In this document: positions 1 to 64,000 of the stretch, one piece after another
Layout of the letters: each line of letters begins with the position of its first letter
How positions within the stretch are numbered: the first letter of the stretch is position 1
NCBI GenBank assembly: GCA_964413645.1
Contig: CAYPSA010000006.1
Location: forward strand, 6,123 to 70,122
Source: an uncultured Gammaproteobacteria bacterium
GTDB lineage: Bacteria; Patescibacteriota; Microgenomatia; UBA1406; HO2-37-13b
Direction of reading: 5' to 3'
DNA length: 64,000 nt
The notes under the pieces: model-generated
The model's input: only the letters and a program-made list of their open reading frames with translations
What the model was told of the DNA's origin: nothing
Databases searched by the model: none
Position numbers and translations under genes: made by a program

Positions 1-1362
1 GGAACACTTGCAGCATACAAAGCTGATGGAACGTATTATTTGAATCAAGCATTCCTTGATCTCAATAAACCTGCGGGTCCAAGGCCAGCACATATTGGAA
101 CCACTACAACAAGCAAACAGAATACTGGGACAAGCCTTACCTTTGCTCACACAGTTTCAGGCAATAGTCCACTTTTGTTAGTAACCGCTTCCTATCGAGC
201 AGCCACAAACCCATCTGCACAGATACTAGCACTTACCTATGGTGCACAAACTATGACATTCATTCGACGTGATCAACACGCAGATCGAACAACTGAAATC
301 TGGTCTTTGGAAAACCCAATGGCTGGGACAGCAGATGTTACTACTACATTTAGTGCCAATCCAGAAGACCAAGTTATTGCGGCTACGACTATTAATGATG
401 TTGTCGCTGTTAATCCAATTGGCGCCAATGCTGGTGCTGGTTCAGATCTCCAAGATGGTACACATGTGGGAGTAGAATCTGTAACTGTACCTTCCTCTCA
501 AACAGAAGTTGTTTTGGGAGTCCTTTCAACATATCCTGATGGAGGCTCAAATATTGCAACTACGAAAAACGAAACTGCAGAGCTTTGGAATGTACGAACA
601 GGATCTAATAATATTGCCAGCCAAGGAGCTACTGAACCCGGAGCATCTTCTGTAACATTGGAATTTGGATCTCCAAAGAATTGGTCATGGGCAATGAGCG
701 CAGTTTCCGTAAGAATTGTTCCAACACCAGCTGTAAAAATGACACTCACGTCTAATAAAACAGCATATACAACCGGAGTTGATACTTCTGCAACATTTAC
801 AGCAGTCGTAACAGATGAAACAGGGGCTCCAATTACTAGCCTTACCGCTGAAGCATTTGAAACACTTCTTGATACAGCCCCAAGCTCACTTTCGTTTACA
901 GAAACAGGAACACCTGGTACATACACAAGCTCTCTTGACCTAACAACACTTCAAAATGGGACTCATCAGGTTTCAGTAAAAACGACAGATACGAGAACTC
1001 TTAATACAACCGAATTCGTATCATTCACACTTGCTGACCCTGTACAGAATCCAACGACAAGCATCGTAAATTCCATTACGTATCGTTTAGAAGGTGGGAA
1101 GAACAATAACAAAAACATTGTCATCACCGTGAATATTAAAAACAATCTTAATTCCCCTGTGTCTGGCGCAAGCGTTGGGATCAATCTCAAGAAAAATGGC
1201 TCAACAGTATTTACAGGAACAGGAACAACGAGTTTGACAGGTGATGTTTCATATACCTATCTCAATGCACCAGCAGCCTGTTATGCGACAACTGTGACAA
1301 GTGTAACTGCGGCAGGTTTGACATGGAACGGCACAACGCCTACAAATCAAGTTTGTAAGTAG
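1..1362 (+). CDS. Surface/secreted protein, 5'-partial (Thr/Ser/Asn-rich, beta-rich Ig-like C-terminal part)
   Basis: Frame 1 is open from nt 1. The track ORF 40..1362 begins on a TTG, so the gene probably starts upstream of the window. No catalytic motif recognised. Confidence 0.6.
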   Translation, partial: GTLAAYKADGTYYLNQAFLDLNKPAGPRPAHIGTTTTSKQNTGTSLTFAHTVSGNSPLLLVTASYRAATNPSAQILALTYGAQTMTFIRRDQHADRTTEIWSLENPMAGTADVTTTFSANPEDQVIAATTINDVVAVNPIGANAGAGSDLQDGTHVGVESVTVPSSQTEVVLGVLSTYPDGGSNIATTKNETAELWNVRTGSNNIASQGATEPGASSVTLEFGSPKNWSWAMSAVSVRIVPTPAVKMTLTSNKTAYTTGVDTSATFTAVVTDETGAPITSLTAEAFETLLDTAPSSLSFTETGTPGTYTSSLDLTTLQNGTHQVSVKTTDTRTLNTTEFVSFTLADPVQNPTTSIVNSITYRLEGGKNNNKNIVITVNIKNNLNSPVSGASVGINLKKNGSTVFTGTGTTSLTGDVSYTYLNAPAACYATTVTSVTAAGLTWNGTTPTNQVCK

Positions 1363-1618
1363 TCAATTACTCATTTCACCAACGCAGGCTAAGTCGCCAC
1401 ATTCATTTATTCTTACTACTGGGCACAAACTAAAAATCCGTTTACACGTAAGTTAGAAGACAATCTAATTCATAACTTGCATATATATCTTGCTAGAACA
1501 TCGAGTAATTTGAGCCAAACATCAGAACTTCATAGTAATATTCTTTCCGGTTTAGGTAATTCTAAAAACCGTAAGCTGCAACGGGAAAAGTTAAAGTTTG
1601 ATACAATAAACGGTGAGC

Positions 1619-1774
1619 ATGTTTTTTAAATCACTTTTAATTTTGCTCGTTGGATTCATTATTAATACCCCTGTTTCAGTTCATGCTCACCAGCCTCGCA
1701 TTACAGAAAATAAACAGGCCATAGTTTCTGAACCGGAAATTTCTAATTTTTTTCTCAGGATTTGCATTATTTGA
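1619..1774 (+). pseudogene. 51-codon ORF with a signal-peptide-like N-terminus and an early stop; probable gene remnant or small secreted peptide
   Basis: ATG 1619, MFFKSLLILLVGFIINTPVSVHAHQPRI..., TGA 1772-1774, with TACAAT 11 nt upstream. It lies in a ~520-nt gene-poor stretch that also holds a start-less open frame (1393..1629). Confidence 0.3.
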
Positions 1775-1879
1775 AGCGTTTTTTTAGCTGGTGTGAATTT
1801 TATGCTGCTTTTGGGTAAAAATATATGTCCATGATAAATAGTATAATAAGCAAAGCTTATAGGTATTTAAAAAACAAAA

Positions 1880-2347
1880 ATGCAGAATGTAAGCATGATT
1901 GACATAAATTTAGATTTCATTGGGTTATTTTTATTTATTGCAGGATTCATTATTGGTCTTGGGGCTGTAACAGTGATTGATATTCTTGGTTTTTTAGGAA
2001 GAAAATCTGCGTATTGGACAGAAGCTACGATTCGTACTCACAAAGTAACCAAGCCTCTGATTTGGATTGGAATAGTGCTTACAATAATTGGAGGACGTGT
2101 GGTGTATCGCAATGAAGCTTTTGAAGGAATTCCACTGTATCATACGCTGATTGCATGTGTACTTATTCTAAATGGATTATTTCTTACTTTTTATGTAAGT
2201 CCGTTTTTATTGCGAAAAGAACGTGCAAAAAAGCAACGAGAACTTTTGCCTAATTCTCTACAACATAAATTAATTATTAGCTTGATCCTTTCAGATATTG
2301 GCTGGTGGGGAGGATTATTACTATTAGTTCAGTATATTACTCGTTAA
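1880..2347 (+). CDS. Integral membrane protein, function unknown
   Basis: 155-aa ORF with 4-5 hydrophobic helices. An alternative start is ATG 1895. Confidence 0.6.
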   Translation: MQNVSMIDINLDFIGLFLFIAGFIIGLGAVTVIDILGFLGRKSAYWTEATIRTHKVTKPLIWIGIVLTIIGGRVVYRNEAFEGIPLYHTLIACVLILNGLFLTFYVSPFLLRKERAKKQRELLPNSLQHKLIISLILSDIGWWGGLLLLVQYITR

Positions 2348-2355
2348 TACTTAGT

Positions 2356-2799
2356 ATGTCCAAAAAGACAGTTGATTTACTCTTCAAACCCGACCTGTCG
2401 CCAAAAGAAATGCTTGAACTTGGCGTTTTTGGAGGATTATATTTTGCCGATAAACCAGATGAGTTTCCAGATGAGTGGTGGACTAAAGCAAAGCTTTCTC
2501 CTGATGGAAAAAAACACAATGAACTCAATTATTTTAAGGTTAACGCAAGTCAACCACTTTCAGTGTGGCAAGCAAAAGGATGGATTAACCCACAAGATCC
2601 GCGAGGCTGGTTTCAATGGTATTGTAGATATTATCTGGGACGCAGAAGTGAGGATGACGAGCGACAAATAAAAAGATGGAAAGCTATACGAAGACATGTT
2701 GCTCAAATAAAGAATAATTGCAAACTGGGCGATATTACATGTCGACCAAAGCAGCGACAGGCCTTGTTACACTGGGCATATGATTCAAGAAAAATTTGA
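2356..2799 (+). CDS. Conserved hypothetical protein (WFQWYCRYYLGRR motif)
   Basis: The track ORF 2305..2799 overlaps the previous gene. The internal ATG 2356 (MSKKTVDLLF) follows that gene's stop and has a TAATAC/AATACT -10-like box just upstream. Confidence 0.6.
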   Translation: MSKKTVDLLFKPDLSPKEMLELGVFGGLYFADKPDEFPDEWWTKAKLSPDGKKHNELNYFKVNASQPLSVWQAKGWINPQDPRGWFQWYCRYYLGRRSEDDERQIKRWKAIRRHVAQIKNNCKLGDITCRPKQRQALLHWAYDSRKI

Positions 2800-2938
2800 A
2801 AAAATATCTTATGCGAGTCATATCGTTGTGAATATAGAAACTTATATAGTATAAATAAAGAAAAAATGGCCCTTGCATATTTAATTATTATTTTCTTTGC
2901 TTTATATAGACTAGATGATACCTGCTATACTAATTCAT

Positions 2939-3325
2939 ATGGAAATTAATCTAATAGCCGCATTCGTTGCGTCGTTTACTGGTTTAATTCTAGGTTTCAT
3001 GTGGTACTCAGTATTATTTGCTCGTTCTTGGCAGAAACTTGCTGGTGTAAGCGATAATCAAATGAAAACAGGTATGCCAAAACGTGCGCTTGGCTCTTAC
3101 CTACTCACACTTGTTATGGCATTAAATTTGGCCGCATTTATTGGATCAAATCAATCTGCGTCGTTTGGTCTTTTTGCAGGCTTTGCGGCAGGGTTTGGTT
3201 GGGTGGCAATGGCATTTGGAAGTAATTATTTATTTGAACATCGACCCCTAAAATTATTTTTCATTAATGCAGGATACAACATAATCCTGCTTTCCGTAAT
3301 GGGGCTTATTATTGGCTATTTCTAA
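2939..3325 (+). CDS. DUF1761-like small membrane protein
   Basis: MEINLIAAFVASFTGLILGFMWYSVLFARSWQKLAG resembles the DUF1761 family. Start moved to ATG 2939 because TGcTATACT (2923-2931) lies 7 nt upstream. Confidence 0.6.
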   Translation: MEINLIAAFVASFTGLILGFMWYSVLFARSWQKLAGVSDNQMKTGMPKRALGSYLLTLVMALNLAAFIGSNQSASFGLFAGFAAGFGWVAMAFGSNYLFEHRPLKLFFINAGYNIILLSVMGLIIGYF

Positions 3326-3331
3326 TAAATT

Positions 3332-3832
3332 ATGAGTAAATTAATCAACTGTATATGGTTTTCCAATAATAACGGAGAAGAAGCGGCGCACTATTATATC
3401 GATACTTTTAATGCGGCTCCGGGTGACCACGCCGCAACAATGGGGGATATTACAAAATCTCCTCAAGCGAGTGAAGAAGTTTCTGGTATACCCGCAGGTT
3501 CCGTTATGACAGCCGAATGCGAGCTCGATGGTATAAATTTTATGTTTCTAAATGCTGGTCCCGTTGATCAATTTAAATTAAACGGAGCAACGTCTTATAT
3601 TATTGAATGCGAAACGCAAGAAGAAATTGATTTTTTCTGGGAAAAATTATCTGCAGTTCCGCAAGCCGAGCAGTGTGGATGGTGCACTGATAAATTCGGA
3701 ATAACCTGGCAGGTTGTACCTAGAATTCTAGATGAAATGATGCGCGATCCTTCAAAAGCAGAAGCGGTAACGGCTGTTTTCATGCCCATGAAAAAACTTA
3801 ATCTTGAAGCAATTCGAAAAGCTGGAGAATAA
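3332..3832 (+). CDS. VOC/glyoxalase-superfamily protein (PhnB / 3-demethylubiquinone-9 3-methyltransferase-domain type)
   Basis: The N-terminal CIWF..NGEEAAHYY and C-terminal DKFGITWQVVP motifs are typical of this family. Confidence 0.6.
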   Translation: MSKLINCIWFSNNNGEEAAHYYIDTFNAAPGDHAATMGDITKSPQASEEVSGIPAGSVMTAECELDGINFMFLNAGPVDQFKLNGATSYIIECETQEEIDFFWEKLSAVPQAEQCGWCTDKFGITWQVVPRILDEMMRDPSKAEAVTAVFMPMKKLNLEAIRKAGE

Positions 3833-3928
3833 ATTGATCCCCTGTTCAACGTGAACGTACCAGATAGTTTGCAGACCACATCTTTGTTACAATAAAAACC
3901 ACTAATTAAGTGTACCGCAAAAAAATAT

Positions 3929-4849
3929 ATGAAAGCAGTAATCGCAAATGGCTATGGAGCGCCCGAAGTGTTGAGTGTTCAAAATGTTGAAAAGCCAATA
4001 CCAAAGAAAGGCGAGATTTTAATTAAAGTTAAAGCGGCTAGTTTGAATTCCGGGGACGTACGGATTCGATCGCTTGACGCTGGTGCAGGGTTAAAAGGTG
4101 TTATTGCAAAAACAATTATTCGTTTGCTTGTGGGAATTACAAAACCAAAACGAGTCCCTGGCATGGTGTTAGCTGGTGAAGTTGTAGCACTCGGTGACGG
4201 TGTGGATCAGTTTAAAATAGGCGATCAAGTGTTTGCAATGGCAGGATTTAGCTTTGGAGCATTCGGCGAGTATTGTGCTTTGCCTATTAAGCGAGCAATT
4301 GCACTAAAGCCAAAAAATGCTAGTTTTGAAGAAGCGAGCGCATTGCCCTTTGGTGGTAATACCGCATTATATTTTTTACGTAAAGCTGGTGCGGGTAAAA
4401 ATAAGCGCGTATTAATTTATGGATCTACGGGTGCAGTTGGATCATCAGCAGTTCAAGTTGCGAAATACTTGGGCTGTACTGTTACCGCCGTGTGCAGTAA
4501 AGATGGAATGAATTTATCAAAAACATTGGGAGCAAGCAAAGTATATGATTACCGAGCGACCGGACTCAATGAGATAGAAGGAACATTCGACTTAGTTTTT
4601 GATGCAGTGGGTAAAATTTCTAAAACAAAAGCAAAACATCTAATTTCTGTAAACGGCCAATACATTTCTGTTGAAGGTCTTGATGTTGCTAAGGAAAGTT
4701 CTGCGGATTTAGAACAACTTGCGAAAATGTTTGATAGTGGAAAATTAGTCGCGGTGATCGACAAAACATTTAAGTTAGAAGAAATTGTTGAAGCAAATAG
4801 ATATGTCGACACCGGGCACAAAAAAGGGAACGTAGTTTTAAAAATTTAA
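3929..4849 (+). CDS. NAD(P)-dependent quinone oxidoreductase / zinc-type alcohol dehydrogenase family (MDR)
   Basis: GroES-like N-terminus (GEILIKVKAASLNSGD) and Rossmann motif (YGSTGAVGSSAVQVAK). 306 aa. Confidence 0.75.
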   Translation: MKAVIANGYGAPEVLSVQNVEKPIPKKGEILIKVKAASLNSGDVRIRSLDAGAGLKGVIAKTIIRLLVGITKPKRVPGMVLAGEVVALGDGVDQFKIGDQVFAMAGFSFGAFGEYCALPIKRAIALKPKNASFEEASALPFGGNTALYFLRKAGAGKNKRVLIYGSTGAVGSSAVQVAKYLGCTVTAVCSKDGMNLSKTLGASKVYDYRATGLNEIEGTFDLVFDAVGKISKTKAKHLISVNGQYISVEGLDVAKESSADLEQLAKMFDSGKLVAVIDKTFKLEEIVEANRYVDTGHKKGNVVLKI

Positions 4850-4896
4850 AACAACTTTCGAAATTTTTGTAGTATGATTACTGGTACTACTTCATA

Positions 4897-6006
4897 ATGA
4901 TAAAAATACTTACAATTCTTTTTTTGTTCCTAACTTTTAGCGTTCAATTTACCACATCTGCTTTTGCCCAACAAACTCATGGAAATAGGCCTAATACTAC
5001 ATATTTTGAGGTTCGTGTTCTAAGCGTTAAAGATAAGTCGAATATTTTGTATCAAAATATGGCTGGAATAACTACGGTTGGTCTTGAAGTCGAAATTGAT
5101 TCGGGAAAATCGAAGGGTAAAAAGATTTCGATTGAACGAACAGACATTCCAAATAGTATGGGAGAGAAGCTAAGAACCGGGGATCATATTATTGTGGCTC
5201 GTAATATCGACCCGATAACCGGAAAAGAAATGTATTATATGACCGATTATGTACGTAAGAACCAACTATTTATTTTATTTGCTCTGTTCCTACTTTTTGT
5301 AGTTGTTATTGGTCGATTTCAAGGTCTTTTATCAGTCGGTGGAATGATTCTATCTTTTTTAATTATTATGAATCTAATAATTCCCCAAATTATGAATGGT
5401 GTTAATCCAGTGGGAGTAACGCTTTTGGGATCTCTTTTCATCATTCCATTAACATTCTATATGGCCCACGGAATTAATAAACACACAACTGTTGCGATAG
5501 TTGCTACATTTATCACGCTTGCATTGACCGGTGCTCTTGCTGTATTTTTTGTAGATTTTACTCGTCTTACTGGTTTTGCCATGGAAGAAGCTGTGTTTAT
5601 TCAGGCCATGAAAGGGAATGCAATTAATATTAAGAATTTACTTCTTGCGGGAATAATTATTGGAGCATTAGGAGTGCTTGACGATATTACTGTTTCGCAA
5701 ACATCAATAACTGAACGCCTGCATCATGCGAATCCTAAGTACGCCTTTAAGGAGCTGTATAACCAATCAATGAAAGTTGGTCGCGATCATATTGCATCGC
5801 TCGTTAATACTCTAATAATAGTCTATGCCGGAGCATCACTTCCATTGTTTTTATTATTTTCAGATCAGAATTTATCATTAATTCCGGTATTAAATCATGA
5901 AATAATTGCGACAGAAGTTGTGCGAACACTTGTTTCTAGTATTGGTATTATCTCCGCCGTGCCTATTGCAACGCTTCTTGCATGTATTGTTATAAAAAGA
6001 AAATAA
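4897..6006 (+). CDS. YibE/F family membrane protein
   Basis: Signal peptide plus a soluble N-domain, followed by about 7 TM helices with GVLDDITVSQ and RDHIAS motifs typical of YibE/F. Confidence 0.65.
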   Translation: MIKILTILFLFLTFSVQFTTSAFAQQTHGNRPNTTYFEVRVLSVKDKSNILYQNMAGITTVGLEVEIDSGKSKGKKISIERTDIPNSMGEKLRTGDHIIVARNIDPITGKEMYYMTDYVRKNQLFILFALFLLFVVVIGRFQGLLSVGGMILSFLIIMNLIIPQIMNGVNPVGVTLLGSLFIIPLTFYMAHGINKHTTVAIVATFITLALTGALAVFFVDFTRLTGFAMEEAVFIQAMKGNAINIKNLLLAGIIIGALGVLDDITVSQTSITERLHHANPKYAFKELYNQSMKVGRDHIASLVNTLIIVYAGASLPLFLLFSDQNLSLIPVLNHEIIATEVVRTLVSSIGIISAVPIATLLACIVIKRK

Positions 6007-6029
6007 AAGTAAATTACCTCTTGATTTAA

Positions 6030-6044
6030 TGCAAACCATTTGCA
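6030..6044 (+). promoter_or_regulatory. Putative Zur/Fur-family operator (perfect palindrome TGCAAA-CCA-TTTGCA) in the zur-znuABC promoter region
   Basis: 6-bp inverted arms with a 3-nt spacer, 4 nt downstream of TTGATT (6021-6026) and 19 nt upstream of the zur ATG. Confidence 0.45.
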
Positions 6045-6062
6045 ATAATAGTCTTTATAGCT

Positions 6063-6467
6063 ATGAACAAATTGGATCAACTTGTAAAAAATGGATTTCG
6101 AATTACAAAACCACGCCAGGCAATACTTGATGTGCTGGTTTCACACCCTGTAACGGTTCAAGAAATTTATGAATCATTAGAAAAAAAAGGCATTCATATT
6201 GATCTTACTTCCGTATATCGTTCACTTGAATTGTTTGTGGAACTTAAACTTGTGCAAGTTATCGAACTTGGAGAAGGTAAAAAACGATACGAATTGCTTA
6301 ACACCGACAATCATCATCACCATGTGATTTGTAATACTTGCGGAGTTATTGAAGATGTATCTATTGAACAGGAAAAAGAAATCCTTAAACATGTTACAAC
6401 GAAATCTCATTTTAAGATAGATACCCATACGTTAGAATTTTTTGGACAATGTCAGAATTGTCAGTGA
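6063..6467 (+). CDS. zur: Fur-family metalloregulator, probably Zur
   Basis: Winged-helix N-terminus, HHHHVIC..C and CxxC (CQNC) metal sites. It lies directly upstream of the zinc ABC transporter genes. Confidence 0.8.
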   Translation: MNKLDQLVKNGFRITKPRQAILDVLVSHPVTVQEIYESLEKKGIHIDLTSVYRSLELFVELKLVQVIELGEGKKRYELLNTDNHHHHVICNTCGVIEDVSIEQEKEILKHVTTKSHFKIDTHTLEFFGQCQNCQ

Positions 6468-6472
6468 TATAT

Positions 6473-7408
6473 ATGAAAAAAAACACGGTAATTTCCTTAC
6501 TTGTAATCGTCGTCATTTCTCTTGTAGTAAGCTTCTTATATATAGGATCTATTAATAAAAAATCGCAATCAAATCTGAAAGAGGAAAGCAATATTAGTGT
6601 TGTTGCATCATTTTATCCACTTCATTTCTTTGCTTCTCAAATTGCTGGTAATAAAGCAAATGTAATTAATCTTACTCCCGCAGGGGCCGAACCACATGAT
6701 TTTGAGCCAAGCACAAAAGATGTGGGAATAATTGAGAACAGTGACCTTGTGCTCATTAATGGCGTAGGTTTTGAACCGTGGGCTGAAAAGATCAAAGGAA
6801 ACCTGAAAAATAGCTCTGTCATATTTGAGCCAATTGCAGAGGGTTTGGCAAATATGGAAATTGTAGAAGAAGGTGAACTTATTCGGGATCCACATGTCTG
6901 GCTTGATCCTGTCCTCGCTAAACAGCAAGTTTTGAAAATAAGTCAGTTGTTCACTGAAATTGATCCTCAGAATGAAGCAATGTATGCGGCGAATAGTAAA
7001 AATCTTACGAATCAACTTGATGAACTTAATAGGCAATTTGAACAAGGTTTGTCTCAATGTAGTCAAAAAGAATTTATTACGTCACATAGCGCATTTACGT
7101 ATCTTGCATCGCGTTATGGAATTAAGCAAGTGTCTATTGCTGGCTTGTCGCCTGATCAAGAACCATCACCCAAGGAATTGGCTGAAGTAACATCGTTTGC
7201 AAAAGCAAATAATGTTAAGTATATTTTTTTTGAAACATTGGTGAGTCCCCGATTATCTCAAGCAGTTGCTCAAGAAATTGGCGCTCAAACGCTTGTGTTA
7301 AATCCTTTGGAAGGAATAGTAGAAGAAGAGCAGAAAGCGGGGCGTAATTACTTTACCGTACAAGAAGAAAACTTAAAAAATTTGAAAATTGCATTACAGT
7401 GTAAATAA
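6473..7408 (+). CDS. znuA: Metal (zinc) ABC transporter substrate-binding lipoprotein, ZnuA/TroA family
   Basis: EPHDFEPS and DPHVWLDP motifs with a TM/signal N-terminus. Start moved to ATG 6473 (MKKNTV), just after the zur stop. Confidence 0.8.
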   Translation: MKKNTVISLLVIVVISLVVSFLYIGSINKKSQSNLKEESNISVVASFYPLHFFASQIAGNKANVINLTPAGAEPHDFEPSTKDVGIIENSDLVLINGVGFEPWAEKIKGNLKNSSVIFEPIAEGLANMEIVEEGELIRDPHVWLDPVLAKQQVLKISQLFTEIDPQNEAMYAANSKNLTNQLDELNRQFEQGLSQCSQKEFITSHSAFTYLASRYGIKQVSIAGLSPDQEPSPKELAEVTSFAKANNVKYIFFETLVSPRLSQAVAQEIGAQTLVLNPLEGIVEEEQKAGRNYFTVQEENLKNLKIALQCK

Positions 7409-8131
7409 ATGATTATGAACAACAATACGCTCGTTAAAATCAGCAAAGTGAGCTTTACGTATAATGAAGAACGAGTGCTTGACGACATAAACTTAGAAAT
7501 AAAACGGGGAGATTTCTTAGGACTCATTGGGCCAAACGGAAGTGGTAAAACAACATTGCTAAAAATTATTCTCGGGCTTCTAAAATTGCAAGATGGGAAG
7601 ATTTCGCTTTTTGATCAGGATATTCAAAGTTTTAACCAATGGAAAAAAATAGGGTACGTTCCCCAAAAAGCGGCAGCGTTTATTTCACAATTTCCAATTA
7701 CTGTTGAAGAAGTGGTTAGTATGGGGGGAGCAAGCAAAGAATCCGTCAATGAAGCGCTGGCTGCAGTGAGCATGCAAAATCATAATAATAAATTAATAAA
7801 TCAACTTTCAGGTGGACAGCAACAACGCGTATTTATTGCTCGAGCGCTTGCTTCAAAACCAGAGCTTCTAATTCTAGACGAGCCGACCGTTGGGGTAGAT
7901 GTTGATTCACAAACAAAGTTTTATCAATTACTCCGAGACTTAAATAAAAACCTTAATCTTACACTCGTATTAGTTTCGCATGATATTGATGTTGTGGCAC
8001 ATGAAGTTAGCACGCTTGCGTGTATAAATAGTAAGCTGATATGTCATGGAAAACCCAAAGATATTATTACAAGTGATTTTATGAAAAAAATATATGGTAA
8101 GGATTTACGATTTGTTATACACGCACATTGA
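7409..8131 (+). CDS. znuC: Metal ABC transporter ATP-binding protein
   Basis: Walker A GPNGSGKTT, signature LSGGQQQR and Walker B LLILDEP. Confidence 0.85.
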   Translation: MIMNNNTLVKISKVSFTYNEERVLDDINLEIKRGDFLGLIGPNGSGKTTLLKIILGLLKLQDGKISLFDQDIQSFNQWKKIGYVPQKAAAFISQFPITVEEVVSMGGASKESVNEALAAVSMQNHNNKLINQLSGGQQQRVFIARALASKPELLILDEPTVGVDVDSQTKFYQLLRDLNKNLNLTLVLVSHDIDVVAHEVSTLACINSKLICHGKPKDIITSDFMKKIYGKDLRFVIHAH

Positions 8132-8133
8132 CT

Positions 8134-8928
8134 ATGTTTGAAATCTTTCAATATAGCTTTATGATTCGAGCGTTCCTTGCAGGAGGAATGATTGCAATTA
8201 TTGCTCCACTTATTGGTAATTTTTTGGTCATGCGTCGGTTTTCGCTTATTGCCGACACGTTATCGCATGTTGCACTGTCAGGAGTTGCGATAGGACTTCT
8301 TACGGGGACGCAACCATTGGTAGCAACGCTTGTAATAACAATTCTTGCTGCTATTGGTATTGAGCATTTGCGGACAAGTAAAAAAATTCCCGGCGATGCA
8401 GTGCTTGCAATGTTTCTTCCAGGAGGACTGGCGTTATCAATTGTATTAATAAGTCTTGCTAATGGATTTAATACAAATTTGTTTAGTTATTTATTTGGAA
8501 GTATTACTACGGTACAAGAAAATGAACTTTGGCTAATTTTAGTGCTCGGTATTTGTACGGTAGTTATTATTTCTACACTTTATAAAAAGCTGCTCTATGC
8601 ATCGTTTGATGAAGACAGTGCACGAGTTAGTGGAATTTCGATCGAAAGAATTAATACGATTCTGATTATTTTGACAGCAATAACGGTGTCATTATCAATG
8701 CGTGTTGTGGGTATATTATTAATAGGGGCACTTATGGTAATTCCCGTAGTTACAGCAATGCAGGTTGCCAGAAGCTTTCGACAAAGTATATTTATTTCTC
8801 TTTTATTTGCCTTACTATCAGTTTTTGGTGGTTTGGTAGCGGCATATTATTTCAATCTTCCAGCGGGTGGGGCGATTGTTCTTTTGTCGCTCGCAATTTT
8901 CGGTGTAGTGGTTACGATTAAGAGATAA
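8134..8928 (+). CDS. znuB: Metal ABC transporter permease
   Basis: Polytopic membrane protein of the ABC-3 type that follows znuC. ATG 8134 is preferred over the TTG 8128 used by the track. Confidence 0.8.
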   Translation: MFEIFQYSFMIRAFLAGGMIAIIAPLIGNFLVMRRFSLIADTLSHVALSGVAIGLLTGTQPLVATLVITILAAIGIEHLRTSKKIPGDAVLAMFLPGGLALSIVLISLANGFNTNLFSYLFGSITTVQENELWLILVLGICTVVIISTLYKKLLYASFDEDSARVSGISIERINTILIILTAITVSLSMRVVGILLIGALMVIPVVTAMQVARSFRQSIFISLLFALLSVFGGLVAAYYFNLPAGGAIVLLSLAIFGVVVTIKR

Positions 8929-8961
8929 TGTGTCAGGTTCAGATTCTGATAGAATCTATAT

Positions 8962-9510
8962 ATGAGCAATCTTCTGAAAATTTTATTACATAGTAACTAC
9001 CTAAATGTATTTGCTTATTCATTATTTGGTCCATTGTATGCTTTATACGTTGTCCAAGTTGGTGGCTCTGCTTTTCATGTCGGTGCAACATGGAGCATGT
9101 ATATGTTTATCACAGGAATATCTATGATTTACTTATCTAAAATCGCAGATAAGTCAGATAGAAACAAGAAGGTCATGATAGTATCCGGGTATTTTATTCT
9201 TTCAATCGGAGCTTTTATGTTTGCATTTGTGCAAAACACAACACAGATATACTTGGTACAAATGCTTAATGCTTTTGGAGTGGGTTTACTGAATCCTTCA
9301 TGGAAAGCAATGTATTCCAAGCTTGAAGACAAAGGTAAGGAAGCGCAAGAATGGGCTTCATTCGACGGTGGAAATACCATCCTAACCGCAATGGCTGCTT
9401 TAATGGGTGGACTTTTTATTACCTATTTCTCGTTTCAATCATTATTCCTTATTATCAGTGCGATCCAATTATTCGCAGCTCTTATATCTCTGAAAATTCT
9501 TCAGAAGTAA
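8962..9510 (+). CDS. Half-size (6-TM) MFS-like membrane protein
   Basis: 182 aa with about 6 TM helices and an MFS-like loop (SKIADKSDRNKK). TAGAAT lies 6 nt upstream of the ATG. Confidence 0.5.
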   Translation: MSNLLKILLHSNYLNVFAYSLFGPLYALYVVQVGGSAFHVGATWSMYMFITGISMIYLSKIADKSDRNKKVMIVSGYFILSIGAFMFAFVQNTTQIYLVQMLNAFGVGLLNPSWKAMYSKLEDKGKEAQEWASFDGGNTILTAMAALMGGLFITYFSFQSLFLIISAIQLFAALISLKILQK

Positions 9511-9590
9511 TCGTAACTTACATCTGGAAAGTAAATTGAAGCGGCTATGTTTTTGCGTTCTCTCAGCATTTTTATATAGTAGTATTTAAT

Positions 9591-10190
9591 ATGGCGCAGT
9601 CATATAAACTCAACATAAAGCCTATTATCGGGATCGGCACTTTTTTATTAATTGGTATCGTTTCATATCTATATCAAAGACCAGTATCACTTTTTCATAA
9701 TGAAATCGACGCTATTCAAATGGAAGAAGTTCGTTTTAAAAACATGAAATTGAAACTTCCCCTCGAAAGCGAAAAAATAAACGATGATTACAGATTTGGA
9801 CTATTCTACACGTTTGGCATTGGTAAAGATCAATTATTGCAGAGCCAGTCGCCTATAGATTTCTCCGTTACTATTGCACAGCGTGATTACGACGACATTA
9901 CTGATGCTGAATTTCAAGAGTCGACAATGGCGTATATTAATGATGATCACATGTATCATCAGAGTGTATGTGGTACCGATAACGTTAAAGAACTCCTGGA
10001 AATTTCTAATGCATCACTGGAAGGCTGGCAGTTTGAAGCTGATTGCTTGGGTGAGGTATATACGTATTATATTAATGGACCAGCACAGCAACTCTATACA
10101 ATAGCCATGAAAATTGAACCAAAAGCTCAAAAGAAGATGTTATATCGCGATATTATAGATGCAACTATTAAAAGTATTGAGTTTGAATAG
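9591..10190 (+). CDS. Hypothetical membrane-anchored protein
   Basis: 199-aa ORF with an N-terminal TM helix. No recognised domain. Confidence 0.5.
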   Translation: MAQSYKLNIKPIIGIGTFLLIGIVSYLYQRPVSLFHNEIDAIQMEEVRFKNMKLKLPLESEKINDDYRFGLFYTFGIGKDQLLQSQSPIDFSVTIAQRDYDDITDAEFQESTMAYINDDHMYHQSVCGTDNVKELLEISNASLEGWQFEADCLGEVYTYYINGPAQQLYTIAMKIEPKAQKKMLYRDIIDATIKSIEFE

Positions 10191-10250
10191 ATAATAATTC
10201 AGATAATCCAATAACGAATAATACGATGTGGCCTCTGCTATACTTTTCTC

Positions 10251-10829
10251 ATGAAAGAAACTTTTGCCATTGTAGCTACGATCTTTGCAATAGTCGGTAA
10301 TATTTCATATTTTCGTGATGTTCTTTCCAAAAGAGTTAAGCCGCATCCATACACGTGGTTTGTATGGTCAATAGTTTCGGGGGTGACATTCTTCGGACAG
10401 CTGGTAAAAGGGGCAGGTATTGGCGCGCTTCCCACCGGCGTTGCTGAATCGTTTACCATAATGATTTTTCTATTTTCTCTGCAATATGGATTTAAACACA
10501 TAACAAAAACCGATACATACTTTCTTATTTTTGCATTACTTGGCCTAATCCCTTGGATTATGTTGAAGGATCCAACTGTTTCGATTATTATTGTCGTTAC
10601 GATCGATGTTATCGCCTTTATTCCAACATTACGCAAAACGAAATTGCATCCCTCAACAGAAGCTCCCGCTTTATATAGTATGAATGTTGCTCGGCATATT
10701 TTGACGTTATTCTCTTTACAAACATATAATATCGCCACAACACTCCATTCATTTGTCATGATTATTATTAATTCATACATGACTTTCTTAATTGTGCACC
10801 GGCCAAAAAGTAGCAGTAAGAAAAAGTAG
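10251..10829 (+). CDS. Polytopic membrane protein, function unknown
   Basis: 192 aa with 6-7 TM helices. TGcTATACT lies 6 nt upstream of the ATG. The mirrored minus-strand ORF 10238..10780 is judged spurious. Confidence 0.65.
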   Translation: MKETFAIVATIFAIVGNISYFRDVLSKRVKPHPYTWFVWSIVSGVTFFGQLVKGAGIGALPTGVAESFTIMIFLFSLQYGFKHITKTDTYFLIFALLGLIPWIMLKDPTVSIIIVVTIDVIAFIPTLRKTKLHPSTEAPALYSMNVARHILTLFSLQTYNIATTLHSFVMIIINSYMTFLIVHRPKSSSKKK

Positions 10830-10867
10830 AATAATAACGTTGTCTACGCTTTTGGTACAATACAAGC

Positions 10868-11209
10868 ATGTCCCTAGAAATTTTTGATGATGCAGGTGAT
10901 TTTTTTGAAGATTTATATGAAAATCTTTTTGAGCGAAAAAAACTTCGAACTAAAGATCAGGCTACACTCCTTGCTCGAACAAAGCACGCATATCATTACA
11001 CTGAAAGAGTAGAGGGTGTTTTAAAAATGATCTTCGGATTTTCTATTTTTATTTCTGCGGTTGTTGCTACCGTGTGGGGCTTTTCAAGTGTAGGGGAAAT
11101 TGTAAAAGCATTGGTTTCGAGTTGGTATGGAAGAGTAGCATTGAGCATGATTGGAATCAGTTATTTCCTTAACGGATTGTGGCGCTACATTCACGCGCGA
11201 ACTGCCTAG
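10868..11209 (+). CDS. Hypothetical small membrane protein
   Basis: 113 aa with an acidic N-terminus and 2 TM helices. TACAAT lies 6 nt upstream of the ATG. Confidence 0.5.
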   Translation: MSLEIFDDAGDFFEDLYENLFERKKLRTKDQATLLARTKHAYHYTERVEGVLKMIFGFSIFISAVVATVWGFSSVGEIVKALVSSWYGRVALSMIGISYFLNGLWRYIHARTA

Positions 11210-11269
11210 AGTATCTCCGATCTTTTTTGGGCGTATGAACAATTTTGAATAAGTATGATACAAATCCCC

Positions 11270-11298
11270 TTGACGCATAAATATTTACCCTCTATAAT
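11270..11298 (+). promoter_or_regulatory. Sigma-70-type promoter of mscL (TTGACG-17 nt-TATAAT)
   Basis: TTGACG at 11270-11275 and TATAAT at 11293-11298. The ATG follows 8 nt downstream with no Shine-Dalgarno. Confidence 0.6.
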
Positions 11299-11306
11299 CA
11301 CGGTAT

Positions 11307-11606
11307 ATGAAAGGATTCTTAGAATTTATTCGTGAACAAGGAGTCGTTGGTTTAGCTGTGGGGTTTATTCTTGGCGGAGCCGTTTCAAAGCTCGTAACCG
11401 CACTTGTTACCGACATCATTAGCCCGATCTTATCTTTAGGAATGAATAATGTTAAGAATCTTAAAGAAGCATATGTTCAAGTCGGTGCTGCAAAAATTAT
11501 GTGGGGCGACTTCTTGAATGTTTCAATTGATTTTTTGGTTATCGCTTGCGTAGTGTACTTCGGTGTTAAGCTTCTCAAGTTAGATAAACTTGATAAGAAG
11601 AAGTAA
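11307..11606 (+). CDS. mscL: Large-conductance mechanosensitive channel (short form)
   Basis: MKGFLEFIREQGVVGLAVGFILGGAVSKLVTALVTDIISP matches the MscL N-terminus and TM1. 99 aa. Confidence 0.8.
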   Translation: MKGFLEFIREQGVVGLAVGFILGGAVSKLVTALVTDIISPILSLGMNNVKNLKEAYVQVGAAKIMWGDFLNVSIDFLVIACVVYFGVKLLKLDKLDKKK

Positions 11607-11740
11607 TAGATCCAACGTAGGATAAATCAACGCTTTAAATAGCATTGGAATGTATTTACTGTTAAGTAATCCGCAACTGTATCCCCTTTACTCTTAGTCA
11701 CAATTCCTGTATTATAACTAAGTTATAAAGTCTAAAAATT

Positions 11741-12361
11741 ATGAAAAAATTTGATGAACAAGCCAATCAGGAGTCGATCGATAAAGTTGTTGCCAATTTA
11801 AAAGCGCACAATATTGATTCAATTGTAGTTGATACTGGAAAAGAAGCGCACGACAAAATTCTTACATTAATCCCAAATGGAGCGTCAGTTATGAACGGTT
11901 CATCACGAGCTCTTGAACAAATTGGTTTTATCGATCATTTAAAGTCTGACGATCATCAGTGGAACAATTACCACGCGGCAATTGTTGCAGAGACTGATCC
12001 GGTCAAGCAGGCTGCTCTTCGACAGCAAGCACTTCTGTCGGAATTTTACCTAGGAAGCGTGCACGCAATTACCGAAGAAGGAGAATTTGTTGTTGCTTCA
12101 AATACCGGAAGTCAATTACCGCATATTGCATATTCATCAGCTAATTTGGTGTTAGTTGTAGGTACTCAGAAAATTGTAGCGAATCTTGATGAGGCCATGA
12201 AGCGAATTAATGAATATGTTATTCCTTTGGAGGACGAAAATATGCAGCAAAAATATGGTATGGGAACACAGTTAAATAAAATGCTTATTTTCAAAGGCGA
12301 GAATCCAATGTTCGGTCGAAAAATAACGGTGATTTTGGTGAAAGAAAAATTGGGATTTTAA
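11741..12361 (+). CDS. LUD-domain (lactate-utilisation LutC/YkgG-like) protein
   Basis: The 206-aa length and sequence resemble stand-alone LUD-domain proteins. Confidence 0.5.
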   Translation: MKKFDEQANQESIDKVVANLKAHNIDSIVVDTGKEAHDKILTLIPNGASVMNGSSRALEQIGFIDHLKSDDHQWNNYHAAIVAETDPVKQAALRQQALLSEFYLGSVHAITEEGEFVVASNTGSQLPHIAYSSANLVLVVGTQKIVANLDEAMKRINEYVIPLEDENMQQKYGMGTQLNKMLIFKGENPMFGRKITVILVKEKLGF

Positions 12362-12368
12362 AACGACA

Positions 12369-13895
12369 TTATTTTTCCATATCAAACACTTCATCGACTC
12401 GAATTTGCGCAACAAATTCAGGAACGTGGGAGACCATAATCATCATTCCTTTGTACTCGCTTAGCGCTTGCGCAATTACTGGTAGATGACGAAAGTTAAT
12501 GTGATTTGTCGGTTCATCAAGAATCAACAGTCCTGGTTTTAATAAAACTAATCGTGCAAATGAAACAAGTCCCTTCTGGCCTTCCGACAGCATACCGATT
12601 TTAGAGTGAATGTGTTGGGAGGTAATTAAGAAGCCTGCGGCAACAGATCGAATTTCTTGTTCAATAATTTTGCCGTCGGCTGCAAGCATTGCTTTAGTAA
12701 AGGTTGCATATACCGTATCATTAAAATCGAGCGATGAAAAATCCTGGGCGTATGAGCCGACTCTAACTCCAGAGGTCATACAGATATCCTCGGCAGTACC
12801 ATCAACGAGAGATCTAATAAAACTGCTTTTGCCAATGCCATTTGGTCCTTTAATAAGAACGTGTTTTCCTTTTTCTAAAAATATACTTTTCTGTTTCGTA
12901 ATAATTTGATGATCTTGCATCACTTTAATCGATGAAATTCTAAGTTCTTCGTTTACTAAATTTTCCTGCGGAGGAATGGTAAATGGTCGAATTGTTTTAT
13001 CTTCTCGACGAATATCTACCTTTGCTTCTTCCATTTCTTCCGCTTTATTTCTCATTTTTTTAGCAACGAGTCGCATGCGGCCTCCTTTATTTGCAAAAAA
13101 GTTTGCACTATCTTTATTTTCTTGAATCACGCGTTCCATTTGTGCATTTTGTCTTCGATCGCGTTCTAGTCGAAGTTGAATTTGTTCAAGCACATCATTG
13201 TAGTCACCTGCGTATTGTTCGACTTTTTTAGTAAAGTTGTCTAAATATAAAACGCCCTCGGTAAATGCATTTAAAAATTCCGCATCGTGTGAAATTACAA
13301 TAACGCTTTTGTCGTAATAAATAAGAAATTCAGTTAAATGATCAATTCCCGTGTGATCAAGATTATTCGTAGGTTCATCAAGTAGTAACAAATCAGGGTC
13401 TTGAATAAGTGCGGCTGCCAAAAGCAATCTGGCTTGTTGTCCTCCGGAAAACTGGTGGATTATTTTTTCAAGAGGTGCGACTAGATTTACGACCTGTAAC
13501 ACATCGCTAATCTTTTTCAGCAATTCATGCTTTTGCACATTTGGTATATATTGTGAAAAGAAGTCTTGAACAGAAAGATCTTTATTGGCAGGGTCCATTA
13601 CTTGGTGAGCCGTTGCAACAACCAATCGTTTATCAATAGAAATCGTTCCAGATGTTGGCTGCAATGATCCTACAAGGAGTTTAAACAGAGTACTCTTGCC
13701 TGCACCATTTTGGCCCATGAGCGCAATTTTCATGCCTTTTCGCACAGAAAAGCTAGCCTCGTCAATAATGGTCTTATCGTGTCCGAAGTCAAAACAAACT
13801 TGCGCGAATCTAATAATAGTTTCCAGAACTACTATTTTACCATATCGGCTATGGCTAAGTAGATTGTTGTATACTATTAATATGCCACTTGTCAT
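12369..13895 (-). CDS. ABC-F family ATPase (two ABC cassettes, no TM domain)
   Basis: Cassette 1 has GQNGAGKST, LSGGQQARLLLA and LLLLDEPTNNLD. Cassette 2 has GPNGIGKSS, LSEGQKGLVSFA and LLILDEPTNHIN. A charged linker separates them. The start is uncertain because ATG 13895 overlaps the divergent kinase gene by 14 nt. Confidence 0.85.
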   Translation of the reverse strand: MTSGILIVYNNLLSHSRYGKIVVLETIIRFAQVCFDFGHDKTIIDEASFSVRKGMKIALMGQNGAGKSTLFKLLVGSLQPTSGTISIDKRLVVATAHQVMDPANKDLSVQDFFSQYIPNVQKHELLKKISDVLQVVNLVAPLEKIIHQFSGGQQARLLLAAALIQDPDLLLLDEPTNNLDHTGIDHLTEFLIYYDKSVIVISHDAEFLNAFTEGVLYLDNFTKKVEQYAGDYNDVLEQIQLRLERDRRQNAQMERVIQENKDSANFFANKGGRMRLVAKKMRNKAEEMEEAKVDIRREDKTIRPFTIPPQENLVNEELRISSIKVMQDHQIITKQKSIFLEKGKHVLIKGPNGIGKSSFIRSLVDGTAEDICMTSGVRVGSYAQDFSSLDFNDTVYATFTKAMLAADGKIIEQEIRSVAAGFLITSQHIHSKIGMLSEGQKGLVSFARLVLLKPGLLILDEPTNHINFRHLPVIAQALSEYKGMMIMVSHVPEFVAQIRVDEVFDMEK

Positions 13896-14451
13896 AATAA
13901 TCTCTGGCCCACCTGGAAGCGGAAAAACTACACTTGCTCATAAACTAGCTGAAACGCTACGATTACCTCTGGTTAGTCGCGATGCTATTAAGCAGACTAT
14001 TGCCGCTACATTTAGTAAATCAAACGCAAGATTTAGTAAACAAATCTCTAAAGAATCATATGAGATATTGCTCTCGAAGTGTGAACAGTTACTTGAGTTG
14101 GATAATTCATTTATTGTTGAAAGCAACTTTCAGCCCGCATTTGCAAATGCCACGTTTAAAAAGTTGCAACAAAAACATTATTTTACTGCGGTGCAAATTT
14201 ACTTTACAGCAGCAGAAGAGATACTCTATGATCGATTCAAGCGAAGAGTAGGCTCTGGCGATCGACACCCAGGTCATAATGATGAAAATGTAACTTTGGA
14301 AAAATTTGCACATACTATTCAAAACAAGTTCGGGCCATTAAAAATCAACGGGCGATTGATTCAAATAAATACGAACGATTTCGAAAAGGTCGATATGAAC
14401 CGTCTTATCACGGATATGCGAGATGCATTAGCTGATGTACAAATTTCGTAA
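13882..14451 (+). CDS. P-loop kinase-like AAA ATPase
   Basis: MPLVIIISGPPGSGKTTLAHKL carries the Walker A motif at the N-terminus. The track ORF start (13696) is an antisense read-through artefact. Confidence 0.65.
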   Translation: MPLVIIISGPPGSGKTTLAHKLAETLRLPLVSRDAIKQTIAATFSKSNARFSKQISKESYEILLSKCEQLLELDNSFIVESNFQPAFANATFKKLQQKHYFTAVQIYFTAAEEILYDRFKRRVGSGDRHPGHNDENVTLEKFAHTIQNKFGPLKINGRLIQINTNDFEKVDMNRLITDMRDALADVQIS

Positions 14452-14521
14452 TCAGAGAAGAGCTTTGTAATCCGAAAGTACCTATGAAGAAGTAGGGGGC
14501 TTGCTTGAAATCAGTTGCTGC

Positions 14522-15064
14522 CTATATATTGTTATACCACATCCCAAATTCTTGCCAGAAGCTAGAGTCATTGAATGGATTAATTCCCTGCTCTATGCAT
14601 TCTGCAACCGATTTTCCATCATTAGTCATCGAAACAACCCTCATTGCAGAAAACCCGTTTCCTTGAATGGAGTCTATAAATTGCCCTTCGTAGCTAGCGT
14701 TAAAACTGCGCACGTTTTTGGAATCGACATAGCATAATGCTACTGACTTTATAATTGTTTTATTGCTGTAACTTTCCATAAGGTGTAAATAATCTTGTGG
14801 CGAAAGCCACTCGTTCATATATTTCATATACGCTCCAGGGAATCCATTGAGAGCTGGAATCGACCAGCCTTCATCAGTTACAAACACCGGAGTACCAAGC
14901 ATTGCAAATGCTTGTTTCCCTTTATGTAGTGCAATTTCTTCAATAGAGGACGATTGTATTTCTAATAATTCGAGTGCTTTTGTTTTAAATGTAATTCCCA
15001 GCGGTTCCAAGCCTTTTTTTGCAAAAAATATTTTATCGTTATTTGCCGTAATGTAAGTAAGCAT
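14522..15064 (-). CDS. Non-canonical purine NTP pyrophosphatase-like (Ham1/RdgB/ITPase family)
   Basis: ITANNDK..., FVTDEGWSIPALNGFPGAYMKY resembles ITPase motifs. Confidence 0.55.
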   Translation of the reverse strand: MLTYITANNDKIFFAKKGLEPLGITFKTKALELLEIQSSSIEEIALHKGKQAFAMLGTPVFVTDEGWSIPALNGFPGAYMKYMNEWLSPQDYLHLMESYSNKTIIKSVALCYVDSKNVRSFNASYEGQFIDSIQGNGFSAMRVVSMTNDGKSVAECIEQGINPFNDSSFWQEFGMWYNNI

Positions 15065-15343
15065 AACATTAGTTTACCATTATACAGTCGTATTCTTTTG
15101 GGATTAATATTCGGCTCTGCTTATCGATGCTATTAACCTGTTCATTCTACATATGCGTTACTGTTGAAAGTTTTTCTTTAACCTTAGTTTGTGATCATAG
15201 ATGCGTTGAGCCATTTCGTTTGTAAGTCTCGATGCTCGTTCAATGATCTCTTACCATGTAGAGTGACGGGTCAATAACTCAAATTCTCATAAGAGTATTT
15301 TACACATGGAGAACTGTTCTATTTAGTGCTGTATAATGATTTT

Positions 15344-15913
15344 ATGAAAAATGCACTTATTTTACATGGAGCGGAAAATAACTCCCAGGGTAATTGGTTT
15401 CCATGGCTAAAACAAAAGCTTGAATCTAAAGATTATATTGTATGGTCTCCTGATTTACCCAACGCAGAAGAACCGAAACAAGAGCATTGGTTAGAAACTA
15501 TTTTCTCAAATAAAGAATGGGAGTTTAATGACGAGTCGGTAATAGTTGGGCACTCTGCTGGAGCAACACTTATTCTAAGGATTCTAGAGAATTTACCTGA
15601 TGGAGTACAAATTAATATTGCAATTCTTGTTGCGGGTCCGGTAAAGATCGGTGAAAAGAACCCTGAATTTTTTCAATACAAACGTGACTTGACGAAAAAT
15701 CAATTTATATGGGAAAAGATTAAAAAATCTGCTAAATCATTTTATTTTATATATTCCGATAATGACCCTTACGAGTGTGGACATGAGAATGGCGAGATTA
15801 TGCAGGAGCACTTAGGAGGAAATTTGATTATTAAGAGCGGAGAGGCACATTTTAATTTAGAAAAGAGTTCGAAGTATAAAGAGTTTCCATTTTTATTAAG
15901 TTTAATAAATTAA
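15344..15913 (+). CDS. Alpha/beta hydrolase, YdeN/RBBP9-like serine hydrolase
   Basis: ILHG...GHSAG nucleophile elbow (VGHSAGA). Start set to ATG 15344 because TATAAT lies 6 nt upstream. Confidence 0.65.
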   Translation: MKNALILHGAENNSQGNWFPWLKQKLESKDYIVWSPDLPNAEEPKQEHWLETIFSNKEWEFNDESVIVGHSAGATLILRILENLPDGVQINIAILVAGPVKIGEKNPEFFQYKRDLTKNQFIWEKIKKSAKSFYFIYSDNDPYECGHENGEIMQEHLGGNLIIKSGEAHFNLEKSSKYKEFPFLLSLIN

Positions 15914-15915
15914 CT

Positions 15916-16374
15916 ATGTCCAAAACGGTAAATGAATTTTATGTTTTAGAATTTCTAAAAAAGAATAATATGGGAATTTTGGCTACGGTAAAGCCTACAG
16001 GTGCTCCACATGCTTCTCCAATTTATTTTATTCCGCATGCGTCTTTTGAGATGTTTTTTGTAACACCTTCTCAAACTGAAAAGTACGAAAATATTCAAGT
16101 AAATAGCGCGGTTGCATTGACGGTAGTGAGCGAAGACCGTACGGAAACGGTGAGTATTGAAGGACGCGCGGTAGAAACTTCTGAGAAACTTGAGGAAATT
16201 ATTGGTCAACTTGCTCGTTCTTTAAAATATGGAGAAAACTTTTTAAGTGATTTACCATTATTGCAGTATCATAAACAAAAGAGAGCGGTATTGAAAATTG
16301 TTCCAACGTATATCCGATATCGACAGTATGGAGAAAATATATTATTTGAGAAAATAATTAAGCCAGAGGCTTAA
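15916..16374 (+). CDS. Pyridoxamine 5'-phosphate oxidase-family (FMN-binding split barrel) protein
   Basis: Length and N-terminal pattern (GILATV..G.PHASPIYF) fit this family. Confidence 0.6.
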   Translation: MSKTVNEFYVLEFLKKNNMGILATVKPTGAPHASPIYFIPHASFEMFFVTPSQTEKYENIQVNSAVALTVVSEDRTETVSIEGRAVETSEKLEEIIGQLARSLKYGENFLSDLPLLQYHKQKRAVLKIVPTYIRYRQYGENILFEKIIKPEA

Positions 16375-16539
16375 ATTCTTTTTTAATACGTCGAAATTTT
16401 AAAATGTTTTTGATATAATCGATTTGTAAGCGGCTGAAAGACACGCTGGGTACCTGTTAGTATCTGCAAAAAACTGTTTAAGAAACGGTCGTAAGAGTCT
16501 GATTATCAAGGTGTGAATTTTAGATGAGTACTATTTTAT

Positions 16540-18288
16540 ATGGCAAATACAAAACATCAACACATATATTTGGATGAAAAATATTCCACTGCGATTTGTG
16601 GTAATGATATTTTAAGTTCGACATTATATGTAAGTGGTATTGCAATTATTTTTGCGGGAGTATATGCTCCTATCGTATTTATTTTAGTTGCATTGGTATT
16701 GTATTTATATAAATCGGTATATACCGAAGTTGTTGAAGCTTTACCAGTTAACGGAGGCGCGTATAACTGCTTGTTAAATGGAACTTCAAAGTCTTTTGCA
16801 GCTAATGCTGGGATCATGACACTTCTGTCATATGTCGCGACAGCAGTTATTTCAGCGAAAGTTGCAGTGGAGTATTTACATTCACTTATTCCTGCATTTT
16901 CCATAATTCCAACAACAATTTTGTTACTTGGTTTTTTTGCAGTATTAGTAATAGGTGGTTTGAAGGATTCCGCACGCGTTGCGCTTGGAATCTTTATTCT
17001 ACACATACTCACATTAATTGGTTTTCTTGCTTTGGGCGCTATATACGCGTTTCAAAACACAGGGTTTTTTACTCAGAATATTGCACATACCAATACAATT
17101 CTGTTTTCGCATGGCGGTCTGATTAATGCGCTTATCCTTGGATTTTCAGCTTCATTACTTGGTGTTTCTGGCTTTGAAAGTTCTGCCAACTTTGTAGAAG
17201 AGCAGCAAAAAGGGGTCTTTAGAAAAACACTTCGCAATATGTTACTTGGAGTAGCTTTTTTTAGCCCACTTATTGCGTTAGTTGTTTTAAATACTATGCC
17301 ATTTGAAGCAATCGCAAAAGCGAAAGATTTCTTACTTGCTGATGCAGCCAATGCATTAGGAGGTTCAATTTTTAAAACAATTGTTGCCCTTGATGCCGTC
17401 GCCGTCTTATCGGGAGCAGTTTTAACTTCTTTTGTTGGAGTAAGTGGACTTATGCAGCGAATGGCTGCAGATGCTTGCCTTCCAAACTACTTTTCTAAGC
17501 AAAATAAGAATGGTTCTTTTGGTAGAATTATTGTTTTTTTCTTCTTGCTTTGTGTGTCAATATTACTAATGACACAAGGAGATTTATTATCACTTGCGGG
17601 TATGTATACAATTTCATTTTTAGGAGTTATGACACTGTTTGCTCTTGGGAATATTATTTTAAACGAGACTAGAACTGAATTAAAACGTACATTCCATGCT
17701 CCTCGAATATATGTGTATATTGCTATGGTTGCAACGGCAGTAGGAATAGTGGGTAACATAATTATTAATGTTCAAAATCTTTTGTTTTTCGCAATGTACT
17801 TTTTCCCATTTGCGCTATTAGTATTTACCGTAATGAATCAGGAAGCTATACTAAAGACTGTTTTACAAAAATTCACCTATGATAGCCATTTTAGAAAGTA
17901 TCTTGAAAAAAAGTTCAAACGAGTTATTTCGGGAAGATACGTAATTTTCCTTAGTAGTATAAATAGATTATTTCCTACCATAGAGTATTTAGTACGTAAT
18001 GAAAATAATTACAATCTTACCATCGTACATTGCGGTCCCTACAAAAAAGAAGGAGATGACAAGAAATACCTACGTATTAAACAAACAATTCCAATGCTTC
18101 AAGCAGCAGGAGTTCATCCATATTTAAGCATCGAAACAATTTATAAGAATGCAGAATTTGGGCCCGATATTATTAATGAAATATCAGAAGAACTAGACAT
18201 TCCTAAGAATCGTATTTTAATTGGATCAATTCATCATAGCCATGATTTTGACTATGATCAGTTGGGAGGCGTTCGAATAATCTTCTAA
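16540..18288 (+). CDS. APC-superfamily permease with a C-terminal cytosolic domain
   Basis: About 12 TM helices in the first ~430 aa, followed by a soluble ~150-aa tail. Confidence 0.7.
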   Translation: MANTKHQHIYLDEKYSTAICGNDILSSTLYVSGIAIIFAGVYAPIVFILVALVLYLYKSVYTEVVEALPVNGGAYNCLLNGTSKSFAANAGIMTLLSYVATAVISAKVAVEYLHSLIPAFSIIPTTILLLGFFAVLVIGGLKDSARVALGIFILHILTLIGFLALGAIYAFQNTGFFTQNIAHTNTILFSHGGLINALILGFSASLLGVSGFESSANFVEEQQKGVFRKTLRNMLLGVAFFSPLIALVVLNTMPFEAIAKAKDFLLADAANALGGSIFKTIVALDAVAVLSGAVLTSFVGVSGLMQRMAADACLPNYFSKQNKNGSFGRIIVFFFLLCVSILLMTQGDLLSLAGMYTISFLGVMTLFALGNIILNETRTELKRTFHAPRIYVYIAMVATAVGIVGNIIINVQNLLFFAMYFFPFALLVFTVMNQEAILKTVLQKFTYDSHFRKYLEKKFKRVISGRYVIFLSSINRLFPTIEYLVRNENNYNLTIVHCGPYKKEGDDKKYLRIKQTIPMLQAAGVHPYLSIETIYKNAEFGPDIINEISEELDIPKNRILIGSIHHSHDFDYDQLGGVRIIF

Positions 18289-18373
18289 TACTTGGTCTAC
18301 CGCTTCACTATTTTTTGCTTGATTGGATTTGGAGTAATTATGTTTCTATCCGCATCTAAGGTACAATCATTTT

Positions 18374-18625
18374 ATGAGATATTTTTTCTACATGCTTCGA
18401 TGTAGCGATGACTCGTTATATTGCGGAATAACCAATGATGTGGAGCATCGTTTAAATGAGCATAATCATGGTAAAGGATCAAAGTATGTTCGATCGCGAA
18501 AGCCAGCCTATCTTGTATATGCAGAAGAGCACGCCGACATTTCAAGAGCACTTAAGCGCGAAGCGGAAGTTAAAAAATGGAGCAAAGCGAAAAAAGAGAA
18601 GTTGGTTAGTAATGAACTCGGGTAA
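18374..18625 (+). CDS. GIY-YIG nuclease-superfamily protein (stand-alone URI domain)
   Basis: YFFYMLRCSDDSLYCGITNDVEHRLNEHN carries the GIY-YIG signature. TACAAT lies 6 nt upstream of the ATG. Confidence 0.8.
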   Translation: MRYFFYMLRCSDDSLYCGITNDVEHRLNEHNHGKGSKYVRSRKPAYLVYAEEHADISRALKREAEVKKWSKAKKEKLVSNELG

Positions 18626-18655
18626 CTGTATTTGGCTCGCGTGCTATACTATAGT

Positions 18656-20128
18656 ATGTCTGCAAAAAAGATAATAATTATTGGAAGTGGTTTTGGCGGA
18701 TTGTGCAGTGCAGTACTTTTGGCAAAGCAAGGCCATCATGTTACGGTACTCGAGAAAAATGCACGATTAGGTGGCAGAGCCATGACATTTGATCAAAAGG
18801 GATACCATTTCGATATGGGTCCTTCATGGTATTTAATGCCCGAAGTATTTGAAGATTATTTCAAATTATTCGGAAAAGATATTACGCAATATATCAAGTT
18901 ACATCCCCTTGATCCGATGTATCGAATGTTTTTCTCTCCAAACGATCATGTCGATATTGTGCGAAGTTTAGACAAAAATTTGAAATTGTTTGAATCATTT
19001 GAGAAAGGAGCGGGAGCATCGATAAAAGCATACCTTGATGAGTCTAAAGTGCAATATGAAATTGCGATGAAACACTTTTTGTACACTGAATTTCGAACAA
19101 TCTTTGATTTTCTAAAACCCCAGTTATTCACCGTTGGAAAAAAAGTACCGGTGCTTAAGAATCTTCAAGATCATATCGCTTCATATACTAAAGATCCTCG
19201 TTTACAAAAGATTTTAGGTTACACAATGGTCTTTTTGGGAGGTGCGCCGAGTAATACGCCCGCACTTTATTCCCTTATGTCGCACGTAGATTACAATTTG
19301 GGGGTATTTTATCCAATGGGTGGATTCGGAGCACTAGTCGATGCATTTGTAAAGCTTGGGAAAGAATATGGTGTTCGCTATATCGCCTCACATCCGGTTA
19401 TAAAAATTGAAACGGAACGTGGAAAAGCAACTACGGTTAAGACTACAAAAAAGAACTTTTCTGCAGATATTGTTCTTGCGAATGCTGACTATCAACACGT
19501 GGAATCTAAACTGCTTGATGAACACGATAGAACATATAACAAATCATATTGGGAATCGAAAACAATGGCGCCATCAGCATTTATTATTCATCTTGGCATG
19601 AAGGAGCGAGTTCCAAATCTTCAACATCATAATCTCATATTAACGCAAGATTGGCAGAAACATTTTGATGCAATATTTGACAAGCCTAAGTGGCCTCAAA
19701 AACCATCTTATTACGTGTGTTGTCCAACAAAAACAGATACAACTATAGCACCTAAAAATTGTGATGAATTATTTATTCTTGTGCCTGTAGCGGCAGGATT
19801 AAAAGACACTCCACTACAACGAAAAAAATACTATGAAAAAATTATGGACGATCTTGAGCTCCACATAAAGTATCCACTTCGTAAACATATTGCTTACAAG
19901 AGAATGTATGCTCATAATGATTTTAGTGCAGATTATAATGCATATAAAGGAACCGCTTTAGGTCTTGCACATACACTTTCGCAAACAGCCATTTTACGCC
20001 CTGCAATGAAGAGTAAGAAAGTGTCTAATTTATATTATGTAGGACAGTACACACAGCCCGGAATTGGTGTTCCAATTGCTGTTATTTCTGCACAACTCGT
20101 TGCAAAGAGAATTTATGAAGACAATTAA
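18656..20128 (+). CDS. crtI: Phytoene desaturase-family FAD oxidoreductase
   Basis: N-terminal FAD fold IIIIGSGFGGLCSAVLLAKQGHHVTVLEKNARLGGRA and C-terminal YYVGQYTQPGIGVP. Start set to ATG 18656 because TGcTATACT lies 5 nt upstream. Confidence 0.8.
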   Translation: MSAKKIIIIGSGFGGLCSAVLLAKQGHHVTVLEKNARLGGRAMTFDQKGYHFDMGPSWYLMPEVFEDYFKLFGKDITQYIKLHPLDPMYRMFFSPNDHVDIVRSLDKNLKLFESFEKGAGASIKAYLDESKVQYEIAMKHFLYTEFRTIFDFLKPQLFTVGKKVPVLKNLQDHIASYTKDPRLQKILGYTMVFLGGAPSNTPALYSLMSHVDYNLGVFYPMGGFGALVDAFVKLGKEYGVRYIASHPVIKIETERGKATTVKTTKKNFSADIVLANADYQHVESKLLDEHDRTYNKSYWESKTMAPSAFIIHLGMKERVPNLQHHNLILTQDWQKHFDAIFDKPKWPQKPSYYVCCPTKTDTTIAPKNCDELFILVPVAAGLKDTPLQRKKYYEKIMDDLELHIKYPLRKHIAYKRMYAHNDFSADYNAYKGTALGLAHTLSQTAILRPAMKSKKVSNLYYVGQYTQPGIGVPIAVISAQLVAKRIYEDN

Positions 20129-20942
20129 TTCGACTGAAGAAAAAAGAAAGATTTTTAAACGGTCGAGCACGACTTACTATTATTCAAGTTTATTTTTTAC
20201 GGGTCAAACAAAAGAAGATGTTTTTACCTTATATGCATTTGTGCGATATGCAGATAATTTAGTCGATGCAATTCCTCCGAAAAAAAATGAGTTCTTTGAT
20301 TTTTGTAAAAATGTGCAACGCGCATATAAAGGAGAAGTAATTGGAGATCATATTATTGATGATTTTATTGAACTATCGAAAAGAAAGAAGTTTGAGCAAG
20401 CTTGGACGTCTGCATTTTTAGATTCTATGAAGGCAGATTTGACCAAGCATACATATCATACATACGAAGAATTGCAGAAATATATGTATGGATCTGCTAA
20501 TGTGATTGGTTTGTTTATGTGCGCAATTTTTGATACAGGCGCACGTGCATTGCCAAATGCCCAAGCACAAGGAGAAGCAATGCAATTTATAAACTTTATT
20601 CGCGATATTGATGAGGATTTCAAATTGGGCCGGCAGTATATTCCTACACACGACGTTAAAAAATTCCATACGCATATTCCACCAAAACCTAGCGAAGAGG
20701 AAGCATTTCGTTCACTTGTGCGAAATCAGATTGATAAATATAGAAAAGTTCAGCAGTATGCAAGGAAAGGGCATAAATATATAGATCGCCGTTTTAGGAT
20801 AATGGTAAAAACTTCAGCCGACATGTATGAATGGACTGCAGACCAAATTTATAAAGATCCCATGGTTGTATTCCAGAAAAAAATAAAACCTGCAAAATGG
20901 TATGTGATTGCAACTGTTATAAAGCACGCTCTCTTTTCTTAA
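20115..20942 (+). CDS. crtB: Phytoene/squalene synthase-family enzyme
   Basis: The two Asp-rich motifs are YAFVRYADNLVD and FIRDIDEDFKLGRQYIP. ATG 20115 overlaps the crtI end by 14 nt. Confidence 0.8.
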   Translation: MKTINSTEEKRKIFKRSSTTYYYSSLFFTGQTKEDVFTLYAFVRYADNLVDAIPPKKNEFFDFCKNVQRAYKGEVIGDHIIDDFIELSKRKKFEQAWTSAFLDSMKADLTKHTYHTYEELQKYMYGSANVIGLFMCAIFDTGARALPNAQAQGEAMQFINFIRDIDEDFKLGRQYIPTHDVKKFHTHIPPKPSEEEAFRSLVRNQIDKYRKVQQYARKGHKYIDRRFRIMVKTSADMYEWTADQIYKDPMVVFQKKIKPAKWYVIATVIKHALFS

Positions 20943-20946
20943 GAGT

Positions 20947-21795
20947 ATGTCGATAGACAAACTGCTGTTTATTACCAAAGTTTCTCGTCCACGATTTTGG
21001 CTGTATTTGGCAGGACCATATTTACTTGGTTCCGTAGCATTTTCTACATTAGAGCGTTCTCTTGCGGAATGGGTCTTATTATTCTATGGTTTTATTTTCT
21101 TTTTAATTCCAGCAAACATTTTTCTATATGGTTTAAATGATTTCTTTGATTTTGATACTGATCAATTTAATAAGAAAAAAACCGATAAGGAATCGTTACT
21201 GCGCGGTGCTTCTAATCGAATACTGGTTTCACGACTCGTTGGTTTCAGTTTTATCTTATCATTGCCATTGTTTTATTATTTGGATTTTTATGGAAGGGTT
21301 TTGCTTGGATTGTTTTTATTTCTTTCGTTTTCATATAGTGCTCCCCCTTTGCGATTCAAGTCGAAAGTAATCTTCGATAGTCTTTCAAACATCTTGTATA
21401 TACTTCCCGGATTAATCGCTTATATGTTTACTTCACAACTTTTTCCTTCGATGCAAATTATTCTTGCAGGCTTTCTATGGGCAATAGCAATGCATTTATT
21501 TTCTGCAATACCAGACATAGTTCCCGATAAGAAAGCAGGCATTCAAACGAGCGCAGTTTTTTTTGGGAAAGAAAAGTCACTATTTATTTGCTCTGTTTTA
21601 TGGTCTTTGGTAGGAGTATGTTTGCTCCCAAATATGGTTTTTTTCTTCATTGGACTGTTGTACGCTAGTATTCCGCTAGTTCTTCTAATTCGAGGAGCTT
21701 CAAGTTATGAACTGGAAAAAACATATTGGAGATTCCCATATATTAATGGTTTACTAGGCTTTCTTACTTTTATATATATGTTTTACAAAGCATGA
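20947..21795 (+). CDS. UbiA-family prenyltransferase (lycopene-elongase-like by context)
   Basis: About 8 TM helices and an NDxxDxxxD motif (LNDFFDFDTDQ). It sits between crtB and a glycosyltransferase gene. Confidence 0.7.
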   Translation: MSIDKLLFITKVSRPRFWLYLAGPYLLGSVAFSTLERSLAEWVLLFYGFIFFLIPANIFLYGLNDFFDFDTDQFNKKKTDKESLLRGASNRILVSRLVGFSFILSLPLFYYLDFYGRVLLGLFLFLSFSYSAPPLRFKSKVIFDSLSNILYILPGLIAYMFTSQLFPSMQIILAGFLWAIAMHLFSAIPDIVPDKKAGIQTSAVFFGKEKSLFICSVLWSLVGVCLLPNMVFFFIGLLYASIPLVLLIRGASSYELEKTYWRFPYINGLLGFLTFIYMFYKA

Positions 21796-22514
21796 AAGTT
21801 TCGATCATAATACCAACATTAAATGAGGAGTTGTATATTGGCACGCTCCTTGCATCAATACAAGCACAGTCGTATATGGTCGATGAAGTATTTGTAGTTG
21901 ATGGAGGATCAGTTGATACAACAAAAAAGATTGTGAGTTCTTTTAAAAACGTCCACTTTGTTATTGCTAATCAACCTGTAGGAAACCAACGTACTGCAGG
22001 AGGAAAAAATGCCTCGGGAGATTTACTTATTTTTTTGGATGCAGATGTGAAATTAGAGAAGAACTTTGTGACCGATGTGCTTGCTGAGATGAAAGATAGA
22101 TCTCTTGACGTGGCTTGTCCGAAATATTTACCTTATCCGGGTAGCGTACTTATTAATGCATTTTACTTTTTGTTCAACTCATTATTTTTACTTGTTCAAA
22201 GTTCAGTACATTCTGGTGCAGGATCATGTATTTGTGTAAGAAAGGATTTGTTTAGACGAATAGGCGGCTTCGACGCAAATATGCATTTTGATGACATAGT
22301 ATTTATCCGTAAAGCAGGAAAACTTGGTAAGTATGGAATTTTATCTTCGGCCGTAAATGTTTCTGATAGGCGATTTCGTAAATATGGAATTCTTCAAACA
22401 TGTTTGACGTATGTTTTATTGTCTATTCTATTTACATTTGGATTATATCGATACGCGAATTCTATTCCTTATGTGTTTGGTGCATTTAACGTATTTAACA
22501 AAAAAAAGGTATAA
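21792..22514 (+). CDS. Family-2 glycosyltransferase
   Basis: VSIIIPTLNEE and VVDGGSVDTT motifs, with FLDADV as the DxD. Overlaps the upstream gene by 4 nt. Confidence 0.75.
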   Translation: MKVSIIIPTLNEELYIGTLLASIQAQSYMVDEVFVVDGGSVDTTKKIVSSFKNVHFVIANQPVGNQRTAGGKNASGDLLIFLDADVKLEKNFVTDVLAEMKDRSLDVACPKYLPYPGSVLINAFYFLFNSLFLLVQSSVHSGAGSCICVRKDLFRRIGGFDANMHFDDIVFIRKAGKLGKYGILSSAVNVSDRRFRKYGILQTCLTYVLLSILFTFGLYRYANSIPYVFGAFNVFNKKKV

Positions 22515-22521
22515 TCTAACA

Positions 22522-23580
22522 ATGAAAAATCTACTATTGTATAGTACTCAAAAAAAAGAACTGCTCAAATCGTTTATGCAGTTATTTTTCCAAGAACAAA
22601 AGAAGTATTCGTCTGGTGAACAATCAAGAAAAGCACTTGAACGTTTAGAAGAATTTGCTCTTCAAGGAAAAATGCTTCGTGGCACGTTCGTACTTCTTTC
22701 CAATGAAATGTATGGTGGTGAAGTTTCACAAGATGCTTTGTCGATAGCAAGTGCTGTGGAATTGACTCATGCCATACTTCTTATTCATGACGATATTATG
22801 GATAATGATGAAAAGCGCAGAAATGCTCCTTCAATGTTCGCTCAATACGCTTCAGATGCTCGAATACAAAAGCTTACAAGTCCAGATGTATATGGAAAAT
22901 CTGTTGCTATGATAGTCGGTGACGTAGGTCTTTTACTGGCTTTTGAGCTTTTATCTAATCTTAACGCAACTCAAAATGTTTCAAATAAAATTCGTCAAAG
23001 TTTTTCACAGGAAATGGTGCAAGTTGCATATGGACAATTGATGGATTTTGATTTTGGTCAGATAGCCGAGATGAGAAGTGAAAAAGACATTGAGAATATG
23101 TATAAACTTAAAACAGGGGGCTATACTTTTACTCTCCCTTTCAAATTCGGCGCGTTACTTTCGAATGTAACTGATGAAGAGCAAATGAAACTTGATAAAT
23201 TAACTCAGCTATTGGGAATAACATTTCAGCTTAAGGATGACGAGTTGGGGATAATGGGAGAGAGTGATGTTACAGGGAAAAGTATTGGCTCAGATGTTCG
23301 AGAAGGTAAAAAGACATTATTGTGGGTACGGCTCTATGCCGCGTGTACTGATAGTGAAAAGAACCTATTGAGTTCATATTTAGGAGAAGAAATAAATACT
23401 GAGCAAATCAATGAAATACGATCGCTGTTACAGAAATATAAGGTACTAGTAAGAATCCAAGATGAAATAAATGACGCTTCTATTCGTGCGAATTCAATCG
23501 TTGACTTATTATCGGTAGATGTTAAATATAAAGTGATTCTGAAGGAATTGATAGAGTACAACGCACATCGCAACTCGTAA
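22522..23580 (+). CDS. Polyprenyl (geranylgeranyl/farnesyl) diphosphate synthase family
   Basis: The first Asp-rich motif is LLIHDDIMDNDEKRR. The second-motif region is FQLKDDELG followed by GKSIGSDVREGKKT. Start set to ATG 22522 because TATAAT lies 6 nt upstream. Confidence 0.8.
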   Translation: MKNLLLYSTQKKELLKSFMQLFFQEQKKYSSGEQSRKALERLEEFALQGKMLRGTFVLLSNEMYGGEVSQDALSIASAVELTHAILLIHDDIMDNDEKRRNAPSMFAQYASDARIQKLTSPDVYGKSVAMIVGDVGLLLAFELLSNLNATQNVSNKIRQSFSQEMVQVAYGQLMDFDFGQIAEMRSEKDIENMYKLKTGGYTFTLPFKFGALLSNVTDEEQMKLDKLTQLLGITFQLKDDELGIMGESDVTGKSIGSDVREGKKTLLWVRLYAACTDSEKNLLSSYLGEEINTEQINEIRSLLQKYKVLVRIQDEINDASIRANSIVDLLSVDVKYKVILKELIEYNAHRNS

Positions 23581-23622
23581 GTGTCTCGGAATGGAAATGT
23601 CACATTGTTTTTAAATAACCAT

Positions 23623-24201
23623 ATGCAAATTGAATTTGAAGCAACGTTCACAAACATCGATAAGGATGTAATGCGAAAAAAACTTTCTTTAGTTGGAGCT
23701 ACTCTGGTGAGAGCAGAATATTTACAAAAGAGAATTGTTTTTGAACTTCCACCAGGTCATGAAATTCCCGGAGGGTGGTTGAGAGTACGTGATGAAGGTG
23801 ACAAGATTACTATGAGTTTGAAAGTGGTGAGTGGAAACAGGATTGAAGATCAAAAAGAAGTATGCTTAACCGTCGACAATTTTGATGAAGCAGTATTATT
23901 CTTGAAATCAATTGGTTGTGTCCAAAAAGCGTACCAAGAAAGTAGGCGCGAATTATGGGTGCTTGATGATGTGGAAATTACGATCGATGAGTGGCCATTT
24001 TTGGAACCGTTCGTTGAGGTAGAAGGGAAGTCGAAAGAAGTGGTTAAAAGTGTTTCACAAAAGCTTGGATTTGATTACTCAAAAGCACTTTTTTGCGCTG
24101 TAACGAAGTTATATAGCGACAAATATGGAATTCCCATGAACGTAATAAATGATCATACTGAGAAGATTGTTTTTGGAGGAGAAAACCCATTTAAGATTTG
24201 A
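23623..24201 (+). CDS. CYTH-like domain protein (weak call)
   Basis: Starts MQIEFEATF, an ExExK-like motif with Thr in place of Lys. About 190 aa. The track start 23581 is a GTG. Confidence 0.4.
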   Translation: MQIEFEATFTNIDKDVMRKKLSLVGATLVRAEYLQKRIVFELPPGHEIPGGWLRVRDEGDKITMSLKVVSGNRIEDQKEVCLTVDNFDEAVLFLKSIGCVQKAYQESRRELWVLDDVEITIDEWPFLEPFVEVEGKSKEVVKSVSQKLGFDYSKALFCAVTKLYSDKYGIPMNVINDHTEKIVFGGENPFKI

Positions 24202-24209
24202 TCTATTAT

Positions 24210-24764
24210 TTACGGTCGGGGAGCAACTCTACGTATATCGTCACTAATACATCGAGGATCATTCGTTGGATTTTTTGGGTCGCAGCACATAAAATAGCTA
24301 CCGCCTGAAAGTCGTACTACGTGTTTGCATTCCACTCCATAGCCACATGCAACTGCTACAGAAGCGTCGGGTAATCTTCTGTTAGCCCGTACCGTTGATC
24401 GTTGGTCACAGTAATCAAATTCTTTTGCTTGACCCAAAGGAACTACACAATCTCGCTTTGCTTTTTCACCGATTATGCAATTGGTACCATATCCGCAAAG
24501 ACAAAGTCCTTTTTTATCAGTTGACTTGGTTTTCGTACATGTTGTTCCTGTAGCACAGTCTTTGTCGGAAGAACAGCTTAGGTTGCATCCATTGGCAGTT
24601 TTTTTTGCAGCCGATGATGGAAGCGTAACTTGTGAAGTTAATACAGCTGATGAAACTAAGTAAGCAAGAATAAGAAGGACTCCAATGGTTAATACAGGTA
24701 AAATCATTGGATTAAATCTACTTCGATAGGTGTATGTCTTTAGTTTCGATCGTGATTTACTCAT
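24210..24764 (-). CDS. Cys-rich membrane-anchored extracytoplasmic protein
   Basis: N-terminal TM helix (ILPVLTIGVLLILAYLVSSAV) followed by a ~130-aa domain with many Cys. TATAAT lies 10 nt upstream of the ATG. Confidence 0.65.
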   Translation of the reverse strand: MSKSRSKLKTYTYRSRFNPMILPVLTIGVLLILAYLVSSAVLTSQVTLPSSAAKKTANGCNLSCSSDKDCATGTTCTKTKSTDKKGLCLCGYGTNCIIGEKAKRDCVVPLGQAKEFDYCDQRSTVRANRRLPDASVAVACGYGVECKHVVRLSGGSYFMCCDPKNPTNDPRCISDDIRRVAPRP

Positions 24765-24871
24765 ATATAGTTTGATTATACGAGGATTCGAAATTAAATG
24801 TCAAGCATTATCTTCGACCTTATTTATAGTAACAACTTGCAAATTGATGGAGTGAAGATTAGAATAACCCC

Positions 24872-25357
24872 ATGAGCGAAAAAGAATCAGATTCATCTAA
24901 AAGCGTATCAACGTTCCAACGTCTTCGTGCAAGCCACAATTTCCGTTTAGGTCTAATTTTGGTCCTCATGGCGATCACGGCGATTCTGTTTTACTTCTGG
25001 GAAAAGGGTCGTATACTACTAGTTGTGGCGTTTATAGCTCTTTTGGCTGCCTTTGGACTTGAAGTAGGAAAAACGGATTATGATTTAGGAAAACTGTGGG
25101 ATACAAAATCGTTGCAAGAATCTAAAGTTTCTCGTGATGAATCTGGAAATATTCTATTTGATAAGCTTGGAAATATTACCACCGATAGCTCTAAAGGTAA
25201 AGCTGCCGATGAGTATAATTGCGCTGATTTTGAAACACGTCCGGAAGCACAATCTTTCTACTTGAAAGTCGGGGGTTCAAAAAATGATGTAAATCGACTC
25301 GATGGTAATAAAGATGGACAAGCCTGCGAAAGTCTTCCCCAGGGATCAAAAAATTAA
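24872..25357 (+). CDS. Membrane protein with a C-terminal Excalibur calcium-binding domain
   Basis: CADFETRPEAQSFY...NRLDGNKDGQACE is the Excalibur signature. TAGAAT lies 6 nt upstream of the ATG. Confidence 0.75.
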   Translation: MSEKESDSSKSVSTFQRLRASHNFRLGLILVLMAITAILFYFWEKGRILLVVAFIALLAAFGLEVGKTDYDLGKLWDTKSLQESKVSRDESGNILFDKLGNITTDSSKGKAADEYNCADFETRPEAQSFYLKVGGSKNDVNRLDGNKDGQACESLPQGSKN

Positions 25358-25402
25358 TTAGCTTCAGGAAAAGGAACTTGGAGATTAGATGTATAATAAG
25401 AT

Positions 25403-25510
25403 ATGTCAGAAAAAGATAAATCAAAGTTTCTATGGGTTGAAAAGGATACGTGGAAAAAAGTAGGAATCGGAGCGCTTGCTATTGGCGTGCTTGGAATGGT
25501 CTTACTTTAA
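25403..25510 (+). CDS. 35-aa single-TM micro-protein (below the ORF-track size cutoff)
   Basis: MSEKDKSKFLWVEKDTWKKVGIGALAIGVLGMVLL. TATAAT (25392-25397) lies 5 nt upstream of the ATG, the promoter geometry seen at many genes here. Confidence 0.4.
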   Translation: MSEKDKSKFLWVEKDTWKKVGIGALAIGVLGMVLL

Positions 25511-25540
25511 GGAAAGAAACTGCAATGATATACTCTTAGT

Positions 25541-26116
25541 ATGACGGGTCGAACACATGATTTATTTGCTTTTACTGCGCTATCGGTACTTGTTGCTACA
25601 AATCCTGTTCCTAGCATGACGCTTGCTACGGCAATAACTGCACTTTCGGCTTGTTTTATTGGTGGACTTGCACCCGATATTGATCAGCCAACGGCTGATT
25701 TGTGGGGACGGTTACCTGCTGGTAATGTTATTGGGCGTGTTTTTACACCTTTTTTAGGAGGACATCGGTGGATTTCACATTCACTAATAGGGGTTGGACT
25801 ATTTGCAATTATCACGAAAATGCTTCTAAATTTATTAGGAACATTTGTATTAGTTGATATGCACATTGTTTGGCAGGCGTTTATGATAGGCTTCATTTCT
25901 CATTTACTAATCGATATGATTACAAAAGAAGGTATTGCATGGCTTTTTCCGCTACCTATTCATTTCGGCTTTCCTCCGTTGCGGTTTATGCGAATTCAGT
26001 CGAGTGGAATGGTTGAAAAAACAATTATTTTCCCCGGTCTACTGTTTTTTAATGTATTCTGGTATTCGAGTCATTATAAATCGTTTTACGCAATTGTCCG
26101 ATCGTTTGTGAAGTAA
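25541..26116 (+). CDS. Membrane-bound metal-dependent hydrolase (YdjM/DUF457-like)
   Basis: MTGRTHD...APDIDQP...SH..D pattern plus TM helices. TATACT lies 6 nt upstream of the ATG. Confidence 0.65.
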   Translation: MTGRTHDLFAFTALSVLVATNPVPSMTLATAITALSACFIGGLAPDIDQPTADLWGRLPAGNVIGRVFTPFLGGHRWISHSLIGVGLFAIITKMLLNLLGTFVLVDMHIVWQAFMIGFISHLLIDMITKEGIAWLFPLPIHFGFPPLRFMRIQSSGMVEKTIIFPGLLFFNVFWYSSHYKSFYAIVRSFVK

Positions 26117-26121
26117 TGTGG

Positions 26122-26173
26122 CAACCTAAGAGGTTGACCGTGCCTGTCCAACCTAAGAGGTTGACCGTGCCTG
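26122..26173. repeat. Tandem pair (27-nt period) of the unit CAACCTAAGAGGTTG-ACCGTGCCTG
   Basis: Exact 25-nt copies at 26122-26146 and 26149-26173. The core is a 6-3-6 palindrome. Intergenic, upstream of typA. Confidence 0.9.
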
Positions 26174-26233
26174 GTCGTTTTCTACACATCTATCGGCTTA
26201 AATCTGATATAATTGGTACTTCTTTGTAATATT

Positions 26234-28057
26234 ATGAATATTCGAAACATAGCCATTATTGCGCACGTCGATCACGGCAAAACCACGTTGGTGGATGCAC
26301 TTCTAAAGCAAACACACACATTCCGCGATAATCAAAAGGAAATGGATCAAACTTTGATCATGGACTCTAATGATTTGGAACGTGAAAAGGGAATTACCAT
26401 TCTTGCAAAAAACACGAGTGTTTTTTATAAGGGTGAAAAAATTAACATTATCGACACCCCTGGCCACGCTGATTTTGGTGGAGAAGTTGAGCGAACGATT
26501 AATATGGCAAGTGGCGCAATTCTTTTAGTTGATGCTGCAGAAGGTCCATTACCGCAAACTCGATTTGTTCTAAAAAAAGCGCTTGAAGCAAAACTTAAAA
26601 TTATTTTAGTTATTAATAAGATCGATAAGAAAGACGAGCGGTCAGATGAAGTTATTCACGAAGTTGAAAACCTCTTTTTAGAATTAGCTCACGACGAAGA
26701 AGCCCTTCATTTCACTACGCTTTTTGCTGTAGGTCGTGATGGAAAAATGTTTTTTGAAAAACCAGAAAGTTATTCTTCCGAAACTCCTGGCGACCTTACC
26801 CCTCTTTTTGACACAATCCTTGAACAGGTACCAAACGCTGCAATTAACGAAGATAAGCCATTCCAAATGCTAATTTCTACACTCGATCATGATTTGTATG
26901 TTGGTAAATTATGTATTGGAAAAGTGAATCAAGGTAAATTAACCAAAGGCTCAAAAATAGTTGTGGTCAACGAATCAGGAGTTTTGGGAAACTACACAGC
27001 TTCTAAACTTTACACGAGCGAAGGGCTTGCAAAGGTCGAAGTAAACGAAATTACTGCCGGCGACATTGTAGCACTTGCTGGAATTTCTGAACTTACCATT
27101 GGTCAAACGGTTGCGGATCCGGCAAATCCAGTGGCACTTCCAACTATTGAAATTGAAGAACCAACTATTAAAGTAACAATTGCTCCAAATACATCGCCAC
27201 TCGGAGGTAAGGAGGGGCAATTTACAACATCTCGACAAATTCGTGAACGGTTAATGAAAGAAATGCAAACAAATTTAGGTCTTCGATTTGAAGATGATCC
27301 AGAACGCGGAGGATTCATGGTAAGCGGTCGAGGTGAACTTCATCTTGCTATTCTTATTGAAACCATGCGACGTGAAGGATTTGAACTTGAAGTTTCTCGA
27401 CCTCAAGTTATTTACAAAAAAATCGATGGGGAAACGTGTGAACCATATGAAGAAGTAACCATTGATGTTCATAAAGATCATATGGGCGCTGTAAGTGAGG
27501 AACTTGGAAAGCGAAAAGCAAGCATGATCGATCTTATAACCGATCGAAGCGAACATGTTCGAATGATTTACAAGATTTCGAGCCAAAATTTAATTGGAAT
27601 CCGAAGTTCACTTCTTACCAAAACTCGAGGAACGCTGGTTATGAGTTCATACTTATTGGGATACGAGAAAAAAGGAAGCGCTATGGAATCAATTCGAAAT
27701 GGAGCGCTTATTGCAACGCAATTAGGACCATCAATGACTTATGGACTTATTAACGCCCAAGAACGAGGAACATTGTTTATTGGTCCAACAGTGCAAGTAT
27801 ATCAGGGAATGGTTGTTGGTTTGGCTTCAAAAGATGATGATGTTGAAGTTAATGTATGTCGAGAAAAGAAATTGACAAATAATCGTTCTTCGGGAGAAGG
27901 AGTTTCAGTGGCACTTATTCCACCAACAATTCTTTCGCTTGAACAATGTTTGGATTTTATCGGTGACGATGAACTTTTGGAAGTAACTCCAGTGAATTTG
28001 CGCATCCGCAAACGATATCTTACTCAAAGCGCACGAAAAGTAGCGGAACGCAGATAA
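26234..28057 (+). CDS. typA: Translational GTPase TypA/BipA
   Basis: AIIAHVDHGKTTLVD, DTPGHADFGGEV and NKIDK motifs, about 607 aa. ATG 26234 is preferred over the upstream TTG. Confidence 0.9.
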   Translation: MNIRNIAIIAHVDHGKTTLVDALLKQTHTFRDNQKEMDQTLIMDSNDLEREKGITILAKNTSVFYKGEKINIIDTPGHADFGGEVERTINMASGAILLVDAAEGPLPQTRFVLKKALEAKLKIILVINKIDKKDERSDEVIHEVENLFLELAHDEEALHFTTLFAVGRDGKMFFEKPESYSSETPGDLTPLFDTILEQVPNAAINEDKPFQMLISTLDHDLYVGKLCIGKVNQGKLTKGSKIVVVNESGVLGNYTASKLYTSEGLAKVEVNEITAGDIVALAGISELTIGQTVADPANPVALPTIEIEEPTIKVTIAPNTSPLGGKEGQFTTSRQIRERLMKEMQTNLGLRFEDDPERGGFMVSGRGELHLAILIETMRREGFELEVSRPQVIYKKIDGETCEPYEEVTIDVHKDHMGAVSEELGKRKASMIDLITDRSEHVRMIYKISSQNLIGIRSSLLTKTRGTLVMSSYLLGYEKKGSAMESIRNGALIATQLGPSMTYGLINAQERGTLFIGPTVQVYQGMVVGLASKDDDVEVNVCREKKLTNNRSSGEGVSVALIPPTILSLEQCLDFIGDDELLEVTPVNLRIRKRYLTQSARKVAERR

Positions 28058-28074
28058 TTTTTGTACTAGCCCCA

Positions 28075-28103
28075 TTGACATCTTCATAATTATTTTCTAT
28101 CAT
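28075..28103 (+). promoter_or_regulatory. Sigma-70-type promoter (TTGACA-17 nt-TATCAT)
   Basis: TTGACA at 28075-28080 and TATCAT at 28098-28103. ATG 28111 lies 7 nt downstream. Confidence 0.6.
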
Positions 28104-28110
28104 CGTTGTA

Positions 28111-28887
28111 ATGGAAGACCTTTTGCAGGTAAAAAAGCATGTTGCTGGTCAGCGATTGATCATTTGGCTTCTTGTTGGATTCATACTATTTTTTGTAGCC
28201 TTACTTGTAATTTCCACAAAATCTCTACAAGAACAAGCGATAGGCTTATCTACGCAGGCTGCTCAAATTAAATCTAAAGTACCCGAAGCCACGGTGGATA
28301 GTGTCGACGGATCTGCAAATTGCATAGCTCAAATTAAGGATCTTGCATTTAAACAAGCCATTGGCGGTGAGGCATGTTATTCTCGTGCAAGCTTTACATG
28401 TGTAGGAGGTCCAAATAACGGGAAAAAAATGTCACAAGATGCTCCGGCCCAAAGCGGCGGATGTTTATCGCAAGAAAAATGGGTAGAACTTGCAGATCGG
28501 AGTTGCGGATGCGGAGGACAGGAAGGGAATTGTAAATATAAGAAAATTGATTATAGATCGATTGGTATTAATCGTGAAAGTATTTCTTGTAATAAAGCAA
28601 GTACGAGTTCGTGTAATTATGAAGCAGTAATTACCTGTGCAGATGATAAAGAATATAAAGCTTTCAGACCAACGTGTATGGGTGCTAGAGTTAATAGAGA
28701 TAAGAGTCCCGATACGTGGGATTTTTACGCAAATATGATTTGTTGTTACAACATTGGAAAGCCTGCGTGTCGTGAATTTACGCTAAATGACTATGGTATT
28801 TGCAATGCATACTGTTCAGCACGAAATTCCAAGTGTGTTCCGGGTGGTGACTTAGGACTTCATTGTGCCAATCAAACCTGTCTTTAA
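28111..28887 (+). CDS. Cys-rich membrane-anchored extracytoplasmic protein
   Basis: N-terminal TM helix (LIIWLLVGFILFFVALLVI) followed by a ~200-aa domain with more than 25 Cys, including CGCGG and CC pairs. Confidence 0.65.
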   Translation: MEDLLQVKKHVAGQRLIIWLLVGFILFFVALLVISTKSLQEQAIGLSTQAAQIKSKVPEATVDSVDGSANCIAQIKDLAFKQAIGGEACYSRASFTCVGGPNNGKKMSQDAPAQSGGCLSQEKWVELADRSCGCGGQEGNCKYKKIDYRSIGINRESISCNKASTSSCNYEAVITCADDKEYKAFRPTCMGARVNRDKSPDTWDFYANMICCYNIGKPACREFTLNDYGICNAYCSARNSKCVPGGDLGLHCANQTCL

Positions 28888-29507
28888 AACGAGCATTTAT
28901 TCCATAAACCTCGCTTATTTTCCTGTGCAGATTTTTGTGCGAGCGCTAACGCATCTTTGAATTTCACATCGGGTGGGTACGCGTGTGCAAATGCAAAACC
29001 TGAATCCACGAGATGATGATTGACGAAAATGTTATCGATATAAACGTATCTCAACAGCCTACCGAATCGATCAGTTTCTGAACGATCTTTTTCCATACGA
29101 ATTCTTTTATTCAATATTAGATCGCTTAATTTTTGCGTAGCTTGAATCCCAAAACATTCAGGCTCACGGGCATTTGCTTTATTAAGTTCAGGAGTGTCAA
29201 TACCAATGAGTCGAACTTTTTGTTTTGTTTCAATTTCAAAAGTATCGCCATCGATAATGCGCGTAACGACATATTGTTCACTGTTTGCTCCTTTGACTGC
29301 AGTATTAGTTACTGCGAGAATCTTGCTTGCATTAGGAGTTGGTGTTGTGAGGTTCGTGGAGAATGACGACGATTGGCAACCTAAGAGGTTGTCACGCACG
29401 TTCCACCTAAGAGGTTGACAGATTAGGTATGAAGAAATGATTCCAATTATTAAAATAGCGAATATTGAGACAATGAGGATGGTGCTGACTTTTTGTTTTA
29501 ACGGCAT
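28884..29507 (-). CDS. Membrane-anchored thermonuclease (SNase family)
   Basis: VTRIIDGDTFEI...VRLIGIDTPE...GRLLRYVY...LVDSGFA are staphylococcal-nuclease motifs, and there is an N-terminal TM anchor. Confidence 0.8.
   Translation of the reverse strand: MPLKQKVSTILIVSIFAILIIGIISSYLICQPLRWNVRDNLLGCQSSSFSTNLTTPTPNASKILAVTNTAVKGANSEQYVVTRIIDGDTFEIETKQKVRLIGIDTPELNKANAREPECFGIQATQKLSDLILNKRIRMEKDRSETDRFGRLLRYVYIDNIFVNHHLVDSGFAFAHAYPPDVKFKDALALAQKSAQENKRGLWNKCSF
29377..29417. repeat. Second pair of the CAACCTAAGAGGTTG palindrome (one perfect copy, one CCACCT variant; 26-nt period), inside the nuclease ORF
   Basis: Copies at 29377-29391 and 29403-29417, translated on the minus strand as DNLLGCQ and QPLRW. 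Confidence 0.9.
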
Positions 29508-29509
29508 GT

Positions 29510-30382
29510 TCAGGCAATAGTATACACCTGGTTTTTGAAAGTTATCATTCCTTCTTTTTCTAGCCCCGCGAGAATTTCGGCAATTTCCAATTCTTCTCGA
29601 TTAATTAGTGAGAATAAGTCCTTCTTCGAGAGTATTTTTCTCTCTAAGAGCAGTCGAATAATCTCTCCTCGAACTTGTCTTCGCGACCCATCAAATTTAC
29701 TCTGCTTAGAGTATGAACTACTTTTCCGAGACGGATTTTTAAAACTTTTTTTCAAATAAACACCATAATCCATAAGCGCATAATACCAGTCGCGCGGATC
29801 AATATTATCATTTTCGGCGTAGTCTGTTGGCAGGTAGGGCGCTTGTAAAACTTTCTCAATTATTGGGAGTATGTCTTTGTCATTTACAGACTCTTTATCA
29901 GTAAAAAAGCGATGAATAAAAACGGTTCGAATATTTGTTTCGATAAAAACAACGGGTTTATTAAATGCAAAAGCAACAATTGCACATGCGGTGTTGTACC
30001 CAATTCCAGGAAGTTTTTGCAGATCCTCTACATTAGTAGGCACTATCCCTTCATATTCAGAAACTATTTTTTCCGCAGATTTTTTCAGAAAGATACCACG
30101 ACGATTGTATCCTAACCCCTGCCAAACCCTTAGAACCTCTTCATTAGATGCTTTTGCAAGTGTGTTTATTGTCGGAAACTCAGTAATAAATTCATTGAAT
30201 TTTTCAATCACCCGAGGAGCTTGCGTTTGCTGCAGCATTATTTCGGAAACTAAAATAAAATATGGATTTTCAATATCTCTCCAGGGAAAATGTCTTTTAT
30301 GAAAATGATAAAAGTCGATAACTGTTTTTTTGAAATCTACCAGTGAATTGTTTGAAGGAGAGTTCGGTCCAATTTTCTTCAT
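29510..30382 (-). CDS. mutY: MutY-like adenine DNA glycosylase (HhH-GPD), without the Cys cluster, with a short C-terminal winged-helix-like tail
   Basis: EIMLQQTQ, GLGYNRR and LPGIGYNTACAI (HhH) motifs. There are no Cys residues where the 4Fe-4S loop normally sits. Confidence 0.7.
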   Translation of the reverse strand: MKKIGPNSPSNNSLVDFKKTVIDFYHFHKRHFPWRDIENPYFILVSEIMLQQTQAPRVIEKFNEFITEFPTINTLAKASNEEVLRVWQGLGYNRRGIFLKKSAEKIVSEYEGIVPTNVEDLQKLPGIGYNTACAIVAFAFNKPVVFIETNIRTVFIHRFFTDKESVNDKDILPIIEKVLQAPYLPTDYAENDNIDPRDWYYALMDYGVYLKKSFKNPSRKSSSYSKQSKFDGSRRQVRGEIIRLLLERKILSKKDLFSLINREELEIAEILAGLEKEGMITFKNQVYTIA

Positions 30383-30909
30383 TTCTTATATACAATAACC
30401 GACTTGGTTTCTGAATTCGGCAAAAATATTGCATTTCCTTTTGAGTCTTTCAGTTCAGTGGTTCGAAGATTTATTTTTTGTACAACACCTTTCGTATCAT
30501 TAATTTTTACGTCATCTCCAATATTATATTGATTTTCTACAATAATAATAAACCCAGAAATTAAATCGCGGACAATTGTCTGTGCGCCAAATGAAATTGC
30601 CAATCCAATGATTCCAGCACCAGTAATAATAGGGGTTACATCGAGTCCAATCTTACGCATTGAAATTAAAAGGGCCATGCTTAAAACCACAAACATAACT
30701 GTGTTATTTATTAAGCTCTCCATTGTATTTATTCGAGAAATATATGAGGTCAATCGCGATCTGTTTTTTAAACCACCAAAAAATAATCTAACAGCTCGTT
30801 GAATGAGTAAGATAATCGTTAAGCTCGCAATAAAAATTACTGTTATCTGAATGGCTTTTTCTATTGAAGCGGGGGATAGTTTTAGAACAATTCTGTTGTA
30901 GTAATCCAT
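30379..30909 (-). CDS. Small-conductance mechanosensitive channel family protein (short)
   Basis: FGAQTIVRDLISGFIIIVENQYNIGDDVKI is an MscS-type pore/beta-domain motif. 176 aa. Confidence 0.7.
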   Translation of the reverse strand: MDYYNRIVLKLSPASIEKAIQITVIFIASLTIILLIQRAVRLFFGGLKNRSRLTSYISRINTMESLINNTVMFVVLSMALLISMRKIGLDVTPIITGAGIIGLAISFGAQTIVRDLISGFIIIVENQYNIGDDVKINDTKGVVQKINLRTTELKDSKGNAIFLPNSETKSVIVYKK

Positions 30910-30912
30910 GGA

Positions 30913-31476
30913 TTATGAAACCCGTTCAACGTATTCGCCAGTTTCGGGGTTTACTACGATTGTATCACCTTTTTTTATGAAAAGGGGAACTTTCACCGTA
31001 ATGCCAGTTTCAAGCGTTACATCCTTTTTTGCGCTTGTTGCAGTATCGCCTTTTGCTGCGTCATCGGCTTGGGTAACCACGAGTCGTACACTTTGTGGAG
31101 GGCGAACGCTAAAGGGCTCATCGTTGTACATAAGAATATACAAAAGATCACCTTCTTTAATAAAATCAGCCAAGTTATCTGTTTTTTTACTTTCAACCTC
31201 AATCTGCTCGTAGGTTATCGGATTCATGAAATACAACTTCGTTGCATCCTTATATAAATATTGCCCTTGCACTTGTTCAATATCGGGAATTTCATACTCG
31301 AAATTTGACTTGGTGCCGTTTTCAATTGTTGTCCCTTTTAACACGTTTCGGATCCGTGCAGATACGTTTGCAGAGCCGCGCCCTTGGTAATTAAATTCGG
31401 TTTTTTGAACTTGCCAAATTTCTCCGTTATGAAGAATGTAGTCGCCTTTTTTTAATGCACTTGCTTCTTTTTTCAT
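30913..31476 (-). CDS. efp: Translation elongation factor P
   Basis: 187 aa with the KOW-like domain and two OB domains. The tip loop reads YQGRGSA. Confidence 0.9.
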   Translation of the reverse strand: MKKEASALKKGDYILHNGEIWQVQKTEFNYQGRGSANVSARIRNVLKGTTIENGTKSNFEYEIPDIEQVQGQYLYKDATKLYFMNPITYEQIEVESKKTDNLADFIKEGDLLYILMYNDEPFSVRPPQSVRLVVTQADDAAKGDTATSAKKDVTLETGITVKVPLFIKKGDTIVVNPETGEYVERVS

Positions 31477-31646
31477 AATATCTAATTGTTTAATTATTAA
31501 CTTCGCTCGATATCCTGCTTCTCAACCAGGGTGAGACCGCCTCAATTATAGAACAATTAAAGTAGCGCTCTCAACTGGTCTCGAATCAGATATCTCGCGC
31601 CGCTAAATTTGATGAACATTAGATATTATACTACAGAGGGGCTTTT

Positions 31647-32495
31647 TTACGCATCTAATTCTTCAATCAGCTCTTTCTGGCGGCCTGTTAGTCGTTCGGG
31701 AATTTTGATTTTGAATATTACATATTGATCTCCATGTCGATTTGAGTTGGGATAGGCGAGTCCTTTTCCAGCAAGTCGAACTGCTGAATTTGGCTGAGTT
31801 CCGGTGCGAACTTTCAATGTAATTCCTTTTTTATCGAGTGATGGAACGGTAACTTCTCCTCCTAAGATAGCGATCTTTAGAGATAGCGGAAATTCGATAT
31901 ATACATCTTGTCCTTCGCGTTTAAAATCTTTGCTATTTCCAACTTGTACAGAAATATCGAAATCTGAAAATCGGATGCGTGAACCTGAATCTACCCCAGC
32001 AGGAATTTTTATTGTTTTGCGTTCTCTATTAATCTCGAATGTTTTTGTAACTCCGGTAACTGCCTCTTCAAATGTAATATTGACTTGATACACGGGGTGC
32101 GCTTGTCGTCGACCTTGTTGAGCGCCAAAACCAAAAAATTGTTCGAAAATATCAAAGGGGTCAGATCCTCCAAATCCTTCGAATGGATTACTTCCGGAAG
32201 ATGTATATGTGTACGTAAACGGTCCTCCTTGTTGGCCGCCAAATGGATTTCCACCACTTGCTGAATTTCCTCCGCGCGCATTAAACCCTTCATGACCTAC
32301 TTGGTCATACATTTGTTTCTTTTTGGAGTCGGAAAGTACTTCGTACGCTTGATTTATTTCTTTGAATTTGCTTTCAGCTCCTGGTTCCTTATTACGATCT
32401 GGGTGCCATTTCAATGCTAATTTACGATACGCAGACTTTATCTGTGCACCAGTAGCATTTTTTGAAACACCCAGAACATCGTAATAACTTGCCAT
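31647..32495 (-). CDS. dnaJ: J-domain co-chaperone, class B (CbpA-like, no zinc-finger domain)
   Basis: YYDVLGV...HPDRN J-domain, a G/F-rich region, then the C-terminal substrate domains directly. No CxxCxGxG repeats. Confidence 0.85.
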
Positions 32496-32500
32496 AAAAC

Positions 32501-34411
32501 TTAAGAGACGACTTCTCCTTCTTCAACATTAGCTTTTTTCTCGTCACCAACGGTTTCGCTGTCAGATGTCGCTCCAGGAGCTTCACCTGCAGTAGTATTG
32601 GATGGAGCACTCTCCGCACCTTGCTTACTCATGTGTTCTCCAATCTTTTGAAGCGAGGTTGAAAGCTCACTTGACTTGGATTCAATTTCTTCTTTAGAAC
32701 CTGATTCCAAGACATCTTTTACTGCTTTTATTTTATCTTCGATTTCGGTTTTAAGTTCTGCTGGAACTTTGTCGCCGGCATCTTTAAGCGACTTTTGAGC
32801 AGTAAAGATAAGATTATCTGCCATATTTCGTGCAGTAATTTTTTCAACTTCTGCTTTATCTTCATCAGCATGCTTTTCAGCCTCTTCCTTCATTCTTTCG
32901 ATTTCGTCTTTAGTAAGGCCTGTTGAACCAGTAATTTTAATACTTTGTTCTTTACTAGTAGCCTTATCTTTAGCTGTTACTGTAAGAATTCCGTTGGCAT
33001 CAAGATCAAAGGTAACTTCGACTTGAGGAATTCCTCGTGGTGCAGGTGGAATGCCTTCCAAAACGAATCGACCAAGCGACTTATTATCGCGGGCCAATGG
33101 TCGTTCACCTTGTAAAACATGGATTTCAACCTGCGTTTGATTGTCCGCAGCAGTTGAAAATACTTCAGATTTTGAAGTAGGCACTGATGTGTTCTTGTTA
33201 ATAAGTGGAGTAGTTACTCCGCCTAATGTTTCAAGACCTAAAGTTAAAGGAGTTACGTCCAAAAGGACAACGTCTTTAACTTCTCCACCAATAATTCCAG
33301 CTTGAATTGCTGCTCCAATAGCAACGGCTTCATCAGGATTTACTGATTTATTAGGTTCTTTGCCGAAGAATTCCTTTACCTTTGTTTGAATCAACGGCAT
33401 TCGGGTCATTCCTCCGACCAAAATGACTTCTTGAATATCTTTTTTGTCGATCTTTGAATCTTTCAAGGCTTCTTTTACTGGTTCAAATGATTTTTCTACC
33501 AGTGCGCCTGCAATTGATTCAAATTTAGCACGTGTAATTTTGGTTACAAAGTGCAAGGGTTGACCATCTTTTACCGTTACGAATGGTAAATTGATTTCAC
33601 TTTCCATTGAGCTTGAAAGCTCAATTTTTGCTTTTTCCGCTGCGTCACGTAGACGTTGTAGCGCTTGCACATCTTTGGAAAGATCAATGCCGTTTTCGTT
33701 TTTGAATTCGCTTACTAAATAGTCAACGAGTTCTTTGTCGAAATCATCTCCACCTAAATGGGTGTCTCCATTAGTTGATTTGACTTCAAAAACTCCATCT
33801 CCAAGTTCGAGAATTGTAATATCAAACGTGCCACCACCAAAATCGTAGACGGCAATATTGTGCGCGTCTTTTCGATCAAGACCATATGCGAGTGCTGCTG
33901 CAGTTGGTTCGTTTACGATACGAATTACATCTAATCCTGCAACTTCACCGGCTTGTTTGGTAGCTTGTCGTTGAGCATCGTCAAAATATGCAGGTACGGT
34001 AATAACTGCTTTATCGACGGTTTCACCTAAATAATCTTCAGCATCTTTTTTGGCTTTTGCCAAAATCATCGATGAAAGTTCTTGAGGTGTATACTCCTTG
34101 CCTTCAACAGATACAACCGCCATGCCATCACGTCCTTCTTTAACGGTGTACGGAAGCCATTTCATGTCTTTTTGAACAGAGGCATCGTTGAATTTTCGTC
34201 CAACGAGCCGTTTAATTGAGAAAATAACTTCTTTTGGTTTCATTACCATTTGACGTTTTGCAACGTCACCAACGACGCGGCTTTTTGGATCCACGACCGA
34301 TGGAATGGTATTTCGACCTTCTTTTGAATGAATAATTTTTGGTTTGCCGGCTTCCATTACGGCAACGACTGAATTTGTTGTCCCTAAATCAATACCTATT
34401 GTTTTTGCCAT
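32501..34411 (-). CDS. dnaK: Hsp70 chaperone DnaK
   Basis: [17 protein letters not shown] and [11 protein letters not shown] motifs. 636 aa. Confidence 0.95.
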
Positions 34412-34437
34412 ATATTTGATTGAAATTTATAATTGTG

Positions 34438-34929
34438 TCATTTCGACACTTTAACTTGTGCATGACGCAGTACTTCGTCATACAATGTATATCCATTTTT
34501 AACTACTTCTGAAACAGTGTCAGGTTTGTCGCCGGCCACCATCTCAATGACTTCTGCAACATAAGGATCGTATGGTTTTCCAGCCAAATCCATTTGCTTA
34601 ACGCCTTCGTTTGCAAGAAGTTTTGAAAATTCATCTTTTACTAATTTTAAGCCAGCGTCTTTAACAAACACCTCGGCTTGATCGATAACATCTAAAATGT
34701 CGATTAATTTGAGCAAAATCTTTTTATTTGCTCGTTTATATATATCTGCTGTCTGATTTTCAGTCCTTCTTTCTAAATTTTCGTAATCGGCTAGTGCGCG
34801 TAAATATTTATTTTTCCAAACCATCGCTTCGTCTTCAACGTTCTGTGCGGCTGTCGTTTGCTCAACCTCTTCATCAGGAGTAATTGGAGGGTTGACTGCA
34901 TCATTTACATTATTTTGTTGTTTTTTCAT
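34438..34929 (-). CDS. grpE: Nucleotide exchange factor GrpE
   Basis: YLRALADYENLERR motif and its position between hrcA and dnaK. Confidence 0.9.
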   Translation of the reverse strand: MKKQQNNVNDAVNPPITPDEEVEQTTAAQNVEDEAMVWKNKYLRALADYENLERRTENQTADIYKRANKKILLKLIDILDVIDQAEVFVKDAGLKLVKDEFSKLLANEGVKQMDLAGKPYDPYVAEVIEMVAGDKPDTVSEVVKNGYTLYDEVLRHAQVKVSK

Positions 34930-35654
34930 AATCCTTCTTGTTCTACAATTGTATTAATTAAATTAGTAAAGTATCGAACGCTGGGAACAACAACGTCGTA
35001 TCGCATACGACGAGGCCCCATGACTCCGATTGCTCCACTTACATGTTTGCCTTTAAATTCGCCAAATACCGAAGCACTAATGCTTTTAGTATCTTGTTCT
35101 TCAAACATGAAAAGCAGTTCATTTTCAATTCGTGCTAATTCTTGCAAAACCGACGAGCAAAATGCGCCTTCATCAAACCGGCTAAAAATTAATCGAGCTT
35201 CTGCAATATCTTGAAATTCTCGATTTGCAAGTAAATTATTGACCCCAAAATAGTAAATATCGCCTCGATCGGTGGTTGTTACTGCTAGCAAGCCGGTTCG
35301 ACGAGCTAAAACGCGTGTTGCGGTTTGCAACAGTTCGCTAAGGTCGTGTTTATGATCCCACACGTCATTTTTATACGATACTTCATCAGTTGTCGAAAGT
35401 TCTTTTTCCTGCATTATATTGTTAATATAAAACCGAAAGGCCTTGGCTGTTGGAACTCGGCCCGATGAGAAGTGCTCCTTTTTGAGATACCCCTTTTTAG
35501 AGAGTTCCACCATCTCGTTGCGAATAGTCGCTGGCGAGACGCCCAAATTGTACTTTTTATCTAGAATTTCCGAGCCAACAGCCTCGCCTTTATCGGTATA
35601 TTGAGCAATAATTGTCTTTAAAATCTCGGTCTGCCTAGGCGTTAGATCATCCAT
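34926..35654 (-). CDS. hrcA: Heat-inducible repressor HrcA (short form, ~242 aa)
   Basis: LTPRQTEILKTII...GSEIL...SPATIRNEM winged helix. Start set to ATG 35654 because the CIRCE element lies immediately upstream. Confidence 0.8.
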   Translation of the reverse strand: MDDLTPRQTEILKTIIAQYTDKGEAVGSEILDKKYNLGVSPATIRNEMVELSKKGYLKKEHFSSGRVPTAKAFRFYINNIMQEKELSTTDEVSYKNDVWDHKHDLSELLQTATRVLARRTGLLAVTTTDRGDIYYFGVNNLLANREFQDIAEARLIFSRFDEGAFCSSVLQELARIENELLFMFEEQDTKSISASVFGEFKGKHVSGAIGVMGPRRMRYDVVVPSVRYFTNLINTIVEQEGL

Positions 35655-35656
35655 AA

Positions 35657-35683
35657 TTAGCACTATTCTATACCTTCTGCTAA
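35657..35683 (-). promoter_or_regulatory. CIRCE-like operator (9-9-9 architecture)
   Basis: The plus strand reads TTAGCACTA-TTCTATACC-TTCTGCTAA against the consensus TTAGCACTC-N9-GAGTGCTAA. One arm matches 8/9 and the other 6/9. Confidence 0.65.
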
Positions 35684-35856
35684 TGTTTGTCAAGAGGAAA
35701 TTTGTAGTAAAAACAAGCTTCCAGGTACCTGCTTTTTTTCAAGAGAAGCTCAACTCCCATTTAATTCACTACCATAATGTATGTATTGGTATTTATGAGT
35801 ACTGCATAGGTTACTTGTTGCATAAAATGCCCTGTTCCAGTATAATTTGATCAATT

Positions 35857-36279
35857 ATGGCAGATAAAAAGGTAAAAAAAACAACCGCTAAGGCTCCCGC
35901 CAAAGCTCCAAAAGTAGTTAAAGCTCCTAAGAAAGCTGTTGAAATAGCTGAAGAATTGGTCGAAACCGTTGCAAAGGAAACCAAAGTTCCTGCAGGTGCA
36001 AAATCTCCTGAATGGATTGCTGGTGCTTCCAAGCAAGACTTAATTGTTGAATTTGCTACTAAAGGTGGCGATACCGGATCCCCTGAAGTTCAAGTTGCAT
36101 TAGCTACCCATAAAATTTTGAATTTGACGATGCATTTGGAACAAAATCCAAAAGATAATCATTCACGACGAGGATTATTAAAAGTCATTTCTAAACGACG
36201 AAGAATTTTGAACTACTTAAACGAAAAAGATAATGCACGATACAAAGACTTGATCAAAAAAGTCAACCTTTCGAAATAA
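35857..36279 (+). CDS. rpsO: Ribosomal protein uS15 with a ~55-aa Lys/Ala/Pro-rich N-terminal extension
   Basis: The C-terminal ~85 aa ([11 protein letters not shown]...HSRRGLLK...RRRILNYL) form canonical S15. The only ATG upstream of that domain is at 35857, which has TATAAT 10 nt upstream. Confidence 0.85.
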
Positions 36280-36329
36280 GCTTTATTATTAATTTACGAT
36301 CCAAGAGAAAGCTGAAGAAAAGAAATCGT

Positions 36330-36394
36330 GTGGAAGTTGAAATTTGAGAGCCATCCAACGCATGCTGGATTGAGTTCGAATCTCAATCTCCACA
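36330..36394 (+). ncRNA. tRNA-like element (acceptor stem plus canonical T-arm, no D-arm) in the rpsO-pnp spacer
   Basis: GTGGAAG...ATCCA-ACGCATGC-TGGAT-TGAG-TTCGAAT-CTCA-A-TCTCCAC-A. The T-loop TTCGAAT is canonical. The acceptor pairs at 5 Watson-Crick positions plus 1 GU out of 7. Confidence 0.35.
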
Positions 36395-36436
36395 TACTCT
36401 TCACAATTCTTATACGGTCTAGCTTACTACAATTAT

Positions 36437-38542
36437 ATGAACATGATTGAAGAATCAATCGTCATTGACGATAAAAAACTTACGTTACAATTTGGAAAAC
36501 TTGCCCAAGCGGTAGACTCATCAGTTTACGCTACACTCGGTGACACTGCAGTATTAGTTACTGTAGCTGTTGGTGCTGAAAACCCAAATATTGATTATTT
36601 TCCACTTTCAGTAGAATATGCTGAAAAACTGTATGCTGGTGGAGTAATTAAGGGCTCACGATGGGTAAAACGCGAAGGACGACCTTCGGATGAAGCTGTG
36701 TTGACCGGACGACTTATTGATCGTTCAATTCGTCCATTGTTTCCAAAAAATTACAAAAACCAAGTACAGGTTGTTATTACCTTACTTTCAGTCGATGGAG
36801 AAAACTCTCCTGAAATCCTTTCAGCAATTGCTGTTTCTGCTGCTTTGCATGTTTCAAGTGTTCCATGGGCCGGTCCTATTAGTACTATGCGAGTTGGATA
36901 CGTGCAATCAGCAATTGAAGGTGCTGATGCTGGGTTAATTTTGAATCCAACCGATTTAGAACAACAGCATTCAATTTTAGATCTTGTCGTCTCATCTACC
37001 AGCGATAAAGTACTTATGATCGAAACAGAAGCCAAGATGGTTTCTGAAAGTATTATTAAGCAGGGAATCGAGATGGCAAAAGCTGAAAACAAAAAAATCA
37101 TCGATTTTATTAGTGGATTAACTGCAAAAGTTGGAAAAGAAAAGCAAGTTACCAAAGAAGCTCCAACCTATGATGAGGTTATATCTCTCATAAAGAGCGA
37201 TTATGTAGATGTGCTTGATAAAGCTATTAAGAGCGCCGCAGTTACGGCAGGCTCTGATAGCGAATTGCTTAACGAGGTCGTAGACGCCATTTATGAAAAA
37301 TTAGAAGAAAAATACGACAAAAAGCAGATTCTTTCTGCAGTAACGTATTATAACTACGCGAATATTAAAGAAAATATCCTAACGAACAAAAAACGACCCG
37401 ATGGACGAGGGCTTGATGAAGTTCGATCAATCATGGTTGAGACATCATTGCTACCACGAACCCACGGTTCAGCATTGTTTCAACGTGGTCAAACTCAGGT
37501 TCTTTCAACTGTAACACTCGGATCATCAACACTCGAGCAAACAATTGAAGGTCCTGATGGTATGGAAACCAAACGATATATGCATCATTATTCCGATGGT
37601 CCTTACTCATATGGAACCGTTGGTCGTATGATGAGTCCAAGTCGACGAGCAATTGGGCACGGTGCTTTGGCTGAAAAAGCCTTGGAACCTGTATTACCTA
37701 GTGTCGACGAGTTTCCATATGCTATGCGAGTTGTTTCTGAAATCTTAGCCGAAAACGGATCGTCATCGATGGGATCTGTTTGTGGATCATCACTTGCGTT
37801 AATGGATGCTGGTGTAAAGATTAAAGAAGCAGTCGCTGGTGTTGCTATGGGAATTGTAACCAGATCTGATGATGATTATGCCATTTTAACTGACATTGTT
37901 GGTTTGGAAGACTTTTCAGGTGAAATGGATTTCAAGATCGCTGGAACAAAAACAGGAATCACTGCAATCCAACTTGATGTAAAGAATAAAGGATTGACTG
38001 AAAAAATGATAGATCAAATTCTTGATCAAGGTAAAGCGGCCCGATTACATATCCTTGAAAAAATGGAGAGTGTAATTAGTGCTCCAAAAGCTGATGTTTC
38101 ACCATTTGCTCCAAAAGTGATCGTATTGACCCCTCCGGAAGATAAGATCGGTGAAATTATCGGACCAGGTGGCAAGAATATTAAACGTGTTATTGCCCAA
38201 ACCCAAACTGAAATTAACATTACTGATGACGGTAAAGTAAGTATTTCAGGTGTTGACCGAAAAATGGTCGATATGGCAGCAGAACTCGTCCAAAATGTGT
38301 ATCGTCAAGTTCAACCTGGCGAAGAATTCGATGGCGAAGTGAAACGAATTTTACAATTCGGAGCATTCGTTGAATTCTTGCCTGGTAAAGAAGGATTGGT
38401 ACACGTTTCAAAAATGGGCCGAGGATTTGTGAAAGATCCGCACGATGTCGTTCAAATTGGCGACAAAGTACGGGTTAAAGTTGAACAAATCGACCAAATG
38501 GGACGCGTGAACTTGATCATGTTGCCTACCGATGCGCAATAA
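36437..38542 (+). CDS. pnp: Polyribonucleotide nucleotidyltransferase (PNPase)
   Basis: Two RNase PH domains, then KH (GPGGKNIKRV) and S1 (GEVKRILQFGAFVEF) domains. The start could instead be ATG 36443. Confidence 0.95.
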   Translation: MNMIEESIVIDDKKLTLQFGKLAQAVDSSVYATLGDTAVLVTVAVGAENPNIDYFPLSVEYAEKLYAGGVIKGSRWVKREGRPSDEAVLTGRLIDRSIRPLFPKNYKNQVQVVITLLSVDGENSPEILSAIAVSAALHVSSVPWAGPISTMRVGYVQSAIEGADAGLILNPTDLEQQHSILDLVVSSTSDKVLMIETEAKMVSESIIKQGIEMAKAENKKIIDFISGLTAKVGKEKQVTKEAPTYDEVISLIKSDYVDVLDKAIKSAAVTAGSDSELLNEVVDAIYEKLEEKYDKKQILSAVTYYNYANIKENILTNKKRPDGRGLDEVRSIMVETSLLPRTHGSALFQRGQTQVLSTVTLGSSTLEQTIEGPDGMETKRYMHHYSDGPYSYGTVGRMMSPSRRAIGHGALAEKALEPVLPSVDEFPYAMRVVSEILAENGSSSMGSVCGSSLALMDAGVKIKEAVAGVAMGIVTRSDDDYAILTDIVGLEDFSGEMDFKIAGTKTGITAIQLDVKNKGLTEKMIDQILDQGKAARLHILEKMESVISAPKADVSPFAPKVIVLTPPEDKIGEIIGPGGKNIKRVIAQTQTEINITDDGKVSISGVDRKMVDMAAELVQNVYRQVQPGEEFDGEVKRILQFGAFVEFLPGKEGLVHVSKMGRGFVKDPHDVVQIGDKVRVKVEQIDQMGRVNLIMLPTDAQ

Positions 38543-38550
38543 GAATTGCT

Positions 38551-38580
38551 TTGACATGTGAGCCGTATATAGCGTACAAT
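38551..38580 (+). promoter_or_regulatory. Sigma-70-type promoter of ftsK (TTGACA-18 nt-TACAAT)
   Basis: TTGACA at 38551-38556 and TACAAT at 38575-38580. ATG 38592 lies 11 nt downstream, and the TTG 38586 used by the track lies 5 nt downstream. Confidence 0.6.
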
Positions 38581-38591
38581 GATGCTTGTAT

Positions 38592-40703
38592 ATGGCTCGC
38601 ACAAAGAAATTTTTTAAAATTCGCTTACCCTTTTTAAAGCTAAAAATTAATCAGCGGACGTTTTTTACGATTCTTGGATTAATTACAGTGGGCGTATCAC
38701 TTCTTTTATTTCTCTCATTCCTGCAACAGGGAAGCGTTCTTATTGAGATTAATAATCGCTTAGCAACCCAATTTGGCTTTGTGTCTTTATTTGTGCCTGT
38801 GTTAATTCTTCTTTTTGGATCGCATTTTTTTAATTCTAAAAAACTGAAAATAGTGAAGTTCAACCTGTCGATTGGCCTTTTACTACTGTTTATTGCAGTG
38901 CTTGGACTTCTCCGATCCGGAGAATTTGGCAAACTTGTTTTTAACAATCTCGTAGAAGATTTTTCCATGTTTGGCGCACTAATAATCCTTCTGACAACAT
39001 TTATTGTGGGGCTCATTGTTTTCTTAAACACGTCTATTGACTCATTGCTCGCATTTGTAGTCGGTATGATTAAAAATGCGTTTTCAGGTGTAGGTGAAGT
39101 GGCAGGGTCTTTTTCGAAGCGTACTGCTGAATCACGCAATGATAATGATCAGAATTTTATTCAAGATAAGAAAAAGTTACCTTTGGTTATTCCTACCCAT
39201 GCAACGGTAGCGAGTCAGGGTGAAGTTTCTATGAAGCCACTTTCAAAGTCGCAAGCTCCGTGGGTTTTTCCTCCTCTTGCTTTGCTTTCTGATATTACAC
39301 AAACCGAAGCTGATCGAGGTGATGTAAAAAAGAACTCGGAAACGATTGAACAAACACTCGATAGTTTTGGTATTCGGGCTAGGGTAGTTGAGATTAATAA
39401 GGGGCCAACTGTAACACAATATGCGCTTGAGATCGTGATGGGAACGAAATTGTCAAAGATCACTGCACTTTCAAACGACTTGGCTTTAGCAATTGCCGCA
39501 ACGACAGGACAAGTCCGTATTGAAGCGCCGATCCCTGGTAGATCACTCGTAGGTATTGAAATTCCAAATAAAAAAGGTGAGGTTGTCGCATTAAAGCGCA
39601 TGCTCTCTGTTGACGTAATGACAAAAAATCCAAATCCACTCCTTGTTCCGTTGGGACTTGATGTTTCAGGAATTCCTCAGGTAGCTGATGTCGGAAAAAT
39701 GCCTCATGTGCTTATTGCGGGTACGACTGGAGCCGGAAAGTCGGTTATTTTGAATGCGTGGATTTGTGCATTCTTATTCCGAACAAAACCTGAAGATTTG
39801 CGACTCATTTTAGTTGATCCAAAACGTGTGGAGCTAGGTCTTTATAACGGAATTCCACATTTAATGACCGAAGTTATTGTGGAGCCTGAAAAAATTATTT
39901 CAGCACTAAAATGGACCGTCGCAGAAATGGAAAATCGATATAAAAAATTTGCAACAGTTGGAGCTCGAAATATTGAAGGGTATAACTCCTTACCTGACGT
40001 GGAGAAATATCCATACATTGTATTCATAATCGATGAGCTTGCCGATCTTATGATGTTTGCAGCTCGTGATGCTGAAGAGTTGATAACTCGAATTGCTCAA
40101 ATGGCTCGCGCAACGGGAATTCATTTGATTTTGGCCACGCAGCGACCGTCGGTTGATGTTATTACCGGGCTTATGAAAGCTAACATTCCTTCTCGAATTG
40201 CGTTTAACGTAGCGAGCATGATTGATTCACGAGTTGTTTTGGATACTCCAGGCGCAGAAAAACTTTTAGGAAAAGGAGACATGCTCTTTTTACCTCCTGA
40301 TCAAGCAAAACCTCGACGAATTCAAAGTCCATTCCTTTCAGAAAAAGATGCTGCCGCTGTGGTAGCGTTCATAAAGAAGAATGCCCCAGCCGTTCACTAT
40401 ACGGAAGAAGTAGTGAGTCAGGAAGTGGCTGTGCGTGGTCAAGGAGGTCGTTCGGTCGGTGGGGGAGGTGAGGGTAAGGATCCACTCTTTGGACAGGCTA
40501 TAGAGGTTGTGAGCTCGTTTGGGAAGGCATCGTCATCACTCCTACAGCGTAAACTCTCGGTAGGCTACGCGCGAGCTGCTAAACTCCTTGATCAGCTTGA
40601 AGAAGCGGGATTTGTGAGTGCCGCAGAAGGTTCAAAGCCTCGTGAGGTACTACGACGACAAAGTGCAGTGGATGGTGGAGTTGAACCCGATGCGGTGAGT
40701 TAA
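38592..40703 (+). CDS. ftsK: DNA translocase FtsK/SpoIIIE
   Basis: N-terminal TM helices, Walker A GTTGAGKS, Walker B IIDELADLM, and the gamma wHTH LLQRKLSVGYARAAKLLDQLEEAGFV. Confidence 0.9.
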   Translation: MARTKKFFKIRLPFLKLKINQRTFFTILGLITVGVSLLLFLSFLQQGSVLIEINNRLATQFGFVSLFVPVLILLFGSHFFNSKKLKIVKFNLSIGLLLLFIAVLGLLRSGEFGKLVFNNLVEDFSMFGALIILLTTFIVGLIVFLNTSIDSLLAFVVGMIKNAFSGVGEVAGSFSKRTAESRNDNDQNFIQDKKKLPLVIPTHATVASQGEVSMKPLSKSQAPWVFPPLALLSDITQTEADRGDVKKNSETIEQTLDSFGIRARVVEINKGPTVTQYALEIVMGTKLSKITALSNDLALAIAATTGQVRIEAPIPGRSLVGIEIPNKKGEVVALKRMLSVDVMTKNPNPLLVPLGLDVSGIPQVADVGKMPHVLIAGTTGAGKSVILNAWICAFLFRTKPEDLRLILVDPKRVELGLYNGIPHLMTEVIVEPEKIISALKWTVAEMENRYKKFATVGARNIEGYNSLPDVEKYPYIVFIIDELADLMMFAARDAEELITRIAQMARATGIHLILATQRPSVDVITGLMKANIPSRIAFNVASMIDSRVVLDTPGAEKLLGKGDMLFLPPDQAKPRRIQSPFLSEKDAAAVVAFIKKNAPAVHYTEEVVSQEVAVRGQGGRSVGGGGEGKDPLFGQAIEVVSSFGKASSSLLQRKLSVGYARAAKLLDQLEEAGFVSAAEGSKPREVLRRQSAVDGGVEPDAVS

Positions 40704-41671
40704 TTCAAATACTTTTCAATATTTTTATTATGTTCTTCAAGCGTTCGTCCGTAATGCATGGTTGATCCGTCACGTGATGAAATATAGAACCAATATGGTG
40801 TGTTAGGATCAGCCTGCAATACCGCATTGATAGAATCTAGTCCAGGATTACAGATTGCAGTAGGTGGAAGCCCTTTATTTTTATATGTATTGTAAGGTGA
40901 GGCTGCGCTTAAGTCGCTGTTGACGACTACTTTTTTCCACCACGTTTTTTTAATAGGGTCATATCCAAGTGCGTATTGAACTGTCGCATCAAGTTCTAGT
41001 GGCCAATCACGTTTATATCGTTTCAGAATAATCGATGCTACTTTTACTTTATTTTCAAAGCTACGAGCTTCTTTTTCAACTAATGAAGCTAGAATTATGA
41101 CTTCTTCATCGGTCAACCCTTTTTGCGCAGCAATACTTTGCATATCGGGAGTGTATTTTTTATTGAAATTGTTTTGCAAAATTGAAAGCACCGTTTCAGA
41201 CGTGGATTGTTTAGGAATCAGGTAAGTATCGGGAAACAGATATCCTTCTTGCGCCATTTGACTAAATTCTTCTTGATCAATACCTACTTTTTCATTCAAT
41301 ATCTGAGCAATCTCTTCTTTTCGCAATCCTTCAATAATTGTGACCCATTGATCTAAACTTCCTTTAGTTAGCGATTGAGCAATTTGAGGGGCAGACATTG
41401 ATGGGCTTAATCTAAAGTCGCCTGCTTGGATTTTGTTTTCAAGGCCTTTTAGGCGTACTACAAAATAGAAAACTAATTTGCTTCGAATTAAATTCTCTTT
41501 GTGCAGATCCGCAGCAATTTGATTTACTCCAGAACCTGGTTCGATTACAAATATTTTTGTTGTGTCGTCTGAGTTATCTACAGGTAAGCTACCTTCCTTA
41601 TATACCAAAAACGCAGTGAGTCCGACAATGAGAAGAACAGAAAATAAAATGTACCTTTTTTTTAATTTCAT
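40700..41671 (-). CDS. mltG: Endolytic murein transglycosylase MltG (YceG-like)
   Basis: N-terminal TM helix and LASLVEKEA...PYNTY motifs. Confidence 0.85.
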   Translation of the reverse strand: MKLKKRYILFSVLLIVGLTAFLVYKEGSLPVDNSDDTTKIFVIEPGSGVNQIAADLHKENLIRSKLVFYFVVRLKGLENKIQAGDFRLSPSMSAPQIAQSLTKGSLDQWVTIIEGLRKEEIAQILNEKVGIDQEEFSQMAQEGYLFPDTYLIPKQSTSETVLSILQNNFNKKYTPDMQSIAAQKGLTDEEVIILASLVEKEARSFENKVKVASIILKRYKRDWPLELDATVQYALGYDPIKKTWWKKVVVNSDLSAASPYNTYKNKGLPPTAICNPGLDSINAVLQADPNTPYWFYISSRDGSTMHYGRTLEEHNKNIEKYLN

Positions 41672-41699
41672 TTGATAATACGTATTATACTAAACTCTC

Positions 41700-42959
41700 T
41701 TACTCTATAGTATACACTGGAATATGTTTATACGTATCCAGTGCTTCTTTCAATCGGTACTTTTCAGTTGAATGGAATTCCAGTAGCGGCTCACCTTTAT
41801 CGATCATTTCATCAATTCGTTTTAGTAAATATACTCCAGCTTTCTTATCAACAGGCGCCCCAAGTACCTTAGCTAGCGTATTCAAGTTGATATTATTTAC
41901 TTCGGTAATTTTTCCTTTTTTGGGTGATTCGATATGCGCGATATGTGAAGCAAGTCTCAGGGAACGCGATGAAACGTGTTCGTTTCCATCTTGTGCTTTA
42001 ATTATTTCCTTAAACTTTTCCAGTGCTTTTCCAGATTGTAGAATATTGCGTGCTTCTTCTTCACCCTGCTTGTCAATTTTAGCTTTTTTAAAACAGCTAT
42101 CAAGTAATTTACCAGCCAATCGCAGAGCTTTTTCTTCAAGTTTTAGCGGGCGCTGAGGGTCTTGTTCAAGCACGCGTAGCACATCACGCGCCTCAAGGAT
42201 TGGCCCTACTCCTCGCCCAGCCGGTTCATGAGTTTCATTAATATCTACTATAATCTCAATATCGAATCGCTTTGCAAGACGTTTAAATTTAGTTGCAACT
42301 TTTTCTGCATCTTCAAAATTGTGAACTTTCATGGTTGGTCCAACTGGAATATCTAAAATTAAATGATTGGCTGAGACTGCAATTTTTTTGGCCATAATTG
42401 AGATTATGACTTTATCGTATGATTCAAAATTAAGCGGTTCTTCGATTTTAATGATAATATCGTCAGCAGGAGCAATGCCCATGTCACCATTCCATACAAT
42501 GCATCCCCCAACTTTTTCTACAATATGGTGAACTTTATCTACGGTTAAAGTAACATCGGCAAGTGTTTCCATAGTGTCAGCAGTCCCAGAAGGGGAAGTG
42601 ATTGCTCGTGAAGATAATTTTGGAATTTTAAAACCGGCCGCAGCAATAATTGGAACCACAAGCATGGTTGTTCGTGTTCCTGAAATTCCACCAATACAAT
42701 GTTTGTCTGCAACGATGCCGGTGAATTTTATTTTTTTTCCAGTTTCAACCATGGCTTTGGTTAGGAAATATAGCTCTTCATCTGAAAATCCTTCTCTAAA
42801 CGAAGAGGCGACGAAATAGGTGGTTAAAACATCACTCATGTGATGATGTGAAATTTCATCCATTAAATTAAAAATCTCGGAGTACGTGATTTTTTTACCA
42901 AGGAGTTGTTTTTGAATTGTCTCAATAGCATCTCTGGTCTTTTGATCGTGGTTTTGCAT
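41700..42959 (-). CDS. Thymidine/AMP phosphorylase-family enzyme
   Basis: DKHCIGGISGTRTT phosphate-binding loop, helical-bundle N-domain and C-terminal PYNP-type domain. ATG 42959 (MQNHDQ) is preferred over the track start. Confidence 0.75.
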   Translation of the reverse strand: MQNHDQKTRDAIETIQKQLLGKKITYSEIFNLMDEISHHHMSDVLTTYFVASSFREGFSDEELYFLTKAMVETGKKIKFTGIVADKHCIGGISGTRTTMLVVPIIAAAGFKIPKLSSRAITSPSGTADTMETLADVTLTVDKVHHIVEKVGGCIVWNGDMGIAPADDIIIKIEEPLNFESYDKVIISIMAKKIAVSANHLILDIPVGPTMKVHNFEDAEKVATKFKRLAKRFDIEIIVDINETHEPAGRGVGPILEARDVLRVLEQDPQRPLKLEEKALRLAGKLLDSCFKKAKIDKQGEEEARNILQSGKALEKFKEIIKAQDGNEHVSSRSLRLASHIAHIESPKKGKITEVNNINLNTLAKVLGAPVDKKAGVYLLKRIDEMIDKGEPLLEFHSTEKYRLKEALDTYKHIPVYTIE

Positions 42960-42963
42960 AGTA

Positions 42964-44592
42964 TTAGCGAGCGTCGGTGTACATTTCACCAAGCATTTTT
43001 CTAAAAGCCCGCATTTTGATAAGCAGGTTTCCTAAAAAGTACATTTCTTCGATATTCAATAGCCAACAAATAAAGAAGTACAGAGAAGTATAAAGCATGC
43101 CGGTAGATATAAGCAAGATTAACAGGTTTATTGTGCGCGATGTATCAATAATAAGACCATCAAGAAGTTTCATAATAGGAAATGTGATTGCTGCACATGC
43201 AAGTGCCACAAGGTAGATTTTGCTGGTATTCGTAATAAGTTTAATCACATCAAATCCTCGTATTTCTTTGTGGAATGAATAAAGAAGCAAAGCGATATTG
43301 ATAATAATAGTAATAGAAAACGATAGTCCTAGATACCATATAGGCAGTTTTAATTGAATAATAAAAAATGCACTGAGCAGTGAATTTAGGAGCGTTGCGG
43401 CGAAATTAATTTTAAATGGTGTTTTTGTATTGTGTATGGCATAAAACGAACGAGTAATGAAATAAAATACTGTATGAAATGGAATTGTTACTGCAAAATA
43501 AGATAAAACTCGCGCTGTTTGAACGGTACCTTCCCAATCAAACATTTGTCCTCCAACAAAGAATCGAACAATTGGCGTTCTTGCAAATACAAAAAATAAT
43601 GAAAGAGGAATAGACAAAAAGAAAAGCTGTAAAATTGAGTTCACAAATATTTTTCTAATTTCATCAATACGATCTTCTTTGAACAAGTCACTTAAATAGG
43701 GAAGCGAAGCCTGTCCATAAGCTAGCCCAAGAAATGTAACGGGAGCAAACTGGATCCGTTGAGCAAACAAATAAATAGTAATACCCGTAGGTCCAAATAG
43801 TGAAGCAAGCGCGAAATCAATTGTAAATTCAATTTGAGTCGTTAGAACTGACAGAAAACGGGGGGTAAAAATGGTTACGAACTCACGTAATACATTTCGT
43901 TTAAATGAAAGAAGTGCATATTTGAATTTAACAATAAACATTACCGGTAGCTGTGTTAATAGAAATAAGAGACTTCCGATAACTGCTCCCGCTATAGGAG
44001 CGTAAACTCCCAATGAATCATGTAGAAATATGGTTCCCAGGATAATGCCGATGTTATATAAAACTGGAGCAACCGCAGAAACAAAAAAGATCTTGTTTGC
44101 TTGTGCAATTCCAGAAACCATATTTCCAATAACTAAAAAAGGCAATTGGCATAACACAAGTATTTGGGTAAATATTACTACTTGAGCTTGTTTTGAGCTG
44201 TCGAACCCTGGAGTAACAATTTGGACAAGGTATGGGGCGGTAATGGTTATTACAACAATCAAAACCAAAAGAGTAATTGAAATGAAGTTGATTATTGTGG
44301 AAATATTTTCAGAAAGCTTACCATCATCGTTACGATATTTACTGTATAACGGTATTAGGGCACTACTTAGCGCGCCAGTAATAAGAATTTCAAAAGTAAA
44401 GTCGGGAATACGAAATGCGGCAAGAAATATTCCCAATTCTTCGGTTGGAAAGAAAGTTGCAAAGGTATGGAGTCGTACAAATCCAAAGACTGCTGAGAGT
44501 AACGTCATAAGTGAAATGATAATTGCGCCCGAAAGAATATCCTTTTGTTTATGAAAAATGATCTTTTTTGTATTATTTAGCAGTGTATCCAT
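42964..44592 (-). CDS. murJ: Lipid II flippase MurJ
   Basis: About 14 TM helices in a MviN/MurJ-like pattern. ATG 44592 (MDTLLNN) has TATACT 10 nt upstream. The track start 44622 is a GTG. Confidence 0.8.
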   Translation of the reverse strand: MDTLLNNTKKIIFHKQKDILSGAIIISLMTLLSAVFGFVRLHTFATFFPTEELGIFLAAFRIPDFTFEILITGALSSALIPLYSKYRNDDGKLSENISTIINFISITLLVLIVVITITAPYLVQIVTPGFDSSKQAQVVIFTQILVLCQLPFLVIGNMVSGIAQANKIFFVSAVAPVLYNIGIILGTIFLHDSLGVYAPIAGAVIGSLLFLLTQLPVMFIVKFKYALLSFKRNVLREFVTIFTPRFLSVLTTQIEFTIDFALASLFGPTGITIYLFAQRIQFAPVTFLGLAYGQASLPYLSDLFKEDRIDEIRKIFVNSILQLFFLSIPLSLFFVFARTPIVRFFVGGQMFDWEGTVQTARVLSYFAVTIPFHTVFYFITRSFYAIHNTKTPFKINFAATLLNSLLSAFFIIQLKLPIWYLGLSFSITIIINIALLLYSFHKEIRGFDVIKLITNTSKIYLVALACAAITFPIMKLLDGLIIDTSRTINLLILLISTGMLYTSLYFFICWLLNIEEMYFLGNLLIKMRAFRKMLGEMYTDAR

Positions 44593-44678
44593 AACCAATT
44601 CCAGTATACCAGAGTGAGCCACAGTCTGATATACTCAACTTGTATATTTGTTAGTAATTATTTACACTGTAAAAGGAG

Positions 44679-44948
44679 GTGAACCGTATGCCAATTATCA
44701 AATCAGCCAAAAAAAAATTAAAGCAAGACAAAAAACGAACTGCAGAAAATCTTACGTACAAGAAGAAGTATAAGCTTGCCGTAAAAATCGCTAAAAAGAG
44801 CGTCGCAGCAAAAGGAGCAAAAACGATGAGCTTAGTTTCTAAAGCAATTTCATTGATCGACAAAGCCGCCAAAAAAGGGGTTATGCATAAGAACAAAGCC
44901 GCTCGATTAAAATCCCGAGTTACGAAATCTGCTAATAAGAAAAAATGA
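44679..44948 (+). CDS. rpsT: Ribosomal protein bS20
   Basis: MPIIKSAKKKLKQDKKRT... is canonical S20. A strong Shine-Dalgarno (AAGGAGGTGA) lies upstream. The antisense ORF 44651..44956 is spurious. Confidence 0.9.
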   Translation: MNRMPIIKSAKKKLKQDKKRTAENLTYKKKYKLAVKIAKKSVAAKGAKTMSLVSKAISLIDKAAKKGVMHKNKAARLKSRVTKSANKKK

Positions 44949-45463
44949 GCAAGCACGTAATAAATCTCTTGCCTGAGAAGGACAAGGGCTTTACCGAAAA
45001 GATTCTATATTTTGCACTGCATTATTTGCGGTATATCGTTGTTATTACCCAAATCGTGGTTATTTCTGTTTTCTTCTTTCGGTTTACCATTGATCAACAA
45101 ATCGTCGATCTAAAAGAGCGCGTAAACCAGAAGCAGGAAATTATCAAACTTACTCGGCCAATTGAAGTTGAAGCAGTAGAAGTTTCAGAAAAGATGGAGT
45201 ATGTAAAAAAACAGCTGACCATGCAAAGTGCTTTTCAGGAGCGTTTAGATGTAATTTTCTCAATTGTTCCAAAGGAGATAATACTTTTTGATTTTAACGT
45301 GGTTGAAAAGAATATTTCTTTCAAAGGACGTTCAACAACTATTGATGCGATTAAATATCTAAACTCTACTTTGCAGAAAAAGAAAATCTTTAAGGCCGTG
45401 CGTATTGATACGGTAGTAAAAGGCAAAGACGGATTTGTATTTTCAATGGTAATTGATTTATGA
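44945..45463 (+). CDS. PilN-like (fimbrial assembly) single-TM protein
   Basis: N-terminal INLLPEK motif, then a TM helix and a coiled coil. ATGA overlap with the rpsT stop. Confidence 0.5.
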   Translation: MSKHVINLLPEKDKGFTEKILYFALHYLRYIVVITQIVVISVFFFRFTIDQQIVDLKERVNQKQEIIKLTRPIEVEAVEVSEKMEYVKKQLTMQSAFQERLDVIFSIVPKEIILFDFNVVEKNISFKGRSTTIDAIKYLNSTLQKKKIFKAVRIDTVVKGKDGFVFSMVIDL

Positions 45464-46035
45464 ACACTAAAGAATTGATAGAAAAGTTAACGCAAGATAC
45501 TAAGGTAAAGGACTATTCCTACGCGATTTTATTTTTTATGATATCGTCATTTTTTGCATGGTTTGTTATTAAACCGGTATTGGGAATTGCGTTTTCTCTT
45601 GATCGTCAAAAAAAAGATCTTGTAGTTATTGACTCTGTGTACGAAAAGAGTTTGAATGAACTTATTGATACTCAATCAAAACTCGAACTTATTCGCGATC
45701 GGGTAGATTTATTAGACCAAGCGTTGCCAGCCGGACCCCACACGCAAACGGTACTACTTTCAATTCAAAATGCAGCTGCAAAAACAGGCGTGAGTATGAG
45801 TAAGGTAAATATTGCTCGAATTAATTTGAAAACGAACGGAAAAACACCCGAAACATTTAGTGTGAACACCCAGATTGATGGATCGTTTGGTCAAGCGCAG
45901 GCATTTGTGCGGGAATTATTAAAACAAAGAAGGATTAAAACGATTAAAAATTTACATATGGTAAGCGTTAACGCTATGGCCGAGACTTCATCGGCAGTTC
46001 GAATTGATATTGTTGTTGAAGTTGCATATTTATAA
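45460..46035 (+). CDS. PilO-like single-TM protein
   Basis: TM helix, coiled coil and ferredoxin-like C-terminus arrangement. ATGA overlap with the upstream gene. Confidence 0.45.
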   Translation: MNTKELIEKLTQDTKVKDYSYAILFFMISSFFAWFVIKPVLGIAFSLDRQKKDLVVIDSVYEKSLNELIDTQSKLELIRDRVDLLDQALPAGPHTQTVLLSIQNAAAKTGVSMSKVNIARINLKTNGKTPETFSVNTQIDGSFGQAQAFVRELLKQRRIKTIKNLHMVSVNAMAETSSAVRIDIVVEVAYL

Positions 46036-46039
46036 AAGT

Positions 46040-46231
46040 ATGAGACAAAAAGAATTATTAATAATTTCGGTTACAGTGTTTTTTACGATTATCACGTGGA
46101 TAATTGCTGATATTTATCACGTAAGTACGACTCAAAATATTACGCCACTTGAAACGCCGTCGACAACAAATAAAACAAAAACAATTGATACATCCGTGTT
46201 AGACGTTTTACAGTCAAAAATAGATGAGTGA
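46040..46231 (+). CDS. Small single-TM protein
   Basis: MRQKELLIISVTVFFTIITWIIADIY.... ATG 46040 follows the PilO-like stop. Confidence 0.5.
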   Translation: MRQKELLIISVTVFFTIITWIIADIYHVSTTQNITPLETPSTTNKTKTIDTSVLDVLQSKIDE

Positions 46232-47549
46232 TTATTATAACTACTATCGAAGTGAACGAAAAGTGCCAGGAATTCTGGTGCTTATTTTGGTTGGTATAAT
46301 TTTTTCTATACCATTTTTCTTTATTAAGAATCAAACTCCTTCAACGAAAAGTCTTGGAGCATCAAGAGAGCGGCCATTTGAGGTAACTCATCTTAATGTT
46401 ACTGCAACAAGTGCTGATTTATTTTGGAAAACTACTGTGCCGTCGATTGATTCAATGACTGTTTGGGACAGTAATAATAAAACATTTACTGTATCTGATA
46501 TTCATGATATTGATTCAAATAAGCAGCCTCGAAAATTACATTATTTTTCACTTCGAAATTTACAGGCGAACACGAAGTATTTTATTTCTATAAGGCAAGG
46601 AGAAACTCTATTGGGCGATTCTTCAAATCCATATTTCTCTTTTACCACGCTTGCTTCTTCGTCAATTACCACATCGCTTCCACCAATTTATGGAAAGATT
46701 GTAAATGAGGCTGGTAAGGCGCAGGCGAACATGCTTCTTGTTGCTAAAATTGGTGAGGCAAATATGCTTGGAGGATTTACAAAGCCCGACGGAAGTTTTT
46801 TGGTCTCACTGTGTTGTTTGTATGACAAAAGTAACGGTACTCCTTTGAATCCCGCTCGAGATCAAGTAGTCTCACTGCATTTTGAAAATGAAGAAGGAAA
46901 AAAAGCCAAGGTCTCTGCGCCGATTTCAAAAACAAGTCCGTTCCAAGAAGCTATTGTGTTAGGACGTGATAGTAATTTAACGAATGACACTCTGGAAGAA
47001 AAACCAGTTCTTGGATCTACTACAGAAACAAATAAAGCGACAGTGCAAAACGACGAGTTAAGAATACTGTATCCAAAAGAAAGTGCAACAATCCCAGGTA
47101 AGCGACCATTGGTAAAAGGTACCGCAATTGGTGGGAGTATCGTGAAAATAAGTTTTCCATTGCAGAAACGATCGTTTGAAGTTACTGCGAATGAAAGCGG
47201 GGTTTTTGAATTAAGTACTCCTTTCGATTTGAAAGGTGGAACGCAAACGGTCGTAGCTCAAAGCAAAAATAACAGAGGTAAATTAATTTCGGTATCGCAA
47301 ACATTTACGATTCCAAAAAGTGGGGAAACAGTGCTGGGTGAAGCAACGCCTTCCGGTTCTCTTATTACGCCAACCGTTACTGTAGTTCCCACAGAGGTAA
47401 TCACACCTGAACCAACAGATGTTCTAATACCGACCTCGGCGACCACTCCTGCACCAACATTAATACCAGCCGGAATTGATTTTAGCATCTTCAGCATGAT
47501 GAGTGCGATGCTTATATTATTTGGCGTTGGTTTAATTTTGATTTTTTAA
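46224..47549 (+). CDS. Membrane-anchored surface protein with FN3-like, CarboxypepD_reg-like and Ig-like modules, and a C-terminal hydrophobic anchor
   Basis: N-terminal TM helix, FN3-like PFEVTHLNVTATSADLFWKT...NTKYFISI, IYGKIVNE...KPDGSF, a Pro/Thr linker and the C-terminal LIPAGIDFSIF plus a TM helix. Confidence 0.7.
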   Translation: MSDYYNYYRSERKVPGILVLILVGIIFSIPFFFIKNQTPSTKSLGASRERPFEVTHLNVTATSADLFWKTTVPSIDSMTVWDSNNKTFTVSDIHDIDSNKQPRKLHYFSLRNLQANTKYFISIRQGETLLGDSSNPYFSFTTLASSSITTSLPPIYGKIVNEAGKAQANMLLVAKIGEANMLGGFTKPDGSFLVSLCCLYDKSNGTPLNPARDQVVSLHFENEEGKKAKVSAPISKTSPFQEAIVLGRDSNLTNDTLEEKPVLGSTTETNKATVQNDELRILYPKESATIPGKRPLVKGTAIGGSIVKISFPLQKRSFEVTANESGVFELSTPFDLKGGTQTVVAQSKNNRGKLISVSQTFTIPKSGETVLGEATPSGSLITPTVTVVPTEVITPEPTDVLIPTSATTPAPTLIPAGIDFSIFSMMSAMLILFGVGLILIF

Positions 47550-47550
47550 T

Positions 47551-48237
47551 ATGGATATAGGAAATTTTTTGTCGTCTATTAGTACTGTAGCGATACTTGC
47601 TTTAGTTGCAACTGTATTAATTCTTTTGTTTGAGCTGCGACATCTGTTTTTTCATAAAAAAGCAGCGGCAAACCCTGAAATTCCCGACTTTGACGGTAAT
47701 ATTCATATGGCACCTGAACACGCAACGCTTATTGACGTAGACAAGATCGAAAATGGCGTTAATAAAAAGCTCATATTTCTATTGCTAATAATCATGGCGA
47801 TATTGGTCGTAATTGTAATAGGAGGATTTTTGTATGGAAAAAAGAAAGCGACTCCAAGAAGACAAGTAATGCCAGAGCCCACTGTTATACCAACTGAGAT
47901 TATTGAAATTGACCGTATTTCACCAACTTCGCCTTTTGGTGAAGTCGTCGAAATTCCTTTTGATTTATCGGGGACACCAAAGCAGGTTACAAATACACCA
48001 AAAGTAAATCCAACACAGAGTTCTATCGTTTCTGAAGATATTGTGAATACGGCAATTTCTCCTACAACACCTATTGGAGTGAGTACGATCGCCCTTGCCA
48101 CGATTGCTTCGACTCAATCAGCTCGTGCTACTAATGTTGATGCAAATCCATCACTCCCGGCAAGTGGAGGATTTTCATATTTTGCGCTCATTGCATTGGT
48201 CCCGTTTCTACTCGTAGCACTTGCGATCATATTGTAA
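47551..48237 (+). CDS. Pro/Thr-rich membrane/surface protein with a C-terminal LPASG-type anchor
   Basis: Two internal TM helices, a P/T/S-rich region, then the C-terminal SLPASGGFSYF plus a TM helix. Confidence 0.6.
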   Translation: MDIGNFLSSISTVAILALVATVLILLFELRHLFFHKKAAANPEIPDFDGNIHMAPEHATLIDVDKIENGVNKKLIFLLLIIMAILVVIVIGGFLYGKKKATPRRQVMPEPTVIPTEIIEIDRISPTSPFGEVVEIPFDLSGTPKQVTNTPKVNPTQSSIVSEDIVNTAISPTTPIGVSTIALATIASTQSARATNVDANPSLPASGGFSYFALIALVPFLLVALAIIL

Positions 48238-48238
48238 T

Positions 48239-49249
48239 TCAACAGCTCTTCTCGTTCATCTTGCATTCAATATATTTATGAAGAGTAGGGAAGTTGTTAT
48301 CTTTTGGAATTAAAACATACTTTCCAAAATAGTCATCAACCGGAGGGATTTCAAATAAGTCTTCTGAAAGCGGAATGTTAATGAGTTCTACATTTCGTGA
48401 AAGTACATATTTTTTTGCCAAAAATGCTGCAGACTCATTTTCAATGTCTCGTTCAATTGCGCTATCGAGTTCTGTATAGAGTGCTTCAAGTTTTTTTACA
48501 CTTCCGCCTTTTACAACTCCTAGAATTTTTTCGGCAAGTGCGCCAATAATTAATTGCTGTCGTTGTCCACGAGCAAAATCGGTTCCTTGTTCACCCTTAG
48601 CATTGCGTGAACGTGCGTATTTTAACGCTGTTTTACCATCCATGTATTGTTCACCTTTTTCAAATTGAATCGTTTCATATCTGCATTTGTATTCAGGATC
48701 CCCATTGCAAGTGTCATTTTCTTTTCCTTCTATTGGATATTCATTGTCGGTAAAAGCATGCTGTACGTTAATAGAAAGTCCTCCTAATAAATCGATTGTT
48801 TCGCTGAATTTATCAAAATCAACAACTACAGCATAGTGAATAGGCAAATCAACGATCGCTCCTACTTCTGATTTCGCCAAAATCATGCCCCCACCTTTTC
48901 TTTTAGCTTCTCCAAATGCGTATGCGGCATTTATTTTTTCCTCAAGTGTAGTGCTCCAAACATCTCGAGGAATTGAAATAAGAAAAAGTTTATTTTTACT
49001 TAAATCGTACGACGCTACGATAATGGAATCGGTTAAATTTGGTCCATCATGAATTGCGTCACCCTTTCCTAGCAGTAGAATGTTTACCTTGTTATCGGTA
49101 GTTTTGAATCGATTGTTTAAAAAGATTAATCGAAGTGGAGATTTGCCGGTAATTTTTCCTGCCAATGAATAAAATGGAATGAAGAAATATAGTAATGCCC
49201 CCAGGAAAATTAACACCAGTGTTAAGATCTTGATTCGATTTTTTTTCAT
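48239..49249 (-). CDS. LytR-CpsA-Psr (LCP) family cell-wall polymer ligase
   Basis: N-terminal TM helix and NILLLG.D......LTDSIIV...ISIPRD motifs. Confidence 0.85.
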   Translation of the reverse strand: MKKNRIKILTLVLIFLGALLYFFIPFYSLAGKITGKSPLRLIFLNNRFKTTDNKVNILLLGKGDAIHDGPNLTDSIIVASYDLSKNKLFLISIPRDVWSTTLEEKINAAYAFGEAKRKGGGMILAKSEVGAIVDLPIHYAVVVDFDKFSETIDLLGGLSINVQHAFTDNEYPIEGKENDTCNGDPEYKCRYETIQFEKGEQYMDGKTALKYARSRNAKGEQGTDFARGQRQQLIIGALAEKILGVVKGGSVKKLEALYTELDSAIERDIENESAAFLAKKYVLSRNVELINIPLSEDLFEIPPVDDYFGKYVLIPKDNNFPTLHKYIECKMNEKSC

Positions 49250-49905
49250 AGAAGCGCAGCTTTAATAGTAGCATAAAATTCCTGCTGGTTTAAAGAAGCG
49301 GTTCCAATGCAAACTCCCATAATTGAGTCTTGCGATATGTACTCGGAAATATTGTCTGCATTAACGGAGCCACCATATAAAAATGCAAATTTATTTTGCC
49401 GATCAATTTCCCGTTGCATTTTTAAAACAAAATCAATAGGTTGATTGTTGCCGTTTCCAATTGATGAAAGATCTTCATACACAATTATTTTCGTTTGATT
49501 TGGAATTGAATCATCATCTGAACGAACGAGGATAATTGGTTCAATCCCAAATGTTTTTGCCCATTTTGTTTTTTGATGAACAGCTTCGTTTGACTCTGCA
49601 AAGAGTTTGCGTCGTTCACTATGGCCGATGAGAACGTATTCCGCAAGTCCATACAACATTTGAGCAGAAACTTCTCCTGTGTATGACCCAGTCTCAAAAC
49701 GCGATACATCTTGAGCGGCAACATTCATAAATGTATACTGATCGGTAACCCGCTTAACACTTTCAAGTGCATGGAAAGGTGCTGCAATAATAATTTTAAA
49801 TTGGTCTTTGATTTCAGAAAAGTCATTTTTCACGAATTCCGACATCCATTCATTGGCATCGCCGATAGTTTTGTGCGCTTTCCAATTAGCAATAATGTAT
49901 TTCAT
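49246..49905 (-). CDS. tpiA: Triose-phosphate isomerase (short, 219 aa)
   Basis: ANWKAHK (Lys), IGHSERR (His) and VYEDLSSIGNG (Glu loop, divergent). TGcTATAAT lies 6 nt upstream of the ATG. Confidence 0.8.
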   Translation of the reverse strand: MKYIIANWKAHKTIGDANEWMSEFVKNDFSEIKDQFKIIIAAPFHALESVKRVTDQYTFMNVAAQDVSRFETGSYTGEVSAQMLYGLAEYVLIGHSERRKLFAESNEAVHQKTKWAKTFGIEPIILVRSDDDSIPNQTKIIVYEDLSSIGNGNNQPIDFVLKMQREIDRQNKFAFLYGGSVNADNISEYISQDSIMGVCIGTASLNQQEFYATIKAALL

Positions 49906-49957
49906 GGTATGATTATAGCACTTACAACGATCGTACAGATCTCACTAACCTGTCTAT

Positions 49958-51748
49958 ATGCCTAAATTTACATTCAATGAACTTAATGATCAACAACGAG
50001 AAGCCGTTGAAGCGGTAAAGGGACCTTCGATTATTCTCGCAGGTGCGGGATCAGGGAAGACTCGTGTGCTAACAAGTAAAGTAAAAAATTTGATTCAAAA
50101 TTATAACGTAGATCCATTACATATCATGATGGTTACCTTCACCAATAAGGCTGCTGCAGAAATGAAGGAGCGGGTTGGAGAGAAACTTGGTTTTATTGGA
50201 ACATTTCATTCATTTGGAGTTCGAGTATTACGTCGTTTCGCTCCGCTTGCACATCTTGATCCAGAATTCATTATTTACGACCGTGACGATCAAGAGTCGC
50301 TAATAAAAGAAGTATTAGTAGAGCTTGAGATAGACAAAAAATATACACCTGCATTTTTCTTAGGTAGAATTTCTAGTGCCAAAGATGAGCTGATTTCTCC
50401 GGCAAAATATCAAGAAATGTTTAAAGATTTCTTGGGTAAAATGGTTGGACCTGTTTATGCTTTATATCAAAAAAAGTTGGAACGAAATAATGCAGTCGAT
50501 TTTGACGACTTAATTTACAAAGTCGTTAATCTTCTTAAATCCAATGAATCCGTGTTGGATTTTTATCAAAAGCAATTTCAATATATTCTTGTTGATGAGT
50601 TTCAAGATACAAATTTTGCTCAATATTTACTTACGAAACTTCTTGGTCGAGCGGATCAGAATGTAACGATTGTTGGGGACTTTTCGCAAAGTATCTACTC
50701 GTGGCGAGGCGCGCAAATTAAGAATCTTGAGAAATTTAAAACAGACTTTGAAGATGCACAGACTTTTTATTTGGAGGAAAATTATCGATCAACTCAAAAA
50801 ATTTTGGATTTTGCATATGACATAATTTCTCAGAATGAAACGCATCCAATTTTAAAAGTGTTTACACAACAAGGTGGTGGGGAAGAGGTGGTAATTGAGG
50901 AGCTTGAAAATGAAGAATATGAGGCTCTGTATGTTGCGGCTCAGATTGAGAATGCAGTGTCGCAAGGCGATCGTGAGTATGATTCATTTGCTGTTTTGTA
51001 TCGCATCAATGCGCAATCGCGAGCAATCGAAGAAGCATTTTTACATATGGGAATTCCATATGTTCTTATTGGCGGAACACGGTTTTATGAGCGAAAGGAA
51101 GTAAAAGATGTTTTGTCGTATTTGCGATTGTTGGCTAACGAACGAGATTCTGTTTCACAGGCGCGTGTAGAAAAAATTGGAAAAAGGCGATTTGATAGTT
51201 TCAAGATTTTGTACGAAGTGATGCGCGACAAACTTCAAACAACTCCCACACTTGAAATCATCGATGCCATTCTTGAGAGGACGAGATATACCGAACTATA
51301 CAATGGAGATCAGGAAGATGACATCGCACGACTCGAAAACATTAAGGAACTTCGTTCGGTTGCGCTGAATTTTCCATCGCTACACGATTTCTTGGAACAA
51401 GTTGCATTAGTTGAATCTGAGTATTCTCAGAATGAGAAGAATAATCGTGAGAAAAAAGGAGTTCGTTTAATGACACTTCACCAGGCTAAGGGTTTGGAGT
51501 TTCCTTTTGTATTTATTGTAGGACTTGAAGAAGGGATTCTTCCACATAGTAGAGCAGTTGATGATTTATATGAGCTTGAAGAGGAGCGAAGACTCTTTTA
51601 TGTGGGTATTACTCGAGCTCGTGAAAAGCTCCATATAACCCATTCTCGTAAACGATTTATGTTTGGACGAAGAAATTACAGTCAAAAATCGCGCTTTTTA
51701 GATGATACAATTACAGCATCTGCAGATCCAATTACTGATTGGGACTAA
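49958..51748 (+). CDS. UvrD/PcrA/Rep-family SF1 DNA helicase (compact, 596 aa)
   Basis: AGAGSGKT, VDEFQDTN, TLHQAKGLEF and YVGITRA motifs. Confidence 0.85.
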   Translation: MPKFTFNELNDQQREAVEAVKGPSIILAGAGSGKTRVLTSKVKNLIQNYNVDPLHIMMVTFTNKAAAEMKERVGEKLGFIGTFHSFGVRVLRRFAPLAHLDPEFIIYDRDDQESLIKEVLVELEIDKKYTPAFFLGRISSAKDELISPAKYQEMFKDFLGKMVGPVYALYQKKLERNNAVDFDDLIYKVVNLLKSNESVLDFYQKQFQYILVDEFQDTNFAQYLLTKLLGRADQNVTIVGDFSQSIYSWRGAQIKNLEKFKTDFEDAQTFYLEENYRSTQKILDFAYDIISQNETHPILKVFTQQGGGEEVVIEELENEEYEALYVAAQIENAVSQGDREYDSFAVLYRINAQSRAIEEAFLHMGIPYVLIGGTRFYERKEVKDVLSYLRLLANERDSVSQARVEKIGKRRFDSFKILYEVMRDKLQTTPTLEIIDAILERTRYTELYNGDQEDDIARLENIKELRSVALNFPSLHDFLEQVALVESEYSQNEKNNREKKGVRLMTLHQAKGLEFPFVFIVGLEEGILPHSRAVDDLYELEEERRLFYVGITRAREKLHITHSRKRFMFGRRNYSQKSRFLDDTITASADPITDWD

Positions 51749-51751
51749 CAT

Positions 51752-52756
51752 ATGAAAATAGAAATATTACCCGATGATTTTAATCAGGAATTATACAATT
51801 CTGTCGCTATTCATCCGCTACAATCATGGCAATGGGGAGAAGCTCGAAAGAAAATGGGAATTCGGGTTATGAGAGTTGGGGTATTTGTTGGCGAAGAGTT
51901 AAGAAATGTTTTTCAAGTTACATTTCACTCCATACCAAAAACTCCTTTTACCATTGGATATTTACCAAGAAGTACATTTCCCAATAAAGACGTTTTACAT
52001 TTTTTGCAGAAAGAAGGAAAGAAGCGAAACTGCATTTTTATCAAAGTAGAGCCATATGTTTCTAAAGGGCAGCCGAGCCAACTTTTTCATCCGGATTTAG
52101 TAAAGTCGCCTCATCCACTCTTTCCAAAGTTTACACAAATACTTGACCTTACCCTTTCTGAAAGTGAGCTATTAAAGCGTCTTAAGTCAAAAACTCGATA
52201 CAACATTGGTATTGCGCAAAAGAGGGGAGTCGAAATTAGAGAAATGACCAGTGATGAGGGATTTTCAATTTTTTCCGGATTATTTTTTGACACAGCAAGT
52301 CGGCAAAAATACTACGGTCACAATAGGGAATACCACAAAGTTATTTTTGACTCATTAAAAGGGAGTATGGCACATATTTTGATTGCTTTATATCGAGCGC
52401 ATGGGAAGCTTACTCCCCTAGCCGCTTACGAACTCTTCATATTTAACGACGTTATGTATTATCCATATGGTGGTTCATCTGTTGATTATCGTAATGTAAT
52501 GGCTCCTAATTTACTTATGTGGGAAGCGATTTTATTTGCAAAAAACCATGGTTGTAAAAAATTCGACATGTGGGGATCATTACCGCCCGACTATGACCCG
52601 AATGATTCATGGAGTGGTTTTACGCGGTTCAAGCAGGGATACGGAACGGAATTTATTGAATTTGTAAGCGGGAGAGATTTGATAATATCGCAGCCGCTGT
52701 ACCATTTATATAATCTTGCTCATACAATTCGAAAAAAAGTCTTACGAATGGGGTAA
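51752..52756 (+). CDS. FemAB-family peptidoglycan interpeptide-bridge aminoacyltransferase
   Basis: SWQWGE, TRYNIGIAQKRGVEI and FKQGYG motifs. Confidence 0.75.
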   Translation: MKIEILPDDFNQELYNSVAIHPLQSWQWGEARKKMGIRVMRVGVFVGEELRNVFQVTFHSIPKTPFTIGYLPRSTFPNKDVLHFLQKEGKKRNCIFIKVEPYVSKGQPSQLFHPDLVKSPHPLFPKFTQILDLTLSESELLKRLKSKTRYNIGIAQKRGVEIREMTSDEGFSIFSGLFFDTASRQKYYGHNREYHKVIFDSLKGSMAHILIALYRAHGKLTPLAAYELFIFNDVMYYPYGGSSVDYRNVMAPNLLMWEAILFAKNHGCKKFDMWGSLPPDYDPNDSWSGFTRFKQGYGTEFIEFVSGRDLIISQPLYHLYNLAHTIRKKVLRMG

Positions 52757-52776
52757 CCCGCATGCCGGCAGGCAGA

Positions 52777-55719
52777 TTATTGCCACGCTTCACAGTTTAT
52801 TTTAAAAGGGCACCAGCTACACCAAGGCCCAGTATGTGCGTCAAACTTCCCTACTTTAATTTTAGAAACCACATCTTCAATAGTACCGATAACAACATCT
52901 AAATCTTTCTGAGTCTTTGTAAATGAAACCTTCTTGTTTTCTTGAAAGTAAATGTAGCTTACTGTAATTTTATCTAATGGTTTTCCAAACAAGCTCGGGT
53001 CAGTTGCTGCACGGGCGTACAACGAAAGTTGCATTTCCTTTTTAAAATCTGCATCGCTTGGAACTTTGCCCGTTTTATAATCGATGATTTCGATAGTTCC
53101 ATTTTGCAAATAATCAATTCGATCAATTTTTCCAGAAATATATATTCCTTCTTCAATTTTTATTTTGAACGACTGTTCAAGTCCTGCGATCTTAATTTCT
53201 TTTGAGTGGTATGTATTGTAGAATTCACGTAAAATCCGTTCTCCTTCCTGTTTCATTTCTTGCTCATATTTTTTTGAACCATATCCAATAGGAACCCAAT
53301 TCGTTTTATATAAATCTAAGAGCGTGGTAAGTGTTGGTTGTAGATTTTGCATGTGTTGTTGGTAAAAGAATTGCAGCGCAGCATGAATTGAAGTTCCAAA
53401 AGATGCAGCAGATCCGGCAGCAGTTGGAATTTTTAAAATATATTGGTATTTGTATTTGAGCGGACAAGTAAGATATGTTTGTATCTGTGAAAAAGAAAAA
53501 GCACGGGGGATATGTTTTACTTTTATTTCTTTAGTTGGTTTTTTATCTTCTGTTAATTTTCCAAATGAATTTCGTAAGCTTGGCAAATCAAAAATTGCAA
53601 GTTGCCCTTTGGAATCCTGTGCTGATACGAGCGCTTTTTGAATACCGTTTTCCCCAACTGCTTCAAAAACATACGGAGAAATTTTGTGTTCACGCTTCCC
53701 TTCTCCGTAAAAACTTGAGCCCGACATAAATAATCTTTTTTTTGCACGAGTCATTCCTACGTAAAATAATCGACGTTCTTCTTGCAAGTGTGCATTTCCT
53801 ACAGGTAAAACTTCTTTGATTAAATCATCGGGTAACGGAATTTGTTCTTTACGATCGTATGTAGGAAATCGACCCGATGTAAGATTTATCATAAAAACCG
53901 TATCAAACTCTAAGCCCTTAGCAGCATGAATAGTTGAGATAACTACTGCATTTTGACTTTCAAAATCATCTTCATCCACTGGAGTGCTGTCGCCCAGCTC
54001 CATACTTAAATTTATAAAATCTACAACCGCAATGACCGAAGCATCTTCTTCTTGCAATTCGTACGCTTTTAATTTGTTAAAAAACTTAGAAATATTTTTG
54101 GCTCGGTCTTCTTCCTTTTCAGTTGTGAAGTGGGAAATTTTCGCAAGGTATCCACTGTTTTCAAGAAAGTAAAAAAGTAATTGACCCGCAGTATCTTTTT
54201 TCATGCGAGCAATACTCTGATTAATGAGCGTAACAAGTTTATAAAGGTGCTCTTTTGAATCCTTTCGCATTGAAAAGATGTAGGGTTTGTAATGAATGTT
54301 TTCCTCACTTGAAAGATCACTATACGAAAAGCCAAGATATATAAGTGCGCTTTCGAATAAAGATAGTCCAATTTTTCGACTGAATGAAACTAGCCGAGCC
54401 AAGTCAATTTCATGAATATTGAAAACTTCCATTTGCGTAATCCGATAAAACGCTGCAGAATTATTGATGTCATATAAAACTTCCAAGTATGCAATGAGCT
54501 CTTTTATTTCCGGCTGGCGAAGAAGCATTCCCGGACCAGGAAGTTGAAATGGAATCCCCTTTTTTAACAATGCTCGAATAAATGGCTCACTGTGGCTATT
54601 TGCACGGGTAAGAATTGCAAAGTCGCTGTAGGTGAGTGTTGAGTTTTCTTTTTTCGTTTTAATTATTGTCTTTACTACTTGTTCAGCCTCAGATGTCACA
54701 AAAGGATGGATTTGGAATTGGGGACTTGTTTCGCTTGTACCGATTTTAGAAATAAGATTCTTGGAAATTTTAAGGCGAGCTTCCAACGTATCGTGATCGT
54801 TGTTTTTGATTAGCTTATACGATGTGTCTAAAATAGACTGCGTACTTCTAAAGTTTTCAGTTAATACAATTTGTTTTGATTTTTTATAATCTTTGGTGAA
54901 TGTGAGAATGTTGGAAATAGACGCCCCGCGGAACTTATAAATGCTTTGATTATCGTCACCAATGACAGTGAGATTTGGTTTATTTTTTGTAGGAGCAAGA
55001 AGTTTAATAAGCTCGTACTGTGCTATATTAGTATCCTGAAATTCATCGACTAGAATATATTTAAATTTCTTTTGATACTGCGCAAGAATGTTCTTTCTCT
55101 TTCTGAATAATGTTAGAGTGTATGAGATTAAATCGGCAAAATCCATGATATTGTGAGTGCGTTTCAATTCCTCGAAAGCAGCGTATGCTTGAGCAAGTTC
55201 CACATATTTTTCTTTGTCTTCTTTTTGTTTTGCAGCAAACACTCTATAAGCAGCAGGAGATACGTCTTCGTCAGCAAGTCGTGAGAAATGCTGAAGCAGC
55301 CCAAATAAAAATTTATTTGGATTAGAAAGAGGTTTGAAATATTTTAAATTTAAATTCCCAATATTCCGGCGCAAAAACATAATTGCCTGAGCTTGTGTGT
55401 GGAGCTTATACGCCGGCGACATTCCAATATGAATAATTTCATCGCGCAGGATTTTATCTGCAAATGCATGAAACGTACTAATGTTTGTTTGAAAAAAGCC
55501 AATGGGCAAGGCCTTATCTACCCGATCTTCCATTTCTTTAGCAGCCTTTTCGGTGAAGGTAAGCGCAAGAATTTCATCGGGCTTCGCGAGTTTTTTTTCA
55601 ATTAAGTGTTTTATTTTTTCAACCAATACTGTCGTCTTTCCAGTTCCTGCTCCGGCGATAAGGAGTAGTGGGCCTTTAGTGTGTTTGACTGCCTTAATTT
55701 GTGTGGGAGTAAGTTGCAT
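52777..55719 (-). CDS. UvrD-type helicase fused to a PD-(D/E)XK nuclease with a Cas4/AddB-like 4-Cys cluster
   Basis: GAGTGKT and VDEFQDTN motifs. The C-terminus has TCPLKYKY, GKIDRID, EIIDYKTGK, QLSLY and CSWCPFKINC. TATAAT lies 8 nt upstream of the ATG. Confidence 0.85.
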   Translation of the reverse strand: MQLTPTQIKAVKHTKGPLLLIAGAGTGKTTVLVEKIKHLIEKKLAKPDEILALTFTEKAAKEMEDRVDKALPIGFFQTNISTFHAFADKILRDEIIHIGMSPAYKLHTQAQAIMFLRRNIGNLNLKYFKPLSNPNKFLFGLLQHFSRLADEDVSPAAYRVFAAKQKEDKEKYVELAQAYAAFEELKRTHNIMDFADLISYTLTLFRKRKNILAQYQKKFKYILVDEFQDTNIAQYELIKLLAPTKNKPNLTVIGDDNQSIYKFRGASISNILTFTKDYKKSKQIVLTENFRSTQSILDTSYKLIKNNDHDTLEARLKISKNLISKIGTSETSPQFQIHPFVTSEAEQVVKTIIKTKKENSTLTYSDFAILTRANSHSEPFIRALLKKGIPFQLPGPGMLLRQPEIKELIAYLEVLYDINNSAAFYRITQMEVFNIHEIDLARLVSFSRKIGLSLFESALIYLGFSYSDLSSEENIHYKPYIFSMRKDSKEHLYKLVTLINQSIARMKKDTAGQLLFYFLENSGYLAKISHFTTEKEEDRAKNISKFFNKLKAYELQEEDASVIAVVDFINLSMELGDSTPVDEDDFESQNAVVISTIHAAKGLEFDTVFMINLTSGRFPTYDRKEQIPLPDDLIKEVLPVGNAHLQEERRLFYVGMTRAKKRLFMSGSSFYGEGKREHKISPYVFEAVGENGIQKALVSAQDSKGQLAIFDLPSLRNSFGKLTEDKKPTKEIKVKHIPRAFSFSQIQTYLTCPLKYKYQYILKIPTAAGSAASFGTSIHAALQFFYQQHMQNLQPTLTTLLDLYKTNWVPIGYGSKKYEQEMKQEGERILREFYNTYHSKEIKIAGLEQSFKIKIEEGIYISGKIDRIDYLQNGTIEIIDYKTGKVPSDADFKKEMQLSLYARAATDPSLFGKPLDKITVSYIYFQENKKVSFTKTQKDLDVVIGTIEDVVSKIKVGKFDAHTGPWCSWCPFKINCEAWQ

Positions 55720-55779
55720 GGTACCCCATTATATGCTATAATACGTGCCTATTGGAAGGAAATTAAAGATAAAATAAAT

Positions 55780-56055
55780 ATGGAAGGATCTCTTAGAATA
55801 ATTAGACCAAATGCGTTTTCAAGCTGTATGGATTGTCCAGTCGCCGCGAAAGCTATTGACGCAGCAGCTCCATGTGTCGAAGGCGGTACGCTTACGGAAG
55901 TCGCACTTCGTTGTGAACAGTCAGGGGGAGTCATTTTTATGGGAGTTCAAACTACAGAGGTTGTAGACAATTACATGAAACTAGGAATGAGAATTGTAAC
56001 TCATAGAGAACCTGGCGCTTTAGTAGAATGCCCCGGTCTTCAGTCAAATCAATAA
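55780..56055 (+). CDS. Small 4-Cys protein, unknown family (paralog 1)
   Basis: 91 aa: FSSCMDCPVA...RCEQ...ECPGL. A TGcTATAAT promoter lies at 55734-55742. The track start 55681 overlaps the divergent helicase gene. Confidence 0.55.
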   Translation: MEGSLRIIRPNAFSSCMDCPVAAKAIDAAAPCVEGGTLTEVALRCEQSGGVIFMGVQTTEVVDNYMKLGMRIVTHREPGALVECPGLQSNQ

Positions 56056-56056
56056 C

Positions 56057-56383
56057 ATGCGCGTAGAAAATATATCCGTAGAGCCAAGAAAAAAGTTTTC
56101 AGACTGTGCTACCTGTCCCCAAGCTCAAGACGTTGCTTTAAAAGTAATTCGTGAAGTAAGAGTGCGTCCGACTGATCTGATACAGATTTCTGGTTATGTC
56201 TACAAAGGTGATCAACCAACCAGTTTAGCGATAGCATGTGAGCGCATTCCGGGTAATACATGTCAAATGGTTATGGGAGGTAGTATTCAAGTGGTAAATG
56301 AGCGAGATGGGGTACCGCAAGAAATGGCGATATATGACCGGGCAGTTATTTGTCCTGCACTTTCTACTCCACAAAATCCTTAA
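56057..56383 (+). CDS. Small 4-Cys protein, unknown family (paralog 2)
   Basis: 108 aa: [10 protein letters not shown]...ACER...ICPAL. It starts 1 nt after the paralog 1 stop, and its 3' end overlaps the rpoD 3' end by 20 nt. Confidence 0.55.
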
Positions 56384-57455
56384 GTTTTCGTGCGCGGGTG
56401 GGGTGACGCAATTTTCGAATTGCTTTTGCTTCAATTTGTCGAATACGTTCACGGGTTACATTAAATTCTTTTCCAACATCTTCAAGCGTTTTGCTTTTTC
56501 CATCATCTAATCCAAATCGCATAATAAGTACTTTTCTCTCGCGCTCGGACAACGTATCAAGAACCTCATTTAAGTAATCACGCAAAAATTCTTTAGAAAC
56601 AGTGTCATATAATGTTGGCTGATCAGTATCTGCAACAAATTGCTCAAGCGTCGTTTCCTTATCATCTCCAATAGGAGTAGAAAGTGATTTTGGATGCTGG
56701 GAAATTTTGATTAAATTCTCAACTTCTTTTACAGAAATTTCCATTTCTTTGGCAACTTCTTCATTTGAAGGATCGCGGCCAAGTTTTTGAATAAGTTTTC
56801 GTTGAATTTTGTAGTATCGATTAATATTATCGACCATATGAACTGGAATACGAATGGTCCGTGATTGATCGGCAATAGCACGTGTAATAGCTTGTCGAAT
56901 CCACCAGGTGGCATATGTAGAGAATTTGTATCCTCGGCGCCAGTCATATTTTTCTACACCTTTAATAAGTCCCTGATTACCTTCTTGAATCAAATCCAAA
57001 AATGATAAGCGACGACCTAAGTATTTTTTTGCAATAGAAACAACCAAACGTAAGTTTGATTTAATGAGTTTTTCACGAGCATCAAGGTCTTTCTTTTCGT
57101 ATGCTTTAGCAAGTTTAATTTCATCTTCGAATTGAAGAAGTGGGTATTGACCAATTTCTTTCAAATACATCTTGATAGGATCTAGCGATTCACCGTGACG
57201 AATAGTAACGAGCTGTTTCAGCTCTCGCTCTAGCTCCTCAATGGTTTTTTTTGCATCTTCTTCATCGCGAGTAGAAACATTTTCAAAAATATCGATCTTT
57301 TTTTTCATTGACTTATCAAATAAGTCATCAATTTCTTCGATATGGTGTTCAGGGTCGGGGTAAACAAAGAAGATATCATCAAGAACCAAAAAGCCGTTTT
57401 CTTCTCCCTGCTTAAGAAGTTCTTTGATTGATTTAGGAATTTTTTGCAAAGACAT
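56364..57455 (-). CDS. rpoD: Primary RNA polymerase sigma factor (sigma-70 family)
   Basis: [13 protein letters not shown] (region 2.4) and [20 protein letters not shown] (region 4.2). Confidence 0.9.
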
Positions 57456-57494
57456 ATACTTTGGCCAAAATTAATTAATAATTCTGGTAGAGCG

Positions 57495-57554
57495 GTGACT
57501 GAGATCCTTCGGTCGCTCTGCTCCCTCAGGATGACAGAAAGCGTTCCGGATCAC
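57495..57554 (-). other. ~60-nt imperfect hairpin in the dnaG-rpoD spacer
   Basis: The minus strand reads GTGATCCGGAACGCTTTCTG-[TCATCCTGAGGGAG]-CAGAGCGACCGAAGGATCTCAGTCAC. The arms pair with bulges, and the element looks G+C-richer than its surroundings by eye. Confidence 0.5.
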
Positions 57555-57579
57555 AGAAACTTACTCAACAGGTGTTATT

Positions 57580-59370
57580 TTACAGTACTAGAAGCTTTTT
57601 TTCCACTGCAGATAATTCATCGGTAAGTTTTTGAATCAATGAATTATCGGAATCGGTATTTTCTGAACTTGTTTCGGGTGTATTAATAAGCTCTTTTAGA
57701 CGACGCTTGAGCGCAATTCTCTTAAATTCGTGCAAAAATCTGTCAAAATCGCCAGCTACCGTTGCTACGGTGTCACTTTCGAAAAGAAATAGACTATTGT
57801 AAGAACTAATCAATTCGTTGGGTAATAGACGGCTAAATTCCTGTGGATCAATTGTATCCCCGGTGTATTCCAATAACTTTTCATAAATTTTACGATACGA
57901 TCCGATTGAAAAATCTTCAGGAAGAATAAATCCTTCAAGTCGCCCTAAAACTTCACGTGGTTTTTCATTTTGAAAAACCATTGATAAAATATATTGCTCA
58001 ATAATCTCATGTCTTTTTTTGGCGCCGCCCAGAGGGCTCTGCCCGGCGGGCTTTTCTTCAACAAACCGCTTGTTGGTTTTGGATATTTGACCTTTCAAAA
58101 AATCGCGTAAACTCGAGTCGACCGATGCTTCATCGACTTCTAAAATCTGGCTTAACCGACGGATGTAATGTGACTTAATTATTGGATTTTCTATGTGTGC
58201 AACAAATGGAATAATGACATCGGCAATTTCACGTTTAGCAAATGCATCAATTTTAGGATAGCGAGACAATGTGTTTTCGATAATAAAATCGTAAATATTT
58301 ATTGGGTTATGCAAAACTTTTTTGTAACCAATTGGATTATTTTTAAAAGCCTCATCGGGGTCTTTTCCATCTTTTGAAACTGCAACTTCAATTTTAAAGT
58401 CAAGTGCTTGCGCATCTTTAATGGCTCGTTTTATTGTTTCACTTCCCGAAAAATCACTATCGAGGGCAAGGATAATATGTTTACATAAACGACTCAGGAG
58501 AATTAACTGATCCTTTGTTACAGCAGAACCTTTAATGGCGACAGCATTTTCAATACCATTAGCAAAGCACGAAATCATGTCGAATTCTCCTTCAACCAAT
58601 ACAACTGATTCAGTTTTTCGAATTGCATCGCGACTAATATCAATGCCAAATAGAGTTTCCCGTTTATGATAAATGTGAGTTTCGGGGGTATTTACGTATT
58701 TAGCTCCCTCTACGTCACCCATTGCCCGACCCGAAAAACCTAAAATATTTCCTCGCGCGTCTTTTAATGGAAAAACAATTCGCCCTCGAAAACGATCATA
58801 ATAAGAACCTTTACTGCCTTTTAATGCAAGTCCAACTGCTTCCAAATCTTGTGCAGAATATTTTTTCTTTGCCATAAAAGTTAACAAAGAATCCCACGAA
58901 TTTGGAGCGTACCCGAGCGAGAATGTTTTGATTAATTTATCTGAAACTTTTCGCTCTGTTAAATATTCCCGCGCTCCTGCGGCAACCGCATGATTTTCAA
59001 GTAAATAGTTGTAGTACTTTGCTGCAAGGGCATTAATGGTAAATAATCTCTCTTTTTGTTTCCATGCATTGTCTTCAATTGCCGTTGTTACGAGTTTTGT
59101 ATTTGTCTTTAAGGCAAGTTCCTTGAGCGCTTCGTAAAACGTAATATTTTCCCATTTCATGAAAAACGTAATCACGTCTCCCCCATCTTGACACGCGCCA
59201 AAACAATGCCAAATTTGCCGATCGGGGGAAATTACAAAAGAGGGAGTTTTTTCGTTGTGGAAAGGGCAGTTGGCTTTATAATTTCGCCCTGCCTTTTTGA
59301 GCGTAATGAATGTGCTTAGGAATTCTACGATATCGAGCTTTGATTTGATTTCTGCAATTGCGCCATCCAT
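57580..59370 (-). CDS. dnaG: DNA primase
   Basis: Zinc ribbon CPFHNEKTPSF...C..C and TOPRIM EGEFD. ATG 59370 (MDGAIAEIK) has TGcTATACT 10 nt upstream. Confidence 0.9.
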   Translation of the reverse strand: MDGAIAEIKSKLDIVEFLSTFITLKKAGRNYKANCPFHNEKTPSFVISPDRQIWHCFGACQDGGDVITFFMKWENITFYEALKELALKTNTKLVTTAIEDNAWKQKERLFTINALAAKYYNYLLENHAVAAGAREYLTERKVSDKLIKTFSLGYAPNSWDSLLTFMAKKKYSAQDLEAVGLALKGSKGSYYDRFRGRIVFPLKDARGNILGFSGRAMGDVEGAKYVNTPETHIYHKRETLFGIDISRDAIRKTESVVLVEGEFDMISCFANGIENAVAIKGSAVTKDQLILLSRLCKHIILALDSDFSGSETIKRAIKDAQALDFKIEVAVSKDGKDPDEAFKNNPIGYKKVLHNPINIYDFIIENTLSRYPKIDAFAKREIADVIIPFVAHIENPIIKSHYIRRLSQILEVDEASVDSSLRDFLKGQISKTNKRFVEEKPAGQSPLGGAKKRHEIIEQYILSMVFQNEKPREVLGRLEGFILPEDFSIGSYRKIYEKLLEYTGDTIDPQEFSRLLPNELISSYNSLFLFESDTVATVAGDFDRFLHEFKRIALKRRLKELINTPETSSENTDSDNSLIQKLTDELSAVEKKLLVL

Positions 59371-59437
59371 GGTGAGAAAGAGTATAGCACATGTTTCTAC
59401 TTGAGCATAGAAAGAGTAATTGATAGTATTTAAATAC

Positions 59438-60607
59438 ATGAACAACGAGCAGAAGATATATGATGTAGTAATTGTAGGTGCTGGATATGCTGGTTTGTAC
59501 TTAGCTCAGCTACTTTCGCAACAATATTCAGTATGTCTAGTAGAGAAAAAGAAGGACTTGGTAGGAGAGCTTAACACAACGGGTTCTACTCTTTTTAACC
59601 AGAAAGATGATATTTTTACTCTCTTTAACATTCCAGAAGAGCTTATATTGACAAAGTATAGCTCGATAAGTATCCAGTCTAAGATAAATAAGGTTACAAC
59701 TGAAAAGAATATGTTTCCATGGGTATTACTAGATATCCCTGCTTTAAAAAAGTATCTCGTGAATAATATTCACAAGTCTGCCTACATTATGAAAGGGAGT
59801 GAGGTAATAGATATCATTAAGCATAAAGACTCTTATGAAGGGGTTACGGTTCAAAATATTGATACTAGAGAAGAAGTTCAAATAAAGGGGAAAATGATCG
59901 TGGATGCTTCGGGTTCAAGTGATGCTTTGGCGACTAAAACACATATGAGGATACCTCGATTTAAATCGCAATGTTATCAGGTTGATGCAGATATAGATAT
60001 TGATTTTGATGATTCACATGTGCAAACATTTATGGGGCACCCTTTTTGTGAAAAAGGCTATGCATACATTTTCCCCATAAGTAAGAAGCGCGTTCGGATT
60101 GGTACCAACTCTATTTACAGTCTGACGGGAAATAAGGCTGGTATTGAAGATCTTTTCGCAGACTTTCTACGATATTTGAATGCCACCCCTACCAACATTG
60201 ATAATGAGGTAAAGATAGAAGTTTACACGGGAGGTGTAAATATAAACAATTCAAAAAATAATTTATTAATAATTGGAGACGCTGCGGGATATATATCACC
60301 ATTTGTTGGTGAAGGAATTCGTTTTGCATTCCATTCAGCGGACATTGCTTCTAAACTAGTTGCTTCGTATTTAGAATCTGGGAATAAGAGTTCACTAGAA
60401 CAATTCTATAGTCAGTGGGAAAAACGCTTTGGGCGCACGTTTAAGTTATCGTATTATTTGCAGTATATTTTATTGCATATTAATGATAATCTTATAGATA
60501 GTTTCGTGTATAAATTACAGAAAGTATCGAGAAAACACCCTTTGTTGTTGTTTAAATTTATTGCTACTAAGAATACTTTCATCGATTTTGTACGAATCAT
60601 AGTATGA
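59438..60607 (+). CDS. Geranylgeranyl-reductase-family FAD-dependent oxidoreductase
   Basis: YDVVIVGAGYAGL FAD fold and IGDAAGYISPFVGEGI motif. Confidence 0.6.
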   Translation: MNNEQKIYDVVIVGAGYAGLYLAQLLSQQYSVCLVEKKKDLVGELNTTGSTLFNQKDDIFTLFNIPEELILTKYSSISIQSKINKVTTEKNMFPWVLLDIPALKKYLVNNIHKSAYIMKGSEVIDIIKHKDSYEGVTVQNIDTREEVQIKGKMIVDASGSSDALATKTHMRIPRFKSQCYQVDADIDIDFDDSHVQTFMGHPFCEKGYAYIFPISKKRVRIGTNSIYSLTGNKAGIEDLFADFLRYLNATPTNIDNEVKIEVYTGGVNINNSKNNLLIIGDAAGYISPFVGEGIRFAFHSADIASKLVASYLESGNKSSLEQFYSQWEKRFGRTFKLSYYLQYILLHINDNLIDSFVYKLQKVSRKHPLLLFKFIATKNTFIDFVRIIV

Positions 60608-61008
60608 GTAAACCGATGTTGCTTTTTTTATATTTATGCATGATAGTGATAAGCTTGTCTTTGGATGTTCTTGTGGAAAAAGTGTTTTTGAGGTATTCAA
60701 AGAAGAAGTATAAAAAACACCATATACCGCTGAGTCGTTATGTAATGGCATTTATTTTACCTTTAATAGTAATTCTGCTTTTGGCTTTTCACGTAGATTT
60801 CTCATATCTAAGTATCTTTATTTTAGTAGCTATTTTAGGAACTCTTTTGGAATTATTTGCAGGGTGGTGGTCTCATGCGATATTGGGTAAAAAGTTATGG
60901 ACGTATCATCAATATAAGATCACGACTTACACGAGTTTTCTTTCAGTTCCTATGTGGGGGGTTTGCGGTGTGCTGATAAGCTTGTTGTACAATGTTATAA
61001 ATTCTTAA
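60604..61008 (+). CDS. Small polytopic membrane protein (CmpB / 'ABC-transporter type IV'-like, weak call)
   Basis: 4 TM helices and a GKKLWTYHQY motif. Overlaps the upstream gene by 4 nt. Confidence 0.4.
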   Translation: MSKPMLLFLYLCMIVISLSLDVLVEKVFLRYSKKKYKKHHIPLSRYVMAFILPLIVILLLAFHVDFSYLSIFILVAILGTLLELFAGWWSHAILGKKLWTYHQYKITTYTSFLSVPMWGVCGVLISLLYNVINS

Positions 61009-61048
61009 GACTCCAGAAAATTTGCGACGCTTAATAACTTCACGTTAA

Positions 61049-62335
61049 TTATCTTTTCACGTTAACTAATCTTATTAGCTCCCCGATCTTTTTATGCTCC
61101 TCAGTTTCTTCTCCTTTTACTAGCTTGGCATATAAATGCTCAATTCCCCATAACCGTAAAGTGGTTGGTTTAGATGTGTCTACAAAGGGGAATGATCGTA
61201 ATACTGCAAAGCGTAATGATTGAGCACTATTTCCAGGTTGCGTGCGGTTTCCCCATGGTTCTGCTTGCAGCTCAGTAACTTCGGTACGAATGCCGCTGGT
61301 TGTCATGTCTGCTACGTAGTCGTGCAAAACATGTTCTGTGCGTGACGATAGTAATGCCATTTGGGTGTCAACTTGCAGTCCATCGGAAAATGGAACGGTC
61401 ATGCTATGTGGTGTTTCAGGGTATACATCAACTCCGGTAATTACGTGAGTTCCCGGACGTGCTGCTACGATTGATTTTGCAAGCTGCGCTGTATACTCAA
61501 GTGTTGATAAGTGAGGAATGGGACTTTTAGATTGTTTTACTGCGGGACTATTAAGCAAAATAGGGCTATTGGGAAAATGATCTAGGATTGTTCCAACGAC
61601 AGCAAATAAATGGTCGTTACTCGCAACCCATTCATGTTCTCCAAAGGGTGTTTGCGCTTCGTTTTCAGGTTGAATGCTTACAGTGTGGTCGCCAGTGAGT
61701 TTTTTAAGTTCGGGGAGCATGGCATTAAGATATTCAAGGCCTTCACGGGCTAATGGATCAGCTGGTTGTATAAGAGCTCCTTTTTTAGGAAGAGTCCCCG
61801 CTTGTTCATGACGAGCCCTGACGGTTTCTGGTACATGATCTTCGGGCCAGCGGAACACCTTGACTGGACCGACATTAAGACATAGATTCATACCCCGTTT
61901 CAAACTCTGCTCAATCCAGGGAGCGTAATATGACAAATCTACTTCTCCATTTTTATTGACACTGCGATTCCAGCGAAGACCTAAGCGAACTTCATTAATA
62001 CCATTTTCTTGCAAAAAATCTAAAACCTGCTCAGGGGAGTCGTGTATACCAAGCCACTCAAGTTGTTCGGGTGAAAGTGAACAGCCCAAGCGGATATTCT
62101 TAAGTTCGTCTTTATGTTCTTCTATAAATTGCGCATTTTCTGCGCTAGCAGTTTCCCAATCAGCTTTGAGTTGTAGTGCGGGTTGTAGAAGACGATCGTT
62201 TGCCTCATTCAATATATTTGTTGTACCGCCTGCAAAAAGACCAGCTCCAAGAGCGCCTGCACGTTTTAATAACGTACGTCGGGTTATTGGGTCTATTGAT
62301 TCAGAATTTTGAGAAGGTAGTGTTTCATCGGACAT
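61049..62335 (-). CDS. Secreted (twin-arginine signal) clan GH-A-like TIM-barrel glycoside hydrolase
   Basis: The N-terminal TRRTLLKRAGALGAG is Tat-like. IQPENEAQTP is a candidate acid/base NE motif and TELQAEPWG a candidate nucleophile. The gene looks richer in G+C than its neighbours by eye. Confidence 0.55.
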   Translation of the reverse strand: MSDETLPSQNSESIDPITRRTLLKRAGALGAGLFAGGTTNILNEANDRLLQPALQLKADWETASAENAQFIEEHKDELKNIRLGCSLSPEQLEWLGIHDSPEQVLDFLQENGINEVRLGLRWNRSVNKNGEVDLSYYAPWIEQSLKRGMNLCLNVGPVKVFRWPEDHVPETVRARHEQAGTLPKKGALIQPADPLAREGLEYLNAMLPELKKLTGDHTVSIQPENEAQTPFGEHEWVASNDHLFAVVGTILDHFPNSPILLNSPAVKQSKSPIPHLSTLEYTAQLAKSIVAARPGTHVITGVDVYPETPHSMTVPFSDGLQVDTQMALLSSRTEHVLHDYVADMTTSGIRTEVTELQAEPWGNRTQPGNSAQSLRFAVLRSFPFVDTSKPTTLRLWGIEHLYAKLVKGEETEEHKKIGELIRLVNVKR

Positions 62336-62346
62336 AGTTGCGAGGG

Positions 62347-62433
62347 CGGTGGGGGCGAGATTCGAACTCGCGGTAACATTGCTGCTACACTGGTTTTCGA
62401 AACCAGCTCATTCGACCACTCTGACACCCCACC
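62347..62433 (-). tRNA. tRNA-Ser (anticodon CGA)
   Basis: Hand-folded. Acceptor GGTGGGG/CCCCACC, anticodon arm CTGGT-TTCGAAA-ACCAG, long variable arm GTAGCA-GCAA-TGTTAC, T-arm GCGAG-TTCGAAT-CTCGC and discriminator G. No encoded CCA. Confidence 0.85.
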
Positions 62434-62454
62434 AGTGGGTATATTGTATAACGC

Positions 62455-63516
62455 TTAGGCCGACATATCAATTACAAGGTGGGGGAGTTTGCCGAGCTTA
62501 ATTTTTTCTTCATTCGTTTTGGTAATAATCGTTTGATACTTCCCTATTAGGTCAATTACGTATTCCCTATTAATATCATCAAGTTCTGAGAAAATGTCAT
62601 CAAGAAGTAATAATGGACGAATAGTAAAAGTCTCTTCGTAGAGCTTGAGCTCGTTAACGATAATCCAAAAAAGTGCAAGTCGTTGCTCGGACCGACTTCC
62701 GAATTGATGCACATTCTTTTTTTCCGGATTTTTTTGGAGTAAGTTTTTTTGAATAATTTCGTATGAATCTCGTTGCGGTCCAACTCGAGTGGATTTAAGT
62801 AAATATTGTTTTTCAAATGTTTCTTCGAGAGTTTTTTTTGACATTTCTTTTTTTGAATATTCCAGTTTAAATTCATGATTAGTAACCTGAACTCCAGTAT
62901 TGAGTTTTTCTACAAACCATTCGCGTTTTGCACAAATATAGTTTGCCTGTTCGATTAAGTAATCATCCCAAAACGACAACTCATCACGAAGTTTATTTAC
63001 ATCATGCACTTTTTCTAAAATTTTATTTCTCTTACGAAGTGCAGTTTCATAATTGTGTAATCTTTTTTTATATTCAATATCTAATTTTGAAAGAATGCGA
63101 TCAATGAATTTTCTGCGACTTGCCGGATCGCCATCAATTATATGTACAAGTTTCGGAGTAAAGAAAACGGAGGGGATTGTTTGCTTGGAATATTCAAAAA
63201 GGCGTTTTTGTGTTTTGTTAATACTAAAGACTTTTTTAACAGCGACTCCCCTTTCCAAATAAATTCGAAAAAGTGTTCCGGCATCTTCTTGAATGATTTC
63301 TCCCTCAATAGTCGAGACGATTTGCCCAAGTGAAATTAGCTCGTCTTGTTTTTCATCTTTAATTCCACTTCCCGTCATTAGTAAATAAATTGATTCAAGG
63401 ATATTTGTTTTTCCAACAGAATTGGGACCGGTAATAATGGTGACATTTTTATGGAGCTCATTCTGCTTTTGAGAGATGTTGCGGAAGTTAAGTAATGAGA
63501 TTTTTGTTAGAAGCAT
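62455..63516 (-). CDS. recF: DNA replication and repair protein RecF
   Basis: LLNFRN...ITGPNSVGKTNILE Walker A and the SMC-like signature region. TATAAT lies 6 nt upstream of the ATG. Confidence 0.9.
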   Translation of the reverse strand: MLLTKISLLNFRNISQKQNELHKNVTIITGPNSVGKTNILESIYLLMTGSGIKDEKQDELISLGQIVSTIEGEIIQEDAGTLFRIYLERGVAVKKVFSINKTQKRLFEYSKQTIPSVFFTPKLVHIIDGDPASRRKFIDRILSKLDIEYKKRLHNYETALRKRNKILEKVHDVNKLRDELSFWDDYLIEQANYICAKREWFVEKLNTGVQVTNHEFKLEYSKKEMSKKTLEETFEKQYLLKSTRVGPQRDSYEIIQKNLLQKNPEKKNVHQFGSRSEQRLALFWIIVNELKLYEETFTIRPLLLLDDIFSELDDINREYVIDLIGKYQTIITKTNEEKIKLGKLPHLVIDMSA

Positions 63517-63543
63517 TTATGTATTATACAGGAGAGTATCTAT

Positions 63544-64000
63544 TTACGAGCTCCGGGGGCTCGTAATGGAGTTGGAGATTACAGTGCCGGTGAATGGTTT
63601 GTTATTAATGATATTACTTACGTTCTCTAAATTCTTTCCGTTACAAATGACTACTTTTAAATTTAGTCGATTGGCAAGTTTTGAAGCGATTGGGTCAAAC
63701 GGCGTATTTGCTCCGGGGGTCCAACTGGTTCCAACAATATTTTGAAAATCAGGCCAGTTTATACTCTCAATTCTCTTTGCATCTGTATGCGCTTTGGGGT
63801 CTTTATCGTACGCATAGTCAATATTTGAAAGATTAATAATTAGATTTGCGCCGTAATCACGAGCTAAAATAACTGCATCATAATCTGTCGACCAGCCTGG
63901 TTTCCATCCGGCTCCTATTACTAACGGTTCAGGATGAGTTGAGAGCTTATGTTCATAATTTTCAATAATGCGTGGGTGAGCAATGTCTTTAAAAATTGTT
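63544..64000 (-). CDS. pyrH: UMP kinase, 5'-partial (runs off the window)
   Basis: My translation of the minus strand gives ...PLVIGAGWKPGWSTDYDAVILARDYGANLIINLSNIDYAYDKDP...KVVICNGKNLENV...*. This is an amino-acid-kinase fold with a PG(W)STD motif. It is absent from the ORF track because the start lies beyond nt 64000. Confidence 0.7.
   Translation of the reverse strand, partial: TIFKDIAHPRIIENYEHKLSTHPEPLVIGAGWKPGWSTDYDAVILARDYGANLIINLSNIDYAYDKDPKAHTDAKRIESINWPDFQNIVGTSWTPGANTPFDPIASKLANRLNLKVVICNGKNLENVSNIINNKPFTGTVISNSITSPRSS

Follow-up and report, generated by a model that had tools for sequence, protein, structure and literature searches.

Sigma70-type promoters abutting start codons point to leaderless mRNAs in a Shine-Dalgarno-poor Microgenomates bacterium

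In a 64,000-nucleotide stretch of DNA (the window) belonging to a Roizmanbacteria-like CPR (Patescibacteria) bacterium in the Microgenomates/Roizmanbacteria group, hexamers resembling a promoter -10 box lie a few nucleotides ahead of many start codons. Does this spacing arise by chance, or do mRNAs begin at the start codon itself? We computed positional enrichment, promoter signatures, conservation, start-codon positions and Shine-Dalgarno (SD) absence from the 64-kb window together with ~20-kb loci of relatives. The hexamer–ATG pattern is real and far above chance, and the start codon is probably the very 5' end of many mRNAs, which would thus be leaderless.

Hexamers lie at a preferred distance from start codons

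All 19 hexamer–ATG pairs reported in the initial annotation were found where it had placed them and with the gaps that it gave; one further 6-nt gap, between TATACT at 13870–13875 and ATG 13882, was absent from its list. With unrelocated starts (the first ATG of each long open reading frame, 66 genes), TAnnnT hexamers differing from TATAAT at no more than one position gave 9 matches at gap 6 over a background of ~0.4 per gap. With curated starts, the number of genes at gap 6 was 10 (Poisson P = 6e-9), and 16/66 genes had gaps of 5–8 nt, compared with 2.9 expected (P = 9e-8). The annotation had proposed a comparison with shuffled upstream regions, and the peak withstood it: in 2,000 dinucleotide-preserving shuffles of the -40 to -1 regions, the gap 5–8 count was 2.97 ± 1.68 with a maximum of 9, and 0/2000 reached 16. 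A count across the window that used no gene calls gave 19 hexamer-N6-ATG matches, of which 13 open a reading frame of at least 80 codons, as opposed to 1–4 of 7–22 occurrences at most other gaps, gap 10 (8/18) being the exception. A discrete second peak in the window lies at gap 10 (7 genes) and was absent as a peak in the relatives' loci. The distance distribution suggested as a check thus showed a sharp peak at 5–8 nt, with SD absent. The gap is 5–8 nt (mode 6) at 17 of ~67 genes, which is ~24–25% of all genes and ~35% of those without translational coupling; at ~11 further genes, a hexamer lies 9–14 nt upstream of the ATG.

Start-proximal hexamers are sigma70 promoters

The start-proximal hexamers are sigma70 promoters rather than ribosome sites. 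Their T-12, A-11 and T-7 are invariant, and the motif is the sigma70 -10 consensus. TGn precedes 9/27 of them versus 26/592 of all other hexamers (p = 5e-6), and a -35 element with at least 5/6 matches, counted at 16–18 nt from the hexamer, accompanies 5/27 versus 2.6%; the two types are mutually exclusive. TGn is present at 8/19 of the listed promoters. The window contains six copies of the longer TGCTATAMT where 1.3 are expected, all of them intergenic. All six had been assigned to listed promoters, but five are at listed genes and the sixth (55734–55742, plus strand) is an opposite-strand promoter. Hexamers were found at 1/23 translationally coupled genes versus 15/43 non-coupled ones (Fisher p = 0.006), and ATG 22522 is the only gap 5–8 case within 8 nt of a neighbouring gene. 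In E. coli and Gram-positives, extended -10 (TGn) sigma70 promoters have TGnTATAAT with a poor -35, and a separate class has -35 and -10 elements at 17 ± 1 nt. Both classes are found here and are likewise mutually exclusive; unlike the extended -10 promoters of those bacteria, however, those in the window are followed by the start codon directly after the discriminator region.

Many promoters at gaps of 5–8 nt are conserved and their start codons supported

Extended -10 elements (plus strand unless stated) precede ATG 2939 of a DUF1761 protein (2926–2941; TGcTATACT, 7-nt gap), ATG 8962 of an MFS N-terminal half (8950–8964; TGaTAGAAT, 6 nt), ATG 10251 (10239–10253; TGcTATACT, 6 nt), ATG 10868 (10856–10870; TGgTACAAT, 6 nt), ATG 18656 of crtI (18645–18658; TGcTATACT, 5 nt), ATG 25541 of ydjM (25529–25543; TGaTATACT, 6 nt) and, on the minus strand, ATG 49905 of tpiA (49903–49920; TGcTATAAT, 6 nt). 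Paired elements with a 17-nt spacer precede ATG 11307 of mscL (11270–11309; TTGACG and TATAAT, 11/12 matches, 8-nt gap), ATG 24872 of an Excalibur-domain protein (24837–24874; TTGCAA and TAGAAT, 6 nt) and ATG 28111 (28075–28113; TTGACA and TATCAT, 7 nt). Hexamers also precede ATG 13882 of a P-loop NTPase gene (13870–13884; TATACT, 6 nt), ATG 15344 of a serine hydrolase (15332–15346; TATAAT, 6 nt), ATG 18374 of a GIY-YIG protein (18362–18376; TACAAT, 6 nt), ATG 22522 of a polyprenyl synthase (22510–22524; TATAAT, 6 nt), ATG 25403 of a 35-codon gene (25392–25510; TATAAT, 5 nt) and, on the minus strand, ATG 55719 of a UvrD/PD-(D/E)XK helicase-nuclease (55717–55733; TATAAT, 8 nt) and ATG 63516 of a recF-like gene (63514–63528; TATAAT, 6 nt). 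The Ham1-like gene at ATG 15064 (15062–15084, minus strand) is preceded by TATAAT with a 14-nt gap and by TAAACT with a 6-nt gap. The P-loop NTPase gene (13882–14451) is also missing from the greedy ORF map.

In orthologous loci at 77–84% nucleotide and 68–78% protein identity, hexamer and spacing are kept beside diverged flanks, and gap variation at these genes is confined to 5–8 nt. One relative, L007, retains the hexamer and 6-nt gap of ATG 10251 (gTATACTcttaccATG) next to diverged upstream sequence, TGcTATACT-N5-ATG at crtI, TGcTATACT-N6-ATG at ydjM, TATACT at gap 6 at the Ham1-like gene, TATAAT at gap 6 at the orthologue of ATG 15344 and ggTATAAT-N6-ATG at the polyprenyl synthase. At ATG 28111, L001 and L002 share both promoter elements (-35 and -10) and their two spacings with the window, but the spacer sequence and upstream DNA have diverged. 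The tpiA architecture is identical in L004, L005 and L006 (68–71% amino-acid identity), with unrelated upstream DNA, and L006 has TATAAT at gap 6 before the helicase-nuclease. Promoter position does shift between relatives for several genes: yceG is variable, and the mscL orthologue in L007 has its -10 29 nt upstream and is leadered. In four related loci whose genes were called independently, 14/83 genes have the hexamer at gap 6, and the same pattern was found in the complete Roizmanbacteria genome CP065004 and in other, including more distant, Microgenomates/Patescibacteria loci.

Protein conservation starts at these ATGs, and DNA conservation falls off upstream of the hexamer. For MscL, YdjM, TIM, GIY-YIG, RecF, HrcA, CrtI, DnaG and UvrD-like proteins, profile positions 1–6 fall at residues 1–6; for example, position 2 is at residue 1 of MscL and at residue 3 of the GIY-YIG, TIM and RecF-like (SMC_N) proteins, position 1 is at residue 1 of YdjM and residue 6 of CrtI (CrtID), and position 6 is at residue 4 of DnaG. 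The hypothetical proteins at 10868, 24872 and 28111 gained no profile support for their starts. Five starts had been relocated on the strength of the motif. For 15344, 18656, 22522 and 59370, support comes from gene calls in orthologues or from profile-HMM coordinates: an independent call begins at the same ATG as 15344, where the Pfam profile also fits, and another gives the polyprenyl synthase an equal length of 352 aa. With its start at 22522, this gene also no longer overlaps its upstream neighbour by 104 nt. The relocation to 2939 is compatible with the Pfam DUF1761 profile, which starts at residue 6 counted from that ATG, but is not proven, and no orthologue of this gene was present in the fetched loci. 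The proposed 35-codon gene (25403–25510), whose product is a small protein with a hydrophobic segment at its C terminus, is borne out by an independently called 35-codon orthologue in L007 (17830–17937); 25/35 residues are identical, and the two differ by 10 synonymous and 10 mostly conservative codon changes.

Controls came from 43 metagenome loci in which the same permease family is encoded. Gap 5–8 hexamers were at chance level in the SD-using carriers, at 1.2% of genes versus 12.7% in SD-poor loci (p = 1e-6), and across the 43 loci their share fell as SD use rose (rho = -0.51) and was not correlated with GC content.

Shine-Dalgarno pairing is confined to rpsT

Anti-SD duplex energies over positions -22 to -3, scored with a presumed anti-SD sequence, equalled those of their own shuffles (Mann–Whitney p = 0.94), in agreement with the SD absence previously noted. 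A strong duplex (-12.9 kcal/mol) formed only at rpsT (44630–44690, plus strand), which has TATACT at 44630–44635, a ~45-nt leader, the SD AAGGAGGTGA at 44673–44682 and ATG 44688. This SD is real and is kept in L001, L002, L004, L006, L012 and L013; the start that had been given, 44679, is wrong, being a GTG inside the SD. Because SD-led initiation is seen at rpsT alone among the ~67 genes of the window, SD use is the exception, and the earlier statement that two initiation modes coexist is an understatement. Most leadered and operon-internal genes also lack an SD, and a third mode dominates among the remaining genes, namely leadered or coupled initiation that lacks an SD and has an A-rich -7 to -3 region and T at -1. 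T at -1 was found at 73% of leadered and 58% of hexamer-bearing genes.

Wider gaps would give very short leaders

Gaps of 9–14 nt at eleven start-proximal promoters are too wide for a strictly leaderless transcript; they would give leaders of just ~2–7 nt, and gaps of 10–11 nt leaders of 3–5 nt. The listed sites at gaps of 5–8 nt hold as leaderless candidates, but four whose gap is 10–11 nt (35841, 38575 and 59386) or variable belong rather in a very-short-leader class. On the plus strand, this class has TATAAT 10 nt before ATG 35857 of rpsO (35841–35859), where TTGCAT...TATAAT-N10-ATG is kept in L001 and L002 beside fully diverged upstream DNA; TTGACA, an 18-nt spacer and TACAAT 11 nt before ATG 38592 of ftsK (38551–38594); TATAGT 10 nt before ATG 9591 (9575–9593), which was not listed earlier; and, as a weak or uncertain candidate, TAGAAT 10 nt before ATG 6449 (6433–6451), whose gene overlaps its upstream neighbour. 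An in-frame TTG of ftsK (38586) lies at gap 5. On the minus strand are TTGACA, an 18-nt spacer and TATAAT 10 nt before ATG 24764 (24762–24804; also unlisted, 12/12 matches, TTGACA-N17-TATAAT in L007); TATACT 11 nt before ATG 29507 of an SNase-like gene (29505–29524; kept in L001 and L002); TTGACA, a 17-nt spacer and TAGAAT 10 nt before ATG 35654 of hrcA (35652–35693), with a CIRCE-like operator at 35683–35657 overlapping the -10; TATAAT 12 nt before ATG 41671 of yceG (41669–41689), at a spacing that varies among relatives; TGgTATACT 10 nt before ATG 44592 of murJ (44590–44608), kept in L001, L002 and L004 and replaced in L006 by TGcTATAAT at gap 7; and TGcTATACT 10 nt before the relocated ATG 59370 of dnaG (59368–59389), kept in L004 and L005.

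Leaderless transcription as the likely explanation

RNA polymerase usually starts ~7 nt past the -10 hexamer and prefers a purine, which would make the A of the start codon the first transcribed nucleotide and yield leaderless mRNAs at the gap 5–8 genes. Since a promoter -10 lies ~6 nt before the ATG and SDs are nearly absent, these mRNAs probably begin at the start codon. A large share of transcription units have a sigma70-type promoter set directly against the coding sequence, in one of two forms: an extended -10 (TGnTATAMT) or paired elements of the type TTGACA-N16-18-TATAAT. We infer the transcription start from spacing rules of other bacteria; by analogy with studied systems, ribosomes would bind the 5'-terminal AUG of these mRNAs directly, without SD pairing. 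As a whole, this account of sigma70 promoters abutting the ATG and of leaderless mRNAs in an SD-poor genome seems to us very likely. Many of the promoters lie 30–60 nt past a same-strand gene with no recognizable terminator between, so read-through probably produces mRNAs with long 'leaders' alongside the leaderless ones.

It is possible, although rather unlikely, that these real promoters direct transcription from 1–5 nt before the ATG, or from heterogeneous positions, giving very short leaders on which a scanning-free 30S pathway picks the AUG by its A/U-rich context. At the eleven genes with gaps of 9–14 nt, +1 on the ATG is impossible, and T at -1 is similarly frequent at hexamer-bearing and at leadered genes, a hint that a context signal is read from an RNA containing position -1. 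However, the mode of exactly 6 nt (10–11 genes) is the +1-on-A spacing of mapped leaderless systems (PMC3160421, PMC4007540), and orthologue gaps vary solely within 5–8 nt. Translation might instead begin downstream of the adjacent ATGs, on ordinary leaders, and the hypothetical proteins without profile support would allow this; the nine families whose profiles begin at the proposed starts, and the onset of protein conservation at the ATG, make it highly improbable.

That the hexamer is not a promoter but a non-SD translation signal within a longer 5' UTR (GeneMarkS-2 'group B' type) is very unlikely. Many hexamers do lie in short same-strand intergenic spacers, and with SDs absent genome-wide another start-selection signal must exist. 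But the invariant sigma70 consensus is linked to TGn or to TTGACA at 16–18 nt, and hexamers are scarce at coupled and internal genes, which show the A-rich region and T at -1 instead; these signatures and this depletion already disfavour the translation signal. Chance would require that TANNNT, common in AT-rich intergenic DNA, had been matched to favourable cases and starts. The window has 37.6% GC, a generic two-hexamer promoter scan of it found no excess over shuffles (64 versus 70.7) and the motif itself had moved five starts, yet the peak survives first-ATG starts, the start-agnostic test, the dinucleotide shuffles and the relatives' independent calls, and is missing from equally AT-rich SD-using loci such as L040 (0/19 genes). 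Chance is thereby refuted, and its remaining probability is negligible.

Comparison with known systems

The leaderless organization favoured here is of an already known type, the 'TA-led' architecture of Deinococcus and Actinobacteria, now in a CPR lineage for which we found no earlier report in the literature. In Deinococcus-Thermus and Actinobacteria, leaderless genes are marked out by a TANNNT whose first T lies ~12 nt upstream of the start codon, as validated by dRNA-seq and mutagenesis (PMC3160421, PMC4007540, PMC6028130, PMC12340547). As in the TA-led genes of Deinococcus-Thermus, TANNNT lies ~6 nt before the start as the promoter -10 (PMC12340547, PMC4007540, PMC3160421), ~25–35% of genes or operons are affected and the ATG would be the transcript's first codon; function, demonstrated in Deinococcus, is predicted here, and the other Deinococcus-Thermus genes, unlike those in the window, carry a GGAG ribosome-binding motif.

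Bacteroidia likewise nearly lack the SD genome-wide and are enriched in upstream adenines near the start (PMC7797042, PMC9976891, PMC13000453). They too keep a strong conserved SD at one ribosomal-protein gene, but there it is rpsU, encoding bS21, which helps to sequester the anti-SD, whereas rpsT encodes S20. We know of no anti-SD-sequestering mechanism for S20. Unlike in the window, Bacteroidia promoters are not of the sigma70 TATAAT type and the genes are leadered.

The actinobacterial and mycobacterial genomes of GeneMarkS-2 'group C' similarly have a Pribnow box 6–8 nt from first-in-operon starts (PMC6028130). There, as here, the dual architecture is visible from sequence alone and SD-expecting gene finders misplace starts, but leadered and internal genes of group C have SD sites, unlike those of this CPR Microgenomates genome. 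Group C is reported to be common in Actinobacteria (90%) and Deinococcus-Thermus (97%) but to occur seldom among Proteobacteria or Firmicutes (PMC6028130). In high-GC groups, the middle three positions of TAnnnT carry little information (PMC3160421); the genome studied here is low in GC, and so its hexamer is a full TATAAT or TATACT, often with TGn.

Start codons lie at a fixed distance from -10-like hexamers

The initial annotation had listed 19 pairs of a -10-like hexamer (TANNNT) and a closely following ATG, and a check against the sequence reproduced the coordinates and gap of all 19. For counting, we defined a hexamer as TAnnnT with at most one mismatch to TATAAT and the gap as the number of nucleotides between hexamer and ATG, with gaps of 5-8 forming the leaderless class and gaps of 9-14 the short-leader class. 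To guard against circularity, we took the first ATG of each long, non-overlapping open reading frame (ORF) without relocation (n = 66 genes). At these unrelocated starts, nine hexamers lay at a gap of exactly 6 and six at a gap of 10, compared with about 0.4 per gap elsewhere. A hexamer at a gap of 5-8 preceded 15.3% of the ATGs that open long ORFs but only 1.8% of all remaining ATGs in the window, which has a G+C content of 37.6%. With curated starts, ten genes had a gap of 6 (Poisson P = 6e-9), and gaps of 5-8 occurred in 16 of 66 genes, as against 2.9 expected (P = 9e-8). The claim that the distance distribution departs from that of shuffled upstream regions also held: 2000 dinucleotide-preserving shuffles of the -40 to -1 regions gave 2.97 ± 1.68 such genes, with a maximum of 9.

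A test that used no gene calls counted hexamer-N6-ATG arrangements on both strands: 13 of 19 lead into an ORF of 80 codons or more, whereas at most other gaps only 1-4 of 7-22 do so; the exception is gap 10 (8/18). One gap-6 case overlooked by the initial annotation, TATACT at 13870-13875 followed by ATG 13882 of a P-loop NTPase gene, had been masked by an overlapping ORF. In the final tally of about 67 genes, 17 have a gap of 5-8, all of them with ATG as the first codon, and 11 have a gap of 9-14.

The excess at gap 10 comprises seven genes in the window (6449, 9591, 24764, 35654, 35857, 44592 and 59370; P = 1e-5), and their spacing is kept in orthologues. A separate class of gap-10 promoters was considered and rejected because the peak was not reproduced in relatives: by the relatives' own gene calls, their non-orthologous genes show a broad shoulder at 9-14 instead. 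The 10-nt spacers had no common sequence that we could find. We take the gap-10 genes as part of the short-leader shoulder rather than as a mechanism of their own.

The hexamers have the features of σ70 promoters

The start-proximal hexamers differ from other -10-like hexamers in the window in what lies ahead of them. TGn precedes 9 of the 27 start-proximal hexamers but 26 of the 592 others (p = 5e-6), and a -35 element that matches in 5/6 positions or better, spaced by 16-18 nt, accompanies 18.5% of the former versus 2.6% of the latter. The two elements are mutually exclusive, with TGn promoters having a poor -35 and perfect-TTGACA promoters lacking TGn, a division that classically marks the σ70 promoter classes. 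The extended form TGCTATAMT occurs six times in the window, always just upstream of a gene start, whereas 1.3 copies were expected and none of 100 shuffles reached six. An rpoD gene encoding σ70 regions 1.2, 2, 3 and 4 was found in syntenic loci, and its counterpart in the window lies at 56364-57455.

According to the logic of GeneMarkS-2, a promoter motif avoids operon-internal genes, whereas a ribosome-binding motif does not (PMC6028130). Hexamers at a gap of 5-8 preceded 1 of 23 coupled genes, defined as those starting at most 8 nt after a same-strand neighbour, compared with 15 of the 43 others (Fisher p = 0.006). A generic two-hexamer promoter scan of the window found no enrichment (64 matches versus 70.7 in shuffles), so the signal lies in position relative to starts and not in motif count; terminator-like sites in the window were likewise not enriched over shuffles. 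Generic promoter and terminator scans are uninformative in DNA this rich in A and T.

Divergent, back-to-back promoters with overlapping opposite-strand -10 boxes, ATTATATGCTATAAT, lie at 55728-55742 between the helicase gene and the gene at 55828, and the divergent tpiA and pcrA genes have only 52 nt between their ATGs (49905-49958). A CIRCE-like inverted repeat, TTAGCAGAA-N9-TAGTGCTAA, at 35683-35657 on the minus strand stops 2 nt short of the hrcA ATG and overlaps the -10 box in the promoter of the hrcA-grpE-dnaK-dnaJ operon; it is kept in the orthologous loci L001 and L002.

The arrangement is conserved in relatives and rare in SD-using loci

For TIM and for an APC permease, the nearest homologues with a named source belong to the Microgenomates group and to Candidatus Roizmanbacteria, and the window shares synteny with a GTDB representative that bears the title Candidatus Roizmanbacteria. 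Orthologous loci L001 and L002 are 77-84% identical to the window in DNA, and related loci L004-L007 are 68-78% identical in protein. In these loci, hexamer and spacing are kept while the flanking DNA is scrambled. Those kept in L001 and L002 precede the gene at 28111 (with its -35, its -10 and both spacings), hrcA, rpsO, ftsK and murJ; those kept in L004-L006 precede tpiA, the helicase gene (with the gap changing from 8 to 6), dnaG and murJ (from 10 to 7); and those kept in L007 precede 10251, 15344, crtI, 22522 and ydjM. Not all sites are kept: in L007 the mscL gene has a leader, and the yceG site is variable. By the collection's own gene calls, 14 of 83 genes in four related loci have a gap of 6. 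The same pattern, with Shine-Dalgarno (SD) sequences almost absent, was found in loci of the complete Roizmanbacteria genome CP065004, another Microgenomates genome, a syntenic relative and a 'Patescibacteria group' genome. A Saccharimonadales locus has clear SDs and few start-abutting promoters.

As controls, we used 43 metagenome loci that encode the same permease family and are 8 kb or longer. Hexamers at a gap of 5-8 occurred at 1.2% of genes in SD-using loci versus 12.7% in SD-poor loci (p = 1e-6), and their frequency fell as SD use rose (rho = -0.51, p = 5e-4) but was not significantly correlated with G+C content. This comparison provides the method with a negative control and shows that the trait is lineage-specific, within the 64 kb of the window and the loci of about 20 kb that the analysis covered, the metagenome loci carrying no taxonomic labels.

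L001 (CAYQYZ010000003.1), which shares about 20 kb of synteny with the window and a PNPase that is 96% identical, is labelled 'uncultured Gammaproteobacteria bacterium', a label that looks wrong given this synteny. In L015, a Peregrinibacteria-like contig of 52% GC, upstream regions are strikingly pyrimidine-rich (C/T tracts) and lack SDs, including throughout an ATP synthase operon, which is a different start context in another lineage of the candidate phyla radiation (CPR).

Start codons are misplaced and a small gene is missed

Protein evidence agrees with the starts placed next to hexamers. Profile HMM positions 1-6 fall on residues 1-6 of MscL, YdjM, TIM, GIY-YIG, RecF-like, HrcA, Ham1, CrtI, DnaG and UvrD-like helicase proteins, and independent calls in related contigs match the lengths of rpsT (86 aa), murJ (542 aa) and the helicase gene (980 aa). 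The initial annotation had moved five starts away from those of the ORF track. Equal protein lengths in independent calls on related contigs bear out 15344 and 22522 (polyprenyl synthase), and the N-terminal coordinates of profile HMMs agree with 18656 (crtI) and 59370 (dnaG). The move to 2939 fits the DUF1761 profile, but the related loci analysed contain no orthologue of this gene. The mis-set starts in the track are 2915, 15326, 18632, 22411 and 59445.

Similar errors occur in relatives, where automatic calls pick an upstream GTG or ATG inside the conserved promoter: L007 has crtI set at GTG 12236 and ydjM at 18776, and L004 has dnaG at 488. Start misannotation is thus probably systematic in the lineage. 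The 35-codon ORF at 25403-25510 (+), which the track lacks and the initial annotation had proposed as a gene, can be accepted as a genuine small gene, because its L007 orthologue was called independently, is conserved (25/35 residues identical) and differs by 10 synonymous and 10 mostly conservative codon changes. Gene finders both set wrong starts here and miss small genes such as this one.

SD sequences are nearly absent, with the exception of rpsT

Using the canonical anti-SD sequence, we found no excess of pairing in the -22 to -3 regions relative to their own shuffles (mean -1.40 versus -1.33 kcal/mol, p = 0.94), and these regions pair with the anti-SD less well than internal coding sequence does. 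When all strong SD-like hexamers in the window were inspected, only AAGGAGGTGA at 44673-44682 preceded a real start, that of rpsT. This region (44630-44690, +) holds the sole true SD among about 67 genes, 5 nt before ATG 44688; position 44679, which had been taken as the rpsT start, is a GTG within the SD itself. Six related loci (L001, L002, L004, L006, L012 and L013) keep the rpsT SD, and together with a leader of about 45 nt it is nearly invariant in relatives, whereas the adjoining DNA is about 80% identical. A structured regulatory RNA was rejected as an explanation, since the leader is predicted to fold into less structure than its shuffles (z = +1.4); in this model the leader more likely presents an open SD. 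The lone conserved SD poses a testable regulatory question. In other loci, SDs precede rplL in L016 (GGGGGTGA) and a surface-protein gene in L011 (AAGGAGGT).

Where a gene has no start-proximal -10 (52 genes, a small sample analysed by plain counts), A makes up about 50% of -7 to -3, G is depleted, and T stands at -1 in 73% (L009 was also inspected). This context may be a Kozak-like start-selection signal that is independent of an SD.

The window contains no 16S rRNA gene, as an Rfam scan of it found only a tRNA-Ser. Within CPR, the anti-SD motif is reported to have been lost chiefly in a subgroup of Parcubacteria (PMC9297842), and this, together with the conserved rpsT AAGGAGGTGA, suggests that the organism retains it.

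Relation to known modes of initiation

Positional, compositional, comparative and start-codon evidence all show this arrangement. A TANNNT whose first T lies about 12 nt upstream of the start codon is the accepted marker by which leaderless genes are recognised computationally (PMC3160421, PMC6028130), validated in Deinococcus by dRNA-seq and mutagenesis (PMC4007540, PMC12340547). The best-supported reading is that σ70 promoters abut coding sequences and that, by the 6-nt spacing rule, transcription would begin on, or a few nucleotides from, the A of ATG. If they behave like the leaderless mRNAs of Deinococcus, mycobacteria and E. coli, such transcripts would be loaded onto ribosomes and translated without an SD.

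The architecture is of the known TA-led, or GeneMarkS-2 group C, type, which it resembles in motif position, first-gene bias, σ70 features and ATG starts. We found no prior report of it in this lineage: our full-text literature searches yielded no relevant report of leaderless genes in CPR, Patescibacteria, Saccharibacteria or Microgenomates, and a CPR ribosome study covers, on this subject, only anti-SD loss in some Parcubacteria (PMC9297842). In group C, however, leadered and internal genes use an SD, whereas here those genes also lack one, rpsT excepted. In this respect the window resembles Bacteroidia, in which SDs are near-absent and a single gene, rpsU, keeps a strong one (PMC13000453, PMC9976891); the lone SD belongs to a ribosomal-protein gene in both cases, rpsT here and rpsU in Flavobacterium. 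In Bacteroidia, bS21, bS18 and bS6 sequester the anti-SD and rpsU is autoregulated through its SD, whereas the resemblance here is confined to the single conserved SD.

A broader reading, speculative but testable, is that Microgenomates, and perhaps the wider CPR, would follow a distinct and previously undescribed regime of near-SD-free initiation linked to the reduced CPR ribosome. Leaderless mRNAs would serve about one-third of transcription units, in the style of Deinococcus and Actinobacteria; AUG selection by A/U context (A at -7 to -3, T at -1), in the style of Bacteroidia, would serve the others; and the SD would persist on rpsT and a few other genes as a regulatory device. We hold this extension only tentatively and consider it less likely than not.

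To our knowledge, the expression signals of CPR/Patescibacteria, a very large and almost uncultured share of bacterial diversity, are essentially uncharacterised. The results add a CPR lineage to the groups with abundant leaderless genes, namely Actinobacteria, Deinococcus-Thermus and Chloroflexi. All of these are commonly assigned to Terrabacteria, where CPR sit close to Chloroflexota, and the added lineage is relevant to whether leaderless initiation is ancestral. The practical value lies in CPR gene annotation and tool design: for genetic tools or heterologous expression of CPR genes, the native design would be TGnTATAAT-N6-ATG cassettes instead of SD sites.

Other genes in the window

The ABC-F ATPase gene (12369-13895, -) has no convincing start. 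Its ATG at 13895 overlaps head-to-head with the P-loop NTPase gene (13882-14451, +), in the version starting there the match to the ABC_tran profile sets in at residue 45, and no canonical in-frame start lies near the profile onset. The only promoter-like arrangement nearby (13690-13900) is TAAAAT followed 7 nt on by an in-frame CTG.

The ORF at 8962-9510 (+) matches only the N-terminal half of MFS_1 (profile 7-167 of 347), and the next, at 9591-10190 (+), has no Pfam match and its own -10 at gap 10; the region 8962-10190 (+) may represent a transporter gene that has been split or is decaying.

A carotenoid-type cluster at 18656-23580 (+), syntenic in L007, encodes crtI (CrtID-like), a phytoene/squalene synthase, a UbiA prenyltransferase, a GT2 glycosyltransferase and a polyprenyl synthase, and a lycopene-cyclase-like flavoprotein is encoded apart from it at 59438-60607 (+). 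Such a cluster is unusual for CPR organisms, which are thought to be minimal in biosynthesis.

Follow-up and report, generated by a model that had tools for sequence, protein, structure and literature searches.

Five tightly packed genes on the forward strand of a 64,000-nucleotide stretch of DNA (the window) from a Roizmanbacteria-like CPR bacterium probably form a native operon for a glycosylated carotenoid, acyclic and elongated, that belongs to the bacterioruberin family. The combination of a LyeJ-type lycopene elongase with a GT2 glycosyltransferase appears to be a variant that has not been described so far.

Layout of the cluster and its promoter-like boxes

The five genes occupy 18656-23580 (Table 1). 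All open reading frames are present, and their Pfam matches (Amino_oxidase/NAD_binding_8, 127 bits; SQS_PSY, 168 bits; UbiA, 76 bits; Glycos_transf_2, 84 bits; polyprenyl_synt, 178 bits) bear out the co-directional genes and the families named in the first-pass annotation, as the coordinates do the two gene overlaps that it reported. The start that it gave to the desaturase gene has to be corrected: position 18645 marks the beginning of a TATACT box, not a start codon. The longest open reading frame of this gene starts with TTG at 18632.

Table 1. Features of the cluster and one further gene, in window coordinates.
Feature	Coordinates	Strand	Remarks
Extended -10-like box TGcTATACT	18642..18650	+	ends 5 nt before crtID ATG 18656
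crtID (CrtI-family FAD desaturase)	18656..20128	+	ATG start
crtB-like (SQS_PSY family)	20115..20942	+	14-nt overlap with crtID (20115-20128)
LyeJ-type UbiA prenyltransferase gene	20947..21795	+	
GT2 glycosyltransferase gene	21792..22514	+	4-nt overlap with UbiA gene
Promoter-like TTAACG-18 nt-TATAAT	22486..22515	+	within GT2 3′ end; ends 6 nt before synthase ATG 22522
CrtE-like short-chain trans-polyprenyl diphosphate synthase gene	22522..23580	+	ATG start
Geranylgeranyl-reductase-like gene	59438..60607		TIGR02032, 118.6 bits (cutoff 158.8)

Shine-Dalgarno-like motifs were found at none of 59 gene starts across the window, and a TATAAT-like box (a match at five or more of six positions) ends 4-8 nt upstream of 10 of the 48 ATG starts in the window, compared with 4.4% for ATGs in general (p = 4e-5). 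The earlier description of the promoters as leaderless-type therefore fits a window-wide pattern. Both crtID and the synthase gene have a near-consensus -10 box at this distance from their ATG; the box at crtID is likely to be a leaderless or very short-leader promoter, and the one upstream of the synthase gene is likewise a predicted promoter. A generic promoter scan of the cluster region yielded 18 sites versus 25.6 expected from shuffles, and so did not rise above the shuffles.

Enzyme families

The desaturase passes the NCBIfam equivalog NF058655 (CrtID; 680.7 bits, cutoff 640), which represents the bifunctional phytoene/3,4-desaturase of haloarchaeal bacterioruberin synthesis, and scores 498.7 bits with TIGR02734. 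The desaturases of haloarchaeal crtI-prenyltransferase-cruF clusters, which are 44-46% identical to it, score 750-754 bits on the CrtID model. The family was found by experiment in Haloarcula japonica to combine CrtI and CrtD activities (PMC11946383), and the window protein is accordingly predicted to be a bifunctional phytoene desaturase and carotenoid 3,4-desaturase. The first-pass observation that the window has no CrtD becomes moot, because the lone desaturase falls in this bifunctional family. KO-based JGI names on homologues include "1-hydroxy-2-isopentenylcarotenoid 3,4-desaturase" and "lycopene elongase/hydratase".

Direct reading of the translations recovers the Asp-rich motifs noted earlier, namely YADNLVD and RDIDED in the crtB-like protein and N64-D65-F-F-D68-F-D-T-D72 (NDxxDxxxD) in the UbiA protein, which also has a second motif, DIVPD. 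The crtB-like protein passes no NCBIfam equivalog; its best match is HpnD (118 bits, cutoff 278) and its best PDB match HpnC, and the CrtB proteins of the haloarchaeal clusters likewise match HpnD first and below cutoff. Its identity to the synthases of other crtI-crtB-UbiA-GT2 loci is 34-80%; for two loci with CruF in place of GT2, it is 45% (L084) and 43% (L085). Its presumed C40 product is suggested by this context; sequence alone does not separate CrtB from CrtM or HpnC/D.

The UbiA protein passes the LyeJ-type model PRK12875 (272.4 bits, cutoff 205) and fails the CrtEb-type model PRK13105 (about 111 bits, cutoff 217). The two models separate the types, as haloarchaeal LyeJ proteins score 397-426 bits on the former and a CrtEb-like protein of Agromyces 448 bits on the latter. 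Thus the comparison with lycopene elongases made in the first-pass annotation holds, for LyeJ rather than for the actinobacterial CrtEb. The protein is 41-43% identical to LyeJ of haloarchaeal crtI-lyeJ-cruF clusters, and a homologue with 80% identity carries the JGI name lycopene elongase/hydratase. In a small neighbor-joining tree, with weak internal support and composed entirely of sequences without experimental characterisation, the CrtEb-like clade splits off with 100% support and the CruF-linked UbiA of a Roizmanbacteria genome (L084) is placed among the GT2-linked ones. The window protein is predicted to be a lycopene elongase/1,2-hydratase. A quinone-type identity, which had been set out as a check on the original reading, was rejected (quinone-type models, 30 bits or less).

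The GT2 protein (240 aa) has a GT-A fold with a C-terminal hydrophobic helix, a DAD motif that is invariant in 38 homologues, and two hydrophobic stretches (residues 117-137 and 198-218) in a crude hydropathy scan. Its AlphaFold model (pLDDT 92.7) matches generic GT-A enzymes in the PDB, and the protein stays below every NCBIfam cutoff (TIGR04283, 126 bits, cutoff 182). CruC and CruG (green sulfur bacteria and cyanobacteria) and CrtQ (staphylococci) are GT2 (GT-A) enzymes that glycosylate 1′/2′-hydroxyls of psi ends; the window protein matches CruG weakly (51 bits, far under the cutoff of 600) and is much shorter. Since no curated cutoff is passed and the fold matches are generic, it is only the linkage of the gene that points to an acceptor, and the protein is predicted on this ground to be a carotenoid 1-OH glycosyltransferase. 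The glycosylated end product proposed earlier is plausible to this degree. Some GT2 homologues are fused with a NUDIX/IDI-like domain, which ties the subfamily to isoprenoid metabolism. Of 120 homologues listed, at least 20 lie on a contig equal in size to that of a listed UbiA or CrtI homologue.

The polyprenyl diphosphate synthase contains the motifs IHDDIMDND and DDELG, as read in the translation, with a FARM of DDIMD, a SARM of DDELG and a non-aromatic residue at -5, as in CrtE of actinobacterial clusters. Its best NCBIfam and PDB relatives are FPP and GGPP synthases, none above cutoff; it is predicted to be a GGPP synthase, a chain length that its sequence does not set.

Related loci and alternative readings

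The window and 17 fetched loci related to it, 18 in all, were compared. The gene after the elongase gene is CruF in seven and a member of the GT2 subfamily in eleven, and no locus has both, as though one had replaced the other instead of joining it. Ten independent loci (L001-L004, L086-L089, L092 and L093) again show the order crtI-crtB-UbiA-GT2, and in two of them (L086 and L089) an IDS gene stands between crtB and UbiA; this recurrence is more than chance. The GT2 gene directly follows the LyeJ-type UbiA gene in 10/10 of the other GT2-type loci, three of which were picked by GT2 similarity only and three by UbiA similarity only, and the adjacency is kept in genomes that range from 35% to 62% GC and whose flanking genes are otherwise unrelated. 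An IDS gene lies within the module in L001, L002, L084, L086 and L089. The window has no cyclase gene and no CruF homologue (tblastn E > 0.3), as had been noted at first. The sole GT2-like match in the CruF-type loci is in L082, where a distantly similar glycosyltransferase gene (27% identity) lies on the other strand, two genes upstream of crtI.

Among the closest known systems is the bacterioruberin cluster of Haloarcula japonica (crtD/c0507, lyeJ/c0506, cruF/c0505), represented here by L081 (Halarchaeum) and L082 (Halocatena). In both, a CrtID desaturase gene adjoins a LyeJ-type UbiA gene, a phytoene synthase gene is in the cluster, and desaturase and elongase pass the same NCBIfam equivalogs as those of the window. 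In contrast, the window lacks CruF, couples a GT2 gene to the elongase gene and includes a GGPP-synthase-like gene, identity is only 41-46%, and the cluster comes from a CPR bacterium of low GC content, not from a halophilic archaeon. Close relatives of the window elongase are the UbiA proteins (45-49% identical) of Roizmanbacteria L084 (CP065004.1; order crtI-crtB-IDS-UbiA) and Nanosalina L085 (CP180230.1), where the gene after the elongase is PF04240 Caroten_synth (CruF) instead of GT2. Actinobacterial decaprenoxanthin and sarcinaxanthin clusters also combine a GGPP synthase, phytoene synthase, CrtI and a UbiA-family elongase, but that elongase is CrtEb-type, and the C50 cyclase genes are missing from the window. 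The actinobacterial clusters come with crtX, and no homologue of the window GT2 was detected in the actinobacterial loci compared. These clusters (crtE-crtB-crtI-crtYe/Yf-crtEb) lead to glycosylated C50 carotenoids (PMC3598387).

An unlikely alternative is the canonical pathway, with CruF encoded elsewhere in the genome, a C50 product with four hydroxyls, and GT2 making bacterioruberin glycosides as in Arthrobacter agilis. Such glycosides are known natural products (PMC10991996), cruF is far from lyeJ and crtD in a Saccharibacteria genome from Lake Baikal (PMC9948471), another Roizmanbacteria genome (L084) has IDS-UbiA-CruF, and the part of this genome that was inspected spans about 70 kb. Against this, CruF adjoins or is near the elongase gene in 7/7 CruF-type loci but occurs in 0/11 GT2-type loci in the sequence fetched around them (at most 8-10 kb per side, contig permitting). 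A C40 glycoside of the rhodopin or hydroxylycopene type, made with a UbiA protein that is non-elongating, a hydratase only, or active on another acceptor, is rather improbable. The modest identity and score of the UbiA protein relative to haloarchaeal LyeJ would fit it, as would a UbiA clade and GT2 subfamily without a characterised member; yet the protein passes the curated LyeJ-type cutoff, keeps both Asp-rich prenyl-diphosphate-binding motifs, which would be superfluous for a pure hydratase, and has the UbiA of CruF-linked L084 placed among its GT2-linked relatives in the tree.

It is very unlikely that GT2, possibly with the synthase, is a cell-envelope gene that merely lies beside pigment genes, leaving the carotenoid unglycosylated: the 4-nt overlap with the elongase gene, the adjacency maintained between unrelated flanks and the fusions to IDI-like domains all speak against it, although a generic JGI homologue name ("glycosyltransferase involved in cell wall biosynthesis"), the generic fold, the separate promoter-like box of the synthase gene and the requirement for FPP in making undecaprenyl phosphate in any case are compatible with it. 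GT2 enzymes (CrtQ) also work in the C30 staphyloxanthin pathway, which, with the HpnD and HpnC matches of the crtB-like protein, would fit a squalene/hopanoid (HpnCDE) or C30 diapocarotenoid (CrtM/CrtN/CrtQ-like) cluster. That reading is hardly credible, as those matches are far under cutoff and are shared by haloarchaeal phytoene synthases, the desaturase is above cutoff for the C40 CrtID equivalog, and the operon has a LyeJ-type elongase gene and a GGPP-synthase-like gene but no cyclase. A squalene/hopanoid identity, another check set for the original reading, was rejected, the desaturase scoring only 41.6 bits on the HpnE model (cutoff 283).

Host, precursors and proposed pathway

A Candidatus Roizmanbacteria MAG encodes a CrtI 83% identical to that of the window, with synteny along both flanks. 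This synteny and a GC content (35.7%) close to that of the window (37.6%) point to a native origin of the cluster, which would be a chromosomal one of a Roizmanbacteria-like CPR bacterium. The first-pass annotation was right about the host as well as the gene identities and the likeness to LyeJ, and less so about the missing CrtD and about the pathway being unexpected in CPR bacteria. The latter claim is weakened because Haro-Moreno et al. 2023 (PMC9948471) reported the bacterioruberin genes lyeJ, crtD and cruF in Candidatus Patescibacteria of deep Lake Baikal, and because a mevalonate pathway was described for most Microgenomates in 2018 (PMC6107057); UbiA homologues also include NCBI-named proteins of Roizmanbacteria, Woesebacteria and "Patescibacteria group". 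The Baikal report concerns the same superphylum and the lyeJ and crtD families, but its lineages are Saccharibacteria and "Baikalibacteria" rather than Microgenomates, and its lyeJ, crtD and cruF are often unclustered with GT2 unmentioned, as opposed to a compact operon without CruF.

Mevalonate-pathway enzymes and IDI-I occur in most Microgenomates (PMC6107057), which largely answers for the lineage the earlier question of where IPP and DMAPP come from, although no IPP-pathway gene, including those for mevalonate-pathway enzymes and IDI-I, is within the window. IPP and DMAPP would be made elsewhere in the genome, presumably by this pathway. From homology, the CrtE-like synthase would convert them to GGPP, CrtB would join two GGPP into phytoene, and CrtID alone would desaturate phytoene to lycopene. 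The LyeJ-type UbiA protein would then attach a DMAPP-derived C5 unit to C-2 and hydrate C-1, at one or both ends, and CrtID would introduce 3,4 double bonds to give isopentenyldehydrorhodopin (C45) and/or bisanhydrobacterioruberin (C50). The GT2, anchored in the membrane and with its translation coupled to that of the elongase, would glycosylate the tertiary 1-hydroxyls. As CruF is absent from the window, the side-chain hydration that completes bacterioruberin would probably be skipped, with sugars as the polar end groups instead.

The pigment is likely to reinforce the membrane and protect from light and oxidants; the Baikal report likewise proposed a membrane-adaptation role. The geranylgeranyl-reductase-like gene noted at first is real, below the model cutoff (Table 1). 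UV-repair genes adjoin the module in L082, L084, L088 and L092, an observation counted toward a light-related role.

Gene organization and chromosomal setting

The carotenoid-type cluster recognized in the first-pass annotation proved to be real: five co-directional genes occupy 4.9 kb, neighboring genes overlap or lie no more than 7 nt apart, and the Pfam families of all five proteins were confirmed, each far above its gathering score. The cluster start originally placed at 18645 had to be moved, as a -10-like box, and no codon, begins there; the longest orf of crtID has a TTG start at 18632, and the ATG is listed in the table. The catalytic motifs cited for these proteins are present in the translations: NDFFDFDTD in the UbiA-family protein, YADNLVD and RDIDED in the crtB-like synthase, and DDIMD and DDELG in the polyprenyl diphosphate synthase.

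Coordinates within the window of the five-gene operon and of other genes discussed in the text
Feature	Length	Coordinates	Strand	Basis or remark
GIY-YIG nuclease-domain gene (small)		18374-18625	+	directly upstream of crtID
crtID, CrtI-family flavoenzyme	490 aa	18656-20128	+	ATG start; orf and Pfam
SQS_PSY-family synthase (crtB-like)	275 aa	20115-20942	+	14-nt overlap with crtID
UbiA-family membrane protein	282 aa	20947-21795	+	orf and Pfam
GT2 glycosyltransferase	240 aa	21792-22514	+	4-nt overlap with UbiA gene
Polyprenyl diphosphate synthase	352 aa	22522-23580	+	orf and Pfam
CYTH-domain (triphosphate tunnel metalloenzyme) orf		23581-24201	+	begins one base past the synthase stop codon
Cysteine-rich orf	184 aa	24210-24764	-	N-terminal hydrophobic segment
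Ribosomal protein S15 orf	140 aa	35857-36279	+	Pfam match to residues 59-138 only
Geranylgeranyl-reductase-family flavoprotein		59438-60607	+

The gene content of the window is bacterial (sigma-70, DnaG, FtsK, MurJ, FemAB, LytR, DnaK/DnaJ/GrpE, PNPase, PilN/O). The nearest locus in a species-representative genome is that of a Candidatus Roizmanbacteria MAG (L001), with 83% identity in CrtI and synteny on both flanks from Ham1 to MscS, in which 16 flanking and cluster proteins have 59-96% amino acid identity (BipA being 96% identical). The GC content of the cluster (35.7%) matches that of the window (37.6%). Therefore, the operon is a native part of the chromosome of a Roizmanbacteria-like bacterium (Microgenomates, CPR), as had been suspected, and mis-binning or recent insertion was rejected on the same evidence. 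The same CPR-like cluster of crtI-crtB-UbiA-GT2 is found, at 38-44% GC, in three TPA MAGs labelled 'uncultured Gammaproteobacteria' (L002 CAYQYZ01, L003 CAZHTP01, L004 CAZPDN01), whose taxonomic labels look unreliable.

Several neighbors of the operon deserve comment. In the syntenic L001, crtI is preceded by two other orfs, and the homologue of the GIY-YIG gene is found beyond the permease gene (6598-6786); the spot upstream of crtID is variable and the gene may be mobile. The CYTH orf has no match in any fetched locus, L001 included, and was therefore rejected as a member of the module; it probably has no connection with the pathway. The cysteine-rich orf matched no family and has a counterpart of 75% identity in L001. 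The S15 orf has either an N-terminal extension or a true start at an internal codon.

Promoter-like boxes precede two genes of the operon: TGcTATACT ends 5 nt 5′ of the crtID ATG, and TTAACG-18 nt-TATAAT ends 6 nt 5′ of the ATG of the polyprenyl synthase gene. No Shine-Dalgarno-like motif was found at any of 59 gene starts across the window, and a box with at least five of six matches to TATAAT, ending 4-8 nt upstream, is found at 10 of 48 ATG starts versus 4.4% of all ATGs (p = 4e-5), both boxes of the cluster belonging to these ten near-consensus starts. Starts that exemplify the short-leader pattern are 18374, 18656, 22522, 25541, 49905 and 63516. The lack of Shine-Dalgarno motifs and the enrichment of TATAAT boxes make leaderless or near-leaderless expression of the cluster plausible, and mRNAs with no leader or a very short one may be usual in this genome. 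Thus, the leaderless-type promoters first proposed for crtI and the polyprenyl synthase gene fit a window-wide pattern by the placement of their boxes, whereas a generic promoter scan of the region gave no enrichment over shuffles (18 sites versus 25.6 expected).

Assignment of the biosynthetic enzymes

The desaturase scores 680.7 bits with the NCBIfam model NF058655 (residues 6-483 against model positions 1-478), which is above the equivalog cutoff of 640 bits over the full length, and haloarchaeal control desaturases score 750-754 bits. The model, named 'CrtID, bifunctional phytoene desaturase/3,4-desaturase', rests on C0507 and D1086 of Haloarcula japonica, each of which has CrtI and CrtD activity by gene disruption and complementation, a demonstration that applies to these two proteins only (PMC11946383). 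As a predicted member of this family, one crtID gene can serve both desaturation roles; therefore, the apparent absence of crtD, listed earlier among the missing genes, is no gap.

The crtB-like synthase fits the SQS_PSY fold (168 bits with Pfam) and possesses two Asp-rich motifs, and none of the NCBIfam equivalog models passed: the best was HpnD (118 bits, cutoff 278.6), HpnC gave 87.6 bits (cutoff 250), and the CrtB models were also below cutoff. The phytoene synthases of two haloarchaeal controls (L081 of Halarchaeum and L082 of Halocatena) likewise match HpnD first and below cutoff, at 182-193 bits. Relatives of the synthase in the PDB (HpnC, CrtM and a phytoene synthase) are equally distant. 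The squalene/hopanoid reading, which the first-pass annotation had left to be checked, was rejected on these HMM scores and controls: the synthase is below cutoff with HpnC and HpnD, and the desaturase has 41.6 bits with HpnE (cutoff 283). The synthase is 34-80% identical to those of the other loci with a UbiA-GT2 gene pair, and 45% and 43% identical to those of a complete Roizmanbacteria genome (L084, CP065004.1) and of Nanosalina (L085, CP180230.1). Because it is translationally coupled to a C40-type desaturase and related to the synthases of loci with LyeJ-type elongases, its product is predicted to be C40 (phytoene). At 4687-6155 and 6206-6946 of L084, crtI appears as two called orfs (121 and 353 aa), and crtB lacks a gene call and was detected by tblastn at 45% identity; these features may be due to frameshifts, pathway decay or assembly errors.

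The UbiA-family protein (76 bits with Pfam UbiA) has hydrophobic segments, the motif N64-D65-x-x-D68-x-x-x-D72 and a DIVPD motif. With PRK12875 (NF009516) it scores 272.4 bits (cutoff 205), with PRK13105 111.6 bits (cutoff 217), with PRK13595 96 bits, and with models of quinone, chlorophyll and archaeal-lipid prenyltransferases no more than 45 bits, so that the quinone clade, also to be checked, was not borne out. The meaning of the first two models was calibrated with the haloarchaeal megaplasmid clusters L081 and L082, annotated as crtB-crtI-prenyltransferase-cruF (cruF for bisanhydrobacterioruberin hydratase), whose prenyltransferases score 397-426 bits with PRK12875 and about 105 bits with PRK13105; the corresponding scores of an Agromyces elongase, encoded in a crtE-crtB-crtI-...-UbiA cluster, are 151 and 448 bits. 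Therefore, the window protein is of the LyeJ type and not the CrtEb type, which narrows the original proposal of a LyeJ- or CrtEb-like elongase; the CrtEb alternative was rejected on its PRK13105 score and on a bootstrapped neighbor-joining tree in which 100% support divides the actinobacterial clade from the LyeJ-type proteins. The protein is 41-43% identical to haloarchaeal LyeJ, and a metagenomic homologue of 80% identity bears the JGI KO-derived name 'lycopene elongase/hydratase (dihydrobisanhydrobacterioruberin-forming)'. It is predicted to prenylate the psi-end of lycopene with a C5 unit at C-2 and hydrate it at C-1.

The polyprenyl diphosphate synthase is of the short-chain type, with FPP and GGPP synthases as its best relatives, and in its FARM, SARM and small -5 residue it is like the CrtE of actinobacterial carotenoid clusters; GGPP is its presumptive product. 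PDB sequence searches with CrtB, UbiA and the polyprenyl synthase gave no signal of specificity. The geranylgeranyl-reductase-family flavoprotein, 36 kb from the cluster, was considered as a lycopene cyclase and rejected, since it fits the reductase family better (TIGR02032, 118.6 bits, cutoff 158.8) than Pfam Lycopene_cycl (45.9 bits). It was left out of the cluster and is linked to the operon in none of the relatives examined; it might saturate polyprenyl chains.

The elongase-glycosyltransferase pair in other genomes

The GT2 protein passed no curated model: it scores 126 bits with TIGR04283 (cutoff 182), and its 51 bits with CruG (cutoff 600), the known carotenoid glycosyltransferase with which it was compared, set it outside that family. 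Structure prediction gave a generic GT-A fold (pLDDT 92.7) with only generic GT-A matches in the PDB, the C-terminus is a hydrophobic helix, and the DAD motif is kept without change by 38 homologues. Of the 120 GT2 homologues listed, at least 20 are on contigs of the same size as those of UbiA or CrtI homologues also listed. Among the GT2 homologues, several of about 417 aa (P0291, P0299, P0318, P0321, P0329, P0338, P0355) are fusions to a C-terminal NUDIX domain, some of them named isopentenyl-diphosphate isomerase by NCBI (Armatimonadota), and in L087, a locus fetched for its GT2, a GT2-IDI fusion (5190-6443) follows crtI-crtB-UbiA. The fusion is a predicted Rosetta-stone link between GT2 and DMAPP supply, and by these associations the GT2 subfamily appears tied to isoprenoid metabolism as well as to the elongase.

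The gene order crtI-crtB-UbiA-GT2 recurs in ten fetched loci with GC contents of 35-62%: L001-L004, a Woesebacteria contig (L086), three loci chosen solely by GT2 similarity (L087-L089) and two chosen solely by UbiA similarity (L092, L093). In L086 and L089, crtB and UbiA are separated by an IDS gene. In seven other loci (three of Acidobacteriota, two haloarchaeal, Nanosalina and the complete Roizmanbacteria genome) the neighbor of the elongase is instead CruF (PF04240). CruF and GT2 occur together in none of the 18 loci, the window included: no CruF homologue is present in the fetched stretch of any GT2-type locus, and the sole GT2-like match in the CruF-type loci is a distant glycosyltransferase of L082 (27% identical), encoded two genes upstream of crtI in the reverse orientation. 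When the window was searched by tblastn with two CruF queries, no hit was better than E = 0.3, and neither PF04240 nor a cyclase came up when essentially all its orfs of at least 110 aa were compared with Pfam, in agreement with the initial reading of the sequence.

The cluster is similar to the haloarchaeal bacterioruberin pathway in its CrtID and LyeJ-type prenyltransferase, but it lacks the elongase-adjacent CruF that defines the canonical crtD-lyeJ-cruF cluster, and therefore should not be classed as a bacterioruberin cluster proper. It is a member neither of the HpnCDE kind nor of the actinobacterial CrtEb/C50-cyclase kind, from which it differs in its PRK13105 score and in having gaps of no more than 7 nt that exclude crtYe/Yf between crtI and the elongase.

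Predicted pathway and its alternatives

The gene families of the operon, their coupling and the conservation of the module are accommodated by a route in which the CrtE-like synthase would produce GGPP, CrtB would convert it to phytoene, and CrtID would convert phytoene to lycopene. C5 prenylation and 1,2-hydration by the LyeJ-type elongase, with 3,4-desaturation by CrtID, would then yield C45 isopentenyldehydrorhodopin and/or C50 bisanhydrobacterioruberin, the tertiary 1-hydroxyls of which GT2 would glycosylate. Lacking CruF, the side chains would remain unhydrated and sugars would serve as polar caps instead. We consider this route to a C45/C50 carotenoid glycoside fairly probable as a whole, its individual activities being predicted from the genes, as are chain length, sugar and role. 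The functional idea of the first-pass annotation, that a CPR host has an elongase and glycosylates the product, is upheld and sharpened to a LyeJ-type enzyme with CrtID, and the recurrent adjacency of UbiA and GT2 favors the predicted glycosylation.

Other readings would change one element of this route. CruF might be encoded elsewhere in the genome, so that canonical bacterioruberin is formed and glycosylated in addition; this reading is rather improbable, CruF being absent from the fetched stretch of every GT2-type locus. A C40 glycoside is improbable as the product of an operon with a LyeJ-type elongase. That GT2 is unconnected with the pigment would agree with its generic fold, and is very improbable beside its recurrent pairing with the elongase and the fusion of some homologues to NUDIX domains. 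A C30 or squalene-type pathway, to which the HpnD match of the synthase might point, is hardly credible with a desaturase that scores as CrtID.

The source of IPP and DMAPP, raised as a question at the outset, is answered at the level of the lineage, most Microgenomates having a mevalonate pathway and IDI-I being universal in CPR (Hoshino and Gaucher, PMC6107057), but not by the window, where no mevalonate, MEP or IDI gene was detected by Pfam among essentially all orfs of at least 110 aa; the approximately 6 kb upstream of the window contain nothing relevant. The expectation that such a pathway would be surprising in CPR was overstated, and current views are not overturned, as the Microgenomates mevalonate pathway and bacterioruberin genes of Patescibacteria were already published: lyeJ, crtD and cruF are described in Candidatus Patescibacteria of Lake Baikal, with a proposed role in cold membranes (PMC9948471). 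The UbiA homologues include prenyltransferases named by NCBI as Roizmanbacteria, Woesebacteria and 'Patescibacteria group'. In open-access texts, no literature was found on an elongase (LyeJ)-GT2 module or on carotenoid clusters in Microgenomates. The remaining novelty is a predicted ending of the C50 pathway that lacks CruF, is coupled to GT2 and occurs widely among uncultured lineages.

CPR bacteria are viewed as having minimal metabolism and as relying on hosts for their lipids, and they are not known to synthesize fatty acids. A complete native operon for a long polar carotenoid would mean that some Microgenomates invest in a membrane or photoprotective lipid of their own, and C45/C50 (di)glycosides could be among the few membrane components that CPR cells make for themselves. 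The LyeJ-like elongase and its dedicated GT2 constitute a putative enzyme pair that recurs in CPR bacteria, Armatimonadota-labelled contigs and other uncultured lineages, and the cluster could yield new C50 glycosides. Only tentatively may it be proposed that the pair represents a widespread alternative ending of the C50 pathway, in which glycosylation of the 1-hydroxyls replaces hydration by CruF and gives bipolar, membrane-spanning C45/C50 (di)glycosides.

Genes of UV repair adjoin the module in four unrelated loci: photolyase in L084 (3304-4644) and L088 (8707-10047), Pyr_excise in L092 (10324-10647) and a pyrimidine-dimer glycosylase in L082 (1063-1404). These neighbors hint at a light-related role or a light-protection neighborhood for the module.

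Follow-up and report, generated by a model that had tools for sequence, protein, structure and literature searches.

The window, as we call the whole 64-kb stretch of DNA analysed here, carries two pairs of a short palindrome. Pair 1 occupies the spacer between a YdjM/DUF457 membrane hydrolase gene and typA, and pair 2 lies within a thermonuclease gene on the opposite strand (Table 1). The initial annotation had described three exact copies of the palindrome, CAACCTAAGAGGTTG, and one CCACCT variant with a single mismatch, CCACCTAAGAGGTTG; their positions are confirmed in every detail, and all four carry the loop AAG on the forward strand. Four matches were reached in none of 100 dinucleotide shuffles (mean 0.10), and no hairpin family with 6-bp arms other than CAACCT reaches three copies in the window. 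The repeat family's covariance model, run over the whole window with filters off, returns pair 1 at 58.6 bits on the forward strand (40.2 on the reverse), pair 2 at 56.9 bits on the reverse strand (26.4 on the forward) and no further family member, in agreement with the claim that the palindrome occurs nowhere else in the window. The next match, TAACCTGGCAGGTTG at position 3702 (10.9 bits, E 0.09), is identical at 14 of 15 positions to a hairpin at the zip promoter of the relative L006, yet it has neither linker nor partner and was not accepted into the family; the sequence here codes for TWQV, a conserved motif of a PF06983 protein. The window's repeat sequence is also found in two independent Logan assemblies (SRR8893623 and SRR8893624), so the palindromes are not an assembly artefact.

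Table 1. Coordinates of the repeat modules and of the adjoining genes in the window
Feature	Position	Strand	Remark
YdjM/DUF457 membrane hydrolase gene	25541..26116	+	upstream neighbour of pair 1
Hairpin module 1a, CAACCT-AAG-AGGTTG (6-bp stem, 3-nt loop)	26122..26136	+	begins 5 nt past the ydjM stop
Linker module ACCGTGCCTGTC	26137..26148	+	family linker xxx-GTGC(C/G)TG-xx, sets the orientation of the unit
Hairpin module 1b, same as 1a	26149..26163	+	extra unit relative to the single-unit state of relative L006
Second linker copy ACCGTGCCTGGT, then a T-run	26164..26187	+	
Extended -10 promoter and typA/bipA	26205..28057	+	downstream neighbour of pair 1
Membrane-anchored thermonuclease gene (SNase, PF00565)	28884..29507	-	host gene of the coding copy
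Canonical doublet (pair 2)	29377..29417	-	CAACCTcttAGGTGG at 29417-29403, linker AACGTGCGTGA at 29402-29392, CAACCTcttAGGTTG at 29391-29377

Pair 1 is, as originally described, an exact 25-nt unit (CAACCTAAGAGGTTGACCGTGCCTG) repeated with a period of 27 nt, and lies 71 nt ahead of the typA ATG (26234). It is followed by a weak terminator-like hairpin (GACC/GGTC and TTTTCT, 26162-26177) and by the typA promoter, an extended -10 element (TGATATAAT, 26205-26213) in a block that is conserved even in L013, a relative without the repeat. The number of units upstream of typA varies from none (L013) through one (L006, L012) and two (the window) to three (L029). Between the window and L006 this unit is identical at 28 of 28 positions, against an identity of just 71% at the 4-fold sites of typA.

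Pair 2 has a period of 26 nt and contributes, in frame, Q31-PLRWNVRDNLLG-C44 to the nuclease, between the N-terminal TM anchor, which is conserved, and an SNase domain beginning at about residue 97. Its placement in the linker of the nuclease, with the two copies read in different frames, had been recognised correctly. The segment between anchor and domain is hypervariable. Among the nuclease orthologues, those of the window and L005 carry the repeat, that of L006 retains it half-decayed, and those of L012 and L013 have none. The alignment of orthologues that had been proposed as a check reveals variation in presence, with insertion boundaries that are not definable because the linker is unalignable beyond the three closest relatives. 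Pair 2 appears to be tolerated because this linker would be free of constraint.

The initial annotation had also found the spacer of pair 2, read on the reverse strand, to match that of pair 1 at 8 of 11 positions, which is correct. An asymmetric linker, GTGC(C/G)TG, defines orientation throughout the family and, together with the covariance model, places pair 1 on the forward and pair 2 on the reverse strand; the pairs are mutually inverted, as had been suspected. The accompanying idea that they form a single unit around typA, the Cys-rich gene and the nuclease is not supported. Gene order is constant in all the assemblies and relatives compared, and L012 carries the typA-upstream copy without the nuclease copy, which argues that the two pairs arose independently.

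The repeat is dispersed in related genomes. A scan of genome contigs for the hairpin with its linker finds 15 loci, of which 12 belong to a single metagenome-assembled genome (MAG), CAYQYZ01, a close relative with 82-97% protein identity to the window in the ydjM-typA region. The 6 contigs of this sister MAG that carry the repeat (about 0.8 Mb) have about 25 hairpins in at least 12 loci, and the motif is not unique to the two window loci, a point that the initial annotation had singled out for a search of related genomes. The window's own genome has two loci in 64 kb and one degenerate hairpin in L037. All copies have a common doublet architecture, CAACCT-NNN-AGGTTG followed by the 12-nt linker (GTA/ACC/AAC)GTGC(C/G)TG(TT) and a second CAACCT-NNN-AGGTTG, where the 15-nt hairpin (6-bp stem, 3-nt loop) and the linker form a unit of 27 nt. 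Arrays comprise one to three units, and the linkers within an array point one way (pair 1 of the window, the triple of L029). The loop triplet varies by locus and can flip from AAG to CTT relative to the linker.

Copies of the repeat occupy all kinds of intergenic context as well as genes. They lie between tandem genes (L016, L024a/b, L029 and L022) and convergent genes (L018), in both cases beginning 3-13 nt past a stop codon, between divergent genes (L017, L023 and L028), and in frame within coding sequences (in L020, a 784-aa ORF at its residues 279-293; in L021, a GT2 gene at its N-terminus). The neighbours are unrelated housekeeping genes, among them those for RF, Obg, ECF sigma, iPGM, PfkB, rpoB, MetRS, DprA, GlmS, UbiA and PIN_5. 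Orthologous intergenic regions of sister species can be empty or hold one degenerate hairpin, a doublet or other hairpins. At the pfkB/iPGM junction, the genes overlap in L039, whereas a single degenerate hairpin separates them in L037, which is of the same species as the window, and a doublet does so in CAYQYZ01; the exo-to-ubiA region measures 14 nt in L045 against 78 nt with the element in CAYQYZ01, and other species have other hairpins there. These polymorphic sites, together with the loci of the sister MAG, support the earlier suggestion of a REP/MITE-like dispersed palindrome that is tolerated in a coding linker. A scan of JGI metagenomes with AGGTTRNNNGTGCSTGNNCAACCT did not detect the family: its seven matches are all single, high in GC and without flanking hairpins, and are thus attributed to chance. 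The sole match in IMG/VR is likewise a chance one and provides no phage link.

We interpret the two pairs as independent members of a lineage-specific family of modular, hairpin-forming, REP/BIME-like dispersed repeats in a Roizmanbacteria-like clade (Microgenomates, CPR), a reading to which we assign a probability of about 0.6. Units would have gained entry to compact intergenic regions, as a rule in the stretch that separates a stop codon from the following -10 box, and the arrays would then have expanded and contracted by slippage or by recombination between directly repeated hairpins. Candidate agents of the spread are a RAYT-like single-stranded DNA transposase encoded elsewhere in the genome and template switching at the hairpins. 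Pair 1 may represent an expansion from one unit to two downstream of ydjM, held under sequence constraint, and it might act as a hairpin at the mRNA 3' end, terminate transcription weakly or bind a protein. Pair 2 would stem from an in-frame insertion into the nuclease linker long ago and be decaying in one lineage. The searches returned no RAYT or other transposase among 65 Pfam-scanned ORFs of the window (out of 67 of at least 80 aa) or among 18 flanking ORFs at the 12 sister-genome loci, and tblastn with the E. coli RayT had no match in the 377 kb of sequence searched; the genome measures about 1 Mb. Since no transposase, regulator or covariation was found, the spread and the role of the repeat are what we infer.

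An unlikely alternative, which the initial annotation had listed first, is that the palindromes serve as tandem operators. A global regulator or nucleoid-associated protein, binding DNA as a dimer, would recognise CAACCT-N3-AGGTTG, leave the 3-bp centre uncontacted and sit beside the -35 region, or on top of it, at promoters that have a -10 box only and are often leaderless. The expected dyad symmetry with a free centre is indeed present: the arms hardly vary across about 25 copies from at least four species, and the centre varies with no covariation. Seven copies stand 7-14 nt from a -10 box, which could reflect a promoter-related function rather than mere crowding; one is the L006 pair, 10 nt upstream of the extended -10 box of zip, and the six others, in the sister MAG, are at this distance from a TATAAT followed by a leaderless ATG. 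The perfect conservation of the typA-upstream unit against 29% divergence at 4-fold sites makes this copy a concrete candidate for a cis-acting function, and sequence-specific protein binding would fit it at least as well as a selfish repeat does. The distribution of the copies argues otherwise. They are also found at convergent gene ends (L018) and within ORFs (window pair 2, L020 and L021), the adjoining genes are functionally heterogeneous, and orthologous promoters of sister species work without the element. The asymmetric 12-nt linker matches the arms in conservation and takes either orientation relative to the adjacent promoter. No candidate cognate regulator was found among the window ORFs, where the regulators are Fur/Zur, HrcA and RpoD only, with known boxes that we take to differ from the CAACCT palindrome. 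The repeat thus resembles tandem palindromic operators such as the NrdR and ArgR boxes in its dyad sites, free centre, fixed tandem spacing and occasional position over a promoter, and differs from them in having no coherent regulon or cognate regulator here, in its copies outside promoters and in ORFs, and in its conserved asymmetric linker.

Two more specific promoter-related ideas were rejected. The sequence AGGTTGaca resembles the -35 hexamer TTGACA, but the distance to the -10 box is 7-14 nt and not 17. The copy at the zip promoter of L006 and a Fur-family gene at position 6063 of the window prompted the idea of a Zur operator; the other copies are unrelated to metal genes, and the window has no zip.

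Still less likely, the copies might be selected RNA-level elements, acting as terminators, insulators or stabilisers at mRNA 3' ends and, in the nuclease mRNA, as a translational or decay regulator, with none of them repeat DNA as such. Their start shortly past the stop codon in tandem and convergent contexts is consistent with this, as is the T-run after the last typA module, which was scored as terminator-like. Most copies, however, have no U-tract, terminator-like sites are no more numerous than in shuffles, both orientations relative to transcription occur, and copies at divergent promoters lie outside any 3' UTR. Folding is better than in shuffles for canonical doublets (z = -3.3 to -5.2), but only marginally so for the window's own copies (z = -1.25 to -2.3). 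Among 13 doublets there is one compensatory pair, not above the level of shuffles; with stems so conserved in sequence, covariation does not demonstrate hairpin formation. Rfam has no match in 25400-29700 at E<=1.

The manner of spread invites a further proposal, which we hold to be improbable: the 27-nt module could be a minimal self-propagating element, in which AGGTTG-linker-CAACCT inserts into the loop of CAACCT-NNN-AGGTTG and duplicates the 3-nt loop as a target-site duplication. Adjacent hairpins have the same loop triplet in 12 of 17 pairs, or in 11 of 15 when L018 and L023 (identical doublets with no orthologue among the other loci examined) are counted once and the zip-promoter pair of L006, which has no canonical linker, is excluded. 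The junction dinucleotide of pair 1 in the window, TC, is typical of the family and copies neither flank. If true, self-propagation would explain the shared loop triplets, the growth from one to two to three units at one site and the TC junction, and it would work without a recognisable RAYT in a reduced CPR genome. Its products are nearly the same as those of simple tandem slippage, and the evidence does not discriminate between the two.

The remaining proposal, recombinase target sites that would flip or excise the typA/Cys-rich/nuclease segment, is by now largely refuted and very improbable: the units are inverted and 3.2 kb apart, and the intervening Cys-rich gene is missing from the L006 species, but the window has no recombinase or transposase, the nuclease gene would be split by an inversion, L012 has one copy of the two, units occur singly at many unrelated loci, and two assemblies of the organism and four relatives agree in the order and orientation of the genes, with no inversion, excision or other structural variant between the loci seen among them. 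The hairpin repeats are not a special switch around typA.

The usual description of CPR (Patescibacteria) genomes is that they are tiny and streamlined and have few repeats. A clade-specific family of dispersed hairpins would offer a useful marker for the dynamics of the genomes of these uncultured organisms. The repeat takes up what little non-coding sequence separates a stop codon from the following promoter, shifts in copy number between sister species and sometimes enters proteins; it bears on the annotation and assembly of compact intergenic regions, where calls of promoters, terminators and start codons are affected.

Ogata and colleagues reportedly described, in 2000, Rickettsia palindromic elements (RPE) inserted in frame into protein-coding genes. 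RPE-1 elements measure 100-150 bp. The inserts of the present family, by contrast, are 41-42 nt long (about 14 codons), and three coding copies are found in ORFs (Q31-C44 of the nuclease in the window, the ORF of L020 and the GT2 gene of L021). As in RPE and in intragenic REP dimers (PMC3733652), a palindromic insert adds a short peptide in a tolerant region without destroying the protein. The family shares with MITEs and IS200/IS605-derived elements a small, non-autonomous form with inverted-repeat ends (CAACCT...AGGTTG of the doublet) and polymorphic presence between related genomes. Its 42-nt unit is far below typical MITE size, the outer flanks TTGA, TATT, CCAA and GTGG show no consistent target-site duplication, and no parent IS was found.

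Closest to the CAACCT family are the REP elements and BIME arrays, which are tagged by GTAG/CGTC (Di Nocera et al. 2013, PMC3733652; Nunvar et al. 2010, PMC2817692). In published REP families the stem measures 5-13 bp and the loop 2-20 nt; many of these families comprise 20-100 units or fewer, and they are located mostly downstream of ORFs, with intragenic dimers included (PMC3733652). The present family has a short stem-loop unit within these ranges, is clade-specific, lies mostly just downstream of ORFs between tandem or convergent genes (with three divergent and three coding exceptions), and forms modular arrays with conserved linkers and occasional in-frame intragenic dimers. The phenomenon is within what is already known for REP-like elements of other phyla. 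The one match to a full-text search joining "repetitive extragenic palindromic" and "Candidate Phyla Radiation" concerns, by its title and abstract, mobile elements in compost communities. In contrast to REPs, the units number tens and not hundreds, a count near the lower limit for published families (PMC3733652), the stem has no GC-richness, the sequence searched contains no RAYT gene, and the host is a CPR bacterium; unlike the alternating units of BIMEs, they are arranged head-to-tail. A GTAG follows AGGTTG, on the 3' side of the hairpin, in 9 of 14 hairpin-plus-linker matches at the CAYQYZ01 loci and at the typA site of L012, and the same position in the window copies reads ACCG (twice) and AACG.

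The palindrome CAACCTAAGAGGTTG occurs in the window as three exact copies and a fourth with one mismatch (CCACCT...), as first annotated (Table); four copies were reached by none of 100 shuffles, and 0.10 matches are expected by chance. The palindrome-bearing sequence is identical in two independent assemblies (Logan SRR8893623 and SRR8893624). The host is a Roizmanbacteria-like bacterium of the Microgenomates (CPR). Pair 1 repeats 25 nt exactly at a period of 27 nt; the pair begins 5 nt past the stop of the YdjM/DUF457 gene and lies upstream of typA, whose product has 607 aa in all orthologues. Pair 2, with a 26-nt period, lies within the SNase gene and encodes Q31-C44, between the N-terminal TM anchor and the SNase domain. 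The anchor is kept in all 16 aligned orthologues, and the linker around pair 2 is hypervariable in both length and sequence.

Comparison of the copies defines the family by its two 6-nt arms and a downstream GTGC(C/G)TG, with the central triplet (the loop) excluded. A covariance model built from 13 doublets and run on the window scores pair 1 at 58.6 bits on the forward strand versus 40.2 bits on the reverse, and pair 2 at 26.4 versus 56.9 bits. Since opposite strands score best, the two pairs are mutually inverted, as the initial annotation had guessed; its claim that the motif occurs nowhere else in the window also held, the model finding no further family copy in the 64 kb. Despite the inversion all four copies read AAG on the forward strand, because the loop triplet does not follow the orientation of the unit: orthologous typA sites have AAG in the window and the related genome L006, and CTT in the relative L012 and in L029, a stretch of the sister MAG CAYQYZ01.

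Four related genomes were retrieved through their nuclease orthologues, and their ydjM-typA spacers aligned well. The promoter block ACATCTATSGGCTTAAATCTGATATAAT is kept in all four, and what precedes it, from the ydjM stop onwards, varies by species. There the element is absent from the relative L013, present as a single unit in L006 (GGCAACCTAAGAGGTTGACCGTGCCTGG) and in L012 (T..A ends, CTT loop, GTAGTGCGTG linker and an additional GC-rich palindrome), as two units in the window and as three in L029. With unit counts running 0, 1, 2 and 3 across species, pair 1 reads as an old site at which the number of units has grown. Identity of typA four-fold sites to the window is 0.71 in L006, 0.58 in L012 and 0.49 in L013 (chance, 0.32). 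The 28-nt unit upstream of typA is fully identical between the window and L006 although their four-fold identity is only 0.71, which argues that this copy is constrained or homogenised. The coding copy changes at roughly the rate of its flanks. It is found in the window and in the relative L005 (82% protein identity), is half-decayed in L006, where the first hairpin is lost and the second reads CCACCTtccAGGTTG, and is absent from L012 and L013. Between typA and the nuclease gene the window has a Cys-rich gene of 258 aa that matches no Pfam family; it is kept in L005, L012 and L013 and absent in the L006 species, where the two genes abut.

In L006, L012 and L013 a gene for a ZIP metal transporter lies divergent to ydjM; the window lacks it. 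The zip promoter palindrome differs per relative, being a CAACCT pair, TTACGAGC...GCTCGTAA or AACACGTGTT; in L006 an extra pair, CAACCTgggAGGTAG-N10-CAACCTggcAGGTTG, lies directly 5' of the extended -10 box of zip. A 14/15 match to the L006 zip-promoter hairpin in the window, TAACCTGGCAGGTTG, is most likely a coincidence, as it codes for the conserved TWQV motif of a PF06983 (3-dmu-9_3-mt/PhnB-like) gene. A regulator of the Fur family, probably Zur, precedes a ZnuA/ABC ATPase/ABC-3 permease operon in the window, with no CAACCT palindrome nearby.

A scan with YAACCTNNNAGGTTRNNNGTGCSTG over one genome per species returned 15 loci, 12 of them from the single MAG CAYQYZ01 and spread over six contigs; the remaining matches, single and in unrelated high-GC genomes, were rejected as chance. 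This MAG ('uncultured Gammaproteobacteria bacterium isolate SRP286056_co1_376'; L016-L018, L020-L025, L028 and L029) has a GC content of ~40%, and its label looks wrong because its ydjM-typA region shares 82-97% protein identity with the Microgenomates window. All 12 loci have a common architecture of CAACCT-NNN-AGGTTG, GTAGTGC(C/G)TGTT and again CAACCT-NNN-AGGTTG. Family arrays comprise 1-3 units with the loops AAG, CTT, GGA, TCG, CCG, GTG and GGC, mostly identical within one array, with AAG beside CTT now and then. At some loci the second left arm is replaced by the perfect palindrome TCCGCCAGCTGGCGGA. This 16-nt palindrome and its variants form a second hairpin module, interleaved with CAACCT hairpins in relatives and absent from the window.

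Elements fill the short intergenic regions of the sister MAG almost entirely, and the flanking genes are housekeeping genes of mutually unrelated functions. Between tandem genes, copies start 3-13 nt past the upstream stop and end 7-14 nt before the TATAAT of the next gene, and many of the downstream genes look leaderless. One copy lies between convergent genes (iPGM/PfkB, L018) and others between divergent ones (Obg/ECF sigma; MetRS/DprA). Two are coding, read as TTSQVEQALPTSKV in a 784-aa protein and as TTSKVEHALPTSKV in a GT2 gene. In many genes of the clade a (T)GTATAAT(A) box precedes the start by 5-7 nt, and neither a -35 nor a Shine-Dalgarno sequence is visible, which suggests -10-only promoters and leaderless mRNAs.

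Orthologous junctions are found both empty and filled. At pfkB/iPGM, the genes overlap and the site is empty in the relative L039; L037, from the window's own species, has a single degenerate hairpin, GGCAATCTtccAGGTGG; CAYQYZ01 has a complete doublet with GGA loops; and the relative L038 has different material including a TCCGCC...GGCGGA-type hairpin. Between exo and ubiA, the spacer is 14 nt in the relative L045 (stop, TATAAT, ATG) and 78 nt with the element in CAYQYZ01, and L043 and L046 (Roizmanbacteria RIFCSPHIGHO2 relative) carry differing, species-specific, hairpin-rich inserts. The same small intergenic gaps seem to be occupied across the clade by different hairpin-repeat families, and the invasion of identical small non-coding gaps by clade-specific hairpin repeats is the classic REP-like pattern. 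Because orthologous junctions are empty or otherwise filled, the promoters adjoining the element do not need it. The exo/ubiA/PIN_5 spacers of other Roizmanbacteria species (L043 and L046) are filled with differing, species-specific GC-rich inverted repeats.

Coordinates of the features in the window and in stretches from related genomes
Feature	Stretch	Position
Pair 1 palindromes	window	26122; 26149
Pair 2 palindromes	window	29377; 29403 (mismatch)
YdjM/DUF457 gene	window	25541-26116
typA ATG	window	26234
Cys-rich gene	window	28111-28887
SNase gene	window	28884-29507 (-)
Region lacking zip	window	25357-25541
zip-ydjM region	L006; L012; L013	13098-13176; 8867-9080; 14013-14112
Match to zip-promoter hairpin	window	3702-3716
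Fur-family regulator and ZnuA operon	window	6063-8928
TCCGCCAGCTGGCGGA module	L012; L017; L024; L028	8200-8300; 4040-4065; 7255-7285; 1470-1500
TCCGCCAGCTGGCGGA variant	L038	about 10990-11010
Lone CAACCTcgaAGGTTG hairpin	L017	661-675
Coding copy, 784-aa protein	L020	residues 279-293
Coding copy, GT2 gene	L021	N-terminus
(T)GTATAAT(A) boxes	L016; L017; L024; L025; L006	~1700-1722; ~3995-4017; ~6222-6246; ~2075-2100; 13155-13178
GC-rich inverted repeats	L046; L043	9893-10000, 10922-11049; 9937-10000
Longest inverted repeats	window	50133-50648 and 54993-55562
UvrD-family helicase genes	window	49958-51748 (+); 52777-55719 (-)

We consider it somewhat probable (about 0.6) that the CAACCT family consists of lineage-specific, REP/BIME-like modular hairpin repeats, pair 1 being an array of two units between ydjM and typA and pair 2 an old doublet that would be tolerated in-frame by an unconstrained nuclease linker. 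A dispersed REP/MITE-like element was among the options of the initial annotation and is now the best-supported of them, given the 12 sister-MAG loci, the empty and filled orthologous sites and the coding copies. In published REP families the stem measures 5-13 bp and the loop 2-20 nt, and family sizes run from thousands of units to fewer than 20; the units lie mainly downstream of ORFs, intragenic dimers included (PMC3733652). RAYTs are their proposed mobilisers (PMC2817692). The CAACCT family departs from canonical REPs in its head-to-tail arrays, its low copy number, its tag (GTAG on the 3' side in relatives, non-GTAG in the window) and the lack of a detected RAYT; it is therefore classed as similar to a REP family in form and behaviour, not as an established RAYT-type REP. 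The 65 of 67 window ORFs (at least 80 aa) put through Pfam include no transposase, RAYT or recombinase, none was found adjoining the sister-MAG loci, and tblastn with E. coli RayT gave no match over 377 kb. No Rfam family matched 25400-29700 of the window at E <= 1, and no family members were found in JGI metagenomes or IMG/VR. Hairpin repeats of this kind are apparently undescribed so far in the phylum; the only match of a two-term full-text literature search deals, by its title and abstract, with compost-community mobile elements.

The main rival, that the palindromes are binding sites of a sequence-specific DNA-binding protein, draws on the strict conservation of the arms, the freedom of the centre to vary and the frequent position of copies just 5' of -10 boxes, and we regard it as rather unlikely. 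Family stems are kept at the sequence level; a single compensatory pair (C-G to T-A) was found, not above shuffles, so covariation does not separate a hairpin from sequence-specific protein contact. Canonical doublets fold with z of -3.3 to -5.2, and the window copies barely beat shuffles (z = -1.25 to -2.3). The elements may also act in RNA as 3'-end hairpins, a role compatible with either the repeat or the binding-site reading; a weak terminator-like hairpin with a T-run lies downstream of pair 1, and such sites are no more numerous than in shuffles. It is quite improbable that a minimal module enters the loops of hairpins, duplicating the loop triplet as it does so. Recombination sites, proposed earlier as recombinase targets, are essentially excluded: the scanned window ORFs include no recombinase, and no structural variant between the pairs appears in any assembly or relative examined.

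In the sister MAG, an ORF for a YchF/OLA1-type GTPase contains a lone perfect CAACCTcgaAGGTTG hairpin that has neither linker nor partner. It is either a solo family remnant within a conserved gene or a rare match by chance. The longest inverted repeats of the window (85 nt at 79% and 43 nt at 84%) fall in two opposed UvrD-family helicase genes, the reverse-strand one with a PD-(D/E)XK domain; they look like paralogous motif regions rather than mobile DNA.
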